In this document: positions 1-39,837 of the stretch, one piece after another | Numbering within the stretch: position 1 is the first letter of the stretch | How the letters are laid out: every line of letters begins with the position of its first letter | DNA from: a virus | Length of the DNA stretch: 39,837 bases | UHGV virus genome: UHGV-0025829 | Strand: one strand, 5' to 3' | The notes under the pieces: model-generated | What the model was told of the DNA's origin: nothing | The model's input: only the letters and a program-made list of their open reading frames with translations | Databases searched by the model: none | Made by a program: the position numbers and the translations under genes

Positions 1-74
1 ATGAAGTGAACGGTATTTCCCGCGTGGTGTATGACATCAGCGGCAAGCCGCCAGCTACCATTGAGTGGGAATGA
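1..74 (+). CDS. guaA: Host gene 3-prime end (partial CDS), probably GMP synthase C-terminus
   Basis: Frame 3 reads ...EVNGISRVVYDISGKPPATIEWE then TGA at 72..74. I recall this as the GuaA C-terminus; recalled, not verified. Confidence 0.45.
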   Translation, partial: EVNGISRVVYDISGKPPATIEWE

Positions 75-76
75 TT
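60..76. repeat. attL core candidate (ATTGAGTGGGAATGATT)
   Basis: Identical 17-mer recurs at 39565..39581; covers the last codons and stop of the host CDS; integrase gene lies 190 bp to the right. Confidence 0.6.
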
Positions 77-121
77 AACAGCTAACTCATAGCAACTCAT
101 TCCTATTCAGATACTAATTTA

Positions 122-153
122 ACCCTCTGTTTTTACAGAGGGTTTTTGTTTTT
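122..153 (+). terminator. Rho-independent terminator, phage-side copy resembling the host terminator at 39609..39636
   Basis: 9-bp stem ACCCTCTGT/ACAGAGGGT, loop TTTT, then T-tract. Confidence 0.6.
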
Positions 154-209
154 ATGTATTCATTTCTATTCACTCTACACCATATTTTTCGGCGGTACAG
201 GTGACGGTA

Positions 210-224
210 TTACCTTAAAGGTAT
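210..224. promoter_or_regulatory. Operator-type palindrome TTACCTTAAAGGTAT upstream of integrase
   Basis: Matches the recurring TTACCT-N3-AGGTAA motif with one mismatch; about 45 bp upstream of the int start. Confidence 0.45.
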
Positions 225-266
225 ACTCTCATACCGTCATGAAAATGGTTTTTATACGGGTGAATT

Positions 267-1523
267 GTGCTTACCGATACAAAATTAAAAAACCTCAAGC
301 CACAGGACAAACTGTACAAAGTTTCCGATCGTGACGGGCTGTATGTAGCTGTGCTTACGTCAGGTACGGTCTCGTTTCGCTATGACTACCGTATCAACGG
401 TCGCCGCGAAACACTGGTAATCGGGCAGTATGGGCGTGACGGTATCAGCCTGGCAGAAGCGCGAGAAGAACTGATTGCTGCAAAGAAGCTGCTTAAAGCA
501 GGCCAGTCGCCGGCTGCGGCTAAACGTGACGGTATCAAAAAGATTCGTGGTGCCGAGACGTTTGCGGTACATACCGACAGTTATATGAAACACGTCATCC
601 TGGCTGAAAGTACCCGCGCAATGAAGCAGGCGGTGATCGACCGTGACATACTTCCGGTTCTTGGCAACAAAATGATGGCTGAAATTACCACATCGATGGT
701 TCGTGATTTGTGTGACCGGATTGTCGAACGCGGTGGTCGGGCAACAGCAGTACAGGCCAGGGAGATCATCAGCAGCGTATACCGTCACGCCAATGACCGT
801 GGTCATGGTTTGTTTAATCCTGCTGCTGACATTAAACCTTCGTCTATCGCCATATTTAAACCACGAGAGCGAACACTGACACCAGAAGAAATTGGTCTGT
901 TCTTCCGCACGCTGGATGCCATTGGTGCTATGGGCACTATGAAAATGGCTTTAAAGCTGGTGCTTATCACTATGGTTCGTAAAGGCGAATTCACCAATGC
1001 AACGTGGGATGAAATAGATTTTAAAAAATGGACATGGACAATTCCTTCAGACCGCATGAAGGGAAGCCGGGCGCATGTTATTTACCTGCCTAAACAGGCT
1101 CAGGATATATTGGTCGGGTTGCAGATGTGCGCTGGTGGAAGTGAATATCTGGTTCCTGGTCGTTACAATTTCAGGAAGCCATTATCTAATGCCGCGCTGA
1201 ACTCTCTGATCGACAGAACGGTGAAAATAATAAATGAAGATGGTGAGCATATTCAGGACTTCACCGTACACGATATGCGCCGTACAGCCAGTACGTTGTT
1301 GCATGAGGCTGGTTATCCTTCAGACTGGATTGAAAAGGCTCTGGCACATGAGCAGAAAGGTGTGCGCGCCGTATATAACAAAGCGGAATACGCCAGACAG
1401 CGCGCCTACATGTTGCAGCAGTGGTCCGATATGATTGATTCCTGGATTAACGGGGAGCATACGGATCTGATTCCGTTCTCCCCGTCGAAGTTTGAGAGGT
1501 GGATGGAAGGCAGTAATAAATAA
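267..1523 (+). CDS. int: Tyrosine recombinase / phage integrase (P4-like, with N-terminal arm-binding domain)
   Basis: GTG start; N-terminus LTDTKLKNLKPQDKLYKVSDRDGLYVAV is typical of P4-family integrases; C-terminal catalytic region with HDMRRT and Y-containing tail. Confidence 0.85.
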   Translation: MLTDTKLKNLKPQDKLYKVSDRDGLYVAVLTSGTVSFRYDYRINGRRETLVIGQYGRDGISLAEAREELIAAKKLLKAGQSPAAAKRDGIKKIRGAETFAVHTDSYMKHVILAESTRAMKQAVIDRDILPVLGNKMMAEITTSMVRDLCDRIVERGGRATAVQAREIISSVYRHANDRGHGLFNPAADIKPSSIAIFKPRERTLTPEEIGLFFRTLDAIGAMGTMKMALKLVLITMVRKGEFTNATWDEIDFKKWTWTIPSDRMKGSRAHVIYLPKQAQDILVGLQMCAGGSEYLVPGRYNFRKPLSNAALNSLIDRTVKIINEDGEHIQDFTVHDMRRTASTLLHEAGYPSDWIEKALAHEQKGVRAVYNKAEYARQRAYMLQQWSDMIDSWINGEHTDLIPFSPSKFERWMEGSNK

Positions 1524-1525
1524 TT

Positions 1526-2185
1526 CTATCCTTCCTGGACTTTGGTAAGCGTCAGATTTCCGCAGAACACTGCGCCGGTGTCGATGTACATCTGGTTTGC
1601 ATACACCAGTGGGTGATGTGCTGGCGTATGACCGAAGATGAACAAATCGGCACCGGTTATCTCCGAGACAATACCGTCCTGCGCGTCGCTAACCCGCTCA
1701 CGATTCCATATCACCATTTCTTCCGGTACTGGCTTATCGAATGCGTATTCGTTGTGCGGGTAGTCTGCGTGGCAGATGACGACCTTCTTATTGCCGGTAA
1801 CCAGTTCGATAATCATCGGGAGGTTGGTAATCTTTGGCAGAAGGTATTTGAGTTGCACATCCTGCTCAGAATCAAGTTGGTGCCACCATCCACCGCCGTT
1901 TGACATCCAATGTCCGAAACTTCCGCCGTTGACCAGTGCATCCAGCATCATCTGCTCATGGTTGCCACGAACAGCTCGGAACCACGGCATAGTAATCAAA
2001 TCCAGGCATTCGACGTTTTCAGCGCCGCGGTCAACAAGGTCACCAACGGAAATAAGCAAATCGCGCGCCGGGTCGAATGAAACTTTGTCGAGTTCGTTCA
2101 TCAGCAGCGTGTAGCACCCATGCAGATCGCCGACGACGAAGATATTGCACCAGTCATCGCCATTGATGCGTTGATATAGGTTCAT
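1526..2185 (-). CDS. Ser/Thr protein phosphatase (lambda PPase / NinI-like, metallophosphoesterase)
   Basis: Motifs [15 protein letters not shown] and RGNHE; start ATG (MNLYQRING) overlaps the upstream stop as ATGA. Confidence 0.8.
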
Positions 2186-2832
2186 GCTACACGCTCCCGC
2201 CCCTGGTTGTCTGTTGGTGACAGCGGAGCATTGCTGAATGCATTTGTTAATCTGGCAATATCCAACGCGTATCCAGGGTGTAGTTGCACTGCTGGGTCTT
2301 CGCACTGATTACCCCAAACATCGAAGCCATGAGACGACTGGCGGGCGAACAGTTCAATGCGAGAAACATCGCCTAACAATTGCACAAGTTTTTCACGAAC
2401 GACATCTGGTTTTCTTGAATGCTCAAGCCGCGGTGCGGTAAATGACTGAACGATACCTGCATTAATGCGCGGAGGTAGTTTTCCCTTTACTGCAAACAGG
2501 CAATCTTCACTATTGGCGCGAGTCATGTGACCCATACCCATAACCAGTTTATCTGGTTGTCGACTACCACATTTTATCCACGTGAATCCCTTCATGGTCA
2601 TCAGACGGAATCCCCAGGCTTCAACAACTTTTAGTGCTTCGAGTGGTTGTGTTGGCACCCACCACATGGCCAACAGACAGTTTTCATCGGCCAAATCCCA
2701 CACAGGAAGGCGGCAGATATCCAGCACACTCATAACCGGATATTTAAAACCGGCACCGCGATTACCATCTGCGGCTTTGTCCCGGTATACCCAGGGTGGA
2801 TCTGCATAGATTAGTGTGTATTTCTTAGTCAT
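2182..2832 (-). CDS. DNA N6-adenine methyltransferase, MT-A70 family
   Basis: LIYADPPW motif near the N-terminus; GGGGTGG Shine-Dalgarno before ATG at 2832. Confidence 0.75.
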
Positions 2833-3091
2833 AAACCACCCCACAACATCCTATGCCGCTATAGTCGCCACGGCGAAGGCCGTTACCTTTTGTGATACAT
2901 TGGTCCCTGCGAACCGCGATCCTTGCACGCTCAACATCACCAGAAGCAACATCCATACACTGAAGCCAAAGGTTGGCGGCAATGCGGAACTGCCCTTTTT
3001 TCTCTCTTTCAATCGCGCGTTTTTCGATCTCTATCGCCGCAGGAGAAACGGCAACAACCTTTGAAGGGCTGCGCATTGAAACCTTGTTCAT
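2825..3091 (-). CDS. Hypothetical small protein
   Basis: ORF overlapping the MTase start by 8 nt; start uncertain (ATG at 3091 or 3076). Confidence 0.35.
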   Translation of the reverse strand: MNKVSMRSPSKVVAVSPAAIEIEKRAIEREKKGQFRIAANLWLQCMDVASGDVERARIAVRRDQCITKGNGLRRGDYSGIGCCGVVYD

Positions 3092-3233
3092 GTGATATTT
3101 TTCAAGTCTGCTTAACTTTCTCACTTAATCCAACCCTCTCTGAAAATTAATGCCAGCAGATAAAGCCATGCTGAAACAGAGGCCAAGAATAAGTACCATC
3201 ATGACCATTTGCTCCAGTGCCTTAGCAGCGCAC

Positions 3234-3482
3234 TCATGCAGCGTTGCTCACAGGACGATAGACACGTTGCTGAACAGGAGGTTTTTTACCCTGGAACTCT
3301 GCCGGGCTTGCTGCCTGACGTTCATCAAGCCAACGCTCAACTTCATCACGGTTCCATGCGCAGCGTTTATCGGTGATATACCAGCGTTTAGGAAATTCCC
3401 CTGCGCGCTCCATACGGTCGATAGTGCTCCATGACAGTGGAACCACCGCCAGGAGTTCCTTCTTACCTAATGCACCTTTCAT
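3234..3482 (-). CDS. AlpA-family HTH regulator / excisionase-like protein
   Basis: Short protein with LSWSTIDRMERAGEFPKRWYI...WNRDEVERWL pattern typical of AlpA/Xis; good SD (GAGAGGT). Confidence 0.7.
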   Translation of the reverse strand: MKGALGKKELLAVVPLSWSTIDRMERAGEFPKRWYITDKRCAWNRDEVERWLDERQAASPAEFQGKKPPVQQRVYRPVSNAA

Positions 3483-3531
3483 AAATACCTCTCTTGGTTG
3501 CAGTGCGGCGCGCGTGGCGCCGCGGTGGTGG

Positions 3532-4473
3532 TTACATAGATGTTTCGTTTAATTCTTCCCGACGAACGCTGTAAACGTCGGTGGCTTTTGCCAGCAGTTC
3601 GTCATCATCTGAAAGTTTTTGTGCAATGTATTTGTAAGCCTTATCCAGTTCGGAGACAGTGCTGTAATTCATCGCTGCGCTGGTAAAGGCCATCAGCATT
3701 TCTTCTGGATCACGGCTATCCGATTTACGCGTTTGCTCATCAGGCTTTTTCGCTGGTTTAGCGTTGATCAGACTGTTCATTCCCGCAGCAGTGGTCGTTT
3801 GCGGAGTAATGTCTCGCTCAACGCGCGGTGCCGTTTCCTGTAATTCGTCTGGGGTGTAGACGCCCATGATTACGTCAGGACAGTGCAGGCGAGACCAGCG
3901 TTTTGTCGCAAGGTATGCGAGTTGTTGTTTCGGATCACTGGCCCAAAGTGTGGAGTTTCTTACCTGTGCTTGAGACAGCATTAACTCAAGCACTCGAGGT
4001 TGATCCTCGCCCTTCATGGTTGCCCATACGCGAACACCGCAGCCTTCTTCGTCTTTTAGAGTCCAGCCTGGTGCGATATATGGATTGCCGTTTTTGGATG
4101 TTTTCTCAACAAACTTACCGATCACGCGTTCCCACGGCCCAAACCACTCGTAGTTGATGCGATCTTTTGTTGGCGACATCGTTGAGATAACTGCGTTTAC
4201 TAATTGGGCTTCATAACCTAGCGTGCCGTTCACAACATGGGTTTTCTGAGCCACGGCAAACGGGTTCATTCCCCACTGCGCAGCCTGCATTGCCACGGCC
4301 ATGCAATCAGCTGGTTTCCCGGCGAGGTGCGCCGGTACCGTTACGCGGCTTTGCGCCATTACCTCGGCGAATTTCATCAGTTGGTTCAAGCCGTCTGGGC
4401 TGAAAATAGTTGCAGCAGTTCCAGCGATTGCTGTGTCTACTGGTGCGTTGATGTTTGCGATGTCGTTGCTCAT
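3532..4473 (-). CDS. recT: RecT-family single-strand annealing recombinase
   Basis: RecT-like central region (AQWGMNPFAVAQKTHVVNG...); ATGA overlap with the upstream nuclease gene. Confidence 0.75.
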   Translation of the reverse strand: MSNDIANINAPVDTAIAGTAATIFSPDGLNQLMKFAEVMAQSRVTVPAHLAGKPADCMAVAMQAAQWGMNPFAVAQKTHVVNGTLGYEAQLVNAVISTMSPTKDRINYEWFGPWERVIGKFVEKTSKNGNPYIAPGWTLKDEEGCGVRVWATMKGEDQPRVLELMLSQAQVRNSTLWASDPKQQLAYLATKRWSRLHCPDVIMGVYTPDELQETAPRVERDITPQTTTAAGMNSLINAKPAKKPDEQTRKSDSRDPEEMLMAFTSAAMNYSTVSELDKAYKYIAQKLSDDDELLAKATDVYSVRREELNETSM

Positions 4474-5291
4474 ATGTACATATCCTGTTTGCGTGCCCAC
4501 TCAGGGCGTTTAATGATTTCCACACCGCCCCATTCATCATTGATGCGGCATTCGTGATAGGTATTCAGATCCCGGCGGAACAGAGCGTGCCCGGCATCGA
4601 CATCCTGCGCATCCAGCTCGAACACGCGTACCGGATACCGACCACAATCAATGCTTTCGCTCACGGCAAGAAAGAAAAAACCATGCGGCTGACCAGTAAC
4701 CCTCATTGCGCCTTCGCGGTACATTGCGTCCTGCACGTGGTAGCGGAATTCCTCGATGTGGCGTGCAAAACGGTCCATATCTGCAACCTTTTTCACGTCG
4801 ACGATCACGTTGTGCTCGTTCAGCCATTTGTCTGGACGAATTCGGCACAACTCACCCGTCTCTTCATCGTTCCAGTACATTGATGCTTCGCAGTAACCAG
4901 GTGCTTCCAACATCCAGCGTGCCGCCGGGTGAGCCATTGCGCTATCACGCATCAGCTCCAGTTTCCGCCACTGCTCGGCATCAAGTACCGTAATCCCCAT
5001 ATCCGCCACATCACGAAGAAATGCCTCTTCGTCAGCTTTACCTTGTTTCGTCCGACGATCGAATTTCGGTGAAACAATGAAGCGTTTGTCGAACTCTCTA
5101 GGCTCCAGAAGCAGACAGTGCAATGCGGTTCCCATATCCAGTGCAGACTTTTTCTCTTCGTCTTCTGGTGCTGCCTGAACCCATTTAAGAAGCGCCGGAT
5201 TCTTGGCAACCATGTCCAGTTGCGACTTACTCACGCCGTCACCGGCGTGGTAGTCCTCATTGCTGATGTCGAAATAGATGCCAGTATTCAT
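4470..5291 (-). CDS. RecE-like PD-(D/E)xK exonuclease
   Basis: Immediately upstream of and translationally coupled to recT; RPD...VDVKK nuclease motif; N-terminus resembles the RecE C-terminal nuclease domain (recalled). Confidence 0.6.
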   Translation of the reverse strand: MNTGIYFDISNEDYHAGDGVSKSQLDMVAKNPALLKWVQAAPEDEEKKSALDMGTALHCLLLEPREFDKRFIVSPKFDRRTKQGKADEEAFLRDVADMGITVLDAEQWRKLELMRDSAMAHPAARWMLEAPGYCEASMYWNDEETGELCRIRPDKWLNEHNVIVDVKKVADMDRFARHIEEFRYHVQDAMYREGAMRVTGQPHGFFFLAVSESIDCGRYPVRVFELDAQDVDAGHALFRRDLNTYHECRINDEWGGVEIIKRPEWARKQDMYI

Positions 5292-5494
5292 AACTTAACC
5301 TTGTATTCGTTCTGCTTGTTGGAACGGGTTCCATCGTGGAAATATATTGCGCTCCTGGTTACCTCTACCCATTTGCGACGTTCAAGCTCAGCGATGAACC
5401 AAGAAACCTTCGATCTTGAGATACCAAGAATCTTTGCCATATCTCGGATGCTGTGTTTTCCACCTCGCAGCAATGAGAGGAGTGTTGGTTTCAT
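5288..5494 (-). CDS. Small winged-HTH DNA-binding protein
   Basis: 68 aa, DMAKILGISRSKVSWFIAELERRKWV HTH-like segment; ATGA coupling on both sides. Confidence 0.5.
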   Translation of the reverse strand: MKPTLLSLLRGGKHSIRDMAKILGISRSKVSWFIAELERRKWVEVTRSAIYFHDGTRSNKQNEYKVKL

Positions 5495-5790
5495 GCCGCG
5501 TCCCTCTGCCCATCAAGCTGATCAGCCAGATCCCAGCGGGCGATAATTGCCATTGCCTCGCGCCGGTAGGCATCCATTAGTTCTTCGAACTCAGGGCTGT
5601 CTTTAGCGGCCTCCAGTACTTCCTGGCGAACGCCTTTAACTGTTACAACGTCGAAAGTTGATGCCAGTTGATGAAGCCGGATACTCTCAATCAGTTCGAC
5701 TTGTCGGTCATATAGCTGTTCTGACAGGCGGTAGTCCTTGTCGAATTCCAGCATGATTTTTTGAAGATTTTTCTGCTGATTAACGTTCAT
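5491..5790 (-). CDS. Hypothetical early protein
   Basis: 99 aa from ATG 5790 with GGGAGGG SD; coupled to the downstream gene. Confidence 0.5.
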   Translation of the reverse strand: MNVNQQKNLQKIMLEFDKDYRLSEQLYDRQVELIESIRLHQLASTFDVVTVKGVRQEVLEAAKDSPEFEELMDAYRREAMAIIARWDLADQLDGQRDAA

Positions 5791-5807
5791 TATCAGCCCT
5801 CCCATAT

Positions 5808-5945
5808 CTAGTTATCGTTGGCCACATCGCGAGCTTCTTTGCTGACGAAAGCCCACTTAATGCCTTCCTGTAAGGTGCGGAACTTCCAGCTCATGAATCC
5901 GCATGCAGTAACGCAGTACCAACCGTTGATGATTTTCCACTGCAT
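5808..5945 (-). CDS. Small Cys/Trp-rich hypothetical protein (45 aa), first gene of leftward early operon
   Basis: ATG with GAGGT SD; stop overlaps the SD of the next gene; below the 60-aa cutoff of the ORF track. Confidence 0.35.
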   Translation of the reverse strand: MQWKIINGWYCVTACGFMSWKFRTLQEGIKWAFVSKEARDVANDN

Positions 5946-6026
5946 AACTTGTTACCTCGGTCTGTTACCGTTGAGGTAATGATTATGCGTATTTGGTTTG
6001 GTGTCAATAGATATGAGTTAAAAAAA

Positions 6027-6041
6027 TTACCCTTAAGGTAA
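6027..6041. promoter_or_regulatory. Operator palindrome TTACCCTTAAGGTAA (left operator candidate)
   Basis: Perfect TTACC/GGTAA inverted repeat in the leader of the leftward early operon. Confidence 0.6.
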
Positions 6042-6051
6042 TTGTGCAGGC

Positions 6052-6077
6052 AATAAAAAAGCCGCCAGAAGGCGGCT
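6052..6077 (-). terminator. Rho-independent terminator after repressor gene
   Basis: Hairpin AGCCGCC-AGAA-GGCGGCT followed by T-run on the minus strand. Confidence 0.65.
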
Positions 6078-6098
6078 TACTTACTGAAAAATATGATT

Positions 6099-6683
6099 TT
6101 ATTGTTTGTTTTTTTCGTTCTGGTTGATGACAAATTCAATGTAACTTTCGATCTTTGCTTTCTCGGTTTCGGGTAACAATGCGTAGCGCGAGCGGTCATA
6201 GTTGATGGTCGCAGGGTCGTGCGGGTGAATCAGTAATTCATAGCCGTGACGCCCGAATGCGGATGCAACATTCTCCAGGGTGGAAATGGAAACGCTGACC
6301 TCATTGTTTAACAGGCGGCTGATTGTCACCTGGGCGACGCCGGATGCGCGGTGAAGTTTTCCCTGTGTTGAAAGGTCGCGGCTTTCGCTCATCCAGCGTT
6401 CCAGGTTGTGAGCCGCCAGCTGACCTATATCGCTCGGGCCGACAGGCTGAAAACCTTCCTGAGAAAGCGAGCGATCGATATCAAGCCAGTTACGGGGTTT
6501 ATTGGCGGCAGCTTCAATTTTTCGCGCAACCTGGTCGCCGATAACCTTCTTGCCAAGAGCCCAGCGGTTTACCAGATTTGCCTGAGTTCCAAGTTTTTCT
6601 GCCATCCGCGTCTGAACACCATTGAATTCACGGTCGATCAAGTCGTTGAGATTTTGCCTGCGGACGTCCTGGATACTTTTCAT
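6099..6683 (-). CDS. Immunity repressor (CI-like), two HTH domains, no recognisable S24 peptidase domain
   Basis: Divergent from the Cro-like gene with operators between; HTH segments MAEKLGTQANLVNRWALG and ASGVAQVTISRLLNNEVSVSISTL; no Ser-Lys autocleavage motifs seen. Confidence 0.7.
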   Translation of the reverse strand: MKSIQDVRRQNLNDLIDREFNGVQTRMAEKLGTQANLVNRWALGKKVIGDQVARKIEAAANKPRNWLDIDRSLSQEGFQPVGPSDIGQLAAHNLERWMSESRDLSTQGKLHRASGVAQVTISRLLNNEVSVSISTLENVASAFGRHGYELLIHPHDPATINYDRSRYALLPETEKAKIESYIEFVINQNEKNKQ

Positions 6684-6738
6684 TTTCTGGAAAATCGCCT
6701 CATATATGAATCAGTAGATGATTCAATTTAAAGCAATA

Positions 6739-6801
6739 TTACCCAACAGGTAAATGCACCCCATAGGTAACTATCCTTGATTTTTGTTACCTTATGGGTG
6801 A
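6739..6801. promoter_or_regulatory. Right operator cluster: three sites (6739..6753 perfect, 6756..6770 and 6787..6801 half-degenerate) in the divergent promoter region
   Basis: TTACCCAACAGGTAA, GCACCCCATAGGTAA and TTACCTTATGGGTGA between repressor start and Cro-like start. Confidence 0.65.
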
Positions 6802-6837
6802 ATATTTATTATCTGAAATAAATATCAGGCAATAGCT

Positions 6838-7068
6838 ATGAGCGATAACGGACATTTCGATTTCAAAAAGCACTGGCTTGCACTTACTCCGGATGAGCGT
6901 GAAGCCTTCGCACAGGAAGCCGGAACGACGAGTCACTATATCCAGACTCACTTAACAGGTAAGCGCAAAATGCCAGGTAAGGTATTGATGAATGGGCTTT
7001 TTAAAGCCTGTAAAACAAGACAATGGCTGCGCTCAAAAGCAGAACTGGCATACTTCTTCTACTCATGA
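6838..7068 (+). CDS. Cro-like small HTH regulator
   Basis: 76 aa, divergent from repressor, HTH-like segment REAFAQEAGTTSHYIQTHLTGKR. Confidence 0.55.
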   Translation: MSDNGHFDFKKHWLALTPDEREAFAQEAGTTSHYIQTHLTGKRKMPGKVLMNGLFKACKTRQWLRSKAELAYFFYS

Positions 7069-7089
7069 TATCCAGCCACAACCCTCTGT

Positions 7090-7113
7090 AGACCGCCATC
7101 CGGCGGTCTTTTC
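7090..7113 (+). terminator. Rho-independent terminator (tR1-like) after the Cro-like gene
   Basis: Stem AGACCGCC/GGCGGTCT followed by TTTTC. Confidence 0.65.
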
Positions 7114-7123
7114 ATATCTATTC

Positions 7124-7138
7124 GTACCTCAAAGGTAA
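7124..7138. promoter_or_regulatory. Operator-type palindrome GTACCTCAAAGGTAA
   Basis: Motif copy directly after the terminator. Confidence 0.5.
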
Positions 7139-7218
7139 TAAAAAACCAAATATGGTTGATCTTTTTTTTGTGTCAGCACAAAATAACCGTAATCCCAATA
7201 CTAATAACAGGGCTTACC

Positions 7219-7419
7219 ATGGAAATCATTACACGTATTGATGCCGCAAAGCGCGGACTTAAACGCTATTACACCGGAAAACAATGTAAGCACGGACATG
7301 ACAGTGAACGCTGGGTTTACAACGGACACTGTGTTGAGTGCACCATGGAATCAAACCGTCGCATCAGGGCAGAGATTAAGCAGATCATGATTAATTCCTC
7401 CCCACAACACTCAAGCTGA
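7219..7419 (+). CDS. Hypothetical small Cys/His-containing protein (in the position of lambda cII)
   Basis: ATG with SD; 66 aa; C-x-H-x-H...C-x-x-C pattern. Confidence 0.45.
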   Translation: MEIITRIDAAKRGLKRYYTGKQCKHGHDSERWVYNGHCVECTMESNRRIRAEIKQIMINSSPQHSS

Positions 7420-7434
7420 TAGCGGAGATTAATC

Positions 7435-8250
7435 ATGAGCAGACATGCAACAGATTGGGCTTGGGAGACAGATCCAGGCAGCTCATCATTAAAGCTCATA
7501 CTGCTCTCGATGGCTGACAGAGCCGATGAATATAACCTCTGCTACCCCAGCATAGAACGCCTCGTTAAAGACACTTGCCTGAATAAAAAAACCGTGCAGG
7601 CCGGGCTTATATCGCTCATGAAAATGGGGCTTATTTCAGATACCGGAGAGAGAAAGGGAGCGACAAAAAGAGTGCGGGTTTTCTCTCTTAATATAACCAA
7701 AAACGGGAACATTAAAGGCAACCGAGAGGGGGTCAATGAACCCGAAAACGGTAATGTTACCGAAAACGGGAATATACCCAAAAACGGGATGTTGAATGAT
7801 CCCAAAAACGGGATGTTGAATGATCCCAAAAACGGGATCCAGAACCAGTCATATAACCAGTCATTTAACCAAGAGAGGGAGAGCAGGACAAAAAACGGGG
7901 ATTCTGTGCATCATGACCCCGGCGCAAACAACGCCGTGATGAATAACTTTGTTCCTCTTGGTGGGCCAGGGCAATTAGGCAAATTTGTCATGCATGAACA
8001 ATGGCAGCCATCAGATGACTTTCTTCGGAAAAGCTCATTGCAGGGGATCTACCTGGACAGTCTGCCAACGGCACAGGAACTTGCAGAGTTCAGAATTTAC
8101 TGGATGGCTGAGGGTAAGGCATACCATCAGGCACAGTGGGAGCAGAAGCTGGCAAGGCGGCTGCAGATTAGCAGACAGAAGCAATCAACATTACCTGATA
8201 ACAACGTTCCGCACTGGAACAGCCCTGAAGCATGGGAGGATTTCTTGTGA
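7435..8250 (+). CDS. Replication initiator (O-like) with N-terminal winged-helix domain and iteron-bearing linker
   Basis: N-terminus LKLILLSMADRADEYNLCYPSIERLVKDTCLNKKTVQAGLISLMKMGLI resembles phage replication-protein HTH domains; tandem repeats inside the gene. Confidence 0.6.
   Translation: MSRHATDWAWETDPGSSSLKLILLSMADRADEYNLCYPSIERLVKDTCLNKKTVQAGLISLMKMGLISDTGERKGATKRVRVFSLNITKNGNIKGNREGVNEPENGNVTENGNIPKNGMLNDPKNGMLNDPKNGIQNQSYNQSFNQERESRTKNGDSVHHDPGANNAVMNNFVPLGGPGQLGKFVMHEQWQPSDDFLRKSSLQGIYLDSLPTAQELAEFRIYWMAEGKAYHQAQWEQKLARRLQISRQKQSTLPDNNVPHWNSPEAWEDFL
7696..7839 (+). repeat. Iteron array (about six copies of CCRAAAACGGKA at 18 to 24 bp spacing); candidate origin of replication
   Basis: Copies at 7696, 7741, 7759, 7777, 7801 and 7825; two 24-bp units are identical; encodes the PKNGMLND repeats. 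Confidence 0.6.
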
Positions 8251-9032
8251 ACAACGTTTTTACCGCGATACAAAACCGTGACGGAGAAGCCCTTTCTCGC
8301 ATGTCAGGTTATGAGCATCAGTACACCAACAATGACAACGTGGTGAACATGTCAGCAGAGAGGCTTGTTGATGCCCTTTTCAAACAGCTGAAACAACTGT
8401 TTCCGGCGGCAGTGGTAACCAACCTGAAGACGCCAGAGCAGGAAGTTGCTGCAAAACAGCAGTGGATTGCTGCGTTTGCCGAAGGGGGGATCCGAACCCG
8501 TGAACAGGTTTCTGCTGGTATGCGCCACGCCCGCGCCAGTGAGTCTCCGTTCTGGCCGTCGCCAGGGCAATTCATCAAGTGGTGTAAAGACAGCAAGATG
8601 GTTCTTGGCGTCACCATTGACGATGTGATGGCGGAGTTTCACCGGTACAGCAAGGAAAAAAGTTTATATCCTGGTGGTCCCGAAAGATTCCCGTGGCGGC
8701 ATCCGGTTATGTACTGGGTCGTATGTGATACCCGCCGTGCAATGTATCAGCGCCAGCTTAGCGAGATTGAGGTTGAGAAACACGCGCGCAGGCTGCTCGA
8801 TGATTGGGCGAAAAAGGTGGCTTCCGGACAGCAGATACCCGATCCGGTGATCAGCATACAGGCAAAGTCAGAGCCCATGAGTACACCTCCGGACACAGGG
8901 AGAGACGTTTACCATCCACCAGGGCGAAGTTTCGGGTGCATGCCTAACGCCGCCACCCTTGGGGGAATAACACCGGCGCAGTGGCTGATGGAGGAATACA
9001 GGCGGGGAAAGGCGGCAGGATTTATCAAGTAA
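8232..9032 (+). CDS. Replication protein P-like helicase loader
   Basis: Position after the O-like gene; segment AGMRHARASESPFWPSPGQFIKWCK resembles lambda P as recalled; start may be ATG 8232 or GTG 8247. Confidence 0.5.
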   Translation: MGGFLVNNVFTAIQNRDGEALSRMSGYEHQYTNNDNVVNMSAERLVDALFKQLKQLFPAAVVTNLKTPEQEVAAKQQWIAAFAEGGIRTREQVSAGMRHARASESPFWPSPGQFIKWCKDSKMVLGVTIDDVMAEFHRYSKEKSLYPGGPERFPWRHPVMYWVVCDTRRAMYQRQLSEIEVEKHARRLLDDWAKKVASGQQIPDPVISIQAKSEPMSTPPDTGRDVYHPPGRSFGCMPNAATLGGITPAQWLMEEYRRGKAAGFIK

Positions 9033-9069
9033 TACCAGCGCGATAGCGCATTTTTTTACGCCTTGATAA

Positions 9070-9146
9070 TTACCTGATGGGTAACAAAATATTCTAAACT
9101 CTATTGATTTCGTGTCTTATGTGGTTTTTAATTACCTCAGAGGTAA
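9070..9146. promoter_or_regulatory. Two operator palindromes (9070..9084 TTACCTGATGGGTAA; 9132..9146 TTACCTCAGAGGTAA)
   Basis: Both in the 117-bp gap before the 9150 gene; the second overlaps its SD. Confidence 0.55.
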
Positions 9147-9149
9147 ATC

Positions 9150-9497
9150 ATGAGAAAACAGATACAGGCTCTTGGTCGACTCAAAACAGGCCAGATGAAC
9201 AAAACAGAATCTGCGTATTGCCAGCACCTTGAGCAGCGTAAAAGTGCAGGGGAAATCGCCTGGTATCGATTCGAGGGTATCAAGCTGCGGTTAGCTGATA
9301 ACACGTTTTATACGCCCGATTTCGCTGTGATGCTCGCCACCGGAGAGATGGAACTGCACGAAGTGAAAGGGGGATTCTGGACCGACGACGCCAGGGTGAA
9401 AACCAAAGTCGCCGCAGATCAGTATCCGTTCCGAATCATCGGGGTAACGGTTAAACCAAAGAAAGCAGGTGGTGGCTGGAACATCGAAGAGTTCTGA
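9150..9497 (+). CDS. Putative PD-(D/E)xK-type nuclease (DUF1064-like)
   Basis: 115 aa; TPDFAV...ELHEVKGG motif pattern. Confidence 0.4.
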   Translation: MRKQIQALGRLKTGQMNKTESAYCQHLEQRKSAGEIAWYRFEGIKLRLADNTFYTPDFAVMLATGEMELHEVKGGFWTDDARVKTKVAADQYPFRIIGVTVKPKKAGGGWNIEEF

Positions 9498-9558
9498 ATC
9501 GACGATCTTTTTAGTTATCAATGTAATCAATAAGTTATGTGGATAAGCGAGGGTAAAG

Positions 9559-10212
9559 ATGGAAAGTAATATCAAAGGGTTAGTTTCCGCCGGGCATGAG
9601 ATGGCTTCGGAACTGAAAGCAGAATGTGGTGCCGTTGATATGCGCAGTGTGGCAAAGCTGATCAGCGATTTGGCAACGCAACTGGAAGTGCAACTGGTGC
9701 GTGCTAATGCGCTGGCCGAAGACCACCAGAGAGCGACTGAGTCAATTAAGCAGGCTGATGCGGCTGTTAAGTTGGCACACGAGAAGTTTTCGGCGCTGGC
9801 GGCGGAGAATGCGGGGCTGAAGGCGATATGTGAGGATCGCCGCACGTTCATTATGAATGGCGTGCAGCTTGGTTTTATCAAAGTGCCAACAGTGGAAATA
9901 GATCCAGCTCTTGAAACAATTCGTATCGCCCTATCACCACAAAAAACCACTCCTGCGACCGACACTTTCCTGGATGAAGTGAAGACTGAAGCACGCAAGG
10001 AGGGCGCTTACTTTGTGGCGAACAGAATGCTGGCTGCTTGGGAAGCTGGTTTTATTGATGATACTGCGAAGAACGCCGCGGATATTGCCCGGATGATTCT
10101 TACCTCTACTGAGTTTATGGCTAATGCGCGGGAAGGCGATTTTGACCGCTCATTCTCTGATGGCGTTCTCGAAGATATCGCTGCCCAGCTTCGCAAAGAA
10201 GGCAACCAGTGA
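9559..10212 (+). CDS. Hypothetical early protein (coiled-coil N-terminus)
   Basis: 217 aa, good SD; no recognised motif. Confidence 0.5.
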   Translation: MESNIKGLVSAGHEMASELKAECGAVDMRSVAKLISDLATQLEVQLVRANALAEDHQRATESIKQADAAVKLAHEKFSALAAENAGLKAICEDRRTFIMNGVQLGFIKVPTVEIDPALETIRIALSPQKTTPATDTFLDEVKTEARKEGAYFVANRMLAAWEAGFIDDTAKNAADIARMILTSTEFMANAREGDFDRSFSDGVLEDIAAQLRKEGNQ

Positions 10213-10973
10213 GCGAAATTAATTACCAGGCACTGCGTGAGGCGGCGGAACGTGCAATTCCAGCAATGGAACGCCTGTTAATGTTGCCAGCTGATGATGA
10301 TTTGTTAAGTGAACAGGAACTTAAAGATTACGGTGTGGATATTGATGCGCTCAACGCCTTCAAATTTCTGACCGGACCAGAAACCGTGCTGGCACTACTG
10401 GATGAACGGGAAAGAAACCAGCAATACATCAAACGCCGTGACCAGGAGAACGAGAATATTGCGCTAACGGTTGGGAGGCTGCTAATCGAAAACGGCCAGC
10501 TTGTTGCCGATACGCTACGCCACTTAGCTGATAACGAAATCGACTCTGATTATTTTGCTATCACCTCAACGAATGAGAACGGTACTGAAATTGATCATGA
10601 GATGGCTATTACCTATTACGCACTGCAAGCTGCCGGAACTGTAGACGAATTGGTTGCAGCGCTGGAATCCGCAGAGAAGCGCATAGCAGAACTGGAAGCC
10701 GAACCTGTAAGCCAGGCTTACAAGTTGAACGCGCTGGATGGCAACTCTCCGGTAACTCCGGATAGTTGGATAAGCTGTAGTGAGCGAATGCCGGATACCA
10801 AAACAGCCGTTCTTGTTGCCAGGGAGTTTGACAGGAAAGGTGACTGGCGAATGAAATGGGCGACTTACATCCCGGGGCATCCTGACGCTAATGATGGGTG
10901 GATAATTCCTGGTGCGTCGTGGAAACCGTCACACTGGATGCCGCTACCAGAACCGCCGCAGGAGGCGAAATGA
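10209..10973 (+). CDS. Ea22-like protein with C-terminal DUF551-like domain
   Basis: GTGA overlap with upstream stop; C-terminal SWISCSERMPDTKTAVLV...W...HWMPLPEPP resembles DUF551. Confidence 0.5.
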   Translation: MSEINYQALREAAERAIPAMERLLMLPADDDLLSEQELKDYGVDIDALNAFKFLTGPETVLALLDERERNQQYIKRRDQENENIALTVGRLLIENGQLVADTLRHLADNEIDSDYFAITSTNENGTEIDHEMAITYYALQAAGTVDELVAALESAEKRIAELEAEPVSQAYKLNALDGNSPVTPDSWISCSERMPDTKTAVLVAREFDRKGDWRMKWATYIPGHPDANDGWIIPGASWKPSHWMPLPEPPQEAK

Positions 10974-11230
10974 TGGATGTAAAAGAGAAGGTTTTGCAGG
11001 TGATGCGTTCCCGGGCTGCCCTGCAAGATAAAGCTCTCGGCGGGGAATATCCATTCAGGATGGCAACCTGGAATCTGCGGTTGGCAATGGAGAAGGGATT
11101 TCCTGATGAAGAATGGCGTTCGGCAGATTTGCGCAAAATTCTTATGGAGCTGGCTAAAAACGGAACAGTATCCAAAGATACCCATGCCAGCCGGATTGGT
11201 CAGGCGGTATGGAGACTGGAGGTGAGGTAA
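10972..11230 (+). CDS. Hypothetical protein
   Basis: ATG overlapping the upstream stop; 86 aa. Confidence 0.4.
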
Positions 11231-11511
11231 TGGCTAACCTGCAACTTGCCGTCAAAGGTGAATACTTCGATGCCATGATTCACGGAGATAAAACGGAAGA
11301 GTATCGCCTGTGTAATGACTACTGGAATAAGCGAATCATGTTCCGGGAATATGACCGTCTGATTATCACAAAGGGATATCCGAAGCGCGACGATTCCAGC
11401 CGCAGAATTGATGTTCCGTATGGCGGATATGAAATCAAGACAATCACGCATCCGCACTTCGGTGATAAACCGGTAAAGGTGTTCGCGATAAAGGTGAATA
11501 TCAATGGCTAA
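11230..11511 (+). CDS. Hypothetical protein (possible ASCH/PUA-like fold)
   Basis: TAATG overlap with upstream gene; 93 aa. Confidence 0.4.
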   Translation: MANLQLAVKGEYFDAMIHGDKTEEYRLCNDYWNKRIMFREYDRLIITKGYPKRDDSSRRIDVPYGGYEIKTITHPHFGDKPVKVFAIKVNING

Positions 11512-11842
11512 ATCAGCAGCAGAGCGCAAAGCCGCTCAGAGAGCCAGACAAGCTGCATCCGGTGTACGTAAGCTGGAGATTGTGCTTGATGCTCAGGAAA
11601 TTGAAATGCTGGAGCGTAACTGTGCCACTCGTCGCCCCGGGCGTGCACCTTACGAATTTGGTGAGTATATCGCGTTACTGATCCGCCAGGATGATGTACG
11701 CGTGCGCGGGCGTATAAAATCGATCAGCAGAAAACGTTGCGGTAAGTGCGGCGAGAGAGTTCCTGTGAATTCATGCCCGTGTAATGGTGACTCGCAATGC
11801 TGGGTGACTAAAGGCTGGCATGAAACGAAATTAATAGTGTGA
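11504..11842 (+). CDS. Hypothetical protein with basic N-terminus and C-terminal Cys4 zinc-ribbon-like motif
   Basis: CGKCGERVPVNSCPCNGDSQC; last gene before the late operon. Confidence 0.45.
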   Translation: MAKSAAERKAAQRARQAASGVRKLEIVLDAQEIEMLERNCATRRPGRAPYEFGEYIALLIRQDDVRVRGRIKSISRKRCGKCGERVPVNSCPCNGDSQCWVTKGWHETKLIV

Positions 11843-11850
11843 CATGTCAC
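11839..11850. repeat. 12-bp perfect palindrome GTGACATGTCAC (copy 1 of 3)
   Basis: Exact sequence also at 14290..14301 and 32086..32097. Confidence 0.7.
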
Positions 11851-12072
11851 GAATGTGTTATGCCAAAAATACGCTACGACCTTGAAGATATGAGAGATAA
11901 CTCAGCAAATTTTCCGAAAGAGGTTAAATTTCTCATGCATAAGTATGGTTGCGCCAGGAGGGATATAGTTATCGACAGTCACCACCCTTGCGGCGAGGAT
12001 GTAATTTTCATTCGCGGTAAATGGGAAGGGTATCTTGACGAGAGTTTTTACGATGAATTTGATGGACTTTGA
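11839..12072 (+). CDS. Hypothetical protein (start uncertain: GTG 11839 or ATG 11860)
   Basis: ORF ends 26 bp before terminator; GTG start would coincide with the GTGACATGTCAC palindrome. Confidence 0.4.
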   Translation: MTCHECVMPKIRYDLEDMRDNSANFPKEVKFLMHKYGCARRDIVIDSHHPCGEDVIFIRGKWEGYLDESFYDEFDGL

Positions 12073-12077
12073 ATACT

Positions 12078-12103
12078 GCCGCCAACTATGGCGGCTTTAT
12101 TTT
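12078..12103 (+). terminator. Rho-independent terminator separating early genes from the terminase operon
   Basis: Stem GCCGCC/GGCGGC, loop AACTAT, then TTTATTTT. Confidence 0.65.
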
Positions 12104-12114
12104 GCATGGTACTA

Positions 12115-12129
12115 TTACCATAACGGTAA
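12115..12129. promoter_or_regulatory. Operator palindrome TTACCATAACGGTAA upstream of terminase small subunit (plus degenerate copy 12133..12147)
   Basis: Perfect half-sites 21 bp before the terS ATG. Confidence 0.55.
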
Positions 12130-12149
12130 CAATTACCAGGGTGGTTATT

Positions 12150-12743
12150 ATGCCTGCTGAACCTAAAACCTATAAACGCAAATCAACGCAATTTAAGCCG
12201 CTCACAGCAATGCAGGAGGCTTATTGCCAGTCATACATCAAAACGCCTGAAAACCAGACTCAGGCAGCGATTAACGCAGGATTCTCCCCAAATACAGCGG
12301 CAGTTAAAGCCAGCGTCATGATGCGCGATGAACGCATTCAAAAACGGATTGCCGAGTTGATGGAAGAGCGCAACAAACGAATGCGCGTCAGTGCTGATTA
12401 CGTTCTCATGCGCCTGGTGGAGATCGACCAGATGGACGTGATTGATATCCTCAACGACGATGGGAGTCTTAAGCCAATCCGCGAGTGGCCGAAAATATGG
12501 CGCACTACGCTTAGCGGCTTTGATCTGTCATCGACCATCATGAACATGAACGAGGACTCGATAGAGACAATCCTCAAAAAAATTAAATGGCCTGACAAGG
12601 TGAAGAACCTAGAACTGATTGGTAAGCACGTCGACGTCAACGCATTTAAAGAACGCCTGGATGTTAATGTGAATGTGACAATTGCTGATCGCATAGCAGC
12701 AGCCAGGAAGAGACTGAAAGAACGTCAGGATGGCAATCAGTGA
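12150..12743 (+). CDS. Terminase small subunit
   Basis: Immediately upstream of and overlapping the large subunit; LTAMQEAYCQSYIKTPENQTQAAINAGFSP resembles the Terminase_2 family. Confidence 0.75.
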   Translation: MPAEPKTYKRKSTQFKPLTAMQEAYCQSYIKTPENQTQAAINAGFSPNTAAVKASVMMRDERIQKRIAELMEERNKRMRVSADYVLMRLVEIDQMDVIDILNDDGSLKPIREWPKIWRTTLSGFDLSSTIMNMNEDSIETILKKIKWPDKVKNLELIGKHVDVNAFKERLDVNVNVTIADRIAAARKRLKERQDGNQ

Positions 12744-14215
12744 CAGATGCAGCGTTATCTCCTGAAGAGCAGTTGATCGAGGATATTGCAGGGTTTACTC
12801 ACGATCCGCTTGGTTATGCCCTCTATGCGTTCCCGTGGGGGGAAGAGGGGACTGAACTGGCACATGCTACCGGACCACGTCAGTGGCAGGCCGATGCGTT
12901 CCGAGAGATACGTGATCACCTGCAGAATCCCGAGACGCGCTATCAGCCGCTTATGCTGGCACGTGCTTCGGGTCACGGTATTGGTAAATCAGCACTCATC
13001 TCAATGTTGATCAACTGGGGCATGTCCACTTGCGAGGATTGTAAGGTCGTGGTGACCGCCAACACCGACAACCAGCTACGAACGAAGACCTGGCCGGAAA
13101 TTATCAAGTGGTCAAACCTTGCTATCACGAAAGACTGGTTTACCTGTACCGCTACCGCGATGTACAGCAATGACCCTGGGCACGACAAGCGGTGGCGAGC
13201 TGACGCAATCCCTTGGTCTGAGCACAACACTGAGGCATTCGCCGGACTACACAACGAGCGCAAACGCATCATCGTGGTATTCGATGAAGCGTCGAACATT
13301 GCCGATCTGGTGTGGGAGGTAGCAGAGGGTGCGCTGACGGACGAAGACACCGAAATCATCTGGGTGGCGTTCGGGAACCCGACGCGTAACACCGGGCGTT
13401 TCCGTGAATGTTTCCGCAAGTACAAACACCGCTGGAAGTGTGCGCAGATTGACAGCCGGACGGTGGAAGGCACTAACAAACAGCAGTTGCAGAAATGGGT
13501 TGATGACTACGGGGAAGACAGCGACTTCGTTAAAATCCGTGTGCGCGGCATATTCCCTGATGCATCTGAATTGCAGTTTATCCCTACCGGTCTTACTGAT
13601 GAGGCAATGAAACGGGTGGTAACCGCTGCGCAGGTTGCACATGCTCCGGTGATAATCGGCGTTGACCCGGCATACTCAGGCGTTGATGACGCGGTGATAT
13701 ACCTGCGGCAGGGGCTGCACAGTAAGGTGCTGTGGACTGGCAACAAGACTACTGACGATCTGATTATGGCGAAGCGTATCGCTGACTTTGAAGACCAGTA
13801 CCAGGCTGACGCAGTGTTCATCGACTTCGGTTACGGAACTGGTCTGAAGTCAATCGGTGACGGCTGGGGTCGTACATGGCAACTTGTTCCGTTCGGTGGC
13901 GCGTCTACTGACCCGCAGATGCTCAATAAGCGCGGGGAGATGTTCAACTCATGCAAGACATGGCTGAGGCTGGGCGGCATGCTTGATGACCAGGAAACAG
14001 CGGACGACCTGTCGGCGGCAGAGTACAAAGTTCGAGTGGACGGTAAAATCGTTATCGAACCGAAGGAAGATATCAAGGAGCGGCTTGGGCGTTCTCCTGG
14101 TAAAGGCGATGCGCTATTGCTGACGTTTGCTTTCCCTGTGTCGAAGCGTCTGCGAATTCCAGGTCAGCAGAACCAGCAAGGCAAGGCCATTACAGATTAC
14201 GATCCCTATGCTTAA
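12740..14215 (+). CDS. Terminase large subunit
   Basis: GTG start overlapping terS stop; ATPase Walker A-like ARASGHGIGKSALI; 491 aa. Confidence 0.85.
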   Translation: MTDAALSPEEQLIEDIAGFTHDPLGYALYAFPWGEEGTELAHATGPRQWQADAFREIRDHLQNPETRYQPLMLARASGHGIGKSALISMLINWGMSTCEDCKVVVTANTDNQLRTKTWPEIIKWSNLAITKDWFTCTATAMYSNDPGHDKRWRADAIPWSEHNTEAFAGLHNERKRIIVVFDEASNIADLVWEVAEGALTDEDTEIIWVAFGNPTRNTGRFRECFRKYKHRWKCAQIDSRTVEGTNKQQLQKWVDDYGEDSDFVKIRVRGIFPDASELQFIPTGLTDEAMKRVVTAAQVAHAPVIIGVDPAYSGVDDAVIYLRQGLHSKVLWTGNKTTDDLIMAKRIADFEDQYQADAVFIDFGYGTGLKSIGDGWGRTWQLVPFGGASTDPQMLNKRGEMFNSCKTWLRLGGMLDDQETADDLSAAEYKVRVDGKIVIEPKEDIKERLGRSPGKGDALLLTFAFPVSKRLRIPGQQNQQGKAITDYDPYA

Positions 14216-14265
14216 TCCGCTGGTGGGGATAATGTCGTTGATATCCTCTGGTGAGGATAAAACAA

Positions 14266-14285
14266 AGCCAGTTCATAGGCTGGCT
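14266..14285. terminator. Bidirectional terminator hairpin between convergent terL and minus-strand ORF
   Basis: Stem AGCCAG/CTGGCT flanked by T-rich sequence on both strands. Confidence 0.5.
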
Positions 14286-14289
14286 GTTT

Positions 14290-14301
14290 GTGACATGTCA
14301 C
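14290..14301. repeat. 12-bp perfect palindrome GTGACATGTCAC (copy 2 of 3)
   Basis: Exact match; lies between ORF stop and terminator. Confidence 0.7.
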
Positions 14302-14305
14302 GGTG

Positions 14306-14677
14306 TTATTGCTCGCTTAACTTCTGCTTCAGCAAGTAACCTTCAAGCATCCAGATTTTGTTTACAGCATTCTGCCGGGCAATCTTCCGACCAATTTCTG
14401 CATCAAAGTTTTCCTGGCTTGCACAGGCGCTCTCTCCGGTGACGGTGAAGCCGTTGCGCAGCACCAGGACGCAGAACGTCAGCAGAGAAAGTGATTCGTG
14501 CGGCTGGTAGTTTACCTCTCCGCCAGTATGTTTCGCTTTTATGGCTTTGCCAAAGGCACCATCCTCTGCTGTGAAATATGCCTCCTGAGCAATAATGCTT
14601 TCGATATGGTCTGGCGTAACGCGCGGAGCAGTTTTGCCTTTCTCAACGATTTCTTTTTCGATTTGCTGGTCGTTCAT
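14306..14677 (-). CDS. Hypothetical moron protein
   Basis: 123 aa on the opposite strand to the flanking late genes; AAGGTGA SD; downstream of the tRNA on the same strand. Confidence 0.55.
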   Translation of the reverse strand: MNDQQIEKEIVEKGKTAPRVTPDHIESIIAQEAYFTAEDGAFGKAIKAKHTGGEVNYQPHESLSLLTFCVLVLRNGFTVTGESACASQENFDAEIGRKIARQNAVNKIWMLEGYLLKQKLSEQ

Positions 14678-14875
14678 AATCTCACCTTAAAAAAATGCCC
14701 GGCGAACCGGGCGAACTGGAAGCAATGAGTTATGCCTTCCGTGGCTGTACTGGTTTACAGCATGAAGTCATCGCAATGGCGTCCTGCTGTAAAAAGGGCG
14801 GTGATAGTCCTTCAAGGGAAACCATCACCGCCAAGCCCCTGGAACTTCTGGCATCACGGTCCTTAGGCGTGATTC

Positions 14876-14952
14876 TGGCGTGGCATGCAGGATTCGAACC
14901 TGCGACCAACCGCTTAGAAGGCGGTTGCTCTGTCCAACTGAGCTAATGCCAC
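14876..14952 (-). tRNA. tRNA-Arg (anticodon UCU)
   Basis: Reverse complement folds as a cloverleaf: acceptor GTGGCAT/ATGCCAC, anticodon loop CTTCTAA, T-loop GGTTCGAATCC, 3-prime GCCA. Confidence 0.85.
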
Positions 14953-15274
14953 AACGCTGAGAGCACTTAGCCTGTTAAGGCACCACACTTTGTCGCGGCT
15001 CCATAAATGCTCTCATCGTTGTACCCTCGTCTCTTCCGAGGTGTCACACCGAATCGCCGGGATGGTGAATCCCCGTGCGCGGAATAAAACCGCTTGACTT
15101 GCACATTCCGGCTACCTGGTTCGTTTGCCCGAGCAAGGGAGGGTGCCACTTAAACGTACCCAGACCGCTATCGGCGCATGTGCCATACGCCGTACTGCTC
15201 AAAATAAAAGCTCACTCCACCTGTTCAATTTAACGACAAGCCAGTCAGGTTAGTAACCGTAATGAACTCTTTGC

Positions 15275-15289
15275 TTACCTGAAAGGTAA
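15275..15289. promoter_or_regulatory. Operator palindrome TTACCTGAAAGGTAA upstream of the virion operon
   Basis: Perfect motif copy about 90 bp before the 15380 start. Confidence 0.55.
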
Positions 15290-15379
15290 TAATTCGTGCG
15301 TTAAATGTCAACCATCTACGATAAATAAATCATATATGGTTAAATTGGTAATAATTTAATTGCGTACGGAGTCATTGAT

Positions 15380-15586
15380 ATGTGCATGGGTAGCTCACCA
15401 TCAGTGCCTGCAACACCAGAAGTTCAGGCAGCACCACAGGAGCAGGATGCCGCCGTTGTTGATGCCCGCGATGAAGAAACTCGTCGCCGTCGCGCTGCTG
15501 CTGGTCGTAGTTCTACGCTGCTTACCGGTTCTCAGGGCGACACATCAACCGCTAATACCAGCGGTAAAACGCTGCTTGGTCAGTAA
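15380..15586 (+). CDS. Small low-complexity virion protein, T7 gp6.7-like
   Basis: Starts MC...; Ser/Thr/Gly-rich; sits directly before the portal gene, as gp6.7 does in T7 (recalled). Confidence 0.4.
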   Translation: MCMGSSPSVPATPEVQAAPQEQDAAVVDARDEETRRRRAAAGRSSTLLTGSQGDTSTANTSGKTLLGQ

Positions 15587-15600
15587 CCGGAGTCATTGAA

Positions 15601-17280
15601 ATGGCGGAAACAACTAAAGAGCGATTGAACAAACAGTTCGCACAACTTGAAAGCGAGCGTCAGTCGTTCGAGCCGCACTGGCGCGAGTTGAGTGATTACA
15701 TCAACCCGCGTGGTTCCCGCTTTCTGACTTCTGAGGTCAACCGTAACGATCGACGCAATACGCGCATTATTGATTCGACCGGGACTATGGCGGCGCGTAC
15801 TCTCGCCAGCGGCATGATGTCTGGTATCACAAGCCCCGCCCGTCCGTGGTTTCGCCTGGCTACGCCAGATCCTGAAATGATGGATTATGGCCCTGTTAAG
15901 TTGTGGCTTGAAGCGGTGCAGAACCGCATGAACGATATGTTCAATAAGTCGAATCTCTACCAGTCTCTTCCGCAGTTATACGGAAGCCTCGGCACATACA
16001 GCACTGGTGCAATGGCGGTGCTGGAGGATGACGAGGACATCATTCGCACAATGCCATTCCCGATAGGCAGTTACTACCTGGCTAACTCACCTCGTGGCAG
16101 TGTGGACACCTGTTTTCGCAAGTTCTCTATGACTGTTCGTCAGCTTGTTCAGGAGTTCGGGCTAAATAACGTCAGCGAATCCGTAAAAAGCATGTGGGAA
16201 AGCGGCACCTACGAGAAGTGGATTGAAGTGATGCATTCGGTTTACCCGAACATTGACCGCGATACATCGAAGCTGGATAGCAAGAACAAGCCATTCAAAT
16301 CGGTTTATTACGAGGTTGGTGGCGATAACGACAAGTTGTTGCGTGAGTCCGGATTCGATGAGTTTCCAATTATGGCTCCGCGCTGGGAAGTTAACGGCGA
16401 AGATGTTTATGGATCATCATGCCCGGGTATGCTGGCGCTTGGACCTGTTAAGGCATTGCAGCTTCTCCAGAAGCGCAAGTCGCAGTTGATTGATAAAGCC
16501 ACCAATCCGCCGATGGTTGCTCCGACTTCCCTCAAGAATCAGCGCGCCTCCCTTCTTCCTGGCGACATCACGTATATCGATCAGATTACTGGTCAGGATG
16601 GTTTCAGGCCTGCTTATCTGGTTAACCCCAGTACAGCAGATCTGGTGGCAGACATTCAGGACACTCGCCAAATCATTAACAGCGCCTACTTTGTCGATCT
16701 GTTCATGATGTTGCATAACATCAATACCCGCTCGATGCCTGTTGAAGCAGTGATCGAAATGAAAGAAGAAAAACTTCTGATGTTGGGGCCGGTTCTGGAG
16801 CGTCTGAACGACGAATGTCTTAATCCTCTCATTGACCGCGCTTTCTCGATGATGGTGCGTAAAAACATGCTGCCACCACCGCCTGACGCGATGGAAGGTA
16901 TGCCCCTGAAGGTCGAATACATTTCCGTCATGGCTCAGGCGCAGAAGTCTATCGGCCTGTCCAGTCTGGCATCCACGGTCAACTTCATTGGTCAACTTGC
17001 GCAAGCGAAACCAGAAGCTCTCGACAAACTCAACGTTGATCAGGCGATCGATGCATTCGCTGATATGTCCGGAGTGTCTCCAACCGTCATTGTTCCGCAG
17101 GAACAGGTTGAGCAGGCTCGCCAGCAACGGGCACAGCAGCAACAGCAGCAACAAATGATGGCGATGGGGATGGCGGCGGCACAGGGTGCCAAGACGCTAA
17201 GCGAAGCTAAAACTTCGGATCCGAGTGTTTTGTCAGCTATGGCGAATGCAGTTAGTGGTCAGGGTGGGCAATCACAATGA
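15601..17280 (+). CDS. Portal (head-to-tail connector) protein, T7 gp8-like
   Basis: 559 aa after terminase; Gln/Ala/Met-rich C-terminal tail (QQRAQQQQQQQMMAMGMAAAQGA) resembles the T7 gp8 C-terminus as recalled. Confidence 0.75.
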   Translation: MAETTKERLNKQFAQLESERQSFEPHWRELSDYINPRGSRFLTSEVNRNDRRNTRIIDSTGTMAARTLASGMMSGITSPARPWFRLATPDPEMMDYGPVKLWLEAVQNRMNDMFNKSNLYQSLPQLYGSLGTYSTGAMAVLEDDEDIIRTMPFPIGSYYLANSPRGSVDTCFRKFSMTVRQLVQEFGLNNVSESVKSMWESGTYEKWIEVMHSVYPNIDRDTSKLDSKNKPFKSVYYEVGGDNDKLLRESGFDEFPIMAPRWEVNGEDVYGSSCPGMLALGPVKALQLLQKRKSQLIDKATNPPMVAPTSLKNQRASLLPGDITYIDQITGQDGFRPAYLVNPSTADLVADIQDTRQIINSAYFVDLFMMLHNINTRSMPVEAVIEMKEEKLLMLGPVLERLNDECLNPLIDRAFSMMVRKNMLPPPPDAMEGMPLKVEYISVMAQAQKSIGLSSLASTVNFIGQLAQAKPEALDKLNVDQAIDAFADMSGVSPTVIVPQEQVEQARQQRAQQQQQQQMMAMGMAAAQGAKTLSEAKTSDPSVLSAMANAVSGQGGQSQ

Positions 17281-17573
17281 CAGATTACGAAGACGATCAA
17301 CTGAAAGAAGAAAACGCCCGTAAGCAACGTGACATGGCGCAGCGTGAAATTGATGACATTCGCTTTGTCATGAGCAGTGAACAGGGGCGTCGCGTTGTCT
17401 GGTCGGTGCTGGAGAAAGGCCGTGTGTTTTCCGCTATCTCACCGATGGACGCTATGGCAATGGCATTTAATGAGGGGCAACGCAATCTGGCGCTGGAACT
17501 GTTTCAGCGCGTTATGGCGCATTGCCCTGAACAGTATTTGAAGATGGCCAAAGAGGCCAGTGAACAGGAGTGA
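17277..17573 (+). CDS. Hypothetical protein between portal and scaffold
   Basis: ATGA overlap with the portal stop; 98 aa. Confidence 0.5.
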   Translation: MTDYEDDQLKEENARKQRDMAQREIDDIRFVMSSEQGRRVVWSVLEKGRVFSAISPMDAMAMAFNEGQRNLALELFQRVMAHCPEQYLKMAKEASEQE

Positions 17574-17575
17574 TC

Positions 17576-18271
17576 ATGAATTTATTTGAGCGTTTGCTGT
17601 ATCGCCGTCTTTGCAATGAGCAGCCAGTCGATGGTGGAGCAGCTCCGGCTGCGTCAGAACCGTCAGCGCCTGCAGGTGATCCCCCTGCTCCAGTTGGTGA
17701 TCCATCACAACAGGAAGGTGATAAGCCACAACCTGTTGCTGATGGCGATAAACCTGCTGATGACAAAAAGCCTGAAAACGATAAGCAGGATGAAAAAAAG
17801 GGCGGCGATAAACCAGATGGTGCGCCTGAGAAGTACGAGTTTCAGGCTGCCGAAGGCGTAGAGCTGGATACAGAAGCGTTGAAGGAATTCGAGCCGGTGG
17901 CGCGTGAACTAAACCTGACCAACGAGCAAGCGCAAAAGCTGGTTGATGCTTATCCGAAGATTCTGGCAGGTGTGCAGCAGCGCCAGGCAGAAGCCTGGCA
18001 GAAAACAACCGAGCAGTGGGCTGCGGATGTAAAAGCTGACAAAGAAATCGGTGGCGACAAGTTGATTTCTAACCTTAGCGCCGCACAGCGTGCGCTTGAC
18101 CAGTTCGGGACACCTGAACTCAAAGAATATCTGAACACCACCGGACTGGGTAATCACCCTGACCTGGTCAAAACGTTCGTGAAAATCGGAAAGGCGATGT
18201 CTGAAGATGGCATGGTCACCGGTGGTAATGAAGGCCAGCGTAGTGCGGCCGAAGTGCTCTATGGCAAATAA
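17576..18271 (+). CDS. Scaffolding protein
   Basis: Acidic, Pro/Ala-rich N-terminal half and helical C-terminus; immediately precedes the capsid gene; AGGAG SD. Confidence 0.6.
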   Translation: MNLFERLLYRRLCNEQPVDGGAAPAASEPSAPAGDPPAPVGDPSQQEGDKPQPVADGDKPADDKKPENDKQDEKKGGDKPDGAPEKYEFQAAEGVELDTEALKEFEPVARELNLTNEQAQKLVDAYPKILAGVQQRQAEAWQKTTEQWAADVKADKEIGGDKLISNLSAAQRALDQFGTPELKEYLNTTGLGNHPDLVKTFVKIGKAMSEDGMVTGGNEGQRSAAEVLYGK

Positions 18272-18285
18272 GAGAGGAAATGACA

Positions 18286-19272
18286 ATGGCTGTTAAAGGC
18301 TTAACTGCGCTAACGCTGGCTGACTGGGGTAAGCGCGTCGATCCAAACGGGAAAGTCGATAAGATTATCGAACTTCTCGGTCAAACTAACCCGATCCTTC
18401 AGGATATGCCTTTTGTCGAAGGGAACCTTCCTACCGGACACCGAACCACCATTCGTTCTGGTTTACCTTCAGCTACCTGGCGTTTGCTGAACTATGGCGT
18501 ACAGCCAAGCAAATCAACCACAGTGCAGGTCACCGATTCCGTTGGCATGCTGGAAACCTATGCTGAAGTCGATAAGTCACTGGCTGATCTGAACGGTAAT
18601 ACCGCCGAATTCCGCCTGTCTGAAGACCGCGCATTTATTGAAGCGATGAATCAGCAGATGGCGCAGACGTTGTTTTATGGTGATTCCAGCGTTAACCCTC
18701 AGCAGTTTATGGGGCTGTCCTCCCGCTATTCCAGCCTGTCTGCGGGTAATGCTCAGAACATCATTGATGCTGGTGGCACGGGTACAGATAACACCTCAAT
18801 CTGGTTAGTGGTGTGGGGCGAAAACACCGTGCATGGCATCTTCCCGAAAGGGCAGAAGGCTGGCATCCAGATGGAAGATAAAGGCCAGGTGACACTGGAA
18901 GATGCGAATGGTGGCAAGTACGAAGGCTACCGTACCCATTACAAATGGGACAACGGGCTTGCTCTGCGTGACTGGCGTTATGTTGTTCGCATTGCAAACA
19001 TCGATGTCAGCAATCTTTCAGAACCTTCCTCTGCCGCAAATATTGCGAAGTTGATGGTTAAAGCACTGCATCGCATTCCAAATCGTGGCATGGGTCGCCC
19101 GGTGTTCTACATGAACCGCACTGTAGGCCAGGCTCTTGATCTGCAATCTCTGGAGAAAACATCTCTGGCGATCAGCGTAAAAGAGACAGAAGGCGAGTGG
19201 TGGACTTCATTCCGTGGTGTACCAATCCGTGAAACTGATGCGCTTCTGGAAACAGAAGCCCGCGTGGTGTAA
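18286..19272 (+). CDS. Major capsid protein
   Basis: About 330 aa following the scaffold; followed by a stem-loop at 19289..19308; start taken at the second ATG for SD spacing. Confidence 0.7.
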   Translation: MAVKGLTALTLADWGKRVDPNGKVDKIIELLGQTNPILQDMPFVEGNLPTGHRTTIRSGLPSATWRLLNYGVQPSKSTTVQVTDSVGMLETYAEVDKSLADLNGNTAEFRLSEDRAFIEAMNQQMAQTLFYGDSSVNPQQFMGLSSRYSSLSAGNAQNIIDAGGTGTDNTSIWLVVWGENTVHGIFPKGQKAGIQMEDKGQVTLEDANGGKYEGYRTHYKWDNGLALRDWRYVVRIANIDVSNLSEPSSAANIAKLMVKALHRIPNRGMGRPVFYMNRTVGQALDLQSLEKTSLAISVKETEGEWWTSFRGVPIRETDALLETEARVV

Positions 19273-19323
19273 CGCCTGTTATTAACCTGTGGGTCGTAAC
19301 AGACCCACTAATGGAGAAAGAAG

Positions 19324-19761
19324 ATGATCACCGACAAACTGTTGATGTTCTCCGAAGCTCAGGCGGTTACGAATACCGCGGCTTCTACTGACGTAATCGA
19401 TCTCGGTCCAATTGACGGAAACCGTCGCGATATCGGTGTGGGTTACCCGCTTGAGTTTTGGGTGCTGGTTAACGAAGCCGCCACGGCAAGTGGTGAGGCA
19501 ACTGTAAACATCCAGTTGCAGACGAGTGAGAATAACAGCTCATGGTCCACTATTTATGATAGTGGCGCACTGGCAAAGGCTACCCTGACAGCAGGTAAAC
19601 GAGTTGTTTCTGCAAAGGTGCCTGCCGGTGTTCAGCGATATCTGCGTGTTAACTACTCCGTCGCAACTGGCCCACTAACGGCCGGCAAATTCACTGCGGG
19701 TATCAGTCTGGATGTTGATGCCAATACACCGTACCCGATCCGCTCAAAAGTAACTGGTTAA
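19324..19761 (+). CDS. Hypothetical virion protein (possible capsid decoration)
   Basis: 145 aa, Thr/Ser/Ala/Gly-rich, directly after the capsid gene. Confidence 0.45.
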   Translation: MITDKLLMFSEAQAVTNTAASTDVIDLGPIDGNRRDIGVGYPLEFWVLVNEAATASGEATVNIQLQTSENNSSWSTIYDSGALAKATLTAGKRVVSAKVPAGVQRYLRVNYSVATGPLTAGKFTAGISLDVDANTPYPIRSKVTG

Positions 19762-19771
19762 GGTGATATTG

Positions 19772-20107
19772 ATGTCAGGTGAGAAACCAAGATACCGCGT
19801 TCTGCGCCTCTCTCTTATCCATAACACTCTGTGGCCGGAGGGGGCAGAAATCGAATACGAAGGTGAGCCTGGTAGCGCACTGGAACCTGTTAACGATGCA
19901 GCCAGACAGGCAAAAGCAAAAGTTGCAGGAAAGGTGTCAATGGCAGCAACCAGCACCAAAATCATCAACGATGTGTCAGATGATGGTGAACTGGATAAGC
20001 TCCGTGAAGAGTACGAATTGCTCTTTAACGAGAGGCCACACCATAACGCCAAAGCCGAAACGCTCCGCGAGAAGATCGCAGATAAGCGTAAAGAACTGGG
20101 CGTGTAA
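19772..20107 (+). CDS. Hypothetical virion-module protein
   Basis: ATG with AGGTGA SD; 111 aa. Confidence 0.45.
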   Translation: MSGEKPRYRVLRLSLIHNTLWPEGAEIEYEGEPGSALEPVNDAARQAKAKVAGKVSMAATSTKIINDVSDDGELDKLREEYELLFNERPHHNAKAETLREKIADKRKELGV

Positions 20108-20124
20108 GCCTCGCGAATCAGACA

Positions 20125-20146
20125 AGGGGCTTCGGCCCCTTTATTG
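20125..20146 (+). terminator. Terminator-like hairpin inside the late operon
   Basis: AGGGGC-TTCG-GCCCCT followed by TTATT. Confidence 0.45.
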
Positions 20147-20157
20147 CAGGAGTGTAT

Positions 20158-20481
20158 ATGGAACTCGTAAACCTCAAAACCGGCACTGACAGCTACCAGG
20201 ATGAGAGCGGAGAAACCAGAACTCGCGATGAATACCCGTGGGGGCTGTGCATCACGCTGAATAACGACACATTGAATAAGCTGAAGGCGCAACCTCAGGG
20301 CGTCGGAACAGAAGTGATGATAACTGCAAAGGCTGTTATTCGAGGCCTGTCTGCCAGAGAAACTGACGATGGTGTTAATCGCAGCGCCGATCTGCAGATC
20401 ACTGATATGGCAATCGCTCCTGTTTCCGGTGATGTAGAAAAATCAGCGGCTGAAACTCTGTACGGCAATGGGGGTGAGTAA
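20158..20481 (+). CDS. Hypothetical virion-module protein
   Basis: ATG with AGGAG SD; TAATG overlap with the next gene. Confidence 0.45.
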   Translation: MELVNLKTGTDSYQDESGETRTRDEYPWGLCITLNNDTLNKLKAQPQGVGTEVMITAKAVIRGLSARETDDGVNRSADLQITDMAIAPVSGDVEKSAAETLYGNGGE

Positions 20482-21086
20482 TGGCCTCTGTAGTAGAGAT
20501 CTGCAATCGTGCGCTGTCCAATATTGGCAACAGCCGCAGCATTAACAGCCTGACGGAAGCCAGCAAGGAAGCGGGGGAATGTTCGCTGCACTTTGAGGCC
20601 TGCCGTGATGCTGTGCTTTCTGATTTTGACTGGAACTTTGCTACCAAACGCGTGGCGCTTGCAGATACGAGCAATCCACCGCCTGACTGGGAATATGCGT
20701 ACCAGTACCCGTCCGATTGTCTGCGCATTACTGAAATTATGCTTCCTGGTGTACGCAATCCAACAGCAGCAATGCGCGTTCAGTACGAAGTTGGTGCAGA
20801 CACCAACGGAACAGGAAAGTTGATCTACACAGACCAGCCGCAGGCATGGCTCAAGTATGTATCTCGCGTTTCAGATGTGAACATGTTTGATGCCATTTTT
20901 ATGGAGGCGTTGGCCTGGCGTCTTGCGGCAGCTATTAACATGGCGCTGACTGGGAATGCAGACCTCGGTACGTTTGCCCTCAATATGTACAATCGCGTGA
21001 TTCTTAGTGCTGGCTCGCATAGCCAGAATGAATCACAGGAACCACAGCCACCGGTTGACGAGTTTACCATTGCGAGGTTGTCCTGA
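20481..21086 (+). CDS. Tail tubular protein A (T7 gp11-like adaptor)
   Basis: 201 aa; N-terminal pattern resembles T7 gp11 as recalled; precedes an 823-aa protein, as gp11 precedes gp12 in T7. Confidence 0.5.
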   Translation: MASVVEICNRALSNIGNSRSINSLTEASKEAGECSLHFEACRDAVLSDFDWNFATKRVALADTSNPPPDWEYAYQYPSDCLRITEIMLPGVRNPTAAMRVQYEVGADTNGTGKLIYTDQPQAWLKYVSRVSDVNMFDAIFMEALAWRLAAAINMALTGNADLGTFALNMYNRVILSAGSHSQNESQEPQPPVDEFTIARLS

Positions 21087-23557
21087 TGGCTATCAGTTGG
21101 ATCCAGCCCAGCTTTGCTGGTGGTGAGATTGGACCGTCGTTGTACGGTCGTATCGACATGGCGAAGTACCAGGTGGCATTGCGCAAGTGCGATAACTTTA
21201 TCGTGCGGCAGTATGGCGGCGTTGAGAATCGACCTGGTACGCGTTTTGTCGGTGCCGCCAAATACCCAAATCGGAAATGCCGCCTGATCCCGTTCCAGTT
21301 CTCGACGGTTCAGACCTATGCTCTGGAGTTCGGACACCAGTACATGCGCGTTATCAAAGATGGTGCGTTGGTGCTGAACAGCAGCAATGTTATTTATGAA
21401 ATTGCAACGCCATATACTGAAGCCGATCTGTTCCGAATTAAATTCACGCAAAGCGCCGACGTGCTTACGCTGGTTCACCCGGCATACCCGCCGAAAGAGT
21501 TGCGCCGCTATGCGCATGACAACTGGCAACTGGTTGATGTGGTAACGAAGAACGGGCCATTTGAAGATATCAATATTGACGAGTCAGTGACGGTTTATGC
21601 CAGCGCCAGCACCGGGACAATTGCGTTAACGGCAAGCGCCTCTATTTTTGGCGCGGAGCAGGTAGGCAAATTGTTCTATCTGGAACAGCCTGCAGTGGAT
21701 TCAGTGCCGGTATGGGAAACCAGTAAGAGTACGTCGATTGGCGATATTCGCCGTGCAGACAGTAACTACTATCGCGCCGTTACAGCAGGCAAAACAGGCA
21801 CTTTGCGCCCTTCGCATACAGAAGGAACATCATGGGATGGCTGGGGCGGATCCGGTGATGATGATACTGGCATTGAGTGGGAGTATCTGCACAGTGGTTT
21901 TGGCATTGCCCGTATCTCTGCTGCAAATGGAACTACTGCAACTGCTGAGGTGATTTCCTATATCCCTTCGCAGGTAGTTGGCGAGGATAATGCCAGCTAT
22001 AAATGGGCTAAATATGCCTGGAATAGTGTTAACGGTTACCCTGGCACTGTTGTTTATTATCAACAACGTCTTTACTTCGCCGCATCGACAGCGTTCCCTC
22101 AGACTATCTGGGCCAGCCGTACTGGGGATTATAAGGATTTTGGCAAAAGCAATCCTACGCAGGATGACGACAGAATTATCTACACCTATGCCGGGCGTCA
22201 GGTTAATGAGATCCGCCACCTGATTGATGTTGGTTCGCTGGTGGTGCTGACTTCCGGAGGTGAGTACGTCATCACCGGCGACCAGAACAAAGTATTAACC
22301 CCATCATCATTTGCATTCAGCTCTCAGGGATCAAATGGCTCGAGCAATGTCCCACCAATTGCCGTGGCGAATATTGCTCTGTTCGTCCAGGAGAAAGGCA
22401 GTGTTGTCCGTGATCTGGCCTACTCATTCGATGTTGACGGCTATCAGGGGAACGACCTGACCATCCTTGCCAATCATCTTTTTCAGAAGCACAGCATTGT
22501 TGACTGGTGCTTCTCTATTGTCCCTTACTCCAGCGCCTTCTGCATTCGTGATGACGGTAAATTACTGGTGATGACCTATTTGCGTGATCAGCAGGTTTTT
22601 GCATGGGCACCACAGTCCAGTACCGGAAAATATGAAAGTACATGCAGTATCAGCGAAGGCAATGAAGATGCGGTGTATTTCGTCGTTAACCGAACCGTTA
22701 ACGGGCAAACAGTGAGATACATCGAGCGACTGTCAAGCCGTTTATTTACCAGCGATGAAGATGCTTTCTTTGTTGATTCTGGCCTTAGCTATGATGGAAG
22801 AAATACGTCTGACAGAACGATGACCATCACTGGTGGTTCTGGCGAATGGGATTACCGCGCGGAATATACAATCAGTGTTTCTGGTGGTGCGTACTTCACC
22901 AGTAGTGATGTTGGTGCGCAACTACAGTTCCCTTATACCGGAACCGTTCCTGATACTGGCGATGAAGTGTCAAAAAAATTACGTTGCGACATTATTTCTG
23001 TAACCAGCAATACTGCTGTAGTGGTTCGTGCTAACAGGAACGTCCCGACATCCCTCAGGGATGTTGGCACCACGAACTGGCAGATGGCGCGTCGGACATT
23101 TGGAGGCCTGTCTCATCTTGAAGGACAGACCGTAAACATTCTCTCTGATGCTAATGTGGAGCCACAGAAAGTGGTTTCCGGAGGTGCCGTCACGCTGGAA
23201 TCACCTGGGGCTGTAGTGCACATCGGCCTGCCAATAACTGCTGAATTCGAAACACTGGATATCAACATTAACGGACAGGAAACGCTGCTGGACAAAAAAC
23301 AGGTGATCCCGTCCGTTACTCTGGTTGTGAATGCCAGCCGCGGCATCTGGGCGACTACGCCCGGCGGTAAATGGTACGAATATCCACAGCGTGAATTCGA
23401 GTTCTACGATGATCCTGTTGATGACGCTACCGGAAAAGTAGAAGTGAAACTGGACAGTAACTGGGGCAAAAACGGACGTGTAAGAATCCGTCAGCTTGAC
23501 CCGTTGCCGCTGTCTGTTCTTGCCGTTATTCCTCGCCTTACTGTTGGGGGATTCTGA
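21086..23557 (+). CDS. Tail tubular protein B (T7 gp12-like nozzle)
   Basis: 823 aa, ATGA-coupled to the upstream gene; size and position match gp12. Confidence 0.5.
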   Translation: MAISWIQPSFAGGEIGPSLYGRIDMAKYQVALRKCDNFIVRQYGGVENRPGTRFVGAAKYPNRKCRLIPFQFSTVQTYALEFGHQYMRVIKDGALVLNSSNVIYEIATPYTEADLFRIKFTQSADVLTLVHPAYPPKELRRYAHDNWQLVDVVTKNGPFEDINIDESVTVYASASTGTIALTASASIFGAEQVGKLFYLEQPAVDSVPVWETSKSTSIGDIRRADSNYYRAVTAGKTGTLRPSHTEGTSWDGWGGSGDDDTGIEWEYLHSGFGIARISAANGTTATAEVISYIPSQVVGEDNASYKWAKYAWNSVNGYPGTVVYYQQRLYFAASTAFPQTIWASRTGDYKDFGKSNPTQDDDRIIYTYAGRQVNEIRHLIDVGSLVVLTSGGEYVITGDQNKVLTPSSFAFSSQGSNGSSNVPPIAVANIALFVQEKGSVVRDLAYSFDVDGYQGNDLTILANHLFQKHSIVDWCFSIVPYSSAFCIRDDGKLLVMTYLRDQQVFAWAPQSSTGKYESTCSISEGNEDAVYFVVNRTVNGQTVRYIERLSSRLFTSDEDAFFVDSGLSYDGRNTSDRTMTITGGSGEWDYRAEYTISVSGGAYFTSSDVGAQLQFPYTGTVPDTGDEVSKKLRCDIISVTSNTAVVVRANRNVPTSLRDVGTTNWQMARRTFGGLSHLEGQTVNILSDANVEPQKVVSGGAVTLESPGAVVHIGLPITAEFETLDININGQETLLDKKQVIPSVTLVVNASRGIWATTPGGKWYEYPQREFEFYDDPVDDATGKVEVKLDSNWGKNGRVRIRQLDPLPLSVLAVIPRLTVGGF

Positions 23558-24021
23558 TGATCGACGTTCAAATTATTCCCGCTACCGAAGAGCATCTTCA
23601 GATGATTTTGCCGGATGTTCGTCAGGCTGATATTGACGAACTGTATGCGGTATCACTGATGACTACCGAAGATGCGCTGCGTGTTGGTCTTCGCACTGCG
23701 ACTATGGCCTGGTCAGGGTTCGCGAACGGAGAACTGGTAACCATGTTTGGTGTATCTCCGGCGTCAATGATCGGTGGCAATGGTACACCCTGGCTGGTCG
23801 GAACCAGCCGTATTGAAAAATATCAGAAGACATTTCTTCGCCACTGCCGCCCTGTATTGCAGCAGATGCTGGCAGTTTATCCGCGCCTGGAAAACTACGT
23901 CGACGAAAGAAACCATGTTGCCAAAGCATGGCTGCACTGGCTTGGATTCAGGCTTGAAGAAGCCGCGCCTTATGGCGCTCTTGGTCTTAATTTCCACAGA
24001 TTTCACATGGAGAGAAAATAA
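23557..24021 (+). CDS. Internal virion protein (gp13-like by position)
   Basis: 154 aa, translationally coupled. Confidence 0.4.
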   Translation: MIDVQIIPATEEHLQMILPDVRQADIDELYAVSLMTTEDALRVGLRTATMAWSGFANGELVTMFGVSPASMIGGNGTPWLVGTSRIEKYQKTFLRHCRPVLQQMLAVYPRLENYVDERNHVAKAWLHWLGFRLEEAAPYGALGLNFHRFHMERK

Positions 24022-24560
24022 TGTGTAACCCAGCCATCGCTTTGGTTGCCGTCACAGTGGCATCCACAGCCGCGTCAATGTACAGCCAGAGCAAGCAGGC
24101 AAAATACCAGTCAGCCATAGCTGATCGGAATGCTGAAATTGCTGAAGCTCAGGCACAGGATTCAATCAATCGTGGGAATATTGAAGCGGATCAGCGTCGT
24201 CGTGAAATGCGTCAACGCTCAGGCACTACGGCGGCCACTATGGGGGCTACCGGTGCGGAATTAAGTAGCGGAACAGCTCTTGACGTTTTTGCGGATAATG
24301 CTCAGTTCGGCACTCTTGATGCGTTAACGACAGTGAATAATGCTCAGCGTGAGGCATATGGGTATCAGGTACAGGGAATGAATGCTCAGGCACAGGGGGC
24401 TGCTGCTCAGTCGGCTGCTAAATCATCGATGACCAGCACTTTGTTAACGGCACCACTAAAAGCATACGGTGCATACCAGATGGGCGGGGGAACGTGGAGC
24501 CCGTTCTCTCAGAAGGCTGCGCCGATTTCTGCTGCTGTTGGCACTCCAACCGGTCGATAA
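24021..24560 (+). CDS. Internal virion / ejection protein (gp14-like by position)
   Basis: 179 aa, Ala/Gln-rich with hydrophobic N-terminus. Confidence 0.4.
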   Translation: MCNPAIALVAVTVASTAASMYSQSKQAKYQSAIADRNAEIAEAQAQDSINRGNIEADQRRREMRQRSGTTAATMGATGAELSSGTALDVFADNAQFGTLDALTTVNNAQREAYGYQVQGMNAQAQGAAAQSAAKSSMTSTLLTAPLKAYGAYQMGGGTWSPFSQKAAPISAAVGTPTGR

Positions 24561-24572
24561 GGGGATAATAAG

Positions 24573-27380
24573 ATGCCAGTTGTACCAACAACATCGGGCC
24601 GTCAGGTTCAGAGCAGAGGGATTTCGACGCAGGGATTCTCATCGTTTCAGACACCAAATGTCGGTGATGTACTTGGCGATGTTGCAGAGCAATATGCAGG
24701 TATTATTGCGCAGGCAAAACAGCGTGCGAATGTTGCTATGGCTCAGGATGCTTCTCTTAGCTTAAGCCAGATAAGCAGCGATCTGCTGAATAACCCTGAA
24801 ACAGGTTTGCTTAACCTGAAAGGGAAAAATGCTATTGGAAAAGGTCAGGAGTATACGCAGCAGTTTGATGCTCAGATCGAACAACTGGCTATGTCGCTGC
24901 CGGATGAACAGGCTCGTAATGCTTTCATGCAGCAGGCGCAGCAGCAGCGTATTCAGTTCACTACGCAGGCCGGGCGGCACGAGATAGGGCAAATAAATGC
25001 CTACGAAGAAGGCCAGTTTCAGGCGACGCTGCTGAACAATGGTAAAAATGCCGCAGCATTGTATGGCGACAATGCCGCATACGTATTGGCTAATAAGCAA
25101 ACTTTCCAGCAAATTGAGGATTACGGCATTGCACATGGCTGGAGCGACGAGCAAATACAGGCCAAGAAAATCGAGTTTAAAGAGAAGGTTGCTGATGCCG
25201 CATTGTCCCAGTGGTCGGCAAACAATGCGACCGCATTCATCCAAAGTAATGGCGAGTTAAGTGATACTGCTGCTGGATCAAAGCGGGCTATTGTTAATCC
25301 TTATGGTGGAGAGCCAAAGTCCACAAAGGGAATGGTTGTTCAAGGAAATATTAATCTCTTCAACCGCCCATCTGTCAAAAATGAAGATGGGACTATCAGT
25401 ACCGTTCGAACAATTTCTATAGGCACGGAAGCTGGAGAAGTTCTCATTCCCACCGTCAGTGATGATGGAAAATTGCTTTCCGATGACGAAGCTATTGCTC
25501 TGTATGAAAAAACTGGAAAACACCTTGGAATATTCGATAACCCTGAGAATGCGACCGCCTATGCTGAGAAACTTCACGAACAGCAGGATCAGTATTACGT
25601 AAAAGGTGGTGCTCGCGGTATCCGTAATAACAACCCAGGAAATCTCGAATACAGCAAAACTAATCCGTGGGTAGGCCAGACCGGTGATGATGGTCGATTT
25701 GCTAAATTCGAAACACCTGAACACGGGATTCGTGCATTAGGGCGGAACCTGATGTCGTATCAGAGGCAGGGTATTGATACCGTCAGCGAGATAATTAATC
25801 GCTGGGCACCGCCTACTGATAAAAATGACACTATGTCGTATATCAAAGCAGTGTGCGAACAACTTGGCGTTTCTGCTGATGAGCCTCTCGATGCATCTAA
25901 TCCTGATACCCTGAAGGCGCTTTGTGCAGCCATTATCCATCATGAGAACGGTGGCCAGCCATACAGTGATCAGCAGTTAACTGCTGGTGTCAGTGCAGCA
26001 CTTGGTTTATCAACAATTCCAACCAACACCAAACGCTATACCGGTAATGCAGCATTCGATGCGGCATCTCCTGAGGCGCAGGCAAGTTTTATGCGACAGG
26101 CGGATCAACTGCGTCGGCAGCAGCAGGCTGAATATAAAACGATGATTGACAGCCAGGTTCGCGATGCGACAGCTGCGTATATGCGTGGCGTTGAATTTCC
26201 TAACCCACCTGGTGAGGCTGATTTTATTGCAGCTTATGGAGTCAGAGAAGGAAACCTGCGATATACCGAGTTCAGAAATACGCAAATCGCCGGACAGTAT
26301 ATAGGCTCTTTCCGCAACATGCCGACAAGCAGCATTACAGCATATGTTGAGCGATTACGCCCGGATACTGGTGAGACAGGGGAGGGTTATGCGGCACGAG
26401 CCGCTCTTTATGACAACGTTGTGTCGGCTGCAAGTCAGGTGATAAAGCAGCGACAGGCTGATCCTGTACAGTTCTCTCTTGCCGCCGGACAGGCAAAGCC
26501 TATCGACATGAGCAATAAGGATAACTTTGGACAGAGCGTTGCCTTGCGTGCTGCTCAGGTCAGTGACCTTGCTAAGTCATATGGCACTCCACTGACGTTC
26601 TTTTCCAAAGACGAGGCCAATCAGATCGGTGTTTTCTTTCGTGATGCGCCCGTTTCCCAACAGGCAGCATATCTCGATACCATCAGGCAGAGCACTGGTG
26701 GTGGGCAGGTGTATATGTCAGCACTACAGCAGATCAGTGCCAACGCTCCATCTGCTGCCGTTGCCGGGATACTGATGGATAAGCCAGGTGGTATTTTGGC
26801 AGAAAAAAACTGGTTTAATCCGGATGTTTCCGTGTCTCCTGAAACCGCTGCGCAGACAATTCTTGCTGGCGCGGCGGCTCGTAAAGGTACTGATGACGCG
26901 AAAGGTATTCCGATGCCTAAAGATGCTGATCTTCGCTTTGAGTTTTCTGACATGGTGAAGGATGCATTTGCTGGTGATGCTCAGGGGGCATCAATGGCGT
27001 ACGAGATCGCAAAGGACTATTACGCTGGTGTGATGGCGAAAAAAGGCGTGGTATCAGGCGAAATTGACAATGATATCTGGAAACAGGCTGTTAACGTAGC
27101 TACAGGTGGCGTGCATGACTATAACGGAATGGGGAATGTTCTTTTGCCGTGGGGAATGTCTGCAGAGCAATTCGATAAGCAGGTTAATCAGGCTTGGAAT
27201 GAACAAGTTGTTGGCACAGGGATAAAAACACCGCCTGGTCAGTATGGTTTGCAAAGTTACGGCGATAGTCAGTACCTGGTGAAACTTGGTACTGGTTATC
27301 TGCTAAAAGATGATGGTTCTCCCGTTGTTCTTGATCTGACACAGAAGCGTCAGAGATTCTCCGGAGATATTCCGCAATGA
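24573..27380 (+). CDS. Large internal virion (ejection) protein with an AT-rich inserted domain
   Basis: 935 aa; compositionally distinct segment around 25260..25750. Confidence 0.55.
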
Positions 27381-29179
27381 GTTACTTTGGCCTTAATCCA
27401 GTAAACCAGAATCAGCAGCTTGACGAAGCAGCATCAAATCCAGTTGTCTTTAACAGCGATGTTGGTTTTTTCGACAATGCTGTAGGAGCGGCATTGTCTG
27501 GTTTGTACTCCGGGCTGGTGGCAAAGCCAGATCAGTTGCTCTGGGCAGGGATGGATAAAATCGTATCCCCGATTGCTCAGTTTGTTAACGAAAACACCTC
27601 GATCAATGACACTTCAGTTTCATACATTGCCGAGCAGAGAAAACTAGCAGAGCAGCAGGTTAAGCGGCTGACGCCTGATGCCGCGACAACCGGAACCGCC
27701 GGGCAGGTTCTTTATGGGTTGTTCGATATGGGCGGGCAGGCTGTTGTCGGTACAACGCTCGGTGGTCCTGTCGGAGGTGCAGCGGCGGTAACTTCGCTAC
27801 AGGGTTTTTCTGAGTTTGAACGGCTGACAGCACAGGGTGTTGATTTCAGGACGGCGCAGGAAGCGGGATTAGTGCAGGGCATTACTGCTGGTGCCGGAAC
27901 ACTGATCCCTATGAGCCTCGGGTTACGTGCTGGTGGTGCGCTGGCGGAAGGTGTGGCGGCTCAGCTTGCGCGGACGGGTGAGAGTTCAGTGCGACGCGCC
28001 GCAGCAACAGCAGTACGTGCAACGCCAGATATTGCCTATGCCGCAGGTACAAATATTGCGTTCGGTATGGCACAGCGTGGGCTTACTGCAAAAACGCTTC
28101 GTGATGGTGGCTATAGCGAAATGGCTAACCAGTATGATGTGTTGGATCGACAGGCAATTGCTATTGATGCTGTTCTTGGGGTGGCGTTTGGTGGTGTCGG
28201 CAGATTTATTAACTCTCGCGGCGAGTCTACAAACGCACCAAATTTTTCACCAGTTGATATCGATGCTGCACTGGCGGCGAATGCCGCTCATCATGCTGAA
28301 ATTGATATTGCGCCCGGCGTGCCGATCAACGTGCTTTCGCGCAATTCTCACATTCAGGCTCTGCGAAAAGCTATGTCTGATGTTAGCCAGGGGAGACCTG
28401 TAGACGTTGCCAGCATTGTTGAGTCTGCATCTTTCAGTGAAATTCCTGGGCGCAAGAGTCTGCTGTCTCAGGCAGTTAATGAGGCTCTGTCATCTGTAAA
28501 TGATGGAGTAACGGCGCGCGCTATAGAAAATCGGTTGCTTGAAGAACAGGCCGCGCAGCTTTTGCCGCGTGGCGATAGACAGGTTTACCAGTCTGAAATC
28601 GCTAATAGCCAACGAATTATTGAAAATCTCACTGAACAGCGCGCACAAATTCTTGCAGAAGAGTCAACCGGCAGCGGTAAAGCTTTGTCTCGTGCTCGAT
28701 CAGATAAACAGGTCAGACTTCGCGATATTGACCAACGAATCCGGCAGGCACAAGAACGCCTGGAATTTTCCCGTAACGCGTTGGCACCGCATGAGCCTGG
28801 CGGTCAGTTTTTTGAAGCTCGAGCAGAACTGGCACGGAGACAGCAGGCTGAAAGTGAACTTAATGCTCAGGCTGTTTCATTCTATAAAACAGCAGAGGTC
28901 AGGACGCCAGACGAAGTAGCTCCTTTTGAGCCCGGTAAGATATTGCAACAGACAGAACAAAAAATGATGGCAGATCCGGCAGGAGATATTGATCTGCGTA
29001 TAGCTGAAGACTCGCTGCTTGAATCTCCGGACATGATAATCACCGTGCTGGATGATGATGGTAATCCACAATCGCGCAGTGCGCGTGAAGTACTGGATGA
29101 AGCGAACAGGGAAAGTGAGCAGGCAATACAGGATTCCAGCCTGTTTGATGTCGCTGTGGCGTGTTTCTTGAGAGGTTAA
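27377..29179 (+). CDS. Internal virion (ejection) protein
   Basis: 600 aa, ATGA overlap with the upstream gene; Ala/Gly-rich N-terminal half. Confidence 0.5.
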
Positions 29180-29184
29180 ATTAA

Positions 29185-31659
29185 ATGAGACAGGAATGTA
29201 TACAAGCGGTCCAGCAGGCGGCGCAGCGCACGTTAACGGCGCGAGAAATACAGAACATTGAAGACCGCATTTATCGAAATATGCGCTCCATTGCTCGTGA
29301 TGACCCGATGTCGTGGAGACAACTTTCCGAATCAGAGCGGCTATATCGTGCAGCACAATTGGCATCTGAAGAATTACAGCGAGAAGCGGCATTAAAGAAA
29401 CGTCGTGTGGCCCTCACTATAGCCGCACGTCAGAGATTGGATAAATTTATCAATAGCTATCAAGGGGCTGATGGGAAACTTGGCGCTCTTAACCGTACTA
29501 TTGCTTTTAATGCAGACGGTAAATCGAATTTCCTCTCTGTTGAGTCCAGAACAAAAGCCACTCGTGATTATGCATTGAGTCAATTGCAGGAGGCATTCGA
29601 AGCAGTTGATCCTCGCTTTTTTGGTCTGTTTGAAGATGAAGCGGGCGTACGTGACCTGGTATATGAAATGCGAGGGCAAAATACTGGCAATGCTAAAGCA
29701 AGAAAAGGTGCTAAGGCGTGGAGAGAAGTGACAGATCTACTGCGCCGCCGGTTTAATGATGCTGGTGGGGACATTGGCTATCTCGAAAACTGGGGAATCC
29801 CTCAACATCATTCTATGGAAAAGGTTGGGGCGGTATCAAAGGATAAGTGGGTTAGCGATGTTATAGGTAAGCTGGATCGCAAATATTATATCCGAGCCGA
29901 TGGACAACTGATGAACGATGCCGAGTTGTCTGCATTTCTTGGAGAGGCTTATAACACGATCGCTACTGGTGGGCTGAATAAGCTTACTGATACCGGAATG
30001 CGAATTTCCGGCGCACGTGCTAACCGTGGTAATGCATCACGACAGATACATTTCAAAGATGCAGATTCCTATCTGCAATATCAGCAACTTTATGGCGATC
30101 GCTCTCTATGGGAAATCATGGTCGGTCACCTGGAAGGTATCAGTAAAGATATTGCACTGGTGGAAACATATGGCCCAAACCCTGATCATGTTTTCCGCTC
30201 TCTTCTTGATCAGGTGAAGGCAGAAACGGCAACAGCTAACCCGAGTAAAACCGGTAGCGTCGAGCGGCTGGCGAACAAAACAGAGAACCTGTACAACTTT
30301 ATTTCCGGAAAGACACAGCCTGTTGCGAATCCTCACATCGCGCGCTGGTCTGACAATATCAGAAACTGGCTGGTTGCCAGCAGGCTCGGATCCGCGTTGC
30401 TGTCATCGTTCTCTGATCTTGGAACCATATATCTGTCTGCGAAGGTTACCAACCTTCCAATGAACCAGTTATTCCGCAACCAGCTTGAAGCTATGGACCC
30501 AACGAACCGTACTGAGCTTGCGCGGGCGCGCCGCGCTGGTCTGGCGATGGAATCTCTACTTGGCAGCGTTAACCGCTGGGCGATGGATAATATGGGGCCG
30601 TCTGTGTCTCGTTGGGCGGCAACGGCGGTAATGCGTGCCAGTGGACTTACAGCATGGTCAGATGCGCACAAGCGCGCTTATGGCGTAACCATGATGGGAA
30701 GCCTGGGAGAAGTAGTGTCACGGACACCAGACCTTCGTAGCCTCGATGACTCTGATTTTCGTATCCTGAAAAGCAAAGGGATTACTGACACAGACTGGAG
30801 CGTATGGAAGCTGGCGCAACAGGAGGACTGGGGGAACGGTAATAATACGATGCTGACACCGGAAAGCATTATGCGTATCCCTGATTCAGCAGTTAAACAT
30901 CTTGGTGAGCCTGAACGTGTGAAATTTGAGGCAATGCGTAAACTGCTCGGTGCCGTAACTGAAGAAGTTGATATGGCTGTTATTACACCGGGCGCACGTG
31001 AACAGATGTTCGTAGGGTCTGGTCTTCAGCGTGGAACATGGAAAGGTGAATTAACGAGAAGTGTTTTCCTGTTTAAATCGTTCCCTATCTCGGTAGTTAT
31101 GCGTCACTGGCATAGAGCTATGGGGATGCCGTCTGCTGGTGGGCGTGCGGCATATATAGCAACGTTTTTAGCAAGCACAACCATGCTTGGTGCTCTTTCC
31201 ATGCAGATTACTGATCTTATTAATGGGAGAAATCCAAAAGAAATGACCGGTGACAACATGGTTAAATTCTGGATAAATGCATTTTTAAAAGGTGGTGGGG
31301 CAGGGTTGTATGGTGATTTTCTTTTCTCTGACCACACCAGGTACGGGAGCGGCGCACTAGCGTCGATGCTTGGCCCGGTAGCTGGTCTGGTTGATGACGT
31401 AGTGAAGATTGCTCAGGGCATACCGTTAAATGCTGTGGAAGGGAAGAATGAGCAGACTGGTGGTGATTTGGTTAAGCTTGGGAAAGGTTTGATGCCTGGT
31501 GCGAATCTCTGGTATTTGAAGGCGGCTCTCGATCACATGATCTTTAACCAGATGCAGGAGTATTTTTCACCAGGCTATTTGCGTAAAATGGAGCAACGTT
31601 CAAAGAAAGAGTTTAACCAGACATACTGGTGGCGACCTCAGGATGTCACTCCGCAATAA
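29185..31659 (+). CDS. Large internal virion (ejection) protein
   Basis: 824 aa with GAGAGG SD; last gene of the core-protein block. Confidence 0.5.
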   Translation: MRQECIQAVQQAAQRTLTAREIQNIEDRIYRNMRSIARDDPMSWRQLSESERLYRAAQLASEELQREAALKKRRVALTIAARQRLDKFINSYQGADGKLGALNRTIAFNADGKSNFLSVESRTKATRDYALSQLQEAFEAVDPRFFGLFEDEAGVRDLVYEMRGQNTGNAKARKGAKAWREVTDLLRRRFNDAGGDIGYLENWGIPQHHSMEKVGAVSKDKWVSDVIGKLDRKYYIRADGQLMNDAELSAFLGEAYNTIATGGLNKLTDTGMRISGARANRGNASRQIHFKDADSYLQYQQLYGDRSLWEIMVGHLEGISKDIALVETYGPNPDHVFRSLLDQVKAETATANPSKTGSVERLANKTENLYNFISGKTQPVANPHIARWSDNIRNWLVASRLGSALLSSFSDLGTIYLSAKVTNLPMNQLFRNQLEAMDPTNRTELARARRAGLAMESLLGSVNRWAMDNMGPSVSRWAATAVMRASGLTAWSDAHKRAYGVTMMGSLGEVVSRTPDLRSLDDSDFRILKSKGITDTDWSVWKLAQQEDWGNGNNTMLTPESIMRIPDSAVKHLGEPERVKFEAMRKLLGAVTEEVDMAVITPGAREQMFVGSGLQRGTWKGELTRSVFLFKSFPISVVMRHWHRAMGMPSAGGRAAYIATFLASTTMLGALSMQITDLINGRNPKEMTGDNMVKFWINAFLKGGGAGLYGDFLFSDHTRYGSGALASMLGPVAGLVDDVVKIAQGIPLNAVEGKNEQTGGDLVKLGKGLMPGANLWYLKAALDHMIFNQMQEYFSPGYLRKMEQRSKKEFNQTYWWRPQDVTPQ

Positions 31660-31668
31660 GGAACAACA

Positions 31669-32082
31669 ATGAAGGAATTATTGCTGTTATCGGTATTTTT
31701 GATATCCGCTTGCTCGACATCCTATGATGTTTATGACGGTGTTGATAAGGCATATTGCGACAAAGTTAAAATGGATTTTTCTCTTGCCAAGACGGCGAAG
31801 GATAGTTGTATTGATCACTACGTCAAGACTTATACCAAGCCAGCCTCATCGGCATCTGATATTGCTGAAGGTGCTGTGTTTGAGTGTAACAAGGTGATAT
31901 CCATCGCAGCGAGTTCTTCATACGATGCTGCTGTATGTGCAATGGCTGAAAGAAACGGCATGTCAGTGCAAAAAATTAATAGCATGATAAGCAGTAATGA
32001 CGAAGCCAAAATAAGAACTGATATCAGCTCGGTGAAAAAAGATGCCATGAACAGAGTTGTAAAATATCAGTCATCTTTATAA
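31669..32082 (+). CDS. Lipoprotein (candidate superinfection-exclusion / moron)
   Basis: Signal peptide MKELLLLSVFLISAC with lipobox; six Cys in the mature part. Confidence 0.6.
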   Translation: MKELLLLSVFLISACSTSYDVYDGVDKAYCDKVKMDFSLAKTAKDSCIDHYVKTYTKPASSASDIAEGAVFECNKVISIAASSSYDAAVCAMAERNGMSVQKINSMISSNDEAKIRTDISSVKKDAMNRVVKYQSSL

Positions 32083-32085
32083 GTC

Positions 32086-32097
32086 GTGACATGTCAC
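32086..32097. repeat. 12-bp perfect palindrome GTGACATGTCAC (copy 3 of 3)
   Basis: Exact match 4 bp after the lipoprotein stop and directly before the terminator. Confidence 0.7.
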
Positions 32098-32098
32098 A

Positions 32099-32122
32099 GG
32101 CCGCTTTCGCGGCCTTGTTTTT
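32099..32122 (+). terminator. Rho-independent terminator ending the late virion operon
   Basis: GGCCGC-TTTC-GCGGCC followed by TTGTTTTT. Confidence 0.7.
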
Positions 32123-32282
32123 AACGAATGCCACCGCCGCCCGGGCGGGAATCCGCAGAACGCCCACCGCAGCGGGAGCCGTCAGCGGCAGTATCGCTGT
32201 CGTGCTGACAACGACCGGCAAAGGCCTGAGTTGAAGCTACCAGAGACAACAAAACGAACAGTGCAGCAAATGCTTTTTTCAT
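32121..32282 (-). CDS. Candidate small secreted peptide (53 aa)
   Basis: Signal peptide MKKAFAALFVLLSLVASTQAFA; sigma70-like promoter TTGACG-17-ATAGAT upstream; weak SD; part of a longer spurious ORF in the track. Confidence 0.3.
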   Translation of the reverse strand: MKKAFAALFVLLSLVASTQAFAGRCQHDSDTAADGSRCGGRSADSRPGGGGIR

Positions 32283-32353
32283 TGTGAAATTTCCATCTAT
32301 AAGCCACCTCAATGTGGCGTCAATGAGTGTTAGCACTGACTTTTGTTTCGTCC

Positions 32354-32376
32354 ACAAAAAATCCCGCAGCGCGGGC
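32354..32376 (-). terminator. Rho-independent terminator after the AT-rich cassette
   Basis: CCCGC-AGC-GCGGG hairpin followed by T-run on the minus strand, directly after the stop at 32377. Confidence 0.55.
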
Positions 32377-32817
32377 TTATTCTTCTTCATCATTAAAAAG
32401 CGGATTGTTATTTCCATCTGATGAAAGGAAAGGTATGTGTTCTCTTGAAAATCCAACAATGACAATTTCATTATCATTTTTTGCATAATGAATGCATTCA
32501 TTAGAATGCATTCCGCCAGGGTTGAAATTTAAGTTAATGGTATAATTCTTAAATGTGTTTGGATACCATGTTGGCCCACAATGATAATGCCAATAATTCT
32601 CTTGCTCATAATTGTCTGAGCCTGGAATTTTATCATGGTTATCATCAACCCACGAGGGCTTGTTTTTTCCAACAAGCGCCCTTCCATTGGCAACATCCTC
32701 TAAAAACCTTTGTATGATTTTTATTTCATCATCAGTAAGGAAAGGTCCGTCTACAGCGAAAGGGGTGTTGCTTTCCCCATGTAGAAAACTATTAGATATT
32801 CTAATGTTAAACTTCAA
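32377..32817 (-). CDS. Hypothetical protein, AT-rich foreign-looking gene (146 aa)
   Basis: Asn/Ile/Phe-rich, strongly AT-biased codons compared with neighbours; no motif recognised. Confidence 0.55.
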   Translation of the reverse strand: MKFNIRISNSFLHGESNTPFAVDGPFLTDDEIKIIQRFLEDVANGRALVGKNKPSWVDDNHDKIPGSDNYEQENYWHYHCGPTWYPNTFKNYTINLNFNPGGMHSNECIHYAKNDNEIVIVGFSREHIPFLSSDGNNNPLFNDEEE

Positions 32818-32837
32818 GGAAAACTCCTGATGTGCTT

Positions 32838-33005
32838 CTATTTGGAGCGAAATGCCGCCTTGAAGTCGCTAAAAGATGTTCCTGTCTGGTAAACCATATC
32901 CTTGTCGCGCTCTTTGCTTGCGCGACCAAGCATAACTTTTCCAATGACATCCCAGCATTGCTTGGCTTGTTCATTGTGCTGAGTACGATTTTTCAACGCT
33001 GTCAT
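32838..33005 (-). CDS. Small hypothetical protein (55 aa) upstream of the AT-rich gene
   Basis: ATG 7 nt after AGGAGG SD; stop 20 bp before the next start; below the ORF-track cutoff. Confidence 0.45.
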   Translation of the reverse strand: MTALKNRTQHNEQAKQCWDVIGKVMLGRASKERDKDMVYQTGTSFSDFKAAFRSK

Positions 33006-33017
33006 ATCGCGCCTCCT

Positions 33018-33032
33018 TTACCTTTAAGGTAA
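33018..33032. promoter_or_regulatory. Operator palindrome TTACCTTTAAGGTAA
   Basis: Perfect motif copy abutting the SD of the 33005 gene. Confidence 0.55.
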
Positions 33033-33098
33033 TATTACGCGAATCTACATCACATCGCCAATGATTATTTTAAAGGCACATCCCTGTGCCGCCGCCCA

Positions 33099-33810
33099 TC
33101 AGAAGAACCCAGCTTTGTCGTTGATGTACTCCGCGTGCGTCTGGATATCACGCAGGCATTTACTCACACCAACGATGTAGCAGAACATGGTGGTCAGTTC
33201 CGCCGCCGCGCCCGATACATCATGCCCGTCGTCCTGCAACTGATTCAGCAGATTCATCAGCAATGAGTTCTCCGTCAGGCCGAGAACACCAGACGGTGAA
33301 TGAATCAGACTGCGGTAGCCTGGCTTCAGTGGGGCACTGTAGGTTTTGTTCTCTATCTTCATTGCCTGTATTACTGCTGACGCCGTGGCGTTGGCTACCT
33401 GGTCGGCAACCATCTTTATGCGTTCTTCCTGCGGGAGCGAGTTTTTAATGTAACTTCCGGTGCGGCGGATCTGAGGAAGAACCTCACCTGTAACCCATTT
33501 ACGAAAGCGGTAGGGGATAGTGCCTGGTGTCACCGCATCGCGGCAGCGGAGGATCAGTGTGTAGAGGCCTGACTCGGAGATGATGTTGATCTCTTTTACT
33601 CGGCTGTCAAAAATTGCACGATGTTCATGCCCTATGTTGAACATAGACCTTTCATCATCATCCAGTTTTTCAAGTGATTGGGTGACGTTTTGGATACGCA
33701 GCGCACTACAAACGTCTTGGGCTACAAACCATGGTTGGCCATCGATAATGATGGAACGGATAGGGTTAACAGATTCAAATTTGAAGATGGCAGTTTGAGC
33801 ATTAGCCATG
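33099..33810 (-). CDS. Antirepressor (Bro-N / Ant-like N-terminal domain plus C-terminal domain)
   Basis: FKFESVNPIRSIIIDGQPWFVAQDVCSALRIQNVTQSLEKLDDDE matches the Bro-N fold pattern; ATG at 33810 with GGAGAT SD; C-terminus paralogous to the 34125..34382 product. Confidence 0.7.
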
Positions 33811-33827
33811 GTGGTTATCTCCACTTA

Positions 33828-33841
33828 GTGATTTTAATCAC
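33828..33841. promoter_or_regulatory. 14-bp perfect palindrome GTGATTTTAATCAC at the antirepressor promoter/RBS
   Basis: Lies 18 bp upstream of the ant ATG, next to the SD. Confidence 0.5.
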
Positions 33842-33963
33842 CACCGCAACGCCAATTACTGGTGGTGAACTGGACAAGGTTGGCGTACCGGCCTAAGTGG
33901 TACCGGCGTCCTTTCGGACCCCTGCCCAGCCCACCATAATTCGGATATGGCTGTGCTTAACGC

Positions 33964-33988
33964 ATAAAAAAACCACGTCTGGCGTGGT
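33964..33988 (-). terminator. Rho-independent terminator inside the ant upstream region
   Basis: ACCACG-TCTGG-CGTGGT hairpin with T-run on the minus strand. Confidence 0.5.
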
Positions 33989-34078
33989 ATGCGCCACTTA
34001 GTAACTCGGGACGCCAATCCCGGCACTGGATTTTGCCAGTACCCGATTACTATGGCACAAGAGGAGTGCGATGTAAAT

Positions 34079-34093
34079 TTACCTCAAAGGTAA
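34079..34093. promoter_or_regulatory. Operator palindrome TTACCTCAAAGGTAA
   Basis: Perfect motif copy 32 bp downstream of the small antirepressor-paralog gene. Confidence 0.55.
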
Positions 34094-34124
34094 ATATAAG
34101 CACTCCATTTGGTAATTGCAAACC

Positions 34125-34382
34125 TTATCTGGTTTGTTTTCGTAATTGTTCGGCACAATAGTCGAGATGTGTTTGCAGATCCTGCATAGACATCTGTGAG
34201 CTGGTGACGTAGTTAATCAATGCAGTCAGTTCGGCAAGTGGGCCATCGACATTAAATCCATCCTTATCGAGATCCCGGAGTAATTTCATCAAGTGCGATC
34301 CCTCCACCAGTGACCTGACGCCTCCCGGCGTGTGAATCCTTTCGGTAAATCCGTCTTCCAGTGGATAGTGATACTGCTGCAT
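34125..34382 (-). CDS. Small antirepressor-domain protein (paralog of the Ant C-terminal domain), LexA-regulated candidate
   Basis: 85 aa from ATG 34382 with GGAGAA SD; aligns with the Ant C-terminus (HxPxGV...AELT...DxQTH); LexA box just upstream. Confidence 0.6.
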   Translation of the reverse strand: MQQYHYPLEDGFTERIHTPGGVRSLVEGSHLMKLLRDLDKDGFNVDGPLAELTALINYVTSSQMSMQDLQTHLDYCAEQLRKQTR

Positions 34383-34401
34383 CTTATCTTCTCCATGCAA
34401 T

Positions 34402-34421
34402 AACTGTATATTTATACAGTA
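34402..34421. promoter_or_regulatory. LexA (SOS) box AACTGTATATTTATACAGTA
   Basis: CTGT-N8-ACAG with AT-rich centre, close to the E. coli consensus TACTGTATATATATACAGTA. Confidence 0.7.
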
Positions 34422-34458
34422 GCAAATAATTTGTTTGCTATCCAGCACGTTTTGCAAA

Positions 34459-34473
34459 TCACCTGAAAGGTAA
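34459..34473. promoter_or_regulatory. Operator-type palindrome TCACCTGAAAGGTAA
   Basis: One mismatch in the left half; between the LexA box and the tailspike start. Confidence 0.45.
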
Positions 34474-34577
34474 TATCTGTTCGTATTTATGGGTTATCTA
34501 TCCATATGTGGTTTTTCAGGTAATAGAATAACCGGATATGCGGCGCAACGGGTGCTGCGACTATCTGGAGATTTAAC

Positions 34578-37280
34578 ATGACGGTCTCAACCGAAGTTGA
34601 CCACAACGAATACACAGGTAACGGCGTTACGACATCATTTCCTTATACCTTTAGGGTTTTCAATAAATCTGATCTGGTAGTGCAGGTGATTGACCCTGAC
34701 GAGAATATCACTGTGCTGGCTCTTGATACTGATTACACGGTGACGGGGGCTGGAGGATATACTGGCGGGAATGTTGTGCTGATGTCCCCGCTGGCCAACG
34801 GATGGCAGATTTCTATCTCGCGTGACCTTCCAGTTACCCAGGAGACTGACCTACGCAACCAGGGGAAGTTCTTCGCAGAAGTGCATGAAGATGCGTTCGA
34901 CAAGCTGACCATGCTGATCCAGCAGTGCTTCAGCTTTCTCCGACTGGCGCTGCGCAAGCCGTCGTTCATCGCTAACTATTACGACGCGCTCAACAACCGC
35001 ATTCGTAACCTGCGTGACCCGTCACAGGAACAGGATGCGGCCACAAAGAATTATGTTGATGGTCAGATTGTTGACAACACCAATGCATGGAAAGCCGCGG
35101 ACGTCGTTCTTGATAATAAAATTGACAGCAATTTTCGGCGCACTCTTAGGGTTCCTGAGAGCAATATCCAAGTATTGCCTACCATAGATGCAAGAAAGAA
35201 GAAATTATTCGCCTGGGATGATTCAGGAAATCCAATTTCTGTACTTCCTGAATCAGGATCTGCGTCTGATGTTCTTATTGAGTTAGCTTCCAGTTATGGT
35301 TTTAGCCTTATCGGGCAGGCTACGTATTCGCAGATCCGTAATTTCACAGGATCAGGTAACTCAATAATGTGCTGCGGTTGCGAAACACTTCTGGATGGTG
35401 GTCAGGGCATGTTCGATCAGGTTCCTGGTGGGGCAGTTATGACCACTCCAGACGATGGCTGTGTATTTATTCGCGATACTATTGGGCGGTTATGGAAACG
35501 CCGTTATGAGGGAAATGAGATCCTGATGGCATGGGCCGGGGCTAAAAGCCTGAAACAAACTTCGGAACCGCAGGACCCGGCCTTTAGAAAGTGCCTTCAG
35601 GCCGCTGCCTCTTTGTCTGAGTCAGGCTATCCGCAATCTATTATCCGGGGGCTGGACAACGCCACCACATACCTTGCTGAAAAGCACCATATCCGCTGCG
35701 GTAACTTCCCGGAGTACATGGCGTGGAAACTTCCACCTGACGGCGGCGGCCGGCGTTTCGGTATTAAAGGGACGTGGGCTCAGGGGTTAGGTGCCGGTTG
35801 GTTTGTCGTACAGGCTAACCATCCGCTGTTCGATTTCACAATCGATAATACCGGCATTGATTTCAATCTGGATGCGTATACCGATGAAGAAATCAAAGTC
35901 CTCGTCGAAGACAACTATATTTTACGTCTGGAGGCGATGGTAAATGCCCCGGAATTTAATGTTCATGCAGGCAACCACCCGGGGACTGTACTTTACAGCC
36001 TCGGTAAATCTGATTATTCAGCGGTAACCGCACAGTGGCCTGATTTGACTACAGTGCTTCCGTCTATCCAGAACGTGGGCAAAGCGGCGTTTAATATTAA
36101 GCACTGCGGCAGGGATTTCCTGCTGAAGAACTGCGGTGCGGGTATGGGGCATTTCCACTCCGTCTGGACACAGGATAACTCTCAGCCGGGATATATTTAT
36201 TCCTGTTACGACCTGACGTTGACCTATGAGGACTACGTCCCCCATACAGAAGAACGCGGGGGGCTTATTTTCGAAGCGTGCGGGACCCTGTCTCTTGAAA
36301 ATATCCTGACCGGTGCGGGAGGCGTCGGGCATTTATGCATCTGGGACTGTCGAAATGTGACCATCAACAAGCACGTCTCGATATGCGGCGCACCTACCTA
36401 CGCGCAGTCGAACCCGAATCTGTATGCCGTGGAAATCTGTAACTCTGAGCTGGCTGTCTATGGTGTGCATGCCCAGGGCTCTGGCAAGTTTATGCGTATC
36501 GGCTTTAACTCACGCGTGACGTTCTACCACACGACGGCGTGGGACATTGCGCAGATGATTCTGGGTACCAATGACCTGAGTCTACTGAAGTATCGTGGTC
36601 AGCGAGCTGCGGTCCTTAACGACCCTATTAAAGTATTCCTTGAATCTGGATTTGTTCAGTCTGCGAATACTGCAGATAAGGGCTGGCCTTGCCAGCCGCT
36701 GATCGTGTTTGATGAAACAATCGGTGGTGATTTCCAGCTGTTGTTCAACCTCGAGGCAAATAATAACCACTCAGGATACGATACCCAGCCTGAGGCGTTA
36801 CTTGCGCTGATAGATATTCGATCTACCAGTCCTAATGGCGAGGTTGTCTTGGGTGAGCAGTCAAAACTGGAAGGTAATACGACAAACTACGTTGTGCGGC
36901 TGGCGAATAAAAACCAGCTCAAGGACGTATTTACTCGCAAAACTAACTTTGTTCGCATCCGGTATACGGATGATAACTCACAGTCTTCCTTTGCTTTGAG
37001 GCATGCTAATCACCCACTTCAAGGTACGGTTGTTGGACGTAACGCGTCCTACTCATATCCATATAAGCGTCCTGGCTTGTACAGCGTCAAAATCACTATT
37101 CCATCCGGTGGTGGATCTTTTTCTGTAACGCATAACGGATTCACGATTTATGAACAGGACCAGCCTGGAATTCATCGTGTACTTATTGATCTGAGATTCC
37201 AGGAAACCGTGCAGATCACTATTAACGGTGGCGAAAACGTCACTATGACAAACGCCGAATGGCGATATTATGTGGGGTAG
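34578..37280 (+). CDS. Tailspike / tail fiber with T7 gp17-like N-terminal adaptor domain and beta-helix-type receptor-binding body
   Basis: 900 aa; N-terminus YTGNGVTTSFPYTFRVFNKSDLVV resembles podovirus tail-fiber N-termini; GGAG SD. Confidence 0.75.
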   Translation: MTVSTEVDHNEYTGNGVTTSFPYTFRVFNKSDLVVQVIDPDENITVLALDTDYTVTGAGGYTGGNVVLMSPLANGWQISISRDLPVTQETDLRNQGKFFAEVHEDAFDKLTMLIQQCFSFLRLALRKPSFIANYYDALNNRIRNLRDPSQEQDAATKNYVDGQIVDNTNAWKAADVVLDNKIDSNFRRTLRVPESNIQVLPTIDARKKKLFAWDDSGNPISVLPESGSASDVLIELASSYGFSLIGQATYSQIRNFTGSGNSIMCCGCETLLDGGQGMFDQVPGGAVMTTPDDGCVFIRDTIGRLWKRRYEGNEILMAWAGAKSLKQTSEPQDPAFRKCLQAAASLSESGYPQSIIRGLDNATTYLAEKHHIRCGNFPEYMAWKLPPDGGGRRFGIKGTWAQGLGAGWFVVQANHPLFDFTIDNTGIDFNLDAYTDEEIKVLVEDNYILRLEAMVNAPEFNVHAGNHPGTVLYSLGKSDYSAVTAQWPDLTTVLPSIQNVGKAAFNIKHCGRDFLLKNCGAGMGHFHSVWTQDNSQPGYIYSCYDLTLTYEDYVPHTEERGGLIFEACGTLSLENILTGAGGVGHLCIWDCRNVTINKHVSICGAPTYAQSNPNLYAVEICNSELAVYGVHAQGSGKFMRIGFNSRVTFYHTTAWDIAQMILGTNDLSLLKYRGQRAAVLNDPIKVFLESGFVQSANTADKGWPCQPLIVFDETIGGDFQLLFNLEANNNHSGYDTQPEALLALIDIRSTSPNGEVVLGEQSKLEGNTTNYVVRLANKNQLKDVFTRKTNFVRIRYTDDNSQSSFALRHANHPLQGTVVGRNASYSYPYKRPGLYSVKITIPSGGGSFSVTHNGFTIYEQDQPGIHRVLIDLRFQETVQITINGGENVTMTNAEWRYYVG

Positions 37281-37283
37281 AAA

Positions 37284-37547
37284 ATGTCATTGAAAGGTCG
37301 TTTTTTTATCGAAACTTCTGGTGGGACTTTTGTCTATACCAAGGCTGAAATTTTTAATCAGGGGGGAATGCCTGAAAACATCAACCTGAGCGTTTTGTTT
37401 TCCGAACCTGAGAGCGATCAAGCCCACCCAACCGCAATGCGAAATTACACATTTACTCCAGATATGAACTCAGCGGAAAACCTCTGGGTTCAGGGTTATT
37501 CTTATCTGAAAACGCAAACAGATTTTACAGGGGCTGAGGAAATTTAA
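37284..37547 (+). CDS. Hypothetical protein downstream of the tailspike
   Basis: 87 aa starting 4 bp after the tailspike stop. Confidence 0.45.
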   Translation: MSLKGRFFIETSGGTFVYTKAEIFNQGGMPENINLSVLFSEPESDQAHPTAMRNYTFTPDMNSAENLWVQGYSYLKTQTDFTGAEEI

Positions 37548-37674
37548 TGGGATTCCCTGAAGGTCTTGGATAATGCTAAGTATCACTATTACCATTTATT
37601 CATATACGGTTAATTGTGTATGATGAACTTACCCAACTAAGGAGGTTCATCATGCATAGTAAACGGTGGTCATC

Positions 37675-38079
37675 ATGTCTGCATCGCTAACCGCTGATAC
37701 GATAAATCATGGGCTTAGCTACGGTGCGCTGGCGGCAGTCATCGCCGGCGTACCTCCTGAAGTGGCGCTGGGGTCGCTGGCCGGGGCGGTAATTTTTGTT
37801 ACCTCTGCTGTTGAGTATCCGGTCAAGCGTCGCGTTCTCCTGGCGCTACTCAGTTTTCTCTGCGGTCTTCTCTTCTACAAACCCACAGCATCAATCCTTA
37901 TCGGCGTTGCCAGCATGATCCCCACCATCACACAGGACTCGCTCGAGCGGGGAATTGTCTACTCCGCCGGCGCGTTCGTTGCGGCGATTGTCGCTGTGCG
38001 GGTTGGGATATGGCTGTATCACCGCTCTGACAATCCGCGCGATTTAATCCCGGGAGGAAAAGACGATGACAGGCCATGA
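37675..38079 (+). CDS. Holin candidate (multi-TM membrane protein)
   Basis: Three to four hydrophobic segments and a charged C-terminus; first gene of the lysis cassette; GTG 37666 and ATG 37675 are both possible starts. Confidence 0.55.
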   Translation: MSASLTADTINHGLSYGALAAVIAGVPPEVALGSLAGAVIFVTSAVEYPVKRRVLLALLSFLCGLLFYKPTASILIGVASMIPTITQDSLERGIVYSAGAFVAAIVAVRVGIWLYHRSDNPRDLIPGGKDDDRP

Positions 38080-38371
38080 TCTGCTGCTTATCGCTAACGC
38101 AATCATCTGCGGCGGGATAGCGCTGCGGGTGATGTTCTTCCAGCGCAACGGATCGCGCCACCGCCGCTGGGGCGGGTGGATCGCCTATTTCCTCATCGTG
38201 GCTGCGGCCAGTATCCCGCTGCATACCGCGTACTCATACCTGTACCACTTCCCCATGACCGCAGATCTTTCTGAGGTCGTTATCAATGCTGTGATGTTCG
38301 CCGCGGTGCTGAAGACACGCGGCAACGTCGTGCAAATCTTCAAGATATCGAGGTCGCAACATGGACATTAA
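38066..38371 (+). CDS. Second holin / antiholin-like membrane protein
   Basis: 101 aa with three hydrophobic segments; GGGAGG SD. Confidence 0.5.
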   Translation: MTGHDLLLIANAIICGGIALRVMFFQRNGSRHRRWGGWIAYFLIVAAASIPLHTAYSYLYHFPMTADLSEVVINAVMFAAVLKTRGNVVQIFKISRSQHGH

Positions 38372-38990
38372 CGAGTTTCAGAAAGCTGCCGGCGTTAACT
38401 TGTCGCTGGCCACGCGCTGGCATCCGCACATTGTGGCGGCCATGAAAGAGTTTGGCATCATCAAGCCGCTGGATCAGGCGATGTTTATTGCCCAGGCCGG
38501 GCATGAAAGCACTGGCTTTACCCAGCTCGTTGAGAGCTTCAATTACAGCGTGGCGGGGCTGGCTGGTTTCGTCCGTGCCGGGCGACTGACGCAGGGCCAG
38601 GCTAATTCCCTCGGGCGCCGGCAGGGTGAACCATCGTTGCCACTGGAGAGGCAGCGGGCCATTGCCAATCTGGTGTACAGCAAACGCATGGGGAATAACG
38701 GGCCGACAGATGGCTGGTTTTACCGCGGGCGCGGGCTTATCCAGATCACCGGGCTGAACACCTATCGCGACTGCGGCAACGGCTTGAAGGTGGATCTGGT
38801 TAAGCAGCCGGAGCTGCTGGCGCAGGACGAGTATGCAGCGCGGAGCGCGGCGTGGTACTTCGTGAAATATGGATGCCTGAAGTACACCGACGACCTGATG
38901 CGCGTCACGCAGATCATCAACGGCGGGCAGAATGGCATCGACGATCGCCGTGTGCGTTACCTGTCGGCCAAGAAGGTGCTGGCATCATGA
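38361..38990 (+). CDS. Endolysin, glycoside hydrolase family 19 (chitinase-like lysozyme)
   Basis: Motifs FIAQAGHESTGF and YRGRGLIQITG are characteristic of GH19 phage lysins. Confidence 0.8.
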   Translation: MDINEFQKAAGVNLSLATRWHPHIVAAMKEFGIIKPLDQAMFIAQAGHESTGFTQLVESFNYSVAGLAGFVRAGRLTQGQANSLGRRQGEPSLPLERQRAIANLVYSKRMGNNGPTDGWFYRGRGLIQITGLNTYRDCGNGLKVDLVKQPELLAQDEYAARSAAWYFVKYGCLKYTDDLMRVTQIINGGQNGIDDRRVRYLSAKKVLAS

Positions 38991-39487
38991 TCACGGCATT
39001 CGTGAAAGCATACTGGAAACAGTTGCTTATCGTGTCGATGCTTGCTGCTCTGGTGGCCAGCGGCGTTGTCGCCTGGAATATTCACGGTGACAGGCAGTAC
39101 GACGCCGGCTATGCGCAGGCGAAGGCAGACCGCAAAGCAGAAGATGATAAAGCCCGTCAACATGACGAACAGGAGAAAGCAACCAATGAACGAGAAGCGC
39201 AGCAGAAGATCGACCAGGCGCGCAATGATGCTCTTGATGCTGCCGCTCGCGCTGGCCGGCTGCAGCAGCAGCTCGTTGCCATCCGTGAGCAGCTCAGGCA
39301 GTATAACGCCACTGTCGGCGCTGGGACGTCAGCCGCAGACACCGGAGTTTTGCTTGCCGACGTGCTCGAAAAATCTCTCGAACGAAACCGGCAATTGGCA
39401 GAATACGCTGACCGGGCAGCTGAATCCGGAAGAGTCTGTGAACGGCAATATGACGAACTGACGAAGCGGGGCACAATTTCCCGGTGA
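38987..39487 (+). CDS. Rz-like i-spanin
   Basis: ATGA overlap with the endolysin stop; N-terminal TM helix then Gln/Ala-rich coiled coil. Confidence 0.7.
   Translation: MITAFVKAYWKQLLIVSMLAALVASGVVAWNIHGDRQYDAGYAQAKADRKAEDDKARQHDEQEKATNEREAQQKIDQARNDALDAAARAGRLQQQLVAIREQLRQYNATVGAGTSAADTGVLLADVLEKSLERNRQLAEYADRAAESGRVCERQYDELTKRGTISR
39186..39461 (+). CDS. Rz1-like o-spanin lipoprotein embedded in the +1 frame of Rz
   Basis: Arg-rich n-region, hydrophobic core, lipobox LAGC, Ser/Pro-rich mature part; lies wholly inside Rz. Confidence 0.6.
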   Translation: MNEKRSRRSTRRAMMLLMLPLALAGCSSSSLPSVSSSGSITPLSALGRQPQTPEFCLPTCSKNLSNETGNWQNTLTGQLNPEESVNGNMTN

Positions 39488-39564
39488 CGGTATATAAAAC
39501 GGTATCTTGGATTTTGTTTTTAAAAATGTTGTTTTCAGTCAATTGGTTACGATACCTGTAAATA

Positions 39565-39581
39565 ATTGAGTGGGAATGATT
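39565..39581. repeat. attR core candidate (ATTGAGTGGGAATGATT)
   Basis: Exact 17-bp direct repeat of 60..76. Confidence 0.6.
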
Positions 39582-39608
39582 TTGATCCCTGCACTATGAA
39601 TGAACAAA

Positions 39609-39636
39609 ACCCTCTGTTACTACAGAGGGTTTTTTA
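39609..39636. terminator. Host rho-independent terminator between convergent host genes
   Basis: Stem ACCCTCTGT/ACAGAGGGT, loop TACT, then TTTTTT; A-run on the other side. Confidence 0.65.
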
Positions 39637-39673
39637 TCTTCAAGAATTATAGGCTTGAAGTTACTTACATCGA

Positions 39674-39837
39674 TTAATTAAACCAGCTGTCCGATTTGTT
39701 CTCTTCTGCTTTGCCCACGCTTTTCATCAGATCTCGACCGCCCTCAGTCATATTCCTGTTTGCGTCAGCTTCAGATTGCACCACATCGGTTTGCGCAGCT
39801 TTGTGCTTCAGTTCCTGATCGATAAATTCGTTTTCTC
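39674..39837 (-). CDS. Host CDS, 3-prime partial (unknown protein ending ...KAEENKSDSWFN)
   Basis: Open minus-strand frame running to the window edge with stop at 39674..39676. Confidence 0.5.
   Translation of the reverse strand, partial: ENEFIDQELKHKAAQTDVVQSEADANRNMTEGGRDLMKSVGKAEENKSDSWFN

Follow-up and report, generated by a model that had tools for sequence, protein, structure and literature searches.

Insertion into the conserved 3′ end of a gene is familiar from phage 21 and e14 at icd and from the phages and islands that occupy tRNA genes. Under Campbell's rule of 3′-end reconstitution, a substitute 3′ end carried on the element keeps the gene functional. In phage lambda, an RNA hairpin and terminator (sib/tI) lies beside attP and downstream of int; integration changes its linkage to transcription units, and control of int is state-dependent.

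The closest described systems to the locus studied here are phages ZX5, phiV10, and epsilon15, which share a published 17-bp attP/attB core. ZX5 is classified as a Uetakevirus, and its integration at the 3′ end of guaA through that core was confirmed by junction PCR and Sanger sequencing (ZX5 paper). The GenBank records of epsilon15 and phiV10 annotate the hairpin next to the core as a rho-independent terminator. The same guaA 3′-end target has been reported in the GIsul2 paper, with a published core of GAGTGGGA. Neither the ZX5 nor the GIsul2 paper mentions the terminator or that it resembles the one of host guaA, and a literature search on guaA, terminator, integrase and attL returned nothing relevant.

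We analyzed a 39,837-nt stretch of viral DNA (UHGV virus genome UHGV-0025829), referred to below as the window. Judging from sequence similarity, the element in it is a Uetakevirus prophage of E. coli, that is, an epsilon15/phiV10-like temperate podovirus. It occupies positions 77-39564 (39,488 bp) between two att cores (Table 1), and its closest relatives are vB_EcoP_PAS61, phiv142-3, and ZX5, with 97% identity over 79-87% of the first 25 kb. The integrase has Arm-DNA-bind_3 (4e-20), Phage_int_M, and Phage_integrase (1.4e-19) Pfam domains and, by this domain content, is a P4-type tyrosine integrase with an arm-binding N-terminal domain and a tyrosine recombinase catalytic domain. No sigma-70-like promoter was found for int. 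The att cores are flanked by int and by a holin-endolysin-DUF2514 cassette, whose order is the same in ZX5, epsilon15, and phiV10. Over the att-int region, DNA identity to the E. coli members of Uetakevirus is 98-99%, and ZX5, phiV10, and epsilon15 resemble the window in core, guaA target, integrase, and a P′ arm with the hairpin; nothing essential differs. Prophage type, insertion site, core, and hairpin annotation were already known, and the system is an ordinary, largely described one. What is new here is the stem shared by host and phage, its conservation, its pairing on the + strand, the hairpins of related elements, and the limit that Klebsiella junctions set on the crossover.

Table 1. 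Features of the window at and around the two att cores.
Feature	Position	Strand	Remarks
Host guaA 3′ end	3..74	+	last 23 codons, TGA at 72-74; translates EVNGISRVVYDISGKPPATIEWE, then stop
attL core, ATTGAGTGGGAATGATT	60..76	+	exact repeat of 39565-39581
Phage P′ spacer	77..120	+	identical in free phage ZX5
Phage intrinsic-terminator-like hairpin	121..153	+	stem-loop 121-144, interrupted T tract to 153
Putative Int arm-type repeat, GTGACGGTAT	201-210	+	P′ arm
Putative Int arm-type repeat, ATGACGGTAT	231-240	-	P′ arm
Tyrosine integrase gene	267..1523	+	orientation as guaA; start agrees with annotated ZX5 integrase
Further exact putative arm-type copies	436-445, 526-535, 779-788, 39484-39493	+, +, -, +	
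Lysis cassette, prophage right end	38066..39487	+	transcribed toward att core
Holin	38066-38371	+	Pfam Phage_holin_3_7
Endolysin	38361-38990	+	Pfam Glyco_hydro_19
DUF2514 spanin-like ORF	ends 39487	+	Pfam DUF2514
attR core, second 17-mer copy	39565..39581	+	exact repeat
Native host spacer, guaA stop to terminator	39582..39605	+	in empty E. coli sites
Resident E. coli guaA terminator-like hairpin	39606..39639	+	stem-loop 39606-39633 plus T tract; in empty sites
Host yfgI (DUF5384) 3′ end	39674..39837	-	convergent with guaA; open frame ends SDSWFN, then stop; annotated yfgI

The initial annotation had placed a 17-bp repeat over the last four codons and stop of guaA, and the translation, the E. 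coli annotation, and the exactness of the repeat all bear this out. The 17-mer occurs exactly twice in the window, both times on the + strand, against a mean of 0.01 matches in shuffled sequences. It reads ATT GAG TGG GAA TGA (I-E-W-E-stop), the frame that it closes ends in GKPPATIEWE, and the stretch is annotated as guaA in E. coli genomes. Alignment to uninterrupted loci supports the same junction: positions 1-76 joined to 39582-39837 recreate, at 100% identity over 332 nt, the empty guaA-yfgI site of many E. coli chromosomes, in which a single core copy precedes the host hairpin, with yfgI beyond it. The attL junction is present in 569 of 5426 complete E. coli genomes (~10%). The core is identical at attL, attR, attB, and the free attP of ZX5; empty sites and free attP both exist alongside the integrated form.

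At the Klebsiella junctions, where both attR and attL were compared with the phage, attP and attB are identical only over ATTGAGTGGGA. We infer that the crossover falls within this stretch, at positions 60-70 of the window. Since identity is confined to ATTGAGTGGGA, the stop codon, 3′ UTR, and terminator at the Klebsiella attL come from the phage, and the stop there is the phage TGA, replacing TAA. In E. coli, the phage-supplied guaA codons are the same as the host's. The replacement C-terminus proposed in the initial annotation is thus real only in a formal sense; what the phage visibly exchanges, in Klebsiella, is the stop and what follows it. As in 3′-end reconstitution, the reading frame of guaA is restored by phage sequence and the crossover lies inside the gene. 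Continuous attP/attB homology 3′ of the crossover was not found, the similarity being limited to the 11-17 bp core and a 27-nt hairpin. Compared with phage 21, e14, and the tRNA cases, the window duplicates just four codons and a stop, identical in E. coli, and its conspicuous duplicate is a terminator, which is non-coding and set apart from the core by a spacer of unrelated sequence.

The pattern AACCCTCTGT-NNNN-ACAGAGGGTT matches exactly two sites in the window, 121-144 and 39608-39631. Positions 121-147 and 39608-39634 are identical at 25 of 27 nt, and the loop (TTTT in the phage, TACT in the host) is the sole difference. The phage hairpin has a 10-bp stem and the tail TTTGTTTTTA; the host hairpin has a 12-bp stem and, after four stem U's, the tail TTATCTTCAA. 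Identical stems differing only in the loop had been claimed from the start, and both points stand, with the shared stem corrected from 9 to 10 bp and the limits of 122..153 and 39609..39636 moved by 1-3 nt. Both copies consist of a G+C-rich stem-loop followed by a U tract on the transcribed strand, as expected of an intrinsic terminator, and have folding energies of -15.9 and -17.8 kcal/mol (z about -5.8). Both score as terminator-like on the + strand, the phage copy on that strand only. Because the host copy has TTTT on the other strand too, it is possibly bidirectional and could also serve convergent yfgI. An Rfam search of both junctions at permissive E-values gave sub-threshold chance matches and no known sRNA or cis element. 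Free phage ZX5 has a P arm, core, identical spacer, and the hairpin beside its attP core. The hairpin at 121-147 therefore belongs to the phage, and the look-alike is phage-borne as first proposed.

Ten Uetakeviruses from Escherichia, Salmonella, Enterobacter, and Klebsiella carry the hairpin in almost unchanged form. The att-int regions of these phages have only 75-81% DNA identity, and the spacer columns beside the hairpin vary. Across 22 distinct phage and host versions read on the + strand, 220/220 cells are paired, compared with 26-69% in slid controls, a test whose power is limited by the small variation. All changes are U.G, G.U, or UA-to-CG, the one UA-to-CG pair having a U.G intermediate; the wobbles would be C.A mismatches on the other strand, and the pairing constraint is strand-specific. 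The same stem forms the resident guaA terminator in E. coli and K. pneumoniae and is found in attR arms from further hosts. Loops are fixed, with TACT in all E. coli host arms and TTTT in all E. coli phage arms. Shared descent, from host to element or from element to host, is the most likely reason for the common stem.

We consider it probable that this Uetakevirus prophage, integrated at the 3′ end of guaA, supplies the gene with a stop, a 3′ UTR, and a terminator hairpin that shares the host stem. The P4-type integrase would insert the phage by strand exchange within ATTGAGTGGGA, leaving phage DNA 3′ of the exchange at attL: the stop codon, a ~46-nt 3′ UTR, and the hairpin. In the lysogen, guaBA transcripts would end at the phage hairpin ahead of int, which has the same orientation; guaA would regain a defined 3′ end and the prophage would be shielded from read-through. 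Once the phage is circular, this hairpin would terminate the rightward lysis/late transcript just before int. In either state, both transcription units would run into a terminator. Because host and phage arms each carry an equivalent + strand terminator, recombination would swap like for like. The sequences show the anatomy of the locus, that the hairpin is the phage's own, its conservation, and the strand-specific pairing; from these we infer termination at the hairpin, its efficiency, the extent of read-through into int, and any benefit or other fitness effect. The comparative data fit a phage hairpin that preserves guaA termination, since guaA and int are co-oriented, the hairpin barely varies among the ten phages, its changes are only wobble or compensatory, and related elements have an equivalent hairpin. 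Guarding guaA need not be its only or primary role, because in the circular phage it directly follows the lysis cassette. Unlike lambda sib/tI, the hairpin here precedes int, and an equivalent host terminator takes its place on recombination; the two states would therefore not be expected to differ.

A scan of genome contigs yielded at least 120 guaA loci from many phyla. Among guaA loci with an adjacent int, 12 of 13 have a hairpin, and 11 of these hairpins lie 44-47 nt past the stop. Some of these elements, which we call GIsul2-like on position and integrase family only, have integrases 52-54% identical to that of the window and occur in Pseudomonas, Citrobacter, Tatumella, and others among the matches listed. 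They too carry a terminator-like hairpin 44-47 nt past the guaA stop; unlike the window, they have the stem AAGCCCGCGTAAYTGCGGGCTT and resistance or transfer cargo and are not podoviruses. Elements of another set, with guaA-targeting integrases 70-72% identical to the window Int, also have a hairpin at 44-47 nt.

The ~45-nt offset is constant across elements with unrelated spacers, and it could mean that the hairpin has a DNA-level role in attP architecture. The hairpin might then serve mainly, for example, to bind Int, IHF, or Xis, to be bent by them, or to form a cruciform, with its terminator likeness secondary. In favor of this, the same 44-47 nt separates stop and hairpin in Uetakeviruses, a second element family, and GIsul2-like islands, and in the epsilon15 record a predicted IHF site overlaps the hairpin start. 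However, all eight variant cells (8/8, in 22 sequences) pair only as + strand RNA, which duplex DNA would not need. The same stem also occurs where it has no phage function: in the resident arms of E. coli and Klebsiella it lies at 26-28 nt, and further attR arms free of int remnants have it at 10-33 nt. The stems of related elements differ at the same place (GCCCGCG, CCCATTG), so a structural RNA signal fits better than a sequence-specific protein site. On balance we regard a mainly DNA-level function as unlikely.

The putative Int arm-type repeat matches eleven times in the window, where 1.96 matches are expected, and six of the eleven lie no farther than about 800 nt from the att cores. The epsilon15 record lists 10-bp integrase-binding sites that match the copies at 39484, 201, 436, and 526 by core offset. 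Within the spacer, positions 97-109 repeat core positions 62-74 imperfectly and in inverted orientation; the predicted 13-bp core/spacer helix has z = -7.9, and 97% of its cells pair in nine distinct phage sequences. By local alignment with 2000 shuffles, the Uetakevirus spacer shows no detectable homology to the native E. coli and Klebsiella spacers (p about 1), and the spacer of the second element family is only marginally similar to them (p 0.05-0.09). The native E. coli spacer is homologous to that of Klebsiella (p about 0.005). The comparison thus does not support capture of a whole host flank by the phage; any captured-flank idea comes down to the hairpin.

It is quite improbable that ongoing recombination or gene conversion between the copies flanking the prophage, and not independent selection, maintains their identity. 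Every lysogen does hold the two 27-nt copies in direct orientation, and Citrobacter sp. NCU1 has guaA, core, a Uetakevirus-type spacer, and the hairpin with no integrase and with unrelated DNA right after the T tract, an arrangement that could be the scar of a hairpin-to-hairpin deletion. Yet a 27-bp copy is barely long enough for RecA-dependent exchange, and the E. coli loops stay distinct. We built the expected recombinant (guaA, phage spacer, hairpin, yfgI flank) as a query against the 5426 complete E. coli genomes; nothing matched it at full identity, the best matches being empty sites at 92.6%. With no true match, we rejected ongoing hairpin-to-hairpin recombination in E. coli. Least probable of all is that any strong terminator would serve and the shared CCCTCTGT stem is coincidental: terminators are short and compositionally biased, and GCCCGC-type stems recur in many unrelated guaA flanks among the matches listed, but the 24-nt pattern is confined to two sites in 39.8 kb, shuffles predicting 0, an identical 10-bp stem would arise by coincidence about 1 time in 10^6, and the stems of other guaA-targeting elements and hosts (Enterobacter, Pseudomonas, Erwinia) are different, so that this one is not dictated by function.

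One set of metagenome contigs has a different flank joined straight to guaA. This Salmonella-type arm follows epsilon15/SPN1S-like prophages, its host being assigned solely from the 99-100% identity of the adjoining phage arm to epsilon15 and SPN1S. Beyond it, the contigs have an integrase that is full-length (70-72% identical to that of the window) or broken, or lack one, and in one contig a native-looking hairpin lies 8.5 kb farther along. A megablast search of the arm against the phage collection gave no match. We considered and rejected this arm as a native Salmonella flank with a phage-identical loop; it comes from a different element integrated at guaA, or from what is left of one, which disqualifies it as a native reference.

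Returning to the phage-supplied 3′ end, we tentatively propose that guaA-targeting integrases carry a portable cassette (stop, ~45-nt 3′ UTR, and terminator at a fixed offset) that copies the enterobacterial guaA stem, and that decayed elements leave this cassette behind as the host's working 3′ end. Its evidence so far is the Salmonella-type arm joined to guaA, with its intact, broken, or missing integrases and the native-looking hairpin farther along one contig. We consider this possible, if a little short of probable.

The locus is a clean textbook case of the way in which a temperate phage may take over the end of an essential-pathway gene without harm. In the lysogen, the phage would give guaA its stop codon, 3′ UTR, and terminator, and the hairpin would also end the phage's own lysis/late transcript. 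Insertions are frequent at the 3′ end of guaA, a hotspot whose core also serves other islands, and a hairpin annotated downstream of guaA may therefore be derived from a phage or island. That decayed elements leave terminators that become the host's own is modestly interesting and remains to be established. If it is true, the "host" terminator of some lineages, such as those with the Salmonella-type arm, would be of element origin, and mobile elements would drive turnover of the 3′ UTR and terminator of a housekeeping gene, guaA.

There are exactly two copies of the 17-mer ATTGAGTGGGAATGATT in the window (shuffle mean 0.01), and the repeat spans the codons ATT GAG TGG GAA TGA. The reading frame at the left end translates to ...GKPPATIEWE*, and E. 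coli genome annotation identifies this stretch as guaA. The repeat search, the translation and the annotation thus confirm the 17-bp direct repeat that the initial annotation placed over the last four codons and stop of a host gene, probably guaA. The alignment with an empty site that it proposed was also run: nt 1–76 joined to nt 39582–39837 give 332 nt that are 100% identical to the guaA/yfgI junction in many E. coli chromosomes. A contiguous junction of this kind is present in approximately 4461 of 5426 complete E. coli genomes, and an attL junction with a window-type integrase in 569 of the 5426. Nucleotides 1–400 are identical to ETEC H10407, among other genomes. For phage ZX5, junction PCR and Sanger sequencing have shown that integration takes place at the guaA 3′ end, with attgagtgggaatgatt as the core, and the cores of phiV10 and epsilon15 are given as the same (PMC9782041). 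Among the loci listed from our genome scan (L010–L129), very distant phyla share an identical guaA end, ATTGAGTGGGAATGA (Pseudomonas, Clostridia, Bacteroidales, Planctomycetota and others), which may explain how one integrase family serves many hosts.

The DNA between the repeats is a 39.5-kb epsilon15/phiV10-like podovirus of the genus Uetakevirus. Over its first 25 kb it shares 97% identity, at 79–87% coverage, with vB_EcoP_PAS61, phiv142-3 and vB_EcoP_ZX5, and the order of the int and lysis genes is common to the window, ZX5, epsilon15 and phiV10. The Metallophos gene that follows int is also found in PAS61 and BP9, with other small genes at that position in ZX5, phiV10 and epsilon15; this position is a slot with variable cargo. 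Within a 271-aa ORF of the replication gene region, copies of the 24-nt repeat GAATRWWCCCAAAAACGGGATGTT resemble origin iterons embedded in an initiator gene, by analogy with lambda O. The motif GTGACGGTAT has 11 matches in the whole window against 1.96 expected. Six copies, one with a mismatch, lie within approximately 800 nt either side of the att cores, and four match sites annotated "integrase" in the epsilon15 record, judged by offset from the core. These copies are probably arm-type binding sites for Int.

Features of the window and their coordinates
Feature	Position (nt)	Strand	Remarks
guaA 3′ end, translated	3–74	+	
17-mer (att core)	60–76; 39565–39581		attL; attR
Prophage	77–39564		
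Phage spacer	77–120		
Inverted core copy	97–109		imperfect; relative to core nt 62–74
Phage hairpin	121–147	+	stem-loop pattern 121–144
GTGACGGTAT copies	201–210, 231–240(-), 436–445, 526–535, 779–788(-), 39484–39493		some within int coding region
Tyrosine integrase	267–1523	+	Arm-DNA-bind_3, Phage_int_M, Phage_integrase domains; prophage left end
Metallophos (serine/threonine phosphatase-like)	1526–2305	-	directly 3′ of int
271-aa ORF	7435–8250		
24-nt repeats	7689–7841		four to five copies
Holin, endolysin, DUF2514 spanin-like protein	last gene ends 39487	+	prophage right end
Host hairpin	39608–39634	+	stem-loop pattern 39608–39631
yfgI stop codon	39674–39676		convergent with guaA

The pattern AACCCTCTGT-NNNN-ACAGAGGGTT also occurs exactly twice, with 0 occurrences expected by chance. 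The two hairpins are identical at 25 of 27 nt and differ solely in the loop, TTTT on the phage side and TACT on the host side. Both were detected as + strand terminator-like sites, with folding energies of -15.9 (phage) and -17.8 kcal/mol (host) and z of approximately -5.8. The terminators originally placed at 122–153 and 39609–39636 therefore stand to within 1–3 nt, as does their loop-only difference; the stem that the two have in common is 10 bp long, not 9 bp. Free phage ZX5 has the lysis-side arm, the core and then a spacer and hairpin identical to window 77–153, so the left hairpin is the phage's and the right one the host's. The host hairpin has T runs on both strands (39606–39633), lies 40 nt beyond the yfgI stop and, between two convergent genes, may be a bidirectional terminator. 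There is no A run upstream of the phage hairpin, which looks unidirectional; the GenBank records of epsilon15 (26795–26824) and phiV10 (26781–26813) annotate it as a rho-independent terminator.

How much of the guaA end the phage supplies can be read from Klebsiella, in which guaA ends in ATTGAGTGGGAGTAA and one prophage has the attR ...GTAAATAATTGAGTGGGAGTAATCCCC and the attL ATTGAGTGGGAATGATTAACGG. Since attP and attB are identical here only over ATTGAGTGGGA, strand exchange must fall inside it, and these junctions indicate a crossover confined to 11 bp. This limit agrees with the core GAGTGGGA, at which GIsul2 targets the guaA 3′ end. With the crossover there, the stop codon, 3′UTR and terminator of guaA in a lysogen are all phage DNA. 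The suggestion of a phage-borne replacement C-terminus thus holds at the DNA level, but the next six bases are the same in E. coli and the GuaA protein is therefore unaltered.

Across ten Uetakeviruses of Escherichia, Salmonella, Enterobacter and Klebsiella, the att–int DNA is only 75–81% identical between genera. The hairpin is near-invariant in these phages, and the spacer columns directly upstream of it vary freely. Host attR arms were collected by scanning viral contigs for a phage arm joined to the core, together with one Klebsiella prophage record. All E. coli arms read ...GAATGAACAAAACCCTCTGT-TACT-ACAGAGGGTTTTTT and K. pneumoniae arms ...AAACGAAACCCTCTGT-GTTT-ACAGAGGGTTTTTTT; those of several further hosts have the same stem and different loops. 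The spacer of the E. coli arms is homologous to that of the Klebsiella arms (p ~0.005); the phage spacer has no similarity to either (p ~1). The phage–host resemblance is an island that takes in the hairpin and only a few bases beside it.

Pairing is complete in the 22 distinct versions of the hairpin from phages and hosts: all 220 cells hold a standard pair, and every stem change is a U·G, a G·U or a UA-to-CG double change. Because such changes would give C·A mismatches on the opposite strand, the constraint acts on the + strand RNA, which is what a terminator serving guaA and rightward phage transcription would need. Within the phage spacer, the att core also recurs as an imperfect inverted copy (AATCATTYCTAYTCAA), which predicts a 13-bp helix (z = -7.9) in the guaA 3′ end of a lysogen and in the phage late RNA. 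This helix would sequester the last guaA codons and stop. Three of its positions are G·U in most phages and G-C in some, with 97% of cells pairing among nine distinct phage sequences. An RNase III site is annotated nearby in the epsilon15 record.

The window Int is 52–54% identical to integrases of GIsul2-like islands adjoining guaA in Citrobacter, Halopseudomonas and Pseudomonas. Among the loci listed, 12 of 13 guaA genes with an adjacent int-like gene have a terminator-like hairpin between the guaA stop and int, starting 44–47 nt past the stop in 11 of those 12; the Uetakevirus hairpin starts at 46 nt. Host-side arms without int remnants have theirs at 10–33 nt. The stems differ by element family (CCCTCTGT, GCCCGCG, CCCATTG, GCCCATG). 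A hairpin at this near-fixed offset is therefore a conserved feature of attP arms in the guaA-targeting integrase family, and the enterobacterial phage lineage carries the version matching the enterobacterial guaA terminator.

The same offset, along with an IHF site predicted to overlap the epsilon15 hairpin, would also fit a DNA-level role in attP architecture, but the wobble pattern and the variable stems among related elements favor RNA. Ongoing gene conversion between the two copies is unlikely, given that no recombinant was found among the 5426 E. coli genomes and that the phage and host loops are fixed and distinct. Chance or convergence of the stem is also unlikely, with no pattern matches expected in shuffles and other stems in other hosts and elements.

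A GIsul2-like insertion family is represented, among the loci listed, in Pseudomonas, Citrobacter, Tatumella, Halopseudomonas, Candidimonas and a contig labeled Gordonia; its arm has the core, GTCTGGCA-type repeats and then the hairpin AAGCCCGCGTAAYTGCGGGCTT. Native-looking guaA flanks from Pseudomonas syringae (L090), Enterobacter (L081, L101) and Erwinia (L092) end in GCCCGCG-type hairpins, and GCCCGCGTAATAGCGGGC of P. syringae closely resembles GCCCGCGTAATTGCGGGC of the GIsul2-like element. This could be a second terminator look-alike, or merely the commonest type of terminator stem. In Citrobacter sp. NCU1 (L129, 1380–1470), guaA and the core are followed by a Uetakevirus-type spacer and phage-type hairpin, with no integrase and with unrelated AT-rich DNA directly after the T tract. 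It could be what remains of a decayed element, or the scar of a deletion that ran between the hairpins of phage and host.

Behind prophages that are 99–100% identical on the lysis side to epsilon15 or SPN1S, the attR arm (ATTGAGTGGGAATAAGCCGATAACCC...AACCCTCTGTTTTT[A/G]CAGAGGGTTTTTATTTATGTGCAT) has the phage-type TTTT loop. We rejected it as a native Salmonella flank because what follows it is either part of an IS3-type transposase or a truncated integrase that shares 75% identity with the window Int. A metagenome scan gave ten contigs with guaA joined straight to this arm, followed by a full-length integrase in three (70–72% identical to the window Int), a broken one in three and none in four; in one arm-bearing contig, a native-looking hairpin lies a further 8.5 kb downstream. 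These integrases and remnants assign the arm to a second guaA-integrating element family or its remnants. The working guaA 3′ end in such hosts appears to be element-derived, so the hairpin could have moved either way, from host to element or from element to host. Members of this family (L204, L152, L163, L212, L253–L261) have an Int 70–75% identical to the window Int, a spacer of their own (AAGCCGATAACCC...) and the same hairpin, CCCTCTGT. Decay is frequent among them (a truncated int, a fragment of an IS3 transposase); they stand in tandem behind epsilon15/SPN1S-like prophages and form two sub-types, alike for the first ~105 nt past the stop and divergent beyond.

In a lysogen, the phage hairpin would end guaBA transcripts ahead of int, which has the same orientation, giving guaA a defined 3′ end and shielding the prophage. 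In the circular phage, it would end the lysis/late transcript approximately 120 nt past the DUF2514 gene and before int; the terminator scan found no other terminator-like site from the end of that gene to the core. With an equivalent + strand terminator on both exchanged arms, recombination would alter neither transcription unit.

The observation is real, and its initial reading, that the phage preserves proper termination of the interrupted gene, is reasonable. The phage and the site are known and the terminator is already annotated. The word "terminator" is absent from the text of the ZX5 paper (PMC9782041), the GIsul2 paper likewise does not mention one, and nowhere in the accessible literature did we find the phage hairpin described as a near-copy of the terminator of host guaA. 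What is new is modest: the stem that the phage has in common with the terminator resident after guaA in E. coli and Klebsiella, the 11-bp crossover limit, a terminator as a family-wide feature of guaA-targeting attP arms, and hints that element arms persist as the host's own guaA 3′ end.

Follow-up and report, generated by a model that had tools for sequence, protein, structure and literature searches.

Which protein reads a short palindrome that recurs throughout a prophage, and what does it do there? The window, that is, the entire stretch of 39,837 nucleotides analysed here, is a phiV10-like prophage (Uetakevirus, epsilon15-like) inserted at the 3′ end of guaA, with att cores at positions 60 and 39565. 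An earlier note had described 13 copies of a 15-bp palindrome, TTACCT-N3-AGGTAA, and likened the arrangement to stoperator-type control, with a single repressor. The repeat itself is real: the motif is present at all 13 of those positions, and its frequency in the window far exceeds that in shuffled sequence. The 15-bp form does recur, with four perfect copies (9132, 15275, 33018 and 34079) versus 0.00 expected and 16 copies at ≤2 mismatches versus 0.87 expected (maximum 4 in 100 shuffles), but the invariant part is shorter, namely, TTACC-N5-GGTAA (hereafter, the core), often extended to ATTACC-N5-GGTAAT and with an A/T-rich centre.

The window holds nine exact cores and 15 at ≤1 mismatch, where about 0.04 to 0.1 would be expected. 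All but one of the 15 lie in non-coding sequence, which amounts to 3,190 bases or 8% of the window (binomial P = 6e-15), and shuffling of the non-coding sequence alone yields a mean of 0.1 core sites and a maximum of 3. When every 5-mer palindrome with a gap of 0 to 9 was counted de novo in the window and four relatives, TTACC-N5-GGTAA ranked first, with 8 to 10 exact copies against ~0.04 expected in each, whereas the number of intragenic near-matches (6948, 24812, 30126 and 35993) is close to the chance prediction. This palindrome recurs at matching positions in epsilon15, SPC32H, Tyrion and Klebsiella phage BUCT711, the hosts of the motif-bearing phages being E. coli, Salmonella, Enterobacter and Klebsiella. 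Across five phages from four host genera, the half-sites are invariant, whereas the flanks and the five central nucleotides differ, and the half-sites remain unchanged even though the repressors of these phages are only 42–78% identical.

The candidate reader is encoded next to a cluster of three sites, at a locus organized as follows (operators are given without strand here and below).

6099..6683, minus strand: repressor gene rep, full-length homologue of SPC32H Rep (PDB 5D50, E = 4e-42)
6739..6753: O_R1, operator closest to rep; exact core, invariant half-sites
6756..6770: O_R2, middle operator, degenerate (GCACCCCATAGGTAA); two core mismatches, likewise in Tyrion
6787..6801: O_R3, within the rightward (Cro-side) promoter; one core mismatch
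6838..7068, plus strand: Cro-like gene divergent from rep; matches phrog_35 'transcriptional repressor' (E = 5.6e-13)

Judging from sequence matches, Rep is a member of the XRE-type family crystallised for Salmonella phage SPC32H. A Pfam search placed HTH_3 in its middle domain and returned no peptidase domain. The N-terminal 72 residues, which include the invariant motif NLVNRW, are the most conserved portion of Rep, and conservation of the Rep DNA-binding domain runs parallel to that of the half-sites. The three operators between the divergent genes are spaced by 17 and 30/31 bp. O_R2 is weak (three mismatches to TTACCT-N3-AGGTAA), but its position is occupied by exact sites, 17 bp from O_R1, in epsilon15, SPC32H and BUCT711. 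O_R3 lies between an invariant −35 block, TTGATT (6777..6782), and a −10 region at 6800..6812, and TAATAT, which follows O_R1 on the minus strand, is possibly the −10 hexamer of rep's own promoter. The Cro-like protein, which matched no Pfam family, is a second potential user of these operators, and further predicted regulators (PerC-like, AlpA-like and phrog_536) are encoded in the window.

The remaining sites precede most transcription units, as the earlier note had held, beginning with those of the early region.

210..224: candidate operator 5′ of integrase (TTACCTTAAAGGTAT); assignment uncertain, one core mismatch
5965..5979: O_L1, promoter-proximal leftward operator; exact core
5979..6007, minus strand: predicted PL-like leftward early promoter, TTGACA-17-AATCAT (10/12 matches, best in the window)
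6027..6041: O_L2, distal leftward operator; exact core, 62 bp from O_L1
7124..7138: operator past the cro terminator, 5′ of the replication operon; one core mismatch
9070..9084: operator in the promoter spacer of the DUF1064/Eae operon; exact core
9132..9146: operator 62 bp downstream of 9070; perfect match

O_L1 was missed previously, as was a weak site at 12133 (below). O_L1 overlaps the predicted leftward promoter, abutting its −10 hexamer, which puts the site at about −6 to +8; five genomes agree in both its half-sites and the −35 hexamer. The centre-to-centre distance between O_L1 and O_L2 is 62 bp in phiV10, PAS61, Tyrion, epsilon15 and SPC32H, and 63 bp in BUCT711. Such a pair recurs at 9070/9132, and the pairs at these two promoters are conserved in each genome examined, with BUCT711 providing the single 63; among uncultivated viral contigs, 32 of 135 adjacent-site gaps measure 62 bp and 35 of 135 measure 61–63 bp. 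Site 9070 is embedded in TTGATA-16-CAAAAT (9063..9090), with both its half-sites and the adjoining −10 hexamer (TAAAAT in relatives) conserved. The right half of site 9132, GAGGTAA, also serves gene 9150 as its Shine-Dalgarno sequence, an arrangement (GGTAAA-tc-ATG) that is kept together with the pair in all five genomes, and TTGATT-17-TTTAAT ahead of the site could, by its sequence, be a second promoter that ends there. Site 7124 is centred ~60 bp ahead of the predicted start of TTGATC-17-CAAAAT (7156..7184); it has counterparts in phiV10 and Tyrion, and the syntenic place in SPC32H has no core match at ≤1 mismatch. The motif is likewise present before integrase, but its meaning there is ambiguous: site 210 is nested in an inverted repeat, TGACGGTA (202..209) and TACCGTCA (232..239), of the attP arm, its mismatch (final A to T) is kept in all five genomes, and the orthologous stretch of epsilon15 is annotated with integrase and RNase III sites, not a repressor site. 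It may instead be part of the attP arm or of int regulation.

A second group of sites surrounds two antirepressor genes.

32838..33005, with downstream genes: small leftward accessory operon
33018..33032: operator of that operon; perfect match
33099..33809, minus strand: large antirepressor; Pfam Bro-N (E = 3.7e-19) plus an Ant-like C-terminal domain
33858..33941, minus strand: C4-antisense-like RNA in the large-antirepressor leader (Rfam RF01695, 66 bits, above gathering threshold)
33966..34042, minus strand: isrK-like RNA in the same leader (Rfam RF01394, 63.5 bits, above gathering threshold)
34079..34093: operator at the promoter serving the isrK/C4-like RNAs and Bro-N antirepressor; perfect match
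34125..34382, minus strand: small antirepressor Ant, close homologue of SPC32H Ant (PDB 5D50 chain E, E = 4e-47)
34404..34419: LexA box upstream of ant (CTGTATATTTATACAG); exact CTGT-N8-ACAG, conserved in five genomes
34459..34473: operator in the gap that separates ant from the divergent tailspike gene; one core mismatch (TCACC)

The C-terminal part of the large antirepressor is 42% identical to small Ant (E = 2e-19). Both genes had been assigned operators of their own, which holds for the large one: site 34079, orthologous to phiV10 20497, abuts the TATATT of TTGCAA-17-TATATT (34121..34093, minus strand). The small ant, in contrast, appears from its upstream sequence to be primarily under the LexA box, site 34459 lying about 45–60 bp upstream of its promoter and being shared with the tailspike side. 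Site 33018, which has no counterpart in the phiV10 site list, abuts the TAATAT of TTGGCG-18-TAATAT (33061..33032, minus strand), with AGGAGG and ATG coming after it.

The late operons account for the rest.

12115..12129: terminase-operon operator; exact core, epsilon15 orthologue (12..27) annotated as repressor-binding
12133..12147: weak second site beside it (TTACCAGGGTGGTTA); one core mismatch
15275..15289: operator 5′ of the virion (portal-capsid-tail) operon; perfect match, invariant half-sites

Site 12115 abuts an extended −10, TGgTACTAT (12107..12115), conserved as TGnTACTAT in five genomes, and site 12133 spans the terS Shine-Dalgarno sequence, its pattern ATTACCnnGGTGGTwA being kept in relatives. 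Site 15275, whose epsilon15 orthologue (2931..2947) is annotated as repressor-binding, stands at a fixed 56 bp upstream of a conserved CATATnnGGTT module without overlapping it. Site 34459, with exact orthologues in relatives (the one in epsilon15, 19895..19911, again annotated as repressor-binding), stands at a fixed 44 bp upstream of such a module in four genomes, with 29 diverged bp in between. The weak copy suspected at 37629..37643 does not hold up: it is a conserved lysis-operon leader with a Shine-Dalgarno sequence, in which no relative has the GGTAA half. The lysis operon of the window has no site, whereas phiV10, epsilon15, SPC32H and Tyrion carry one ~45 bp further upstream; by this comparison, the genuine site has been lost from the window. 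Relatives that keep it also have the operator 44–56 bp upstream of a separate promoter-like module. Since the virion, tailspike and lysis sites miss these modules, simple occlusion does not account for them, and any role of the sites so placed is one that we infer.

Across the window, most sites coincide with predicted sigma-70 elements, be it the −10/+1 region or the −35/−10 spacer, and sites overlap the best sigma-70 promoter matches, bearing in mind that promoter-like matches overall are not commoner than in shuffled sequence and that several assignments are weak consensus matches. On sequence grounds, we put at roughly 85% the probability that these palindromes serve the lysogeny repressor Rep as its operators, working as follows. 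A pair of N-terminal helix-turn-helix domains would read both TTACC half-sites of each operator, and because the operator occupies the RNA polymerase binding site at most units, bound Rep would block initiation. Two layouts are predicted: at the leftward early, terminase, 33018 and large-antirepressor promoters, the last bases of the −10 hexamer would be the first bases of the operator (about −6 to +8), whereas at the Cro-side promoter, the 9063 promoter and probably rep's own, the operator would fill the −35/−10 spacer. SPC32H Rep is a tetramer when bound to palindromic DNA (PMC9638917, citing Kim et al. 2016); a tetrameric Rep could hold two operators simultaneously, looping the DNA between them, which would explain the triple (17 + 30/31 bp) as well as the 62-bp pairs. 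When the identical repressor of phage ZX5 was overexpressed, transcripts for endolysin and holin fell by over 99.9% (PMC9782041). Rep is devoid of a self-cleavage domain. Induction would proceed via small Ant, whose gene is presumably kept off by host LexA: DNA damage would release Ant, Ant would strip Rep from the DNA, and all units under Rep control would open at once. One of these units encodes the larger antirepressor behind the C4/isrK-like RNAs, and its release would close a feedback loop that reinforces the switch.

In classical switches, CI and Cro use common operators, and the alternative that deserves most attention, although we would bet somewhat against it, is that the Cro-like protein shares or mainly uses the sites in a lambda-like manner, with another order of preference, damping the early units during lytic growth. 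The divergent position of its gene and its match to a 'transcriptional repressor' phage family are in line with this possibility, and the variable centres and flanks of the sites would permit graded affinities. However, the protein falls into no Pfam family, it is the DNA-binding domain of Rep that is conserved in parallel with the half-sites, and use by Cro would add to binding by Rep rather than replace it. A reader other than Rep, be it a host protein or one of the additional phage regulators listed above, is improbable despite the number of such regulators: the triple cluster sits exactly between rep and cro, the motif and the Rep DNA-binding domain are conserved together in phages of all four host genera, and the annotation of epsilon15 ascribes the sites to the repressor.

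Even less credible is an action at the RNA level, whereby leader hairpins would mask Shine-Dalgarno sequences or mark processing sites. The half-site AGGTAA does include the Shine-Dalgarno-like AGGT, three sites (9132, 33018 and 12133) cover or abut ribosome-binding sites, as had been pointed out, and leader stretches at PL and 33018 that are longer than the palindrome fold better than shuffles (z ~ −3). The palindromes alone, however, fold weakly (−2 to −4.6 kcal/mol, z −0.03 to −1.9), the centre lacks a hairpin-loop-like constraint and many sites either precede every plausible transcription start or separate divergent promoters; furthermore, none of the departures from symmetry is compensated on the opposite arm, which is the pattern expected of a protein site and not of an RNA stem. 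Rather unlikely, yet less so than the two preceding proposals, is that a subset of sites acts after initiation, with Rep blocking elongating polymerase or upstream read-through as at stoperators. Candidates are the leader sites 9132, 12133 and 33018, along with 7124, 15275 and 34459, placed by this reading at 60–80 bp upstream of the late modules; some sites are downstream of a predicted start or straight after terminators, and those of the late operons are clear of the promoter-like module. Each leader site, however, can also be taken to lie on a promoter of its own or to form half of a 62-bp pair, and the symmetry of the sites precludes the orientation bias that defines stoperators (PMC9283540).

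Stoperators of mycobacteriophages (L5, Bxb1, TipsytheTRex) resemble the present sites in that many copies are spread over the prophage, mostly in short intergenic gaps. However, stoperators are asymmetric, oriented with transcription and bound by a monomer via two domains so as to stop elongation (PMC9283540), whereas the window has palindromic sites, most of them on core promoter elements, and the homologous repressor binds as a tetramer (PMC9638917); the label of stoperator-type control therefore does not fit. With lambda, the prophage shares a tripartite operator between divergent repressor and cro-like genes, a second group at the leftward early promoter and, likely, cooperative binding by repressor oligomers. 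It departs from lambda in having at least 10 further sites at other units and a Rep without the RecA-dependent self-cleavage domain, induction depending on a LexA-controlled antirepressor. The closest functional analogue is phage P1, in which 22 C1 operators are scattered over the genome (PMC8546580): in both, one repressor serves many separate promoters genome-wide, an antirepressor operon carries a C4-type antisense RNA, and antirepressors, not cleavage, put the repressor out of action. P1 operators are, however, asymmetric 17-mers (ATTGCTCTAATAAATTT), the sequence matches of Rep are to XRE/HTH_3-type proteins and SPC32H Rep, and P1 late operons are controlled indirectly via Lpa, whereas operators in the window also stand beside late operons.

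Within the genus, SPC32H (PDB 5D4Z and 5D50) matches the window in Rep, Ant and the LexA box before ant; its TTACC-N5-GGTAA sites also sit at corresponding loci, with the 62-bp pairs and the triple (17 + 30 bp) among them. The two differ in that window Rep is ~42% identical overall and 53% in the DNA-binding domain, T is favoured at position 6 in the window whereas A and T are about equal in SPC32H, and the window adds the Bro-N-type antirepressor with its C4/isrK-like RNAs and operators 33018 and 34079, while lacking a third, downstream PL-leader site and the lysis-operon site. The epsilon15 record (AY150271.2) contains seven 'protein_bind: repressor, lysogeny' features, located before terS, the virion operon and gp43, in the gp19-tailspike gap and, in three cases, in the PL region, and orthologous to window sites 12115, 15275, 34459, 5965/6027 and 9070; the rep-cro triple, the downstream 62-bp partner and the lysis and int sites are unannotated there, although all match the motif. 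Given that dispersed operators of P1 C1 have long been known (PMC8546580), that the epsilon15 sites were already annotated and that the structure of the SPC32H repressor has been solved, the novelty implied by the earlier note was overstated, and the dispersed control described here adds a further, well-documented example to a known kind of control instead of founding a new one.

The palindromes scattered over the window are real, strongly non-random and conserved across the genus, and they are best explained as the operator regulon of a repressor of the SPC32H type, here called Rep. The pattern proposed in the earlier note, a 15-bp TTACCT-N3-AGGTAA, occurs in four perfect copies (0.00 expected), and a scan of the whole window at up to two mismatches retrieved 16 matches, far above the 0.87 expected from shuffled sequence, in which the maximum was 4. 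The palindrome stands, although the pattern proved slightly over-specified: only TTACC and GGTAA are essentially invariant, and position counts show that position 6 favours T, that the centre is rich in A/T and that A/T often flanks the site, giving ATTACC-N5-GGTAAT. In an unbiased census of all 5-mer palindromes, with gap lengths running from 0 to 9, covering the window, phiV10, PAS61, SPC32H and BUCT711, TTACC-N5-GGTAA (the core) ranked top in all five genomes, each of which has 8 to 10 exact copies where about 0.04 would be expected. The window holds nine exact core sites, or 15 when one mismatch is allowed; non-coding DNA makes up 8% of its length, yet contains 14 of the 15 (P = 6e-15), and shuffling this non-coding DNA alone yields a mean of 0.1 core sites. 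The regulatory genes to which the sites relate are as follows.

Regulatory genes of the window
6099..6683, minus strand: rep, repressor gene
6838..7068, plus strand: Cro-like gene, divergent from rep
33099..33809, minus strand: Bro-N antirepressor gene
34125..34382, minus strand: ant, small antirepressor gene

All 13 positions at which the earlier note had placed the motif carry it; an exact site at 5965..5979 and a weak one at 12133..12147 had been overlooked. A further weak copy, suggested at 37629, was rejected as an operator, the stretch being instead a conserved lysis leader with its Shine-Dalgarno sequence. The site before the integrase gene (210) does bear the motif, but its role as a Rep operator is doubtful: its deviating GGTAT half is kept in all five genomes, it is nested in a longer inverted repeat (202..239), and the matching stretch of epsilon15 was assigned by the authors of that genome to integrase and RNase III.

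Related phages are enriched in the motif to the same degree as the window, with 16 sites in epsilon15 (0.81 expected) and 15 in Tyrion (0.66 expected) at up to two mismatches to TTACCT-N3-AGGTAA, and 18 core sites at up to one mismatch in SPC32H (0.74 expected). The sites occupy the same loci in these relatives, namely, before terS, the virion operon, the lysis genes, int and the DUF1064/RuvC gene, in the ant-tailspike and rep-cro gaps, and at the leftward early promoter. In alignments of eight intergenic regions, with up to five phage genomes each, the half-sites stand out as invariant islands, the five bases at the centre and much of the DNA on either side being variable. The three sites said to cluster between the repressor and Cro-like genes are indeed there (6739, 6756 and 6787) and align with 34390, 34407 and 34437 of SPC32H and with 33341, 33358 and 33388 of epsilon15, so that palindromic operators in this gap are common to both phages and the window. 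The repressors are 42-78% identical overall and best conserved in the N-terminal 72 residues (53% vs 32-45% in distant pairs), with an NLVNRW stretch invariant among those compared. In a distant and uninformative case, Pseudomonas phage PseuP_224, the cI of which shares only its N-terminal 34% (39% identity), the motif is unenriched and no comparable palindrome was found near the gene. The GenBank record of epsilon15 carries seven dispersed features labelled 'protein_bind: repressor (lysogeny)', orthologues of window sites 12115, 15275, 34459, 5965/6027 and 9070; the idea that the repressor regulon of this genus is dispersed is, therefore, public already, albeit in an annotation that lacks the rep-cro cluster and several other sites.

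The window represents a complete prophage, delimited by direct repeats of a 17-bp att core, ATTGAGTGGGAATGATT (60..76 and 39565..39581), at the 3' end of guaA, the attachment site reported for phiV10, epsilon15 and ZX5 (PMC9782041). Across the stretches compared (the immunity/replication and virion regions), it shares 97-98% identity with Escherichia phages phiV10 and PAS61, and Enterobacter phage Tyrion and Salmonella phage epsilon15 are more distant relatives (75-81% identity); all five belong to the genus Uetakevirus. A tRNA-Arg gene (anticodon TCT; 14876..14952, minus strand) is situated in the long non-coding DNA that separates the terminase operon from the virion operon, and a tRNA-Arg is annotated at the matching place in SPC32H. 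In the region 12069..12152, the probable start of terS is the ATG at 12150, which the epsilon15 annotation uses, rather than the upstream TTG of the phiV10 and PAS61 records, with which the gene would enclose a terminator, a promoter and two operators. An accessory segment unlike phiV10 (31669..33005) contains a lipoprotein-like gene (31669..32082) together with three small genes that run leftward (phrog_8607, phrog_5954 and phrog_3117) and have their own operator-bearing promoter at 33018. A second conserved palindrome, the 12-bp GTGACATGTCAC, is present in three copies (11839..11850, 14290..14301 and 32086..32097; about 0.04 expected), each at the end of a rightward operon and adjoining a rho-independent terminator, with syntenic copies in phiV10, PAS61, SPC32H and BUCT711.

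Rep is a full-length homologue of the SPC32H repressor (PDB 5D50_A; phmmer E = 4e-42, residues 1-190) with a Pfam HTH_3 match in its middle domain (106-147), and the Pfam search found no S24 peptidase domain; it, thus, combines the features of the SPC32H type, that is, full-length homology, an HTH-like middle domain and a peptidase-free architecture. Two secondary sources describe SPC32H Rep as a tetramer on palindromic DNA, disassembled by the tetrameric antirepressor Ant (PMC9638917), and as built of an N-terminal domain for DNA binding, a middle one for dimerisation and a C-terminal one for tetramerisation (PMC9986798). The small antirepressor gene of the window (34125..34382) encodes a close homologue of SPC32H Ant (5D50_E; E = 4e-47) and lies behind a perfect LexA box, CTGTATATTTATACAG (34404..34419), kept in five genomes. 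Kim and Ryu reportedly found in 2013 that expression of SPC32H Ant is LexA-controlled and that Rep stays uncleaved in the SOS response. Overexpression of the phage ZX5 repressor, which is identical to Rep, abolished free phage and lowered endolysin and holin transcripts by >99.9% (PMC9782041). A second LexA-like box, CTGTACTGGTTTACAG (14745..14760), an exact CTGT-N8-ACAG upstream of an Sf6 gp66-like gene, was discarded: its centre contains G/C rather than being A/T-rich, the pattern matches at chance frequency, and this copy may be such a chance match.

The larger antirepressor gene is preceded by two RNAs matched in Rfam.

RNA matches in the Bro-N antirepressor leader
33966..34042, minus strand: isrK Hfq-binding RNA
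33858..33941, minus strand: C4 antisense RNA

The promoter under site 34079 leads successively into the isrK-like RNA, the C4-antisense-like RNA and the Bro-N protein, the C-terminal part of which is 42% identical to Ant. This order is reminiscent of both the P1/P7 immunity region and the Gifsy isrK-anrP locus; in P1, Ant synthesis is limited by c4 RNA and many dispersed operators are under C1 control (PMC8546580). A Bro-N antirepressor that is repressed by Rep yet acts against it would turn induction into a self-reinforcing process.

The majority of the sites overlap elements of predicted promoters, and a few are located in leaders or upstream of a promoter. Two layouts recur among the predicted promoters: either the operator begins with the last bases of the -10 hexamer (xxxxAT|TACC) and the site, therefore, spans about -6 to +8, or the operator occupies the spacer between -35 and -10.

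Predicted promoters with the operator beginning in the -10 hexamer
Site 5965: leftward early promoter (PL), 6007..5979, minus strand, TTGACA-17-AATCAT
Site 12115: terminase promoter, TGgTACTAT, extended -10 conserved as TGnTACTAT
Site 33018: TTGGCG-18-TAATAT
Site 34079: 34121..34093, TTGCAA-17-TATATT

Predicted promoters with the operator in the -35/-10 spacer
Site 6787: Cro-side promoter, invariant TTGATT at 6777..6782
Site 9070: promoter 9063..9090
Site 6739 (probably this layout): the repressor's own promoter, minus strand, TAATAT adjoining the site

These calls are consensus matches, and promoter-like matches in total are no more numerous than in shuffled sequence; the weight of the promoter argument lies in the conserved juxtaposition and not in the scan. 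In the PL leader (5940..5986, minus strand), base pairing is possible between UUACCUC, the left half of operator 5965, and GAGGUAA, the Shine-Dalgarno region of the first gene (-10.2 kcal/mol, z = -3.2), the presence of this left arm in the transcript depending on the start position.

Palindromes might act in the transcript, as RNA hairpins, but this reading fails: taken singly, those of the window form weak folds of -2 to -4.6 kcal/mol that do not surpass those of shuffled sequence, and the departures from symmetry are all one-sided and uncompensated. That the Cro-like protein shares these sites is plausible and compatible with their use by Rep. Two pairs, 5965/6027 and 9070/9132, are both exactly 62 bp apart, a distance kept at both loci in phiV10, PAS61, Tyrion, epsilon15 and SPC32H, and amounting to 62 and 63 bp in BUCT711; the rep-cro triple is spaced by 17 and 30/31 bp throughout. 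Among uncultivated viral contigs, scanned with a motif of 14 specified bases that gives many single chance matches, so that multi-site contigs alone entered the spacing statistics, 32 of the 135 gaps between adjacent exact sites measure 62 bp (35 measure 61-63 bp), the counts not being independent, as the contigs are probably related. A tetramer with two DNA-binding dimers would fit both the 62-bp pairs and the triple, presumably through looping.

The earlier note also placed sites before the terminase and virion operons, and both (12115 and 15275) have syntenic sites in relatives. At late operons, the operators accompany another element, a CATATnnGGTT module, the core of which, CCATATATGG, is itself palindromic; it is followed 7 nt later by TAnnAn (TAATAA, TAATAG or TATGAT; TATAAT in phiV10).

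CATATnnGGTT modules and related copies
15331..15354: before the virion operon
34503..34529: before the tailspike operon
37601..37624: before the lysis operon
7144..7155, minus strand: related copy
9115..9126: related copy

The module is nearly invariant across the genus and keeps a fixed distance from the repressor site: the operator lies 56 bp (virion) and 44 bp (tailspike) upstream in the window and, for the lysis operon, 47 bp upstream in phiV10 and SPC32H, the window having lost this last operator with the replacement of the upstream segment. The tailspike distance of 44 bp is constant in four of four genomes (window, phiV10, SPC32H and BUCT711), with the intervening 29 bp diverged almost completely. 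The virion and tailspike operators of the window and the lysis operators of its relatives do not fit simple occlusion. The CATATnnGGTT element looks like an activator-dependent late promoter and may be the target of a late activator; a candidate regulator is encoded by the final gene of the early-right group (11504..11842; phrog_536, 'transcriptional regulator'). Rough start-site estimates put the late operator centres near -60, -70 and -80, i.e. on one helix face. Direct gating of the late operons by Rep, other than through simple occlusion, strikes us as rather unlikely. If it were true, the regulon would be flat and governed by a single repressor, with the tetramer reaching promoters via very short loops of 50-62 bp or hindering a late activator, and would replace an early-to-late cascade like that of lambda or P1.

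Taken as a whole, the window offers a new and fuller example of a regulon that the epsilon15 annotation already records and that has its mechanistic anchor in SPC32H. The operator map brings no new principle; it is complete and testable, and it applies to prophages of the phiV10 type, which are frequent in E. coli O157 and its related strains and serve as reporter phages. Nearly every unit, early and late, bears a predicted site of one repressor with a known structure and antirepressor, which makes Uetakevirus a convenient system for studying a tetrameric repressor on paired sites 62 bp apart, as well as whole-genome opening by a LexA-controlled antirepressor.

Among known systems, lambda-type CI/Cro circuits confine their operators to OL/OR and rely on a RecA-stimulated self-cleaving repressor, whereas at least ten sites of the window lie elsewhere than at OL/OR-type positions and Rep has no detected peptidase domain. 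The proposed kinship with distributed stoperators did not hold up, on account of the two-fold symmetry of the sites and the tetrameric state of the repressor family. Stoperators of mycobacteriophages are asymmetric 13-14 bp sites in a fixed orientation relative to transcription (PMC9283540), whereas those of the window are symmetric copies of TTACC-N5-GGTAA; and stoperators serve a monomeric repressor that halts elongation away from promoters, a point on which the contrast is less clear-cut: the homologous SPC32H Rep is described as a tetramer (PMC9638917) and most sites of the window overlap predicted promoter elements, but a few are placed in leaders or ahead of promoters. The P1 C1 operator, an asymmetric 17-bp consensus ATTGCTCTAATAAATTT (PMC8546580), likewise differs from the symmetric operator of the window, and Rep matches XRE/HTH_3 and SPC32H Rep. 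By function alone, the set is analogous to that of P1, with many operators dispersed at separate promoters under one repressor and, in the window, 14-16 non-coding sites at about twelve transcription units; its closest functional counterpart is the operator set of P1 C1 rather than the stoperators.

Follow-up and report, generated by a model that had tools for sequence, protein, structure and literature searches.

The leftward early operon of a phiV10/epsilon15-type E. coli prophage, with an orphan MT-A70 methyltransferase and a swappable phosphatase gene

The window analysed here is the whole 39,837-nucleotide stretch of the virus genome UHGV-0025829. From position 5945 down to 1526, minus-strand genes form a single chain that runs from a pL-like promoter candidate to a convergent integrase gene, and no minus-strand intrinsic terminator was found between the promoter-like site (6007–5979) and position 1526. 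The features of this region and its flanks are as follows.

267–1523, plus strand: P4-type tyrosine integrase (ORF annotated as integrase in H10407 and phiV10)
1526–2185, minus strand: lambda-type (NinI-like) Ser/Thr protein phosphatase, the terminal cargo (PDB 1G5B, E=1.3e-99; phrog_246)
2182–2832, minus strand: orphan MT-A70 N6-adenine methyltransferase, 216 aa, with a DPPW motif (Pfam MT-A70, E=7.6e-22)
2825–3124, minus strand: PerC-family protein, 99 aa, GTG start (Pfam PerC, 30.7 bits against a cutoff of 22.6)
3121–3237, minus strand: remnant of a membrane-protein gene homologous to phiV10p35 and epsilon15 gp32 (from alignment to both phages)
3234–3482, minus strand: AlpA-family excisionase/transcriptional regulator (Pfam Phage_AlpA, 24.2 bits against a cutoff of 21)
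3505–3523, minus strand: GC-rich hairpin with a 7-bp stem and no T tract, in the 49-nt gap between the RecT and AlpA-like genes
3532–4473, minus strand: RecT single-strand annealing protein (Pfam RecT, E=2.2e-44; phrog_561)
4470–5291, minus strand: RecE-like PD-(D/E)XK 5'-3' exonuclease, nuclease domain only (Pfam DUF3799, E=5e-23)
5288–5494, minus strand: 68-aa MarR-like winged-helix protein, a rare inserted cargo (Pfam MarR_2/HTH_24)
5491–5790, minus strand: 99-aa helical protein, phiV10 p38/epsilon15 gp36 (phrog_856, E=7.7e-55)
5808–5945, minus strand: first gene, 45 aa, the E46* allele of a conserved 50-aa protein, phiV10 p39/epsilon15 gp37
5965–5979, unstranded: operator-like palindrome TTACC-N5-GGTAA, an exact motif match abutting the -10 hexamer
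5979–6007, minus strand: pL-like sigma-70 promoter candidate, TTGACA-17-AATCAT (consensus match only)
6027–6041, unstranded: operator-like palindrome TTACC-N5-GGTAA, upstream of the -35 hexamer
6059–6078, minus strand: intrinsic terminator of the repressor gene, a GC-rich 8-bp stem followed by a T run
6099–6683, minus strand: two-HTH prophage repressor gene (Pfam HTH_3), upstream of the operon and its presumed controller

Over 4.7 kb, the DNA of the region is 99.9% identical to that of a prophage located next to guaA in E. coli ETEC H10407, where every operon gene carries an annotation, and the window shares approximately 98% identity with phage phiV10, of the genus Uetakevirus. Each of the ten products belongs to a known PHROG family, and from the repressor gene onward to the convergent P4-type integrase the genes are ordered as in phiV10, epsilon15, SPN1S, and 11 prophage loci. 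The initial annotation had described a tightly coupled leftward early operon of eight genes; the operon type is supported, and the coordinates, gene content and five ATGA start/stop overlaps (5494–5491, 5291–5288, 4473–4470, 3237–3234 and 2185–2182) are all correct, but reading the ORFs gives nine open genes and one 12-codon remnant, which is entered through the ATGA at 3237–3234. A further overlap of 8 nt, ATGACTAA at 2832–2825, joins the PerC-like and methyltransferase genes, and a GTGA overlap links the small membrane ORF to the PerC-like gene in relatives where the former is intact. The coupling is real, yet not especially dense: overlaps of 4 nt occur at 4/8 same-strand operon junctions and at 8/35 junctions elsewhere (Fisher p=0.19), a baseline that was drawn from the near-identical prophage of H10407 as annotated in RefSeq and is only approximate because the window diverges from H10407 past ~8.5 kb.

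The control region upstream of this chain resembles that of its phage relatives. The promoter candidate matches 10 of 12 consensus positions, the top score in the scanned region, and is flanked by two of the window's 15 TTACC-N5-GGTAA sites, where 0.68 would be expected. The epsilon15 record annotates repressor-binding sites in the interval corresponding to the 6027–6041 palindrome, while that of phiV10 annotates a terminator at the site equivalent to 6059–6078. The presumed controller itself is homologous to the repressor of Salmonella phage SPC32H (PDB 5D50, E=4e-42, residues 1–190).

Several of the operon's products match known families. The RecE-like protein aligns with the RecE C-terminal domain (PDB 3H4R, E=9e-79), including the D..DVK motif, and with phrog_412, exonuclease VIII; its stop codon shares an ATGA with the recT start (4473–4470), and the PD-(D/E)XK nuclease domain is followed by a RecT annealase, as in a RecET pair. 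The AlpA-like protein belongs to phrog_66, "excisionase and transcriptional regulator", and a P4-type integrase gene adjoins the operon. This integrase is convergent with the operon, the stop codons of the integrase and phosphatase genes lie 2 nt apart, and no terminator was found between them. The hairpin between the RecT and AlpA-like genes has a predicted fold of -17.3 kcal/mol, which is weak (z=-1.7), and the equivalent place in epsilon15 is annotated as "stem-loop; transcriptional pausing". The enzyme assignments made initially (RecE-like/RecT, MT-A70 and Ser/Thr phosphatase) were all borne out by Pfam and structural matches, as was the lack of a restriction enzyme cognate to the methyltransferase; two HTH/hypothetical genes that had been left unassigned match the PerC family and AlpA-type excisionase/regulators, and the 45-aa gene considered unannotated is a nonsense allele of a phrog_898 protein that is annotated in H10407 and phiV10.

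The closest known counterparts are the early-left regions of phiV10 (NC_007804, p32–p39) and epsilon15 (gp29–gp37), whose backbone order is identical to that of the window: the 50-aa and 99-aa proteins, exonuclease, RecT, hairpin and AlpA-like protein, followed by the 38-aa membrane protein, PerC-like protein, methyltransferase, terminal cargo and convergent P4-type integrase. The family of the presumed repressor and the operator-like region also correspond. The window differs in possessing a MarR-like gene between the 99-aa and RecE genes, in the nonsense mutations carried by two small genes, and in its terminal cargo, which is a lambda-phosphatase homologue here, a DUF1382 protein in phiV10 and a 60-aa "transacetylase repressor" in epsilon15. 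RecE and RecT are separate ORFs in the window but fused in the phiV10 record via one extra A in an A run; epsilon15 has a YqaJ-type exonuclease and one additional small gene between the PerC-like and methyltransferase genes. More distantly, the lambda pL operon (exo-bet-gam ... xis-int) is likewise a leftward early operon, under the repressor control that is presumed for the window, with a recombination system (Exo/Bet corresponding to RecE/RecT), an excision factor, for which the AlpA-like protein is the candidate here, and non-essential accessory genes toward the int end. Unlike lambda, the window has a two-HTH SPC32H Rep-type repressor rather than CI, an int gene that is convergent on the opposite strand, and no recognisable N antiterminator or Gam homologue in the operon; the lambda phosphatase (NinI/orf221) is encoded in the nin region of the rightward operon, whereas that of the window is the last leftward-operon gene, beside int. 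The order of a RecE nuclease domain and then RecT is also that of the Rac prophage, although the window's RecE comprises only the ~270-aa nuclease domain and lacks the N-terminal part of Rac RecE, which is ~600 aa.

The enzyme class of the phosphatase is clear from its sequence. Alignment with 1G5B is gapless, with 145/217 residues identical (67%), and the metal-site motifs GDLHG, GDLVDRG and GNHE are all present; conserved positions include D20/H22, D49/D52/R53 and N75/H76, along with the CHADYP and GHTP motifs. Among 64 close loci, the terminal position is occupied by DUF1382 in 44, a phosphatase in 18 and another gene in 2, and in all 64 the terminal cargo keeps its 4-nt overlap with the methyltransferase stop codon. 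The phosphatase is thus one of at least three alternative terminal cargoes, optional and swappable, and it does not form a co-selected pair with the methyltransferase.

The methyltransferase matches the MT-A70 family (PF05063) at 78.5 bits against a cutoff of 23.9. Its IYADPPW motif spans residues 8–14; across 14 homologues, A10, P12 and W14 do not vary, and D11 and P13 hardly do. Its closest solved structures are the ciliate MTA1 and METTL3. We found no restriction endonuclease gene beside it, the operon's sole nuclease being the RecE-type recombination exonuclease. Flanked by a PerC-like gene and a gene for a PPP-family phosphatase, it does not belong to a type II restriction-modification system and is an orphan.

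The PerC-like neighbour raises the question of a functional partnership. Its phrog_868 match extends over residues 1–99 of 99, while the PF06069 profile is covered at positions 5–50 of 90. With the PerC/Pch regulators of EPEC and EHEC it shares the central helical PerC domain, which scores above the Pfam threshold. It differs from these in belonging to a 99-aa subfamily restricted to Uetakevirus-like phages (36 phage records), with its own N-terminal extension and a C-terminal YSGIGC..VVYD motif; the epsilon15 protein starts with ATG where the window has GTG, and its N-terminus is conserved. Conceivably, the two genes work together as a module, with the PerC-like protein as a dedicated regulator or accessory factor of the adenine methyltransferase and not an independent transcription activator. 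When MT-A70 enzymes were clustered at 85% identity into 48 lineages, PerC was the most frequent upstream family: a PerC-domain gene lies directly upstream in 7 of the 48 (gap of at most 20 nt, mostly overlapping) and within 1.5 kb in 3 more. The pairing recurs in two unrelated genome contexts, namely the early-left operon beside int (the window and locus L055) and lambdoid prophages, past the replication genes, where PerC is fused to a winged helix in proteins of 142–170 aa. Such a winged-helix and PerC protein, YfdN of the E. coli K-12 prophage CPS-53, overlaps by 1 nt the gene for YfdM, a methyltransferase of a different family that has an NPPY motif and blastp similarity to a PF05869 Dam protein, and this pair is kept in 74/80 YfdN relatives. 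There is even a natural in-frame PerC-MT-A70 fusion (P0003), though a 1-nt deletion in a T run suffices to produce it and an assembly error is possible. Against these observations, the PerC-like neighbour is missing from 38 of the 48 lineages, MT-A70 enzymes that share one long C-terminal tail follow many different upstream genes, and in epsilon15-like phages the two genes can be separated by one to three unrelated genes (DUF1317, NinX, DUF4406, DGQHR protein). The YfdN loci, being near-identical, do not count as independent cases. The adjacency could also follow from tight linkage and a conserved order of modules, with no functional link, and we regard a dedicated module as improbable.

It is more doubtful still that the MT-A70 enzyme acts on RNA, contributing the catalytic subunit to a 16S rRNA methyltransferase through which translation and prophage induction are tuned. 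This possibility arises from the nearest homologue with published biochemistry, the Stx-phage PA8 enzyme M.EcoPA8orf6770P, to which the window's enzyme is 85% identical over a 180-aa catalytic core. Alone, M.EcoPA8orf6770P barely methylates DNA in vitro; in complex with its partner PNB-2, the product of an upstream gene with which it has a 4-nt overlap, it prefers 16S rRNA and 30S subunits (PMC10810198). The MT-A70 catalytic domain also has no obvious target-recognition domain. However, by the authors' own statement the modified base was not identified, and the highly similar M.EcoGV methylates GATC in vivo (PMC10810198) and is tabulated as a GATC Dam homologue (PMC6602927). M.EcoGV and M.EcoPA8orf6770P, both from Stx2a phages, share with the window enzyme the DPPW-containing core, an int-proximal early location and a start that overlaps the end of the upstream gene, but that gene encodes a 143-aa winged-helix PNB-2 in the Stx2a phages and a PerC-like protein here, and the downstream gene encodes DUF1382 there and a phosphatase here. 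No PNB-2 homologue is present immediately upstream of the window's methyltransferase gene, and a profile comparison of PNB-2 with PerC-type proteins found no similarity (hhalign probability 0.2%). Nor is the C-terminal tail of ~27 aa, a proposed requirement for PNB-2 binding and holoenzyme formation, conserved: the tails are unrelated, with just 5 identities in 36 aligned columns. Both hallmarks of the PA8 holoenzyme, the upstream PNB-2 gene and the conserved tail, are thus missing here.

Also against the rRNA reading, bona fide DNA methyltransferase families, PF05869 Dam and Dcm+Dam fusions, occupy this slot in sister phages. Across 11 loci with three different PerC-like proteins, a DNA methyltransferase gene lies between PerC and int in every case (six with MT-A70, three with PF05869 Dam and two with a Dcm+Dam fusion), and one is also found in phiV10, epsilon15 and SPN1S, giving 14 of the 14 epsilon15-like loci or genomes read when enzymes of MT-A70, Dam, Dcm+Dam or unclassified type are included. 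Because every relative read has a DNA methyltransferase in this position, we favour DNA methylation, probably at GATC, for which the PF05869 Dam genes found here in sister prophages are indirect support. GATC occurs somewhat less often in the window than expected (160 sites against 213), a mild deficit that argues in neither direction. A working enzyme would not be expected to add a new motif to the lysogen methylome, as the GATC of M.EcoGV, its closest characterised homologue, is the motif of the host Dam; the lack of a new motif would be uninformative given this and an operon promoter that is presumably under repressor control.

The remaining genes are small. The 50-aa form of the first gene product matches phrog_898 (E=1.9e-38), and E46* results from a SNP at 5810 relative to H10407. 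The 99-aa protein has no Pfam match; its gene is preceded by the Shine-Dalgarno sequence GGGAGGG upstream of the ATG at 5790, and its AF2 model consists of two long helices at low confidence (pLDDT 65, pTM 0.31). The MarR-like gene, with an ATGA overlap at each end, is absent from phiV10 and epsilon15, and only 2/62 close relatives have one. The membrane-protein gene, whose ATG overlaps the AlpA stop codon (ATGA at 3237), encodes a 38-aa protein (phrog_17484) when intact, and has been shortened to 12 codons by a GGA to TGA change (nonsense TGA at 3201–3199). Because two small genes carry nonsense mutations, this prophage copy may be drifting. It is nonetheless unlikely that the operon is a remnant in decay, with genes that have ceased to serve the phage: although the first gene is intact in 57/57 close relatives that have it (the epsilon15 gp37 homologue), none with the stop, and the membrane ORF is intact in 59/61 and interrupted in only 2, the seven larger ORFs and both HTH genes are all intact here and 98–100% identical to those of plaque-forming phages such as phiV10 and vB_EcoP_ZX5, and the promoter candidate, operator-like sites and overlaps are all preserved.

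Very probably, then, these genes make up the early-left operon of a podovirus prophage of the phiV10/epsilon15 type (Uetakevirus) integrated beside guaA in E. coli, with the following regulation and gene roles. From homology, the SPC32H Rep-type repressor would silence the operon in the lysogen by binding TTACC-N5-GGTAA operators that flank the promoter. Derepression would yield a single terminator-free transcript from ~5979 through the phosphatase gene into the antisense strand of int, along which the short overlaps (ATGA, GTGA and ATGACTAA) would couple translation of neighbouring genes. The RecE-type exonuclease and RecT annealase would serve phage recombination, and the AlpA-type excisionase/regulator would act with the convergent P4-type integrase. 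The other predicted products are two small proteins, the optional MarR-like winged-helix protein, the PerC-family regulator and the lambda-phosphatase homologue, a swappable terminal cargo; the small membrane protein is inactivated in the present copy. For the MT-A70 enzyme, the likeliest activity is methylation of phage DNA, probably at GATC, which may pre-empt restriction, an anti-restriction role, or serve phage DNA metabolism.

The region is already known as an ordinary, annotated early gene operon of a phiV10/epsilon15-type E. coli prophage. Its sole new-looking point is the repeated adjacency of PerC-like genes and phage adenine methyltransferase genes.

The gene chain of the operon, taken from an open reading frame (ORF) listing and from direct reading of the minus strand, comprises nine open genes and one remnant, and not the eight genes counted in the initial annotation, whose description of gene content and coordinates is nonetheless essentially right by ORF listing and Pfam, with the corrections set out here. 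Its reading of the region as a leftward early operon is likewise sound. All ten operon products fall into existing phage families in PHROGs, two of these families being of unknown function.

Genes and features of the operon and of the convergent integrase gene (window coordinates, basis in brackets)
5945..5808, minus strand: first gene, 45 aa (ORF)
5790..5491, minus strand: 99-aa gene with GGGAGGG 5' of its start (ORF)
5494..5288, minus strand: MarR-like winged helix, 68 aa (ORF, Pfam)
5291..4470, minus strand: RecE-like nuclease (ORF, Pfam)
4473..3532, minus strand: RecT (ORF, Pfam)
3523-3505, minus strand: GC-rich hairpin inside the 49-nt RecT-AlpA gap
3482..3234, minus strand: AlpA-like helix-turn-helix (HTH) protein (ORF, Pfam)
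start at 3237, minus strand: 12-codon remnant of a 38-aa membrane-protein gene
3124..2825, minus strand: PerC-like protein (ORF, Pfam)
2832..2182, minus strand: MT-A70 methyltransferase (ORF, Pfam)
2185..1526, minus strand: metallophosphatase (ORF, Pfam)
267..1523, plus strand: integrase, convergent with the operon (ORF)

Five ATGA start/stop overlaps had been described and five are present (5494-5491, 5291-5288, 4473-4470, 3237-3234 and 2185-2182), the one at 3237 opening into the remnant, which is a homologue of the 38-aa membrane protein p35 of phage phiV10 and gp32 of epsilon15. The PerC-like and MT-A70 genes are joined by an 8-nt overlap, ATGACTAA. In the annotation of Escherichia coli ETEC H10407, which carries a near-identical prophage, 4-nt overlaps account for 4 of 8 junctions in the operon vs 8 of 35 elsewhere (p=0.19), a baseline that is approximate because the window diverges from H10407 past ~8.5 kb. 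Gene coupling in the operon is not unusual for this prophage. A terminator scan found no terminator-like site on the minus strand inside the operon, and an Rfam scan of window 1-9000 returned no match near any gathering score.

Alignment of the phosphatase to lambda phosphatase (1G5B; E=1.3e-99, 145/217 residues identical) needs no gaps and shows all metal-site motifs to be kept. The RecE-like protein has its match in the nuclease domain of RecE (3H4R, E=9e-79), with the DVK motif included. RecT was assigned from Pfam alone; a structure search found no close solved relative. RecE and RecT are separate genes in the window but are annotated as a fusion in phiV10, where an A run 20 nt ahead of the ATGA junction is longer by one A, which accounts for the difference (phiV10 locus L002, 5071-5141, vs window 4440-4510). 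The added base reflects either a genuine frameshift or an error in sequencing.

A 4.7-kb stretch containing the operon is 99.9% identical to the prophage adjoining guaA in H10407, where RefSeq annotates every gene of the stretch, and ~98% identical to phiV10 (genus Uetakevirus); gene order is the same in phiV10, epsilon15 and SPN1S. Of 5426 complete E. coli genomes, 647 have some match to the stretch, and in 294 of these the match covers at least 80% of it. As the window differs from H10407 by 7 SNPs up to ~8.5 kb and diverges beyond, the prophage is a mosaic relative and not the same element. The operon is made up of known families, and public genomes already contain and annotate all of it, so that it counts as already known: the region is a textbook-style early operon found in RefSeq genomes and sequenced phages, and matters little as it stands.

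Two of the small genes carry nonsense changes in the window. The first gene, initially described as an unannotated 45-aa gene, encodes a conserved 50-aa protein (gp37 in epsilon15, p39 in phiV10) shortened by the nonsense change E46* (stop at 5808-5810), the result of a SNP at 5810; no stop interrupts the gene in any of the 57 close relatives that have it. A GGA->TGA change at codon 13 (3199-3201) shortens the 38-aa membrane-protein gene, an ORF that is interrupted in 2 of 61 close relatives. Nonsense alleles of these two small conserved genes are rare or absent among close relatives. Where the membrane-protein gene is intact, it ends in a GTGA overlap with the GTG start of the PerC-like gene. 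The PerC-like protein is annotated as 83 aa in H10407 (RefSeq) and 88 aa in phiV10; its N-terminus is conserved in epsilon15 and its PHROG match is full-length, which indicate a 99-aa protein starting from the GTG at 3124, not one of 83 aa. The other 99-aa protein, encoded by the second gene, belongs to a shallow family (all members at least 75% identical), and its AF2 model of two long helices is of low confidence (pLDDT 65, pTM 0.31), not good enough to search for similar folds. An anti-RecBCD role, of the Gam or Abc kind, would be a guess from its position.

Upstream of the operon lies the gene for a 194-aa repressor with two HTH, homologous to the SPC32H repressor (PDB 5D50, E=4e-42). In work ascribed to Kim & Ryu in 2013, repressors of this type are said to be inactivated by an antirepressor and not by RecA-mediated cleavage. 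The palindrome TTACC-N5-GGTAA occurs in 15 copies in the window vs 0.68 expected by chance, and exact copies lie on either side of the best promoter-like site of the region (6027-6041 and 5965-5979), at positions where repressor-binding sites are annotated in epsilon15.

Candidate regulatory sites (window coordinates)
6078-6059: intrinsic terminator after the repressor gene
6007-5979: promoter-like site, TTGACA-17-AATCAT
210-224, 5965-5979, 6027-6041, 6739-6753, 6787-6801, 7124-7138, 9070-9084: TTACC-N5-GGTAA sites
9132-9146, 12115-12147, 15275-15289, 33018-33032, 34079-34093, 34459-34473, 35993-36007: TTACC-N5-GGTAA sites, remainder

Besides the operator-like palindromes at the pL/pR region, others are spread along the prophage. 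The operon would be controlled by the two-HTH repressor through these palindromes, and their positions suggest a Rep-type repressor that may have further targets beyond pL/pR. At the far end of the operon, the stop codons of the integrase and phosphatase genes are 2 nt apart (window 1521-1528) with no terminator between them, and therefore read-through from the early-left promoter would give antisense int RNA; in epsilon15, RNase III sites are annotated around int.

We then compared the operon with its relatives to separate backbone from cargo. Across 64 loci with a methyltransferase that shares 95% or more identity with the window's, the next gene encodes a DUF1382 protein in 44, a lambda-phosphatase homologue in 18 and another product in 2, while the 4-nt overlap with the methyltransferase stop is kept in all 64. 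The phosphatase is optional terminal cargo. MT-A70 genes often have the gene for the small DUF1382 protein beside them (Stx-phage loci L003/L005, phiV10 and L151-L153): it is on the downstream side in phiV10 and the Stx2a phages, whereas other prophages have it upstream, overlapping by 4 nt. Of 62 close relatives, just 2 have the MarR-like gene and 45 a RecE-type exonuclease; epsilon15 and several relatives have a YqaJ-type exonuclease at the RecE position.

The interval between PerC and int was read at 11 loci obtained by looking up three PerC-like proteins of the window's subfamily. Every one contains a DNA methyltransferase, of the MT-A70 family in six, a PF05869 Dam protein in three and a Dcm+Dam fusion in two, so that the function is a constant of the operon and the family supplying it exchangeable, in an interval that is otherwise highly variable. 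Some of these loci also encode DUF1317, NinX or DUF4406, and SPN1S has a DGQHR protein together with a methyltransferase between PerC and int. In epsilon15-like prophages (L167-L177, L259), the interval is a gene-exchange hotspot that also holds several unknown genes. The int-proximal end therefore combines a constant methyltransferase position with a variable cargo position, and is a handy place for accessory-gene searches.

The methyltransferase itself has a DPPW motif and a full MT-A70 domain, and is an orphan, as initially proposed, since no restriction nuclease adjoins its gene. Its core is 85% identical to the Stx2a-phage enzyme, whose family is listed in REBASE as GATC-specific (PMC10810198); overproduction of the highly similar M.EcoGV leads to GATC methylation in vivo (PMC10810198), and this enzyme is tabulated as a GATC Dam homologue (PMC6602927). 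A role on RNA is raised by the Stx-phage PA8 enzyme, M.EcoPA8orf6770P, which Gong et al. found to be almost inactive on DNA when purified and to prefer 16S rRNA when bound 1:1 to PNB-2, a 143-aa winged-helix protein encoded by the upstream overlapping gene (PMC10810198). In the window, the upstream gene is PerC-like instead, and the C-terminal tail of the methyltransferase is unrelated to that of the PA8 enzyme, which is proposed to mediate the PNB-2 partnership. With both partner gene and tail missing, the 16S rRNA role is not simply transferable. Pfam detects no PerC domain in PNB-2, and PNB-2 as a divergent PerC-type protein received an hhalign probability of 0.2%, a weak negative given that both alignments (3 sequences vs 7 winged-helix+PerC sequences) are shallow. 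The missing PNB-2, the unrelated tail and the exchange with Dam or Dcm+Dam enzymes in sister prophages favour DNA methylation, and we infer that the enzyme methylates DNA, probably at GATC. The GATC count in the window (160 observed vs 213 expected) is not informative on specificity. Anti-restriction and host-takeover roles were inferences of the initial annotation. Since host Dam already methylates GATC, and since a lysogen should keep the operon repressed, a search for a new motif in the lysogen could refute nothing; a lysogen methylome cannot decide whether the methyltransferase works, as the expected motif is the host Dam motif.

Finally, we surveyed the gene upstream of the methyltransferase at 160 loci with methyltransferase relatives, which together with earlier reference loci gave 166, grouped into lineages at 85% identity. 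This gene mostly overlaps the methyltransferase gene by 1 to 8 nt and comes from many families. PerC-domain proteins are the commonest of these, their gene being the immediate neighbour in 7 of 48 lineages and lying no more than 1.5 kb away in another 3. Immediate neighbours of this kind are seen in two quite different contexts: early-left and, in lambdoid prophages, directly behind the replication genes, in the latter case with a protein of 142-170 aa that fuses a winged helix to a PerC domain. In nine lambdoid loci from several enterobacterial genera (L022, L024, L027, L028, L032, L064, L066, L070 and L074, at ~3000-4160), the PerC-domain gene comes right after the replication genes and overlaps the MT-A70 gene, with the winged-helix fusion in seven of the nine; LexA-like and RusA-like genes follow. 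A similar arrangement is found in CPS-53 of E. coli K-12 (L178, 6113-6882), where YfdN, a winged-helix and PerC fusion, overlaps yfdM by 1 nt. YfdM, a truncated methyltransferase, has an NPPY motif and resembles a PF05869 Dam protein by blastp; it is not an MT-A70 enzyme. A YfdM-type gene is kept at 74 of 80 YfdN relatives in viral contigs, in its full-length 217-aa form in 68, these loci being near-identical and not independent. A natural in-frame PerC-MT-A70 fusion of 297 aa (protein record P0003) comprises three sequences, each taken from a read-archive assembly. Loss of one nucleotide from the T run that precedes the methyltransferase ATG would account for the fusion, which may be an assembly error.

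These pairings raise the possibility that PerC proteins, alone or fused to a winged helix as in YfdN, make up a conserved module of two genes together with orphan adenine methyltransferases of phages from two unrelated families, MT-A70 and Dam-type (YfdM-like), a proposal that we consider unlikely to hold. The overlapping pair in the window would then be one functional unit, in which the PerC-like protein serves as regulator or helper of the methyltransferase. That the association reflects a real functional link is doubtful: 38 of the 48 lineages have no PerC neighbour at all, the C-terminal tail of the methyltransferase shows no covariation with the upstream gene that would point to a tail-partner contact, other genes can sit between PerC and the methyltransferase in epsilon15-like phages, the YfdN loci do not count as separate cases, and linkage alone could hold two adjacent genes together. 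Enzymes sharing the long tail are encoded behind PerC, DUF1382, a 203-aa protein, a SAM-methyltransferase-like protein and others, and short-tailed enzymes too can have PerC upstream; the PerC subfamily of the window occurs solely in Uetakevirus-like phages. A limited literature search found no report of a PerC-methyltransferase link. If true, the module would give the PerC/Pch virulence regulators an origin in phage biology, and a functional linkage would suggest what regulators of this type do for phages.

Follow-up and report, generated by a model that had tools for sequence, protein, structure and literature searches.

A candidate replication origin formed by dyad-symmetric iterons inside the initiator gene of a phiV10-like phage

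Proposed origin and mode of action

The array of dyad-symmetric repeats located in gene 7435–8250 is probably (we put this at about 0.78, on the evidence of sequence) the initiator-binding part of the phage's replication origin, placed inside its own initiator gene. The window, as the whole stretch of 39,837 bases analysed here is termed, is a phiV10-like (Uetakevirus) Escherichia coli phage. Dimers of the HTH_36 amino terminus domain of the initiator would bind six dyad iterons of 16 bp (ATCCC-AAAAAC-GGGAT), which lie within the DNA coding for the linker between the domains of the initiator itself. The multi-dimer nucleoprotein complex formed in this way, similar to the lambda “O-some”, would destabilise the adjoining 12-mers at 7843–7878, and the DnaT-like carboxyl domain together with the lambda-P-like protein would then bring the host DnaB helicase onto the opened DNA. 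An origin within the initiator gene is an expected and already known arrangement; it is that of lambda over again and, therefore, unsurprising to a specialist.

The iteron array

Six exact copies of CCRAAAACGGKA are found at 7697–7837, in the part of gene 7435–8250 that codes for the inter-domain linker, as anticipated by the initial annotation which had counted about six repeat copies inside the gene. The motif CCRAAAACGG is present without mismatch at positions 7697, 7742, 7760, 7778, 7802 and 7826, always on the plus strand, and its six occurrences all extend to CCRAAAACGGKA. They are packed within 140 bp versus a single exact match elsewhere in the 39.8 kb (4088–4097, minus strand). When up to one mismatch is allowed the window has 12 matches, versus 4.9 ± 2.2 in shuffled sequences, and 12 or more were reached in 0 of 100 shuffles. 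The 16-bp iterons are positioned at 7694–7709 (TAACCAAAAACGGGAA), 7739–7754 (AACCCGAAAACGGTAA), 7757–7772 (TTACCGAAAACGGGAA), 7775–7790 (TACCCAAAAACGGGAT), 7799–7814 and 7823–7838 (both ATCCCAAAAACGGGAT). Their dyad symmetry with a central A-tract takes the form ATCCC-AAAAAC-GGGAT in two copies and of CCG-AAAA-CGG cores in the others. Iteron 5 features perfect inverted arms of 5 bp (ATCCC/GGGAT) flanking AAAAAC, with a GATC site overlapping the left arm, while iteron 6 is also readable as GATCCC-AAAAAC-GGGATC with arms of 6 bp and carries GATC at either end.

The start-to-start distances between iterons 1 to 6, obtained from the repeat search, are 45, 18, 18, 24 and 24 bp. The regular spacing of 18 to 24 bp described earlier is thus correct for five copies and does not apply to the first one, a distal copy found 45 bp before iteron 2. 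Tandem Repeats Finder delimits an 18-bp unit repeated 2.8 times (7740–7789) and a 24-bp unit repeated 2.6 times with 100% identity (7777–7838). Copies 1 to 6 are read as the peptides TKNGNI, PENGNV, TENGNI, PKNGMLND, PKNGMLND and PKNG. All copies share the reading frame of ORF 7435–8250, and the window alone consequently does not distinguish selection on DNA from selection on the peptide; the argument for the former rests on homologues (see below).

Two elements had been missed in the initial annotation: a degenerate seventh copy (7886–7901) and two tandem copies of AACCAGTCATWT (7843–7866). The putative iteron 7 (GGACAAAAAACGGGGA), which corresponds to a one-mismatch match at 7889, lies beyond the 12-mers and is present in only some near-identical relatives. 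Among the near-identical phages identified in viral contigs the iteron copy number ranges from 4 to 9 and the initiator length from 263 to 295 aa, which indicates that the linker tolerates insertions and deletions. The full identity of the 24-bp units combined with a polymorphic copy number fits recent slippage, and some copies are perhaps non-functional. The surroundings of the array have no match to the IHF consensus and just two DnaA-like sites, at 7905 and 8246, with one mismatch each. A search of 7000–9300 for known RNA families found none. Minus-strand “terminators” called at 7785–7828 were rejected because they are a by-product of pairing between adjacent iteron arms and their count is not above that of shuffled sequences.

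The initiator and its neighbouring genes

The initiator gene (7435–8250, plus strand) codes for a protein of 271 aa that was assigned by its Pfam domains and by phrog_1032 (“replication initiation protein”), which matches its residues 1–269 at 2.9e-107. It is 98.9% identical to phiV10 gp43. The protein is composed of an amino terminus HTH_36 winged-helix domain (~aa 1–86; 7435–7692), the linker encoded by the repeat region (~aa 87–179) and a DnaT-like carboxyl terminus domain (~aa 180–265; 7972–8229). The Pfam matches are to HTH_36 (1.8e-10, aa 18–67), a profile matched also by 35 out of 35 aligned homologues, and to DnaT (1.1e-15, aa 184–252). Weak generic winged-helix cross-matches are found to DnaD_N in 26 and to RP-C in 15 of these 35 family members, while the initiator has no Pfam match to Rep_3 or related iteron-plasmid Rep profiles (E ≤ 0.01).

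The carboxyl terminus is similar to the E. coli DnaT structures 9zbt, 6aep and 4ou6 (E about 1e-20). The match is partial, covering initiator residues 180–265 and DnaT residues 85–170: the last 85 residues of the initiator resemble the ssDNA-binding carboxyl domain of E. coli DnaT, whereas its amino-terminal two thirds are unrelated to that protein. An assignment as full-length DnaT or primosomal protein I was discarded since only the ~85 carboxyl-terminal residues match and the amino terminus is HTH_36. The labels “primosomal protein I” and “DnaT” name one domain and conceal what the sequence shows to be a probable origin-binding initiator of the phage.

Homologues of the initiator gene with 90–100% DNA identity are present in ~8% of complete E. 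coli genomes (424/5,426). The strain ETEC H10407 carries an identical prophage. Note that a circular E. coli plasmid record of 8,461 bp (NZ_CP148379.1), possibly an assembly artefact, has as its only annotated replication genes a P gene and an HTH_36-DnaT initiator that is 38% identical.

The next gene (8232–9032, plus strand) codes for a helicase loader of the lambda P family (PF06992 Phage_lambda_P, 1.5e-56; phrog_109, “P-like helicase loader”). Judging from the annotation of phiV10 gp44, translation would begin at a GTG at 8247 that overlaps the initiator stop codon. The earlier reading of the gene as an initiator, with mention of a P-like gene, is supported. Upstream, a candidate pR-like promoter (TTGTTA-17-TATTAT, 6784–6812, plus strand), proposed solely from a consensus scan, is located within the divergent repressor/cro-like region. 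Rightward transcription from it would cross the initiator gene and the array, as occurs in lambda. An intrinsic terminator (7090–7109, plus strand) occupies a tR1-like position upstream of the replication genes and is annotated as a terminator in phiV10 too.

The 12-mer repeats and the candidate site of DNA opening

A second repeat is found at 7843–7878, formed by AACCAGTCATAT, AACCAGTCATTT and the degenerate AACCAAGAGAGG; phiV10 has three full copies. This segment is the apparent counterpart of the triple 12/13-mer that is conserved after the last iteron throughout the family, and it is a candidate region for DNA unwinding and helicase loading. At least three 12/13-mer units are found in 49 of 71 homologous loci, versus 1/69 and 2/65 control regions, often accompanied by an A-run. 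In 71% of 55 loci the lowest duplex stability within the gene falls in the stretch that they form (mean z = 2.5). The initial annotation had called for a check of an adjacent AT-rich region: in the window, 7840–7875 is moderately AT-rich (61%), but with a stability z of 1.65 it is not the minimum of the gene. The lowest stability in the gene is reached instead by the 40-mer 7678–7717, at the first iteron and not at the 12-mers. The intergenic AT-rich stretches 6702–6826 and 9066–9164 are far less stable than the 12-mer region, and unwinding might in principle take place there.

If opening and helicase loading took place elsewhere, for example at 9066–9164 or in the immunity region, the sites bound by the initiator would be mainly regulatory (autoregulation, titration, handcuffing, incompatibility). 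The modest instability of the 12-mer region next to those two intergenic stretches favours this possibility, as does the behaviour of related systems: some iterons of Stx phages are weakly bound yet still needed (PMC7466680), and a cloned fragment carrying lambda iterons acts in trans as an inhibitor of replication (PMC3349717). However, the motif is absent near 9066–9164 and 6702–6826, the iterons of the family directly precede the triple 12/13-mer that has in most loci the lowest stability within the gene, and the amino terminus domain, the iterons and the 12/13-mers move as one block while the downstream genes vary. A mainly regulatory array is considered improbable.

Homologous arrays and selection at the DNA level

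Distant homologues of the amino terminus domain were collected by a genome scan that started from a four-sequence alignment. A dyad-symmetric array is found at the same place in 62 of 69 of them, including those from Acinetobacter, Vibrio, Burkholderia, Desulfovibrionaceae and others, an array being defined as a 9-mer that recurs four or more times in the linker (3–4 times at most in controls). Arrays of the CCCAAAnnnGGG type occupy the equivalent position in Edwardsiella GF-2, Vibrio H20, Acinetobacter AP22, PPompW and Burkholderia Bcep176. The spacings cluster at 17, 18, 22 and 24 bp with a recurrent order of 17/18 bp followed by 22–24 bp, and the Acinetobacter homologues also have a distal iteron 45–46 bp upstream. 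The motif differs by lineage yet stays a dyad (GTACCAACAATGGAAC, GTACCAAAATTGGTAC, GTCGGAAAAATCCGAC).

The presence of the array correlates with that of a single protein domain. ZX5, Tyrion, SPN1S and Rac YdaU have the DnaT carboxyl domain with neither HTH_36 nor array, although the flanking DNA of ZX5 is otherwise 98% identical. Conversely, in GF-2 the same amino terminus domain and array are fused to a lambda-O-like carboxyl terminus, which is followed by a P gene. These comparisons show the array to be linked, as far as the genomes reveal, to the amino terminus domain and not to the carboxyl one. They also bear on the very unlikely case in which the repeats are bound by another protein, either a host factor or a different DNA-binding protein of the phage. 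Three GATC sites overlap iteron arms, where Dam or SeqA could act, and the A-tract centres could draw nucleoid proteins. Yet the array follows HTH_36 from Enterobacterales to Desulfovibrionaceae and Sphingomonadales and its motif differs from one lineage of this domain to another, a behaviour hard to reconcile with a host-factor site. Adjacent phage genes are not conserved across the loci.

Binding by the initiator as DNA sites also accounts better for the array than does a neutral or peptide-level origin, in which the repeats are a flexible low-complexity PKNG linker expanded by slippage and devoid of DNA function. The single frame of the window copies, the identity of both 24-bp units and the variation in copy number and protein length among near-identical phages would fit such a linker. 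This explanation, whose probability is smaller still, is largely refuted by the reading frames, since the spacings in 49 of the 69 homologous loci are not divisible by 3, so that the copies stand in differing frames (TQKR versus PKIG in GF-2, three frames in Bcep176). It is further opposed by the facts that motif and spacing order are kept between genes of 37% and 61% G+C whose encoded peptides differ; that dyad symmetry characterises sites on DNA, as opposed to peptides; that the array codons oppose local usage (GGG for 7/9 Gly versus 19/78, CCC for 4/4 Pro versus 6/56); and that relatives with another amino terminus domain have linkers free of arrays. Together these data show that the repeat has most probably been selected as DNA rather than as peptide.

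A broader interpretation is tentative and at present more doubtful than not. HTH_36, the array (17/18, then 22–24 bp) and the triple 12/13-mer (AGAAYCnnYCAww) might constitute a portable, widespread origin cassette in which the 12/13-mers are a specific unwinding or helicase-loading element. Its distribution would cover Gamma-, Beta- and Alphaproteobacteria as well as Desulfovibrionaceae, in both phages and prophages; it would combine with at least four different solutions for the carboxyl domain and helicase recruitment, and it seems not to have been described. The 12/13-mers are more conserved than the iterons. In the same interpretation they would act through their sequence and not as mere AT-rich DNA, and they could be recognised in single-stranded form, the DnaT-like domain and the initiator as such being possible readers. 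No published iterons were found in the open-access literature for phiV10, epsilon15 or HTH_36-type initiators, and an earlier description is possible.

Implications

The array provides a precise candidate origin for phiV10-like (Uetakevirus) phages, which serve as reporter and typing phages for O157. The comparison of the family gives in addition a simple rule to find origins beside HTH_36 initiators. This rule extends to the “Eru” replication modules, which are non-lambdoid and found in some Stx phages; PMC8951638 mentions no origin for them. The order of the spacings and the triple 12/13-mer are the parts that could inform on how such origins open.

Comparison with known replication origins

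Ori-lambda has iterons (ATCCCTCAAAACGAGGGA) inside gene O, spaced by 20, 24 and 23, and an AT-rich region comes after them (PMC3349717, PMC7466680). A lambda-like candidate origin within the initiator gene, as suggested in the initial annotation, is supported by the present analysis: in both phages it would lie mid-gene, in DNA for the linker between the amino and carboxyl domains. The lambda iteron ATCCCTC-AAAAC-GAGGGA resembles the window unit ATCCC-AAAAAC-GGGAT, ATCCCTCAAAACGAGGGA and ATCCCAAAAACGGGAT both being dyads whose TCCC...GGGA arms surround an A-tract. Common features are also iteron spacings of about 18–24 bp, a helicase loader of the P family encoded by the next gene, and a position downstream of a pR-type promoter, a candidate one in the window. 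The less stable region on the promoter-distal side of the lambda iterons may have a counterpart in the 12-mer region of the window, which is moderately AT-rich and not the stability minimum of the gene. The TCCC-to-GGGA core differs, measuring 14 bp in the window and 17 bp, 3 bp longer, in lambda. The number of iterons is six or seven versus four, and these are flanked by 12-mer repeats with 61% AT in the window and by a 38-bp tract with 78% AT in lambda.

The proteins differ more profoundly. Lambda O is a Phage_rep_O protein, whereas the window initiator has an HTH_36 amino terminus and a DnaT-like carboxyl terminus in place of the P-interacting carboxyl domain of the lambda O type. PF04492 (Phage_rep_O) has no match in the window protein, while it matches lambda O itself at 5.7e-36. 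BLASTP between the two proteins yields E = 0.066 on an irrelevant segment, and hhalign against residues 1–128 of lambda O, run with profiles of 6 and of 35 sequences, gives a probability of 2.7–4.7%. Cross-matches to Phage_rep_O in the family are weak and limited to 4/35 members (best E = 0.0058). Membership of the lambda O family was dropped as neither BLASTP nor the two hhalign runs gave anything significant. The designation “O-like” used previously is valid for function and position, by which the initiator is the analogue of O, and does not hold for protein family; as the amino terminus domain is not significantly similar to lambda O, the parallel lies in the architecture rather than in demonstrated homology.

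The Stx phages 933W and P27 have six iterons, versus four in lambda, and the additional ones lengthen the initiator by in-frame peptide repeats (PMC7466680). Iteron number differs between close relatives (PMC7466680), as it does among near-identical relatives of the window. Note that 933W and P27 have true lambda O and ori sequences, from which the window differs both in protein family and in iteron sequence.

Tandem 13-mers adjoin the initiator sites in E. coli oriC. They share no sequence similarity with the window 12-mers, which have a candidate role and sit within a coding region, a difference that applies also to the unwinding elements of iteron plasmids. Plasmid DNA-unwinding elements are covered in PMC4081077 and PMC4980987. 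The organization found here, with about three 12/13-mers beside the array and at the stability minimum in most family members, resembles that of the oriC and iteron-plasmid elements.

The initiator gene and its surroundings

The window belongs to a phiV10-like phage (genus Uetakevirus, epsilon15 group) and is 98.9% identical to phiV10 in region 7100-9100. A prophage of ETEC H10407 has an initiator gene 100% identical to that of the window (7435-8250), and the gene is present in 424 of the 5,426 complete genomes of E. coli. The protein features an HTH_36 winged-helix domain at its amino terminus and a carboxyl terminus (window 7972-8229, residues 180-265) homologous to the ssDNA-binding C-domain of E. 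coli DnaT (PDB 9zbt, 6aep and 4ou6, E ~1e-20), and its full length matches phrog_1032, 'replication initiation protein'. Databases name the gene 'primosomal protein I' or 'DnaT' because of this DnaT-like domain. Note that DnaT is a host restart protein, whose ssDNA-binding domain is found here in a phage candidate origin-binding initiator beside a lambda-P-type loader. The latter, a helicase loader of the lambda P family (PF06992, 1.5e-56), is encoded directly after the initiator gene. On the upstream side are a divergent pair of repressor/cro-like genes, a candidate pR-like promoter (6784-6812) and, at 7090-7109, an intrinsic terminator. No Rfam family matched within 7000-9300.

The iteron array

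Six exact copies of CCRAAAACGGKA, starting at 7697, 7742, 7760, 7778, 7802 and 7826, are found inside the initiator gene (plus strand, 271 aa). They code the peptides TKNG, PENG, TENG and PKNG(MLND), all in one reading frame, which bears out the array and the PKNG(MLND)-type repeats reported in the initial annotation. The regular spacing of 18-24 bp proposed there holds for the 18, 18, 24 and 24 bp between successive starts from 7742 to 7826, but not for the first gap, of 45 bp, nor for the last, of 63 bp, which leads to a degenerate seventh copy with one mismatch (start 7889). This copy and a second tandem repeat at 7843-7878 had been overlooked. Tandem Repeats Finder delimits an 18-bp unit (2.8 copies) and a 24-bp unit (2.6 copies, 100% identity). 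With at most one mismatch, the motif has 12 matches in the window versus 4.9 +/- 2.2 in shuffled sequences, at least 12 being reached in 0 of 100 shuffles. Short dyad symmetry is seen in every iteron: ATCCC-AAAAAC-GGGAT in the two best copies, the last of which has longer arms (GATCCC...GGGATC), and a CCG-AAAA-CGG core in the remaining ones.

GATC (Dam) sites at 7798, 7822 and 7836 overlap the iteron arms; nowhere else in the window do three of them fall within 60 bp, and the total of 160 GATC agrees with the chance expectation. GATCCC arms are also present in enterobacterial homologs (GF-2 and loci L111 and L144; note that "L" numbers identify loci of relatives, with coordinates counted within each locus). 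Initiator binding might be modulated by Dam or SeqA. Outside the six copies, the only exact CCAAAAACGG 10-mer of the 39.8-kb window is found at 4088-4097 on the minus strand; about 0.15 exact matches are expected by chance, and it may be a chance match or an isolated putative initiator site.

Homologous arrays in other phages

The window by itself does not discriminate between selection on DNA and on peptide because its copies share one frame. Tblastn searches of phage genomes gave many matches that cover residues 1 to ~140 (amino terminus domain and repeats) without the carboxyl terminus, and a separate set that matches only the latter. Arrays of the CCCAAAnnnGGG type are positioned likewise after the amino terminus domain in Edwardsiella phage GF-2, Vibrio phage H20, Acinetobacter phage AP22, E. 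coli PPompW prophages and Burkholderia phage Bcep176. Their units are in differing reading frames in GF-2 (ACC CAA AAA CGG coding TQKR, CCC AAA ATT GGG coding PKIG), PPompW and Bcep176; in the last, three frames are used and the spacings are 17 and 22. Scanning a single genome of each species added 65 loci from Acinetobacter, Marinomonas, Pseudoalteromonas, Vibrio, Proteus, Providencia, Arsenophonus, Methylobacter, Desulfovibrionaceae, Rhodospirillaceae and Sphingomonadales. At least four copies (at most one mismatch) of some 9-mer occur within 300 nt after the domain in 62 of the 69 usable loci; equal-sized controls reach a maximum of three upstream and four downstream. The spacings have sharp peaks at 17 (52 cases), 18 (20), 22 (27) and 24 (71), and at least one is not divisible by three in 49 of the 69 loci. 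The motif differs by lineage (GTACCAACAATGGAAC, GTACCAAAATTGGTAC, GTCGGAAAAATCCGAC) and keeps its dyad form. In the window, array codons oppose local usage (Gly GGG 7/9 versus 19/78; Pro CCC 4/4 versus 6/56), a count weakened by the common descent of the copies. Taken together, these results show selection on DNA sequence and spacing, not on the peptide. The homolog of Marinomonas polaris (L092) is apparently disrupted at ~1764-2145: one iteron-like unit is followed by DNA without likeness to the family array or the 12/13-mers, which may reflect an insertion or a decayed prophage.

The spacings follow a recurring order towards the 12/13-mers, found in the window (7694-7838) and in the linkers of L088-L152: an optional distal copy 45-46 bp away, two to three copies at 17/18 bp and two to three at 22-24 bp. 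It is shared across phyla by the E. coli window, Acinetobacter, Burkholderia and Desulfovibrionaceae, which suggests a defined geometry of the initiator-DNA complex. The iteron number is polymorphic, ranging from 4 to 9 among 78 near-identical viral contigs (L008-L087) in which the 24-bp unit is present one to five times and the 18-bp unit one to three times. Their proteins are mostly 263-295 aa long; in two contigs the product is truncated, to 182 and 231 aa.

The 12/13-mer element

The second tandem repeat (AACCAGTCATAT / AACCAGTCATTT / (AACCAAGAGAGG), 7843-7878) has three full copies in phiV10. In 49 of 71 loci, at least three RAAYC-type 12/13-mers (e.g., ACACAGAATCTACCAAAGAATCTATCAATAGAATCTAAAAATAAAAAA) come directly after the last iteron, compared with 1/69 and 2/65 in control regions. 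Their consensus is AGAAYCnnYCAww (e.g., L098 1944-1990, L003 1971-2005, L142 1927-1965), and the units are not in one frame because spacings of 12 and 13 both occur. Its conservation exceeds that of the iterons. An A-run, AAAAATAAAAA, is found after the element in Acinetobacter and Pseudoalteromonas. The initial annotation called for a check on an adjacent AT-rich unwinding region; window 7840-7875 is 61% AT versus 78% for the lambda tract. The signal is clearer family-wide: the least stable 40-mer of the initiator gene starts -20 to +45 nt from the first unit in 71% of 55 loci, with a mean z of 2.5 (window z = 1.65). In the window, 7840-7875 (-48.7 kcal/mol; regional mean -54.0, sd 4.2) is one of the gene's three 40-mers of lowest stability, the minimum being at 7678-7717, at the first iteron. 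The 12/13-mer element is a candidate for the unwinding or helicase-loading part of the putative origin.

Linkage of the array to the amino terminus domain

The array is absent from uetakeviruses ZX5, Tyrion and SPN1S and from Rac YdaU, which share the DnaT-like domain and have a different amino terminus domain. The flanking DNA and P gene of ZX5 (vB_EcoP_ZX5, L154 611-1441), HEMP4 and TL-2011b are 97-98% identical to the window, and their initiators have a different amino-terminal half without array. In ZX5 and HEMP4 this identity extends on both sides of the gene, which indicates that the cassette was recently exchanged within one phage backbone. GF-2 (L002 1501-2343) is a natural chimera in which HTH_36 domain, iterons and 12-mers are followed by a lambda-O-like carboxyl terminus (SENSDESSD...PDAAIQ.GTKWGT) and then by the P gene; the junction lies directly after the 12-mers, just past the putative origin. 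In AP22 the cassette is joined to a DnaB-like helicase gene. This organization fits the classical picture of a modular initiator, whose amino terminus would set origin specificity and whose carboxyl terminus would set the helicase-recruitment partner. The amino terminus domain probably binds the repeats, its linkage to the array being the best indirect evidence at hand. The SPN1S initiator (L007) has the DnaT domain without HTH_36, and no P-like gene was found after it; two clusters inside the gene (1085-1123 and 1363-1403), in each of which GTCCGC occurs twice in direct and twice in inverted orientation, may be sites for the other type of amino terminus domain.

Proposed mechanism

The observed sequence features and their conservation underlie the following mechanism, modeled on the lambda paradigm. 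Initiator dimers would bind the dyad iterons via the winged-helix domain, the closely packed array would form an O-some-like complex, and this complex would strain and open the adjoining 12-mer region, where DnaB would be delivered by the DnaT-like domain and the P-like protein. Transcription from the pR-like promoter, predicted from its consensus match, would cross the site. That the array serves only for control, with strands opening elsewhere, agrees with the modest AT content of the 12-mer region in the window and with nearby intergenic DNA that melts more easily, but is improbable given the lack of motif copies in that intergenic DNA and the block structure across the family. A host factor is an unlikely ligand of the repeats, given that the motif follows the phage domain through widely differing hosts. 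The reading frames of the homologs essentially rule out a repeat that is neutral or selected solely as a peptide.

Comparison with lambda and Stx phages

Lambdoid phages have been known for decades to have their origin within the initiator gene. No description of the iterons of phiV10, epsilon15 or HTH_36-type initiators was found in the searchable literature, although an earlier one is possible, and iterons go unmentioned in a survey of Stx-phage replication modules in which HTH_36 proteins are listed. What most deserves further study is the spacing order found across the family, together with the conserved triple of 12/13-mers.

The window matches the layout of the lambda immunity-replication region (repressor/cro-like pair, pR-like promoter, terminator, initiator, P-like gene). 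The initiator itself was rejected as a lambda O homolog: it has no Phage_rep_O match, BLASTP gave nothing meaningful and hhalign assigned a probability below 5%. The circular E. coli plasmid record NZ_CP148379.1 (L158, 8,461 bp) is similar to lambda-dv: an HTH_36-DnaT initiator of the PPompW type and a P gene are the sole replication genes annotated in it, and beside them it has only a dicA/cro/ydaT regulatory set, rem, hokD and defence-like genes. The record, which could be either a genuine mini-replicon or an artefact of assembly, lends weak support to a self-sufficient initiator and P module. The annotated ori-lambda iterons (ATCCCTCAAAACGAGGGA, ATCCCCTAAAACGAGGGA, ATCCCTCAAATTGGGGGA, ATCCCTCAAAACAGGGGG) are located within O, with 20, 24 and 23 bp between successive starts, and are followed by an AT-rich tract (PMC3349717, PMC7466680). 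They share the TCCC...AAAAC...GGGA design with the window unit, whose core is 3 bp shorter. Stx phages have six iterons versus four in lambda, with 13 additional residues in O (PMC7466680), and iteron number varies in these phages as it does among the near-identical relatives of the window.

Follow-up and report, generated by a model that had tools for sequence, protein, structure and literature searches.

A conserved 14-bp palindrome at transcription-unit ends of an epsilon15/phiV10-like prophage and its proposed pairing with a predicted RHH/zinc-ribbon protein family

The palindrome and its setting in the prophage

The window analyzed here, a stretch of 39,837 nucleotides (UHGV-0025829), is an epsilon15/phiV10-like (Uetakevirus) prophage. 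An exact-match search recovers the palindrome GTGACATGTCAC at 11839..11850, 14290..14301 and 32086..32097 and nowhere else in the window, just as the original prediction had placed it. Its further claim that three copies are not expected by chance is likewise sustained: arithmetic under a uniform model gives about 0.002 copies of a 12-bp palindrome in 39.8 kb, and none of 100 dinucleotide-preserving shuffles contained even one copy of GTGACATGTCAC. The 12-mer is the core of a conserved 14-bp unit, YGTGACNNGTCACR, with the general form YGTGAC-NN-GTCACR, for which the window has four matches against 0.26 expected. The sites and the features around them are:

11504..11842, plus strand: candidate binder of 112 aa, an early gene of the epsilon15 gp49 / phiV10 p55 / N15 gp46 family (PHROG 536)
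11838..11851, unstranded: site 1, TGTGACATGTCACG, overlapping the TGA stop of the predicted RHH/zinc-ribbon gene at the 3' end of the early-right unit
11860..12072, plus strand: 70-aa accessory ORF (PHROG 1541), separating site 1 from its terminator
12078..12103, plus strand: intrinsic terminator closing the early-right unit, GCCGCCAACTATGGCGGC and then a T-run; an annotated terminator in epsilon15
12114..12148, unstranded: two prophage-repressor operator-like sites (ATTACC-N5-GGTAAY) upstream of terS, at the start of the next unit
14266..14285, minus strand: terminator hairpin beside site 2, with a good T-run on the minus strand and a poor one on the plus strand
14289..14302, unstranded: site 2, TGTGACATGTCACG, flanked by the terL terminator hairpin and the stop codon of the minus-strand cargo gene
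14306..14677, minus strand: swappable cargo ORF (N4 gp49 / Sf6 gp66 family, PF13876), its 3' end facing site 2
32085..32098, unstranded: site 3, CGTGACATGTCACA, after the last stop codon of the structural unit and abutting the terminator hairpin
32098..32123, plus strand: intrinsic terminator of the structural unit, directly after site 3
35013..35026, unstranded: candidate fourth site, CGTGACCCGTCACA, with a different center, in the N-terminal part of the tail-fiber gene

Every copy lies at a stop codon and two of them adjoin intrinsic terminators, as had been proposed. Site 1 includes the TGA stop (11840..11842) of the ORF at 11504..11842; site 2 is 4 nt from the TAA (14306..14308) that ends the minus-strand ORF at 14306..14677, 4 nt from the hairpin at 14266..14285 and 75 nt past the terL stop; and site 3 is 3 nt past the TAA stop (32080..32082) of the ORF at 31669..32082 and abuts the hairpin at 32098..32115. 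The predicted location at operon boundaries also holds, with the three sites marking the 3' ends of the consecutive plus-strand early-right, terminase and structural units. The unit following each site starts with repressor operators, and the sites coincide with the borders of swappable cargo genes. In the window, the next terminator after site 1 (12078..12095) is 227 nt off because the 70-aa ORF has been inserted; in relatives without this ORF (many have only an 8-codon remnant at its place) the terminator is a few tens of nt downstream.

The motif is not itself an intrinsic terminator, as it lies outside the hairpin and flanks the terminators at sites 2 and 3. Nor is it the Uetakevirus prophage-repressor operator (ATTACC-N5-GGTAAT), which differs in sequence; operator-like sites of this type occur 13 times elsewhere in the window, and epsilon15 has an annotated repressor binding site at the place homologous to the operators at 12114..12148. 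The candidate fourth site recurs in Klebsiella phage Kp4865-1 (L096 36317); it is within conserved coding sequence, from whose constraint any function of its own is inseparable.

Conservation and cargo exchange among Uetakevirus relatives

The original prediction had made absence of the motif at equivalent positions in close relatives a ground for refutation; these positions are kept. The three copies are at homologous places in epsilon15, SPN1S, phiV10 and HEMP4, with exactly three in epsilon15, at about 76–80% identity. Site 1 is retained in 77 of 78 close relatives and is found at the equivalent place in epsilon15, SPN1S, HEMP4 and Kp4865-1, the last being the only one with a true LexA box downstream of it. 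Of 70 close relatives, 54 keep site 2 unchanged and seven more carry a single-base variant of it; decay of the site by point mutation in about 10% of these relatives suggests that it may be dispensable. The order of stop, motif and terminator hairpin at site 3 is found likewise in phiV10, epsilon15, SPN1S and HEMP4.

The neighborhoods of the sites are variable. Homology among the relatives ends 0–10 nt from the right edge of site 2, which borders on six or more different cargo ORFs. The gene left of site 3 varies too, and both site 1 and site 2 have next to them 8-codon leftovers of a single small gene family. The motif of P2-like phages is followed at once by divergent sequence on its right side (22 variants), at the known P2 cargo hotspot. 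Such patterns could be taken to mean that the motif is a recombination or cassette-exchange junction, either through a site-directed activity or through a bound protein that stalls forks and provokes breaks. However, the other border of the site-2 cassette, the start codon of the cargo gene, has no motif, the known core sites of tyrosine or serine recombinases are larger than a 5-bp arm with a 2-bp spacer, and the Uetakeviruses have no associated recombinase besides the integrase. Moreover, conserved functional elements would survive at mosaic junctions anyway. We accordingly regard a role in exchange as very unlikely. The earlier suggestion of a site for a DNA-modifying enzyme found nothing in its support.

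A predicted RHH/zinc-ribbon protein encoded at site 1

The family of the 112-aa protein is present in 152 of 50,697 phage records and in many prophages. Searches of Pfam, NCBIfam and PDB sequences assign the protein to no family, and its PHROG carries the label 'transcriptional regulator' and nothing further. The predicted model combines a basic N-terminal helix, an RHH fold, a Cys-rich zinc ribbon and a C-terminal helix; in this model, the protein has the strand–helix–helix unit, dimer-forming through a two-stranded sheet, that characterizes the RHH superfamily. By profile, the C-terminal half gives weak matches in the PDB to TraR (E 0.035) and YbiI (E 0.036), and hhalign returns a probability of 49% against TraR with neither a PF01258 nor a structural match. 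The similarity to the DksA/TraR class of proteins, with their helix plus C4 zinc finger, is marginal and without structural support.

RHH proteins are mostly repressors. Phage and plasmid members of the group, such as P22 Arc and Mnt, CopG, omega, ParG and various antitoxins, resemble the phage system in the predicted fold and the short palindromic target. However, they act at promoters or centromeres and are devoid of a zinc ribbon, whereas most of the phage sites are at gene 3' ends or in short intercistronic gaps.

Pairing of gene and site across distant phages

Homologs down to about 30% identity are accompanied by identical half-sites with an identical 2-bp spacer. Both homolog and site are found in N15 and in Mu-like, P2-like, Vibrio, Aeromonas, Marinomonas and Pseudomonas prophages; the pairing is seen at 34 of 37 P2-like loci and also in L084, L088, L091, L093 and Vibrio K303, Pseudoalteromonas and Psychromonas prophages. 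N15 gp46 (34% identity) has GTGACTGGTCAC over its stop, and N15 has two further copies. When 25 lineages are pooled (458 kb), sites with the 2-bp spacer number 39 as against 0.40 expected, with 0–3 for each of the other spacers (0, 1 and 3–6 bp) and 0–1 for the everted arrangement, and 37 of the 39 have Y...R flanks. At least one site is present in 22 of the 25 lineages, the other three having no perfect site, and a site lies within 60 nt of the 3' end of the gene in 16. The motif is 10 nt past the stop of the gene in L079, L082 and L083, 1–3 nt past it in ZF40 and L086, and in frame inside a C-terminal extension (VTGH) in Mu-like phages. Its differing positions relative to the stop show that it is no by-product of coding. 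A search for another protein family common to these loci within 6 kb on either side found none. This co-occurrence makes the 112-aa protein the most likely binder of the 14-bp motif, which would be its cognate operator.

The original prediction had allowed for a binding site of either a phage or a host factor. The first is favored, with the product of 11504..11842 as the candidate, and the second is unlikely because the gene–site pair is also found in such distant hosts as Pseudomonas and Marinomonas.

An unbiased scan of viral contigs for TGTGACATGTCACA recovered 120 stretches, 32 of which (27%) have a family member in the same 2–15 kb stretch; in 17 of these 32, the start of the 12-mer core precedes the final base of the stop codon by 2 nt, as at site 1 of the window. 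Among phage records at large, by comparison, the family is present in just 152 of 50,697. The 88 stretches that carry the 14-mer with no family member within them count against the pairing. Some are Uetakevirus copies of sites 2 or 3 or P2-like sites, and in one lambdoid group the motif lies over the cro stop and the ATG of the next gene, with no family member nearby. Others we read as coding coincidences (e.g., VTCHTC codons) or chance; by a rough estimate, chance 14-mers are expected in tens of Gb. The literature on the motif, its degenerate form, epsilon15, SPC32H, N15 and matS-in-prophage contexts yielded nothing on this element.

These comparisons also bear on the suggestion of an RNA processing or stability element. 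Three units have the motif at the end of their transcripts, and a 4-bp GUGA/UCAC hairpin is predicted immediately 5' of the terminator hairpin at sites 2 and 3; in the 3' untranslated region, the motif could stack on the terminator as a small hairpin or act as a signal for processing or stability. However, the stem is only 4 bp and none is predicted at site 1, the half-sites are invariant across lineages and never covary, and the two flanks change independently, one as Y and the other as R, with C...A combinations that cannot pair among them. Invariant half-sites with independently varying flanks are the pattern of protein recognition rather than of base pairing, and the associated protein has a predicted double-stranded-DNA-binding fold. 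We consider an RNA element extremely improbable.

Relationship to known sites and host binders

The expectation that the motif fits neither CRP nor LexA proved correct. The CRP site is TGTGA-N6-TCACA as opposed to TGTGA-N4-TCAC(A/G) in the phage motif, and the LexA box (CTGT-N8-ACAG) mismatches all three sites in sequence. The SopB-bound N15 Sop centromere (GCGACC-NN-GGTCGC) is also distinct, its four repeats being at positions other than those of the three GTGAC-NN-GTCAC sites.

The closest likeness is to MatP/matS, the Ter macrodomain organizer of E. coli and its site, with which the phage system shares the half-sites GTGAC and GTCAC, an RHH-containing binder (predicted in the phage case) and few, dispersed, high-specificity sites. 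However, matS is a 13-bp site, GTGAC-R-N-Y-GTCAC, with a 3-bp spacer, and a published survey saw no matS in any prophage that it examined (PMC3603311). The phage motif has a 12-bp core, or 14 bp with flanks, and its sites are on phage genomes at gene ends; all window sites have the 2-bp spacer, as do 39 of the 45 GTGAC-Nk-GTCAC matches in the 25 lineages, only three having 3 bp. A host protein, be it MatP or another, binding in place of the phage protein would explain the matS half-sites and the motif occurrences with no family member nearby. Against it stand the strict 2-bp spacer, the result of the survey, the tracking of the phage gene's 3' end by the site in those 16 lineages, and the reach of the gene–site pair into Pseudomonas and Marinomonas prophages. 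These two genera are outside the clade known to have MatP. We judge a host binder highly improbable.

A possible boundary barrier or insulator

We propose, at somewhat short of even odds, that the motif is a 14-bp operator bound by the protein from 11504..11842 and acts as a barrier or insulator at unit boundaries; among its conceivable actions, this is the likeliest. A small RHH dimer with a C-terminal zinc ribbon would recognize the palindromic operator, and gene and site would travel as a module, with one site at or just past the 3' end of the gene and one to three elsewhere. The bound protein would form a physical barrier at unit junctions, limiting read-through as well as convergent and antisense transcription, and at the end of its own gene might throttle downstream expression. 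Two of the three sites, being wedged between a stop codon (3–4 nt) and a hairpin (0–4 nt), cannot be promoter operators. P2-like sites are in the convergent junction of the early operon and the portal gene, and a convergent junction in L091 contains two sites in tandem.

Precedents exist for parts of this proposal. LacI bound at the 3' end of lacI arrests polymerase there, providing a roadblock at the end of the binder's own gene, although its fold and biological setting differ. The stoperators of mycobacteriophage L5 are also protein-binding sites at gene and operon boundaries rather than promoters, where gp71 is thought to block elongating polymerase. However, they are asymmetric 13-bp sites in about 20–30 copies, orientation-dependent and bound by an HTH immunity repressor in the lysogen, whereas the window has 3–4 symmetric sites, a presumed early lytic RHH binder and separate repressor operators.

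Several observations weigh against a barrier. Family-wide adjacency to terminators is only about 2.6-fold enriched by a crude home-made finder, and several lineages have a Shine–Dalgarno sequence and ATG or promoter-like sequence directly after the site. Further, a polymerase would pass a protein bound upstream of a terminator before terminating, making the benefit in that direction doubtful. An activator of fixed geometry was rejected, since the distance to the −35 hexamer varies, its start lying between about 6 and 50 nt past the motif. Of 19 gene-proximal sites, only 6 have promoter-like sequences after them.

The position of the gene invites comparison with the lambda Q/PR' element, where the gene of the regulator is immediately followed by its own DNA site and then by a terminator and the late genes. 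Here, the protein would load at the site onto passing RNA polymerase, confer terminator resistance and turn on the late genes. In the Uetakeviruses, L084, L088, L093 and K303-type phages, the gene is indeed last among the early genes, with a terminator and the terminase or late genes directly after it, which is the place that Q occupies in lambda. Sites 1 and 3 precede their terminators in the direction of transcription, the sites of L084 and K303 are 19–23 nt upstream of the terS start, and the phiV10 and epsilon15 annotations have no other late regulator. The weak profile likeness to TraR would also fit, TraR being a zinc-finger protein that binds RNA polymerase. However, searches of Pfam, NCBIfam and PDB sequences gave no match to any Q family (lambda, 82 or 21 types), no convincing embedded promoter is conserved, and the phages have extra sites at the far ends of units. 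The family is also found in N15, which has an annotated Q-like gene, and in Mu-like and P2-like phages, which have their own late regulators (Mor/C and Ogr). A Q-like role is hence unlikely.

A MatP-like organizer would instead bridge sites through dimers or tetramers, folding the genome into loops such as a terminase and a structural loop, with intergenic placement being incidental. This would suit the low count of just 1–4 sites per genome, the gene-then-site order reminiscent of parB–parS modules, and the sites inside coding sequence (N15 repA, the parA-like gene of L084 and the tail-fiber gene). However, it does not predict the strong bias to gene ends and junctions, and hhalign finds no significant relation to MatP (probability 0.45%, against a MatP sequence entered by hand). 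MatP has a four-helix bundle and a coiled coil; the predicted model has neither and displays a zinc ribbon in their place. We deem this role quite unlikely.

Returning to the barrier or insulator, a broader version is conceivable, though we hold it doubtful: a portable, hitherto unrecognized module of an RHH/zinc-ribbon gene and a 14-bp site might set protein-dependent genome boundaries in many temperate phages, insulating units and the borders of cargo/defense hotspots or bridging them in MatP-like fashion. The phages concerned would be Uetakevirus, telomere phages, Mu-like and P2-like phages, and marine and pseudomonad prophages. If true, phages would have in this module an equivalent of eukaryotic insulators or of terminator-binding proteins.

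Implications

If the pairing of gene and site holds, it would provide a DNA target and a testable role for a family annotated only as 'hypothetical' or 'transcriptional regulator'. The 14-bp site would serve as a practical marker for locating such junctions, and, should the protein prove a strong roadblock, it might furnish a compact synthetic insulator. Given the pairing, diverse temperate phages would share a boundary element at operon ends and at the edges of the hotspots where accessory and defense genes are exchanged, with a bearing on how phages shield their lytic transcription from prophage-expressed cargo and on what sets the places of mosaic junctions.

Copies of the palindrome in the window

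The 12-bp palindrome GTGACATGTCAC is present in exactly three copies in the window, and none of 100 dinucleotide-preserving shuffles of the window contained even one, confirming the original prediction of three exact repeats:

11839..11850: site 1; the TGA stop codon of the plus-strand ORF 11504..11842 lies inside the motif
14290..14301: site 2; the hairpin 14266..14285 and the stop codon of the minus-strand ORF 14306..14677 are each 4 nt away
32086..32097: site 3; 3 nt past the stop codon of ORF 31669..32082, with the hairpin 32098..32115 abutting it

All copies have a pyrimidine immediately to the left and a purine immediately to the right, extending the motif to the 14-bp site YGTGAC-NN-GTCACR, which has 4 matches in the window as compared to 0.26 expected. 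The fourth match, CGTGACCCGTCACA, lies in the tail-fibre gene and is also found in the Klebsiella phage Kp4865-1. When two mismatches to GTGACATGTCAC are permitted, the only extra matches in the window are at 17329 and 35014. The former is a degenerate copy in a structural gene (17329..17340, GTGACATGGCGC), the counterpart of which in phiV10 (L001 5306..5317) reads GTGACATGGCAC. P2-like prophages have this same GTGACATGGCAC variant as well (L085 14424), conserved as an auxiliary site at a distance of 32 bp from the main one.

Operon layout and repressor operators

The window is an epsilon15/phiV10-like (Uetakevirus) prophage, and, judged by how phiV10 and epsilon15 are annotated, its early-right operon ends at site 1; the last gene of that operon codes for a 112-aa "transcriptional regulator" (p55 in phiV10, gp49 in epsilon15). 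Site 2 follows the terminase genes and site 3 the final gene of the long structural operon. The motif differs from the palindrome of the prophage repressor, ATTACC-N5-GGTAAT, for which we found 13 operator-like sites in the window against about 1 expected:

209, 5964, 6026, 6738, 7123, 9069, 9131, 12114, 12132, 15274, 33017, 34078, 34458: repressor operator-like sites (ATTACC-N5-GGTAAT, at most two mismatches)

These extend beyond the immunity region. Copies lie upstream of terS (12114, 12132), the structural unit (15274) and the tail-fibre gene (34458), a distribution that suggests direct repressor control of each late unit. Taking the annotation together with the operator positions, three plus-strand units in succession each have a motif copy at their 3′ end, and the units that follow have repressor operators at their starts. 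Between the terminase genes and the structural unit lies a variable region that also codes for a tRNA-Arg (anticodon TCT; 14876..14952, minus strand), which overlaps the plus-strand ORF 14695..14946.

Conservation in close relatives

Absence of the motif from equivalent positions in close relatives would have counted against the original prediction; it is retained there. Epsilon15, though only ~76–80% identical, has exactly three copies in homologous places, as many as are found in SPN1S and HEMP4 each; the count for phiV10 is two, since the ends of its linear record fall at site 1. In a set of 80 close viral contigs, 77 of the 78 extending to site 1 retain it; site 2 is exact in 54 of 70, with single-base variants in 7 more. 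In Kp4865-1, site 1 is directly followed by a promoter-like hexamer (TTGACT) and a perfect LexA box, CTGTTTAAATATACAG (L096 12709..12770); in this phage an SOS-controlled unit appears to begin just past the motif.

Association with a family of predicted RHH/zinc-ribbon proteins

The 112-aa protein encoded at 11504..11842, a predicted RHH/zinc-ribbon protein, and its homologues are hereinafter the family. In N15, the stop codon of the homologue gp46 (34% identity) lies within a GTGAC-NN-GTCAC site; two further such sites are present, all separate from the four GCGACC-NN-GGTCGC repeats, presumably the Sop centromere sites. Distant members of the family were recovered by an exhaustive profile search and then traced to their contigs. 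In a Mu-like phage, the site falls in frame inside the 3′ end of the family gene, and in P2-like prophages it lies downstream of the family gene, at the junction with the portal gene, in 34 of 37 loci. The site falls on the stop codon or 1–3 nt past it in ZF40 and three further prophages (L086, L088, L093), and 0–33 nt after the family gene in prophages of Aeromonas, Marinomonas, Pseudoalteromonas and Psychromonas. Other placements include the 5′ end of the family gene (two Pseudomonas prophages) and copies that precede the terS start by about 20 nt (L084 and Vibrio K303).

Pooling one representative from each of 25 lineages (458 kb), we counted 39 sites with the 2-bp spacer against 0.40 expected from base composition; other spacers from 0 to 6 bp gave 0–3 each and the everted arrangement 0–1. 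The Y...R flanks are present on 37 of the 39. A site occurs in 22 of the 25 lineages, and 16 have one no more than 60 nt away from the 3′ end of the gene. No second protein family common to these loci was found. Conversely, scanning viral contigs for TGTGACATGTCACA gave 120 stretches, 32 of which contain a family member in the same 2–15 kb; by comparison, the family is found in only 152 of 50,697 phage records. In 17 of these 32, the core 12-mer begins 2 nt before the last base of the stop codon, as at site 1 of the window. The remaining 88 have no family member in the same 2–15 kb stretch; they include Uetakevirus copies of site 2 or site 3 and P2-like sites, and we read others as coding coincidences, chance matches to the 14-mer being expected, on a rough estimate, in a collection of this size. 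A lambdoid group (L173 5371..5384; L154, L155, L169, L186, L239, L246, L260, L263) has the same 14-mer over the stop codon of a cro-like gene, where it provides the ATG of the next gene; no family member is present in the stretch examined.

The 112-aa protein has no sequence match in Pfam, NCBIfam or the PDB, and PHROG 536 labels it only as a "transcriptional regulator". A confident AlphaFold2 model (pLDDT 90.6; alignment of 56 homologues) predicts a basic helix at the N-terminus, followed by an extended segment, a pair of helices, a Cys-rich loop and, at the C-terminus, a short helix; C79 and C82 of the loop are invariant, and C91/C93 and C99 conserved. Residues 48–109, spanning the C-terminal helix and zinc ribbon, show marginal profile similarity to TraR and YbiI (E about 0.035), for which neither structure nor Pfam offers support. 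TraR is a polymerase-binding protein. Several prophages of marine or plasmid-like type have a gene for a tyrosine recombinase midway through the early-right operon, 1–4 genes upstream of the family gene (L084 8193..9431, L088 8688..9968, L093 7102..8379, L151 562..1794), an unusual location for an integrase.

Given this co-occurrence, the simplest reading is that the palindrome is the cognate operator of the 112-aa protein. Its half-sites are invariant, its Y and R flanks vary independently and its spacer is fixed, which points to recognition by a dimeric protein. Of the possibilities that the original prediction left open (a binding site for a phage or host factor, an RNA element or a site for a DNA-modifying enzyme), a binding site for a phage protein is what the data favor. 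An RNA stem would call for compensatory changes and for more than the 4 bp available, so this reading is weak; a host factor is unlikely in view of the host range and the tie to the end of a phage gene. The half-sites are identical to those of matS, which differs in having a 3-bp rather than a 2-bp spacer and is absent from all prophages covered by a published survey (PMC3603311). We detected no homology of the 112-aa protein to the MatP sequence used as query.

Mosaic junctions and cargo

The motif sites fall at breakpoints of homology among relatives. At site 2, relatives are alike until 0–10 nt beyond the motif and again from the start codon of the cargo gene, the gap holding at least six different ORFs or just an 8-codon remnant. 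Replacement of the cargo cassette is precise to the ORF, its limits being site 2 and a conserved promoter/RBS region; in the window the slot (14302..14673; minus-strand ORF 14306..14677) holds a gene of the N4 gp49/Sf6 gp66 family (PF13876). The gene left of site 3 varies between the window, phiV10/SPN1S, epsilon15 and HEMP4, and P2-like phages diverge from one another immediately right of the site, where 22 variants occur. These patterns are compatible both with the site causing the breakpoints and with it merely surviving them. After site 1, the window has a 70-aa ORF (11860..12072; PHROG 1541) ending in ...YDEFDGL, of which only a remnant of eight codons, MHDEFDGF, is left in many relatives. 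Site 2 has a similar mini-ORF (MKYEFDGF or MKDEFDRF) next to it in L016 and epsilon15 (L002); thus, remnants of one small gene family flank two motif copies.

Potential function of the bound site

Two of the window sites are wedged between a stop codon and a terminator hairpin and hence have no role in initiation. Both hairpins have a good T-run on the side facing away from the motif, so that a polymerase coming from that side meets a hairpin lacking a T-run and then the site. In P2-like phages, the early operon and the portal gene converge on the junction that contains the site; a degenerate partner lies 32 bp off, and about 21 nt further on there is a half-site. A convergent junction in L091 contains two sites in tandem. 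The second N15 site can be read as lying between the end of gene 33 and the putative promoter of the antirepressor operon. Based on this site/hairpin geometry, the convergent junctions and the N15 site, we favor the bound protein acting as a barrier or insulator at unit boundaries, where the site at the end of the family gene itself would additionally limit what lies downstream. Across the family, terminator adjacency shows modest enrichment only, and several sites directly precede a Shine–Dalgarno sequence and ATG, or promoter-like sequence. In Paraglaciecola, Aeromonas and Pseudomonas prophages (L088, L136, L138, L149), a conserved GGTTTTACAC element, with a −35-like hexamer on one side and a −10-like one on the other, is found about 40–60 nt past the gene-proximal site or the end of the family gene; this region may be a late promoter that includes a binding element for a regulator.

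The chief alternative, a Q-like loading site for antitermination, would account for the family gene being in the "Q position" and for the order of site and then terminator at sites 1 and 3. However, it fits neither site 2 nor the P2-like junction, and the family occurs in phages possessing their own late regulators. Bridging in the way of MatP and involvement in cassette exchange are less likely alternatives to the favored barrier.

Our literature search found no paper mentioning the motif or the function of the family. While a regulator–operator pair is a known kind of system, this one stands apart in several ways: its protein is a predicted fusion of RHH and zinc ribbon, a site is located at the 3′ end of the gene for the presumed binder, the sites are placed at operon ends and hotspot borders, and the pair spans unrelated phage types.

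Follow-up and report, generated by a model that had tools for sequence, protein, structure and literature searches.

The question at stake here is how the many temperate phages of enterobacteria that lack an N protein carry early transcription through terminators. The put RNAs (putL and putR of phage HK022, and a putL-like RNA in HK639) act in cis, bind the zinc-binding domain of the RNA polymerase β' subunit, and cause processive antitermination. To our knowledge, put is the only RNA-only antitermination solution, and it is rare. The put RNA is ~70 nt long and forms two stem-loops (PMC9378689), and some lambdoid phages lack N and may use a put-like RNA (PMC12315714). As for phage proteins that counter host signaling, the Pfam family PF13876 corresponds to Acb4; eight of the eight Acb4 homologues assayed bound 3'3'-cGAMP, and the homologues of phages of Gram-negative bacteria also bind 3'3'-cAA (PMC11722364).

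The DNA analysed here, hereafter called the window, is a stretch of 39,837 nucleotides of the viral genome UHGV-0025829, which is ~96% identical to the Uetakevirus phiV10. As had been proposed in a preliminary description of this region, its terL-portal interval carries a self-contained accessory unit on the opposite (minus) strand; the unit has its own predicted promoter-like site and terminators. A minus-strand unit occupies the same interval in phiV10, epsilon15, SPN9TCW, Tyrion, and Klebsiella phage ST512-KPC3phi13.3, where only the cargo gene differs, and near-identical copies of the unit region are found in many E. coli phages. The cargo is either Acb4-like, a Tad2-like sponge, or another gene, and because relatives carry such different genes there, we regard this position as a swappable counter-defence slot. 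The preliminary description called the unit a moron, a term that implies an insertion expressed from the prophage. This is not supported: all Uetakevirus relatives examined have the unit, with the cargo alone varying and none of them showing the flanking genes joined without it, and a repressor-operator palindrome overlaps the -10 of its promoter-like site. The start of the unit contains the following sites:

15311-15283, minus strand: predicted promoter, read directly from the sequence, with -35 TTGACA (15311-15306), a 17-nt spacer, and -10 TACCTT (15288-15283)
15275-15289: perfect copy of the repressor-operator palindrome TTACCTGAAAGGTAA, overlapping the promoter -10
15201-15228, minus strand: second, weaker promoter-like site TTGAAC-16-TATTTT, ending 8 nt before helix P1 of the RNA described below

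The site at 15311-15283 lies just beyond the upper coordinate of the region given in the preliminary description. The window contains 16 copies of the palindrome TTACCTNNNAGGTAA (0.87 expected), which cluster around the Rep-homologue gene (6099-6683), and the epsilon15 record has a repressor site annotated at the homologous place. The same combination of TTGACA-17-TACCTT and palindrome is also located upstream of the RNA element in four other loci (L004, L070, L077, and L182), and in Uetakevirus-type members a predicted promoter and operator are found 10-85 nt upstream of it. With a predicted operator over the -10, repression in the lysogen and early expression of the unit are probable, which fits poorly with a classic moron. 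The weaker site matched 8 of 12 consensus positions and stayed below the threshold of the promoter scan; a promoter-like site is found at equal distance in several relatives, including L009 and, as TTGACA-18-TACATT, L039 and L119.

The 320-bp leader listed in the preliminary description does exist, but it is not a passive spacer, since it contains a conserved structured RNA, which we refer to as the element. Its parts are as follows:

14953-15198, minus strand: conserved structured RNA of ~245 nt (the element), based on a covariance model and an alignment of 41 members
15198-15009, minus strand: 5' domain of the element
15192-15185 / 15179-15172, minus strand: helix P1
15168-15161 / 15118-15111, minus strand: helix P2
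15116-15098, minus strand: invariant 19-mer GGUAGCCGGAAUGUGCAAG
15073-15070 / 15062-15059, minus strand: helix P4
15067-15064 / 15050-15047, minus strand: pseudoknot, in which CACC of the P4 loop pairs with GGUG
15041-15037 / 15029-15025, minus strand: helix P5
15021-15008 / 14965-14952, minus strand: helix P6, the last pair of which uses G1 of the tRNA

The element is a structured RNA with six helices backed by covariation, including the pseudoknot, and covariance model R1 scored the window copy at 157 bits (E = 6e-45). Among the 41 non-redundant members, 97.5% of the pair cells were paired and 12 pairs were changed on both sides; none of 500 shuffles matched the observed values, and slid controls were 27-49% paired. 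Helix P6 was 91% paired, with six pairs showing double changes, and here none of 500 shuffles equalled either the percentage paired or the covariation score. These compensatory changes extend to members with as little as ~70% identity. Many unpaired nucleotides are invariant, and this includes the junctions, whereas the peripheral hairpins are variable. A protein-coding reading was rejected, as no frame was open in more than 11 of the 41 members. Also unsupported were a long-range RNAalifold alternative in which the P1 loop and 3' strand pair with the 19-mer (the columns are invariant, and the single-base variants in L164, L167, and L189 are uncompensated), and the outer P2 pairs G31-C101 and C32-G100 (L161-type G to A). 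A boxA-like sequence in P6, UGCUCUUU, is part of a base-paired strand, occurs in only a subset of members, and was discarded. A search of Rfam 15 gave no match at E ≤ 10 for either positions 14953-15300 of the window or the UTI89 copy, and at the gathering threshold the whole window matched only tRNA, C4, and IsrK, with no match in the leader. A literature text search for the conserved strings of the element and a keyword search for a described RNA yielded no relevant paper.

Phages that otherwise have no relation to one another carry unannotated DNA matching the leader at ~70-83% identity, among them P1, P7, D6, mEp460, cdtI, Stx2c phages, and Klebsiella phages. Of 5426 complete E. coli genomes, 2156 (~40%) contain the element, and its ~2900 copies lie in blank sequence or under spurious ORFs and are never annotated as such. 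The exact 19-mer is confined to Enterobacterales, except for two MAG contigs that are probably contamination, and this distribution fits recognition of a conserved host machine. [quoted passage not shown] Lambda nutL/N, HK022 putL, and HK639 putL occupy this same early-left place, and in the element-bearing lambdoid loci none of the first genes downstream could be recognised as N-like. In ST64B, which has the same cI-gap-yfdP layout, the element is absent. P1-type copies are found directly before the ban start codon, and in all 17 of these loci a tRNA, which is tRNA-Ile in P1, is located 14 nt upstream of the element. The genes downstream of the element are functionally unrelated between contexts. 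Downstream of the element, the window contains:

14876-14952, minus strand: tRNA-Arg (anticodon UCU) with encoded CCA, from ARAGORN and Rfam RF00005
14853-14873, minus strand: hairpin AUCACG-CCUAAGGAC-CGUGAU, just 3' of the tRNA
14789-14832, minus strand: T1, predicted intrinsic terminator, 14-bp hairpin GGCGGUGAUGG...CUAUCACCGCC followed by CUUUUU
14752-14773, minus strand: conserved block CGAUGAC.U...GCUGUAAACC in the spacer between T1 and T2
14712-14689, minus strand: T2, predicted terminator, GCCCGGUUCGCCGGGC followed by A and seven U (-12.7 kcal/mol)
14688-14681, minus strand: Shine-Dalgarno sequence AAGGTGAG / AAGGUGAG, directly after T2
14306-14677, minus strand: ORF of 123 aa with ATG start, Acb4 family (PF13876)
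14266-14285, minus strand: T3, terminator-like hairpin after the ORF, facing the terL end

The tRNA-Arg(UCU) that had been claimed at 14876-14952 was called by ARAGORN and scored 73.3 bits with the Rfam tRNA model (gathering score 29), thus its fold passed with both tools. In accordance with its UCU anticodon it decodes AGA, as had been stated, and the window ORFs contain 6.0 AGA and 4.8 AGG per 1000 codons. This AGA usage is above the E. coli average. Neither codon is present in the 123-aa ORF, the portal gene, or the major capsid gene, indicating that the tRNA does not serve that ORF. The tRNA adjoins helix P6 with zero spacer. A tRNA-Arg directly 3' of the element was found at 29 of 131 loci (27/119 in the 119-locus set), and 85 of the 131 loci have no tRNA. 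At 46 of the 119 loci P6 is directly followed by a tRNA-shaped domain that is closed by the helix GUUGUGGU/CCACAAC and contains one hairpin resembling a D-arm and another resembling a T-arm, the latter with compensatory changes; this domain is a prediction from folding and a few compensatory changes. The hairpin at 14853-14873 is kept both after tRNA-Arg and after the tRNA-shaped domain of tRNA-less relatives.

The hairpin reported at 14798-14836 is present, but its stem is 14 bp (14832-14797) and not 9 bp, and it is itself the intrinsic terminator T1. The stem has a folding energy of -22.8 kcal/mol (z = -3.35), and T1 combines a GC-rich hairpin, a U-tract, and conservation by compensatory changes (ACCAG/CUGGU, GAUGG/CUAUC, and GCCAG/CUGGC variants). 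In 82 of 119 loci a T1-like sequence, GCGGU..ACCGC..UUUU, follows the 19-mer at a distance of 249-760 nt, compared to 5 matches in 1.06 Mb elsewhere on the same strand. The terminator described at 14700-14722 corresponds to T2 (GCCCGGUUCGCCGGGC at 14712-14697 plus seven U), which runs into the Shine-Dalgarno sequence, and therefore does stand directly before the ORF; the ORF with its Shine-Dalgarno sequence was likewise confirmed. T2 is conserved with compensatory changes in the relatives, and the pair of T2 and Shine-Dalgarno sequence precedes Acb4-like, Tad2-like, and other cargo genes. The block in the T1-T2 spacer has 18 invariant positions in five Uetakevirus-type relatives with different cargo. 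A second terminator-like hairpin before the first ORF is found in the Uetakevirus and UTI89 lambdoid contexts. T3 is probably bidirectional, and the phiV10 record has a rho-independent terminator annotated at this place on the plus strand. The number of terminators in the 1.7-kb region, 3 compared to 2.0 expected, is not above chance.

The 123-aa product belongs to the PF13876/Acb4 family by both sequence and fold. It matched the Pfam profile over positions 1-82 of 82 (E = 4e-35, 120.5 bits, cut-off 27), and its sequence matched SPO1 Acb4 (PDB 9e4w) with E = 0.0065. The AF2 model (pLDDT 85) shows the Acb4 protomer fold, a three-stranded sheet flanked by helices with a long C-terminal helix, and the top 13 Foldseek matches in the PDB were all 9e4w (probability 1.00, target-normalised TM 0.51-0.69), the next match having E > 0.1. 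PADLOC gave no match for the ORF. The Acb4 core ENF(N/D)xEIGR, F48, F62, and I66 are conserved. Three ligand-contact residues are replaced (E49 to T, Y57 to A, and T70 to I), thus the ligand specificity may differ from that of SPO1 Acb4. We consider the protein a putative cyclic-dinucleotide sponge (anti-CBASS).

The reading that we prefer, with a probability of roughly 0.4, is that the unit serves a phiV10-like temperate podovirus as a repressor-controlled cassette for early counter-defence, and that its leader is a processive-antitermination RNA that is put-like without being a relative of put. Transcription would start at the sigma-70-type promoter, and with the -10 under the repressor operator, the unit would be silent in the lysogen and switched on at infection or induction. 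The first ~245 nt of the transcript would then constitute the structured RNA of the conserved family, which would stay with the transcribing RNA polymerase or modify it, an action like that of HK022 put RNA by an element that is larger and unrelated to put. Such a polymerase would resist Rho over ~600 nt of untranslated RNA and read through the tandem terminators T1 and T2. Since the sequence immediately 3' of the element varies (tRNA, tRNA-shaped domain, or ban), any effect on T1 and T2 must act at a distance. The tRNA-Arg(UCU) would be cut out, and the RNase P cut at its 5' end would at the same time release the leader RNA at its 3' end. The polymerases that read through would express the Acb4-family sponge, which may soak up CBASS cyclic-dinucleotide signals.

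Several findings count against this reading. On the side of the protein, there is the replacement of the three ligand-contact residues of SPO1 Acb4. As for antitermination, neither the covariance model of the element nor nhmmer gave a significant match to the put regions of HK022 and HK639, T1 is absent from the P1-type copies, and terminator enrichment is mild (1.06 versus 0.60 per kb for canonical short-loop terminators within 700 nt, and 2.46 versus 1.80 per kb in a looser scan). A stretch of 16 nt identical to HK022 falls within the coding sequence of nun there and was set aside as chance. A broader version of the proposal is, in our opinion, still tentative: the structured RNA, the tRNA or tRNA-like processing domain, and the dedicated terminator may together form a three-part phage module that represents a new RNA class, used as an early antitermination or switch device in lambdoids with no recognised N, in the P1 ban operon, and in Uetakevirus cassettes, which would act on host RNA polymerase or on another conserved enterobacterial machine by means of a fold unrelated to put.

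The main rival, which we consider rather doubtful, is that the element is a free-standing noncoding RNA gene whose mature product of ~250 nt works in trans, for instance on a host protein or RNA that it binds or titrates. Its 5' end would be the transcription start, or would be formed by tRNA-Ile processing in P1, its 3' end would be the RNase P cut, and T1 would merely end the RNA operon, so that the downstream ORF would be expressed by leaky read-through only. The element is bounded on its 5' side by a transcription start or tRNA and on its 3' side by a tRNA or tRNA-like domain. Such a placement would give it defined ends and suits a free-standing RNA at least as well as a cis-acting one. 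The tRNA-Arg or tRNA-shaped domain directly 3' of P6, the tRNA upstream of the P1-type copies, the tight linkage of T1 to the element, and the many invariant unpaired nucleotides, as expected of a binding surface, all agree with this explanation. The C4 RNA of P1 and P7 is matured by RNase P, and the window contains a relative of it. However, in lambdoids all early-left genes are separated from the early-left promoter region by the element and T1, so that a pure stop at T1 would leave these genes without an obvious promoter. In addition, T2 with the Shine-Dalgarno sequence forms a conserved platform for cargo expression, which argues that read-through is intended, and searches for complementarity of the element to the C4-like and IsrK RNAs, or to the downstream region, yielded only 7-8-nt matches that are unconserved in relatives, and no target.

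A cis-acting, riboswitch-like RNA that senses a ligand or signal and gates passage through T1 and T2 into the early or counter-defence genes seems improbable. The aptamer-like multi-helix core with its pseudoknot, invariant junctions, and variable peripheral hairpins, located upstream of terminators, would be in line with this, but there is no adjacent expression platform, since a tRNA or tRNA-shaped domain of 120-220 nt precedes T1 and in P1 ban follows directly. No conserved pairing that would compete with T1 or T2 emerged (the 8 nt complementary to T2 that the window has are absent in relatives), so an aptamer coupled to a platform by mutually exclusive pairing was not recognised, and the downstream genes have no function in common. 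Phage tRNAs and other RNAs are known to counter tRNA-cleaving and other defences, and the element could itself act in counter-defence at the RNA level, as a decoy for, or inhibitor of, an immune sensor or nuclease of the host. That it heads an Acb4-like or Tad2-like cassette in Uetakevirus-type phages, probably expressed early, is consistent with such a role, but its commonest context is the head of a whole early-left operon and not an anti-defence island, and it shows no similarity to a known anti-defence RNA or any Rfam family, making this explanation quite unlikely. That the unit is an ordinary moron with a rare-codon tRNA and a passenger ORF, the leader being promoter spacing or processing sequence conserved via recent horizontal spread, would agree with the AGA and AGG usage of the window ORFs, the unit's own promoter-like site and terminators, and the near-identical copies in many E. 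coli phages, but is very improbable in view of the compensatory changes in six helices, the occurrence of the element between unrelated flanks in unrelated phage types and in ~40% of the E. coli genomes, the operator over the promoter, the lack of AGA and AGG in the ORF, portal, and major capsid genes, and the many loci without a tRNA.

If the proposed antitermination by the leader is correct, it would provide a second, larger, and far more widespread RNA at the position of put. The element would also be a new RNA family for genome annotation. In addition, Uetakeviruses appear to keep a repressor-controlled, terminator-guarded slot for the exchange of nucleotide-signal sponges (Acb4-like, Tad2-like), thus the uncharacterised cargo genes of this slot are good candidates for new counter-defence proteins.

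Compared to known systems, the unit resembles a moron in lying on the opposite strand within a structural block, with its own predicted promoter-like site and T3 terminator and an exchanged cargo, and differs in that its framework is kept in all relatives examined and is not an insertion, and in the operator over its promoter, which makes expression in the lysogen unlikely. The cargo protein resembles Acb4 of the Bacillus phage SPO1, as it passes the Pfam threshold, its model fits 9e4w best, and the core residues are kept, whereas it is only ~23% identical and has an N-terminal extension of ~28 aa. The abutment of a tRNA or tRNA-shaped domain on the 3' end of a structured RNA is reminiscent of the C4 RNA of P1/P7 and of MALAT1-mascRNA, and RNase P cleavage would release that RNA; the tRNA-shaped domain is here a prediction from the fold and a few compensatory changes. 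With lambda N/nut (boxA-boxB) the element shares the early-left start beside cI and the same presumed task, and differs in that no N-like gene was recognised downstream. As for put, both RNAs are located just downstream of a repressor-controlled early promoter with no N-type gene recognised and with terminators further downstream, the element would likewise need action at a distance, and as in HK639 it is present in the left operon only. The two also have short strings in common, ACGGCG...AUGCGUCG (put stem I, resembling P1) and GGAAGAG, although the latter falls in a different structural register. Unlike put, the element is 190-245 nt long, folds into six helices including a pseudoknot, and is tied to a tRNA or tRNA-like domain and a conserved T1.

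Between the terminase and portal genes, this phiV10-like phage carries a minus-strand unit in which the leader is a structured RNA module, both very widespread and unannotated, and the ORF adds a new member to a known anti-defence family. The region 14200-15620 shares ~96% identity with Escherichia phage phiV10 and its relatives (Uetakevirus, the epsilon15-like temperate podoviruses), and the unit and its neighbours are arranged as follows:

12069-12743, plus strand, small terminase (PF03592)
12740-14215, plus strand, large terminase
14285-14266, minus strand, T3, a third terminator, past the ORF
14677-14306, minus strand, 123-aa ORF, ATG start 3 nt past the Shine-Dalgarno sequence AAGGTGAG
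14712-14689, minus strand, terminator T2, GCCCGGUUCGCCGGGC followed by seven U
14832-14797, minus strand, intrinsic terminator T1, a hairpin followed by CUUUUU (-22.8 kcal/mol)
14876-14952, minus strand, tRNA-Arg(tct) (ARAGORN; 73 bits with the Rfam tRNA model)
15198-14953, minus strand, leader RNA, whose final P6 pair takes the first base of the tRNA
15311-15306 (TTGACA) and 15288-15283 (TACCTT), 17 nt apart, minus strand, promoter-like site
15380-15586, plus strand, gp3-like ORF of 68 aa
15601-17280, plus strand, T7-type portal (PF12236)

The tRNA-Arg(UCU) noticed in the preliminary description is the single tRNA that ARAGORN finds in the window, and the intrinsic terminator described ahead of an ORF with a Shine-Dalgarno sequence is present as T2. 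The hairpin that had been assigned a 9-bp stem is also real, but the stem measures 14 bp and belongs to a terminator, T1. The phiV10 RefSeq record (NC_007804, locus L001) has no tRNA annotated here, and instead lists an 83-aa 'hypothetical protein', PhiV10p04, at 2001-2252 (window 14695-14946, plus strand), antisense to the tRNA-Arg; this CDS is almost certainly spurious. ORFs are likewise annotated across the leader element in mEp460 (gp37), mEp390 (036) and BUCT709.

The 123-aa ORF matched Pfam family PF13876 (Phage_gp49_66) with E = 4e-35, and its sole sequence match in the PDB was 9e4w, 'anti-CBASS 4 (Acb4)'. According to the preprint describing Acb4, the SPO1 protein is a PF13876 member, and Acb4 is a tetrameric sponge for 3'3'-cGAMP, a ligand bound by 8 of the 8 homologues tested (PMC11722364). 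With an AlphaFold2 model of the window protein (pLDDT 85), the best 13 Foldseek matches in the PDB were all 9e4w chains with a probability of 1.00, and the next match had E > 0.1. The protein keeps the ENF-x-x-EIGR core. Three hydrophobic ligand contacts are likewise retained, and three further contacts differ. Membership of this putative sponge in the PF13876/Acb4 family is solid.

The window has 16 copies of the palindrome TTACCTNNNAGGTAA with at most two mismatches, against 0.87 expected (18-fold enriched over shuffles), for example at 5965-6041, 6739-7138, 9070-9146, 12115, 15275, 33018, 34079 and 34459. Copies cluster on both flanks of ORF 6099-6683, a homologue of the SPC32H repressor (PDB 5d50, E = 4e-42), and a perfect copy (15275-15289) overlaps the -10 of the unit's promoter-like site. 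Identical promoter and palindrome sequences precede the unit in several relatives, and the GenBank record of epsilon15 has a repressor site annotated at the homologous position. From these sequences we infer that the unit would be silent in the lysogen and expressed early, which suits counter-defence genes. The preliminary description had called the unit a moron, a reading that is correct only in part; the features are real, but this expression pattern does not fit that term. The palindrome set marks what look like all repressor-controlled promoters, including one ahead of the small terminase gene. Elsewhere in the window, a perfect operator palindrome lies just upstream of two RNAs, which are themselves upstream of a Bro-N-domain ORF:

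34079-34093, perfect operator palindrome
33858-34042, minus strand, C4 antisense RNA (66 bits) and IsrK-like RNA (63.5 bits)
33099-33824, minus strand, Bro-N-domain ORF, probably an antirepressor

This region looks like the immI antirepressor control region of phage P1.

When the leader was used as query in a distant-mode search, 92 phage records were obtained, and its 3' two-thirds was ~80% identical to unannotated DNA of several unrelated phages. These include phage P1, where the match lies in the trnI-ban gap inside the C1-controlled ban operon, P7, D6, Klebsiella phages, and the lambdoid mEp460, cdtI and Stx2c phages, where it lies just downstream of a cI-type repressor gene. An invariant 19-mer, GGTAGCCGGAATGTGCAAG, matched at least 120 viral contigs, and a second scan seeded on another conserved block brought back the same family, with the 19-mer altered by single bases at most. 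Covariation was analyzed in 41 members with less than 90% mutual identity, for helices P1, P2, P4 and P5 and a pseudoknot in which the P4 loop pairs with a GGUG located downstream. In these five helices, 97.5% of the pair cells were paired, with double-sided changes in 12 pairs (82 cells), values reached by none of 500 shuffles, while slid controls were 27-49% paired. The closing helix P6, analyzed in 25 members, was 91% paired with double changes in 6 pairs, and again none of 500 shuffles reached its percentage paired or covariation score. Rfam 15 gave no match to the element at E ≤ 10. A protein-coding element was rejected, since at most 11 of the 41 members are open in any frame and indels do not come in multiples of three. 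A UUCC/CCUU motif is usual both in the P2a loop, which belongs to the variable hairpin within P2 (window ~15140-15130), and in the T1 loop (~14820-14808), also in relatives; the P5 loop GGAAGAG, which is invariant, contains the complementary GGAA, making a loop-loop contact with these motifs possible.

At least one copy of the element is present in 2156 of 5426 complete E. coli genomes, amounting to 2928 places, 554 of them on P1-like plasmids and none annotated by PGAP. Among species-representative genomes, the exact 19-mer was found in Enterobacterales (Kosakonia, Citrobacter, Klebsiella, Escherichia, Phytobacter, Kluyvera, Enterobacter, Erwinia dacicola and others), and outside this order in two contigs, L145 and L157, from an Oscillospiraceae MAG and a Bacillota MAG, which are likely contamination or mis-binned enterobacterial phage DNA. 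A tRNA-Arg(UCU) directly follows the element in 29 of 131 loci, a tRNA-Ile2 directly precedes it in 17 (phage P1-type), and 85 have no tRNA. In at least 55 of the 131 loci, a CI-type repressor gene (HTH + Peptidase_S24) lies directly upstream on the same strand, 80-140 nt away; the downstream genes in these loci are early-left genes such as yfdP, yfdQ (DUF2303) and yfdR. Of the first genes downstream of the element, none was recognised as N-like. The UTI89 prophage is a typical lambdoid case, with 723 nt between the repressor gene and yfdP. ST64B (locus L136, 27238-28052) has the same layout of cI, an 815-nt gap and a yfdP-like gene; this gap contains no copy of the element, and a different leader may fill the same role.

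A T1-like terminator (GCGGU...ACCGC...UUUU) is found in 82 of 119 loci, 249-760 nt (median 285 nt) downstream of the 19-mer, compared to 5 matches elsewhere on the same strand in 1.06 Mb, and the variable part of its stem shows compensatory changes among loci. The interval between P6 and T1 holds the tRNA-Arg in 27 of the 119 loci and a tRNA-shaped domain in another 46. This domain is composed of a closing helix (GUUGUGGU/CCACAAC), a D-arm-like hairpin with loop AGGCUGAU, and a T-arm-like hairpin with loop AGAUCAGCA, whose stem CCGG/CCGG changes to CUGG/CCAG; the hairpin AUCACGCC..GGACCGUGAU comes next after both the tRNA-Arg and the tRNA-shaped versions. In the UTI89 prophage (locus L135, 3738-3875) and many other tRNA-less loci, a tRNA-shaped four-way junction with an acceptor-like helix (GUUGUGGUG/UCACCACAAC) and D-like and T-like arms sits exactly in the place of the tRNA-Arg. 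P6 shares the GUUG of the acceptor-like helix, using it as the 3' strand that pairs with CAAC, and the two helices therefore compete. A second long hairpin with a U-run lies between T1 and yfdP in UTI89, an arrangement that mirrors T1-T2 of the window.

In 42 window ORFs, a crude set, AGA and AGG reach frequencies of 6.0 and 4.8 per 1000 codons, above the E. coli averages, and are concentrated in internal-virion/tail genes and some early-region genes; the Acb4-like ORF contains neither codon, and the portal and capsid genes contain no AGA. Codon supplementation by the tRNA-Arg is plausible but modest, and the tRNA may equally be the processing signal of the module or a candidate spare copy against tRNA-targeting defences.

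The segment comprising tRNA, hairpin, T1, spacer, T2 and Shine-Dalgarno sequence is kept among relatives regardless of the next gene (alignment A3, five Uetakevirus-type relatives with different cargo), and in the T1-T2 spacer (window 14752-14773, minus strand) the block CGAUGAC.U...GCUGUAAACC has 18 positions that are invariant in these five. A Tad2-like gene (PF11195, Thoeris anti-defence 2) fills this slot in Klebsiella phage ST512-KPC3phi13.3 and in viral contig L096. Tyrion (locus L002, 2430-2700) has the element, a tRNA-shaped domain replacing tRNA-Arg, T1 with a compensated stem, T2 and two cargo genes, the first without family assignment and the second coding for a DUF551 protein; in other relatives the slot gene encodes a protein of no recognised kind. 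In epsilon15 (locus L134/L006, 2539-2727), the element is cut to its first ~60 nt (P1 plus the 5' side of P2), and the remainder and the tRNA are lost; T2 and an Acb4-like gene (gp50) are still there. Because two unrelated immune-signal sponge families occupy one slot, we argue that it would be used for counter-defence cargo.

The most likely reading of the leader, to which we assign a probability of about 0.4, is a new kind of antitermination RNA. The element would make the polymerase that transcribed it termination-resistant at a distance, and would also shield an untranslated stretch of ~600 nt from Rho. This reading is suggested by the location of the RNA at the 5' end of repressor-controlled early transcripts, the dedicated terminator, often two, between the RNA and the first ORF, the interchangeable sequence directly 3' of the RNA, and host phages without a recognised N protein. 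The main rival is a free-standing ncRNA: the transcription start (in phage P1 the upstream tRNA) would fix one end of the element, RNase P cutting at the tRNA or tRNA-like domain would fix the other, and T1 would be its terminator. The placement beside tRNAs favours this; however, expression of the lambdoid early-left genes has to pass through T1, and this need, like the conserved platform of T2 and Shine-Dalgarno sequence, speaks against a simple stop. No expression platform adjoins the element, which makes a riboswitch-type sensor unlikely.

The antitermination reading has a precedent in put RNA, which makes its transcribing polymerase resist termination at a distance (PMC9378689). Membership in the put family was rejected, since the put regions were matched by neither the covariance model of the element nor nhmmer, and the element is three times larger and of different architecture, with short strings alone in common. 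Its CI-adjacent position is the one that nutL and N occupy in lambda, and putL in HK022 and HK639.
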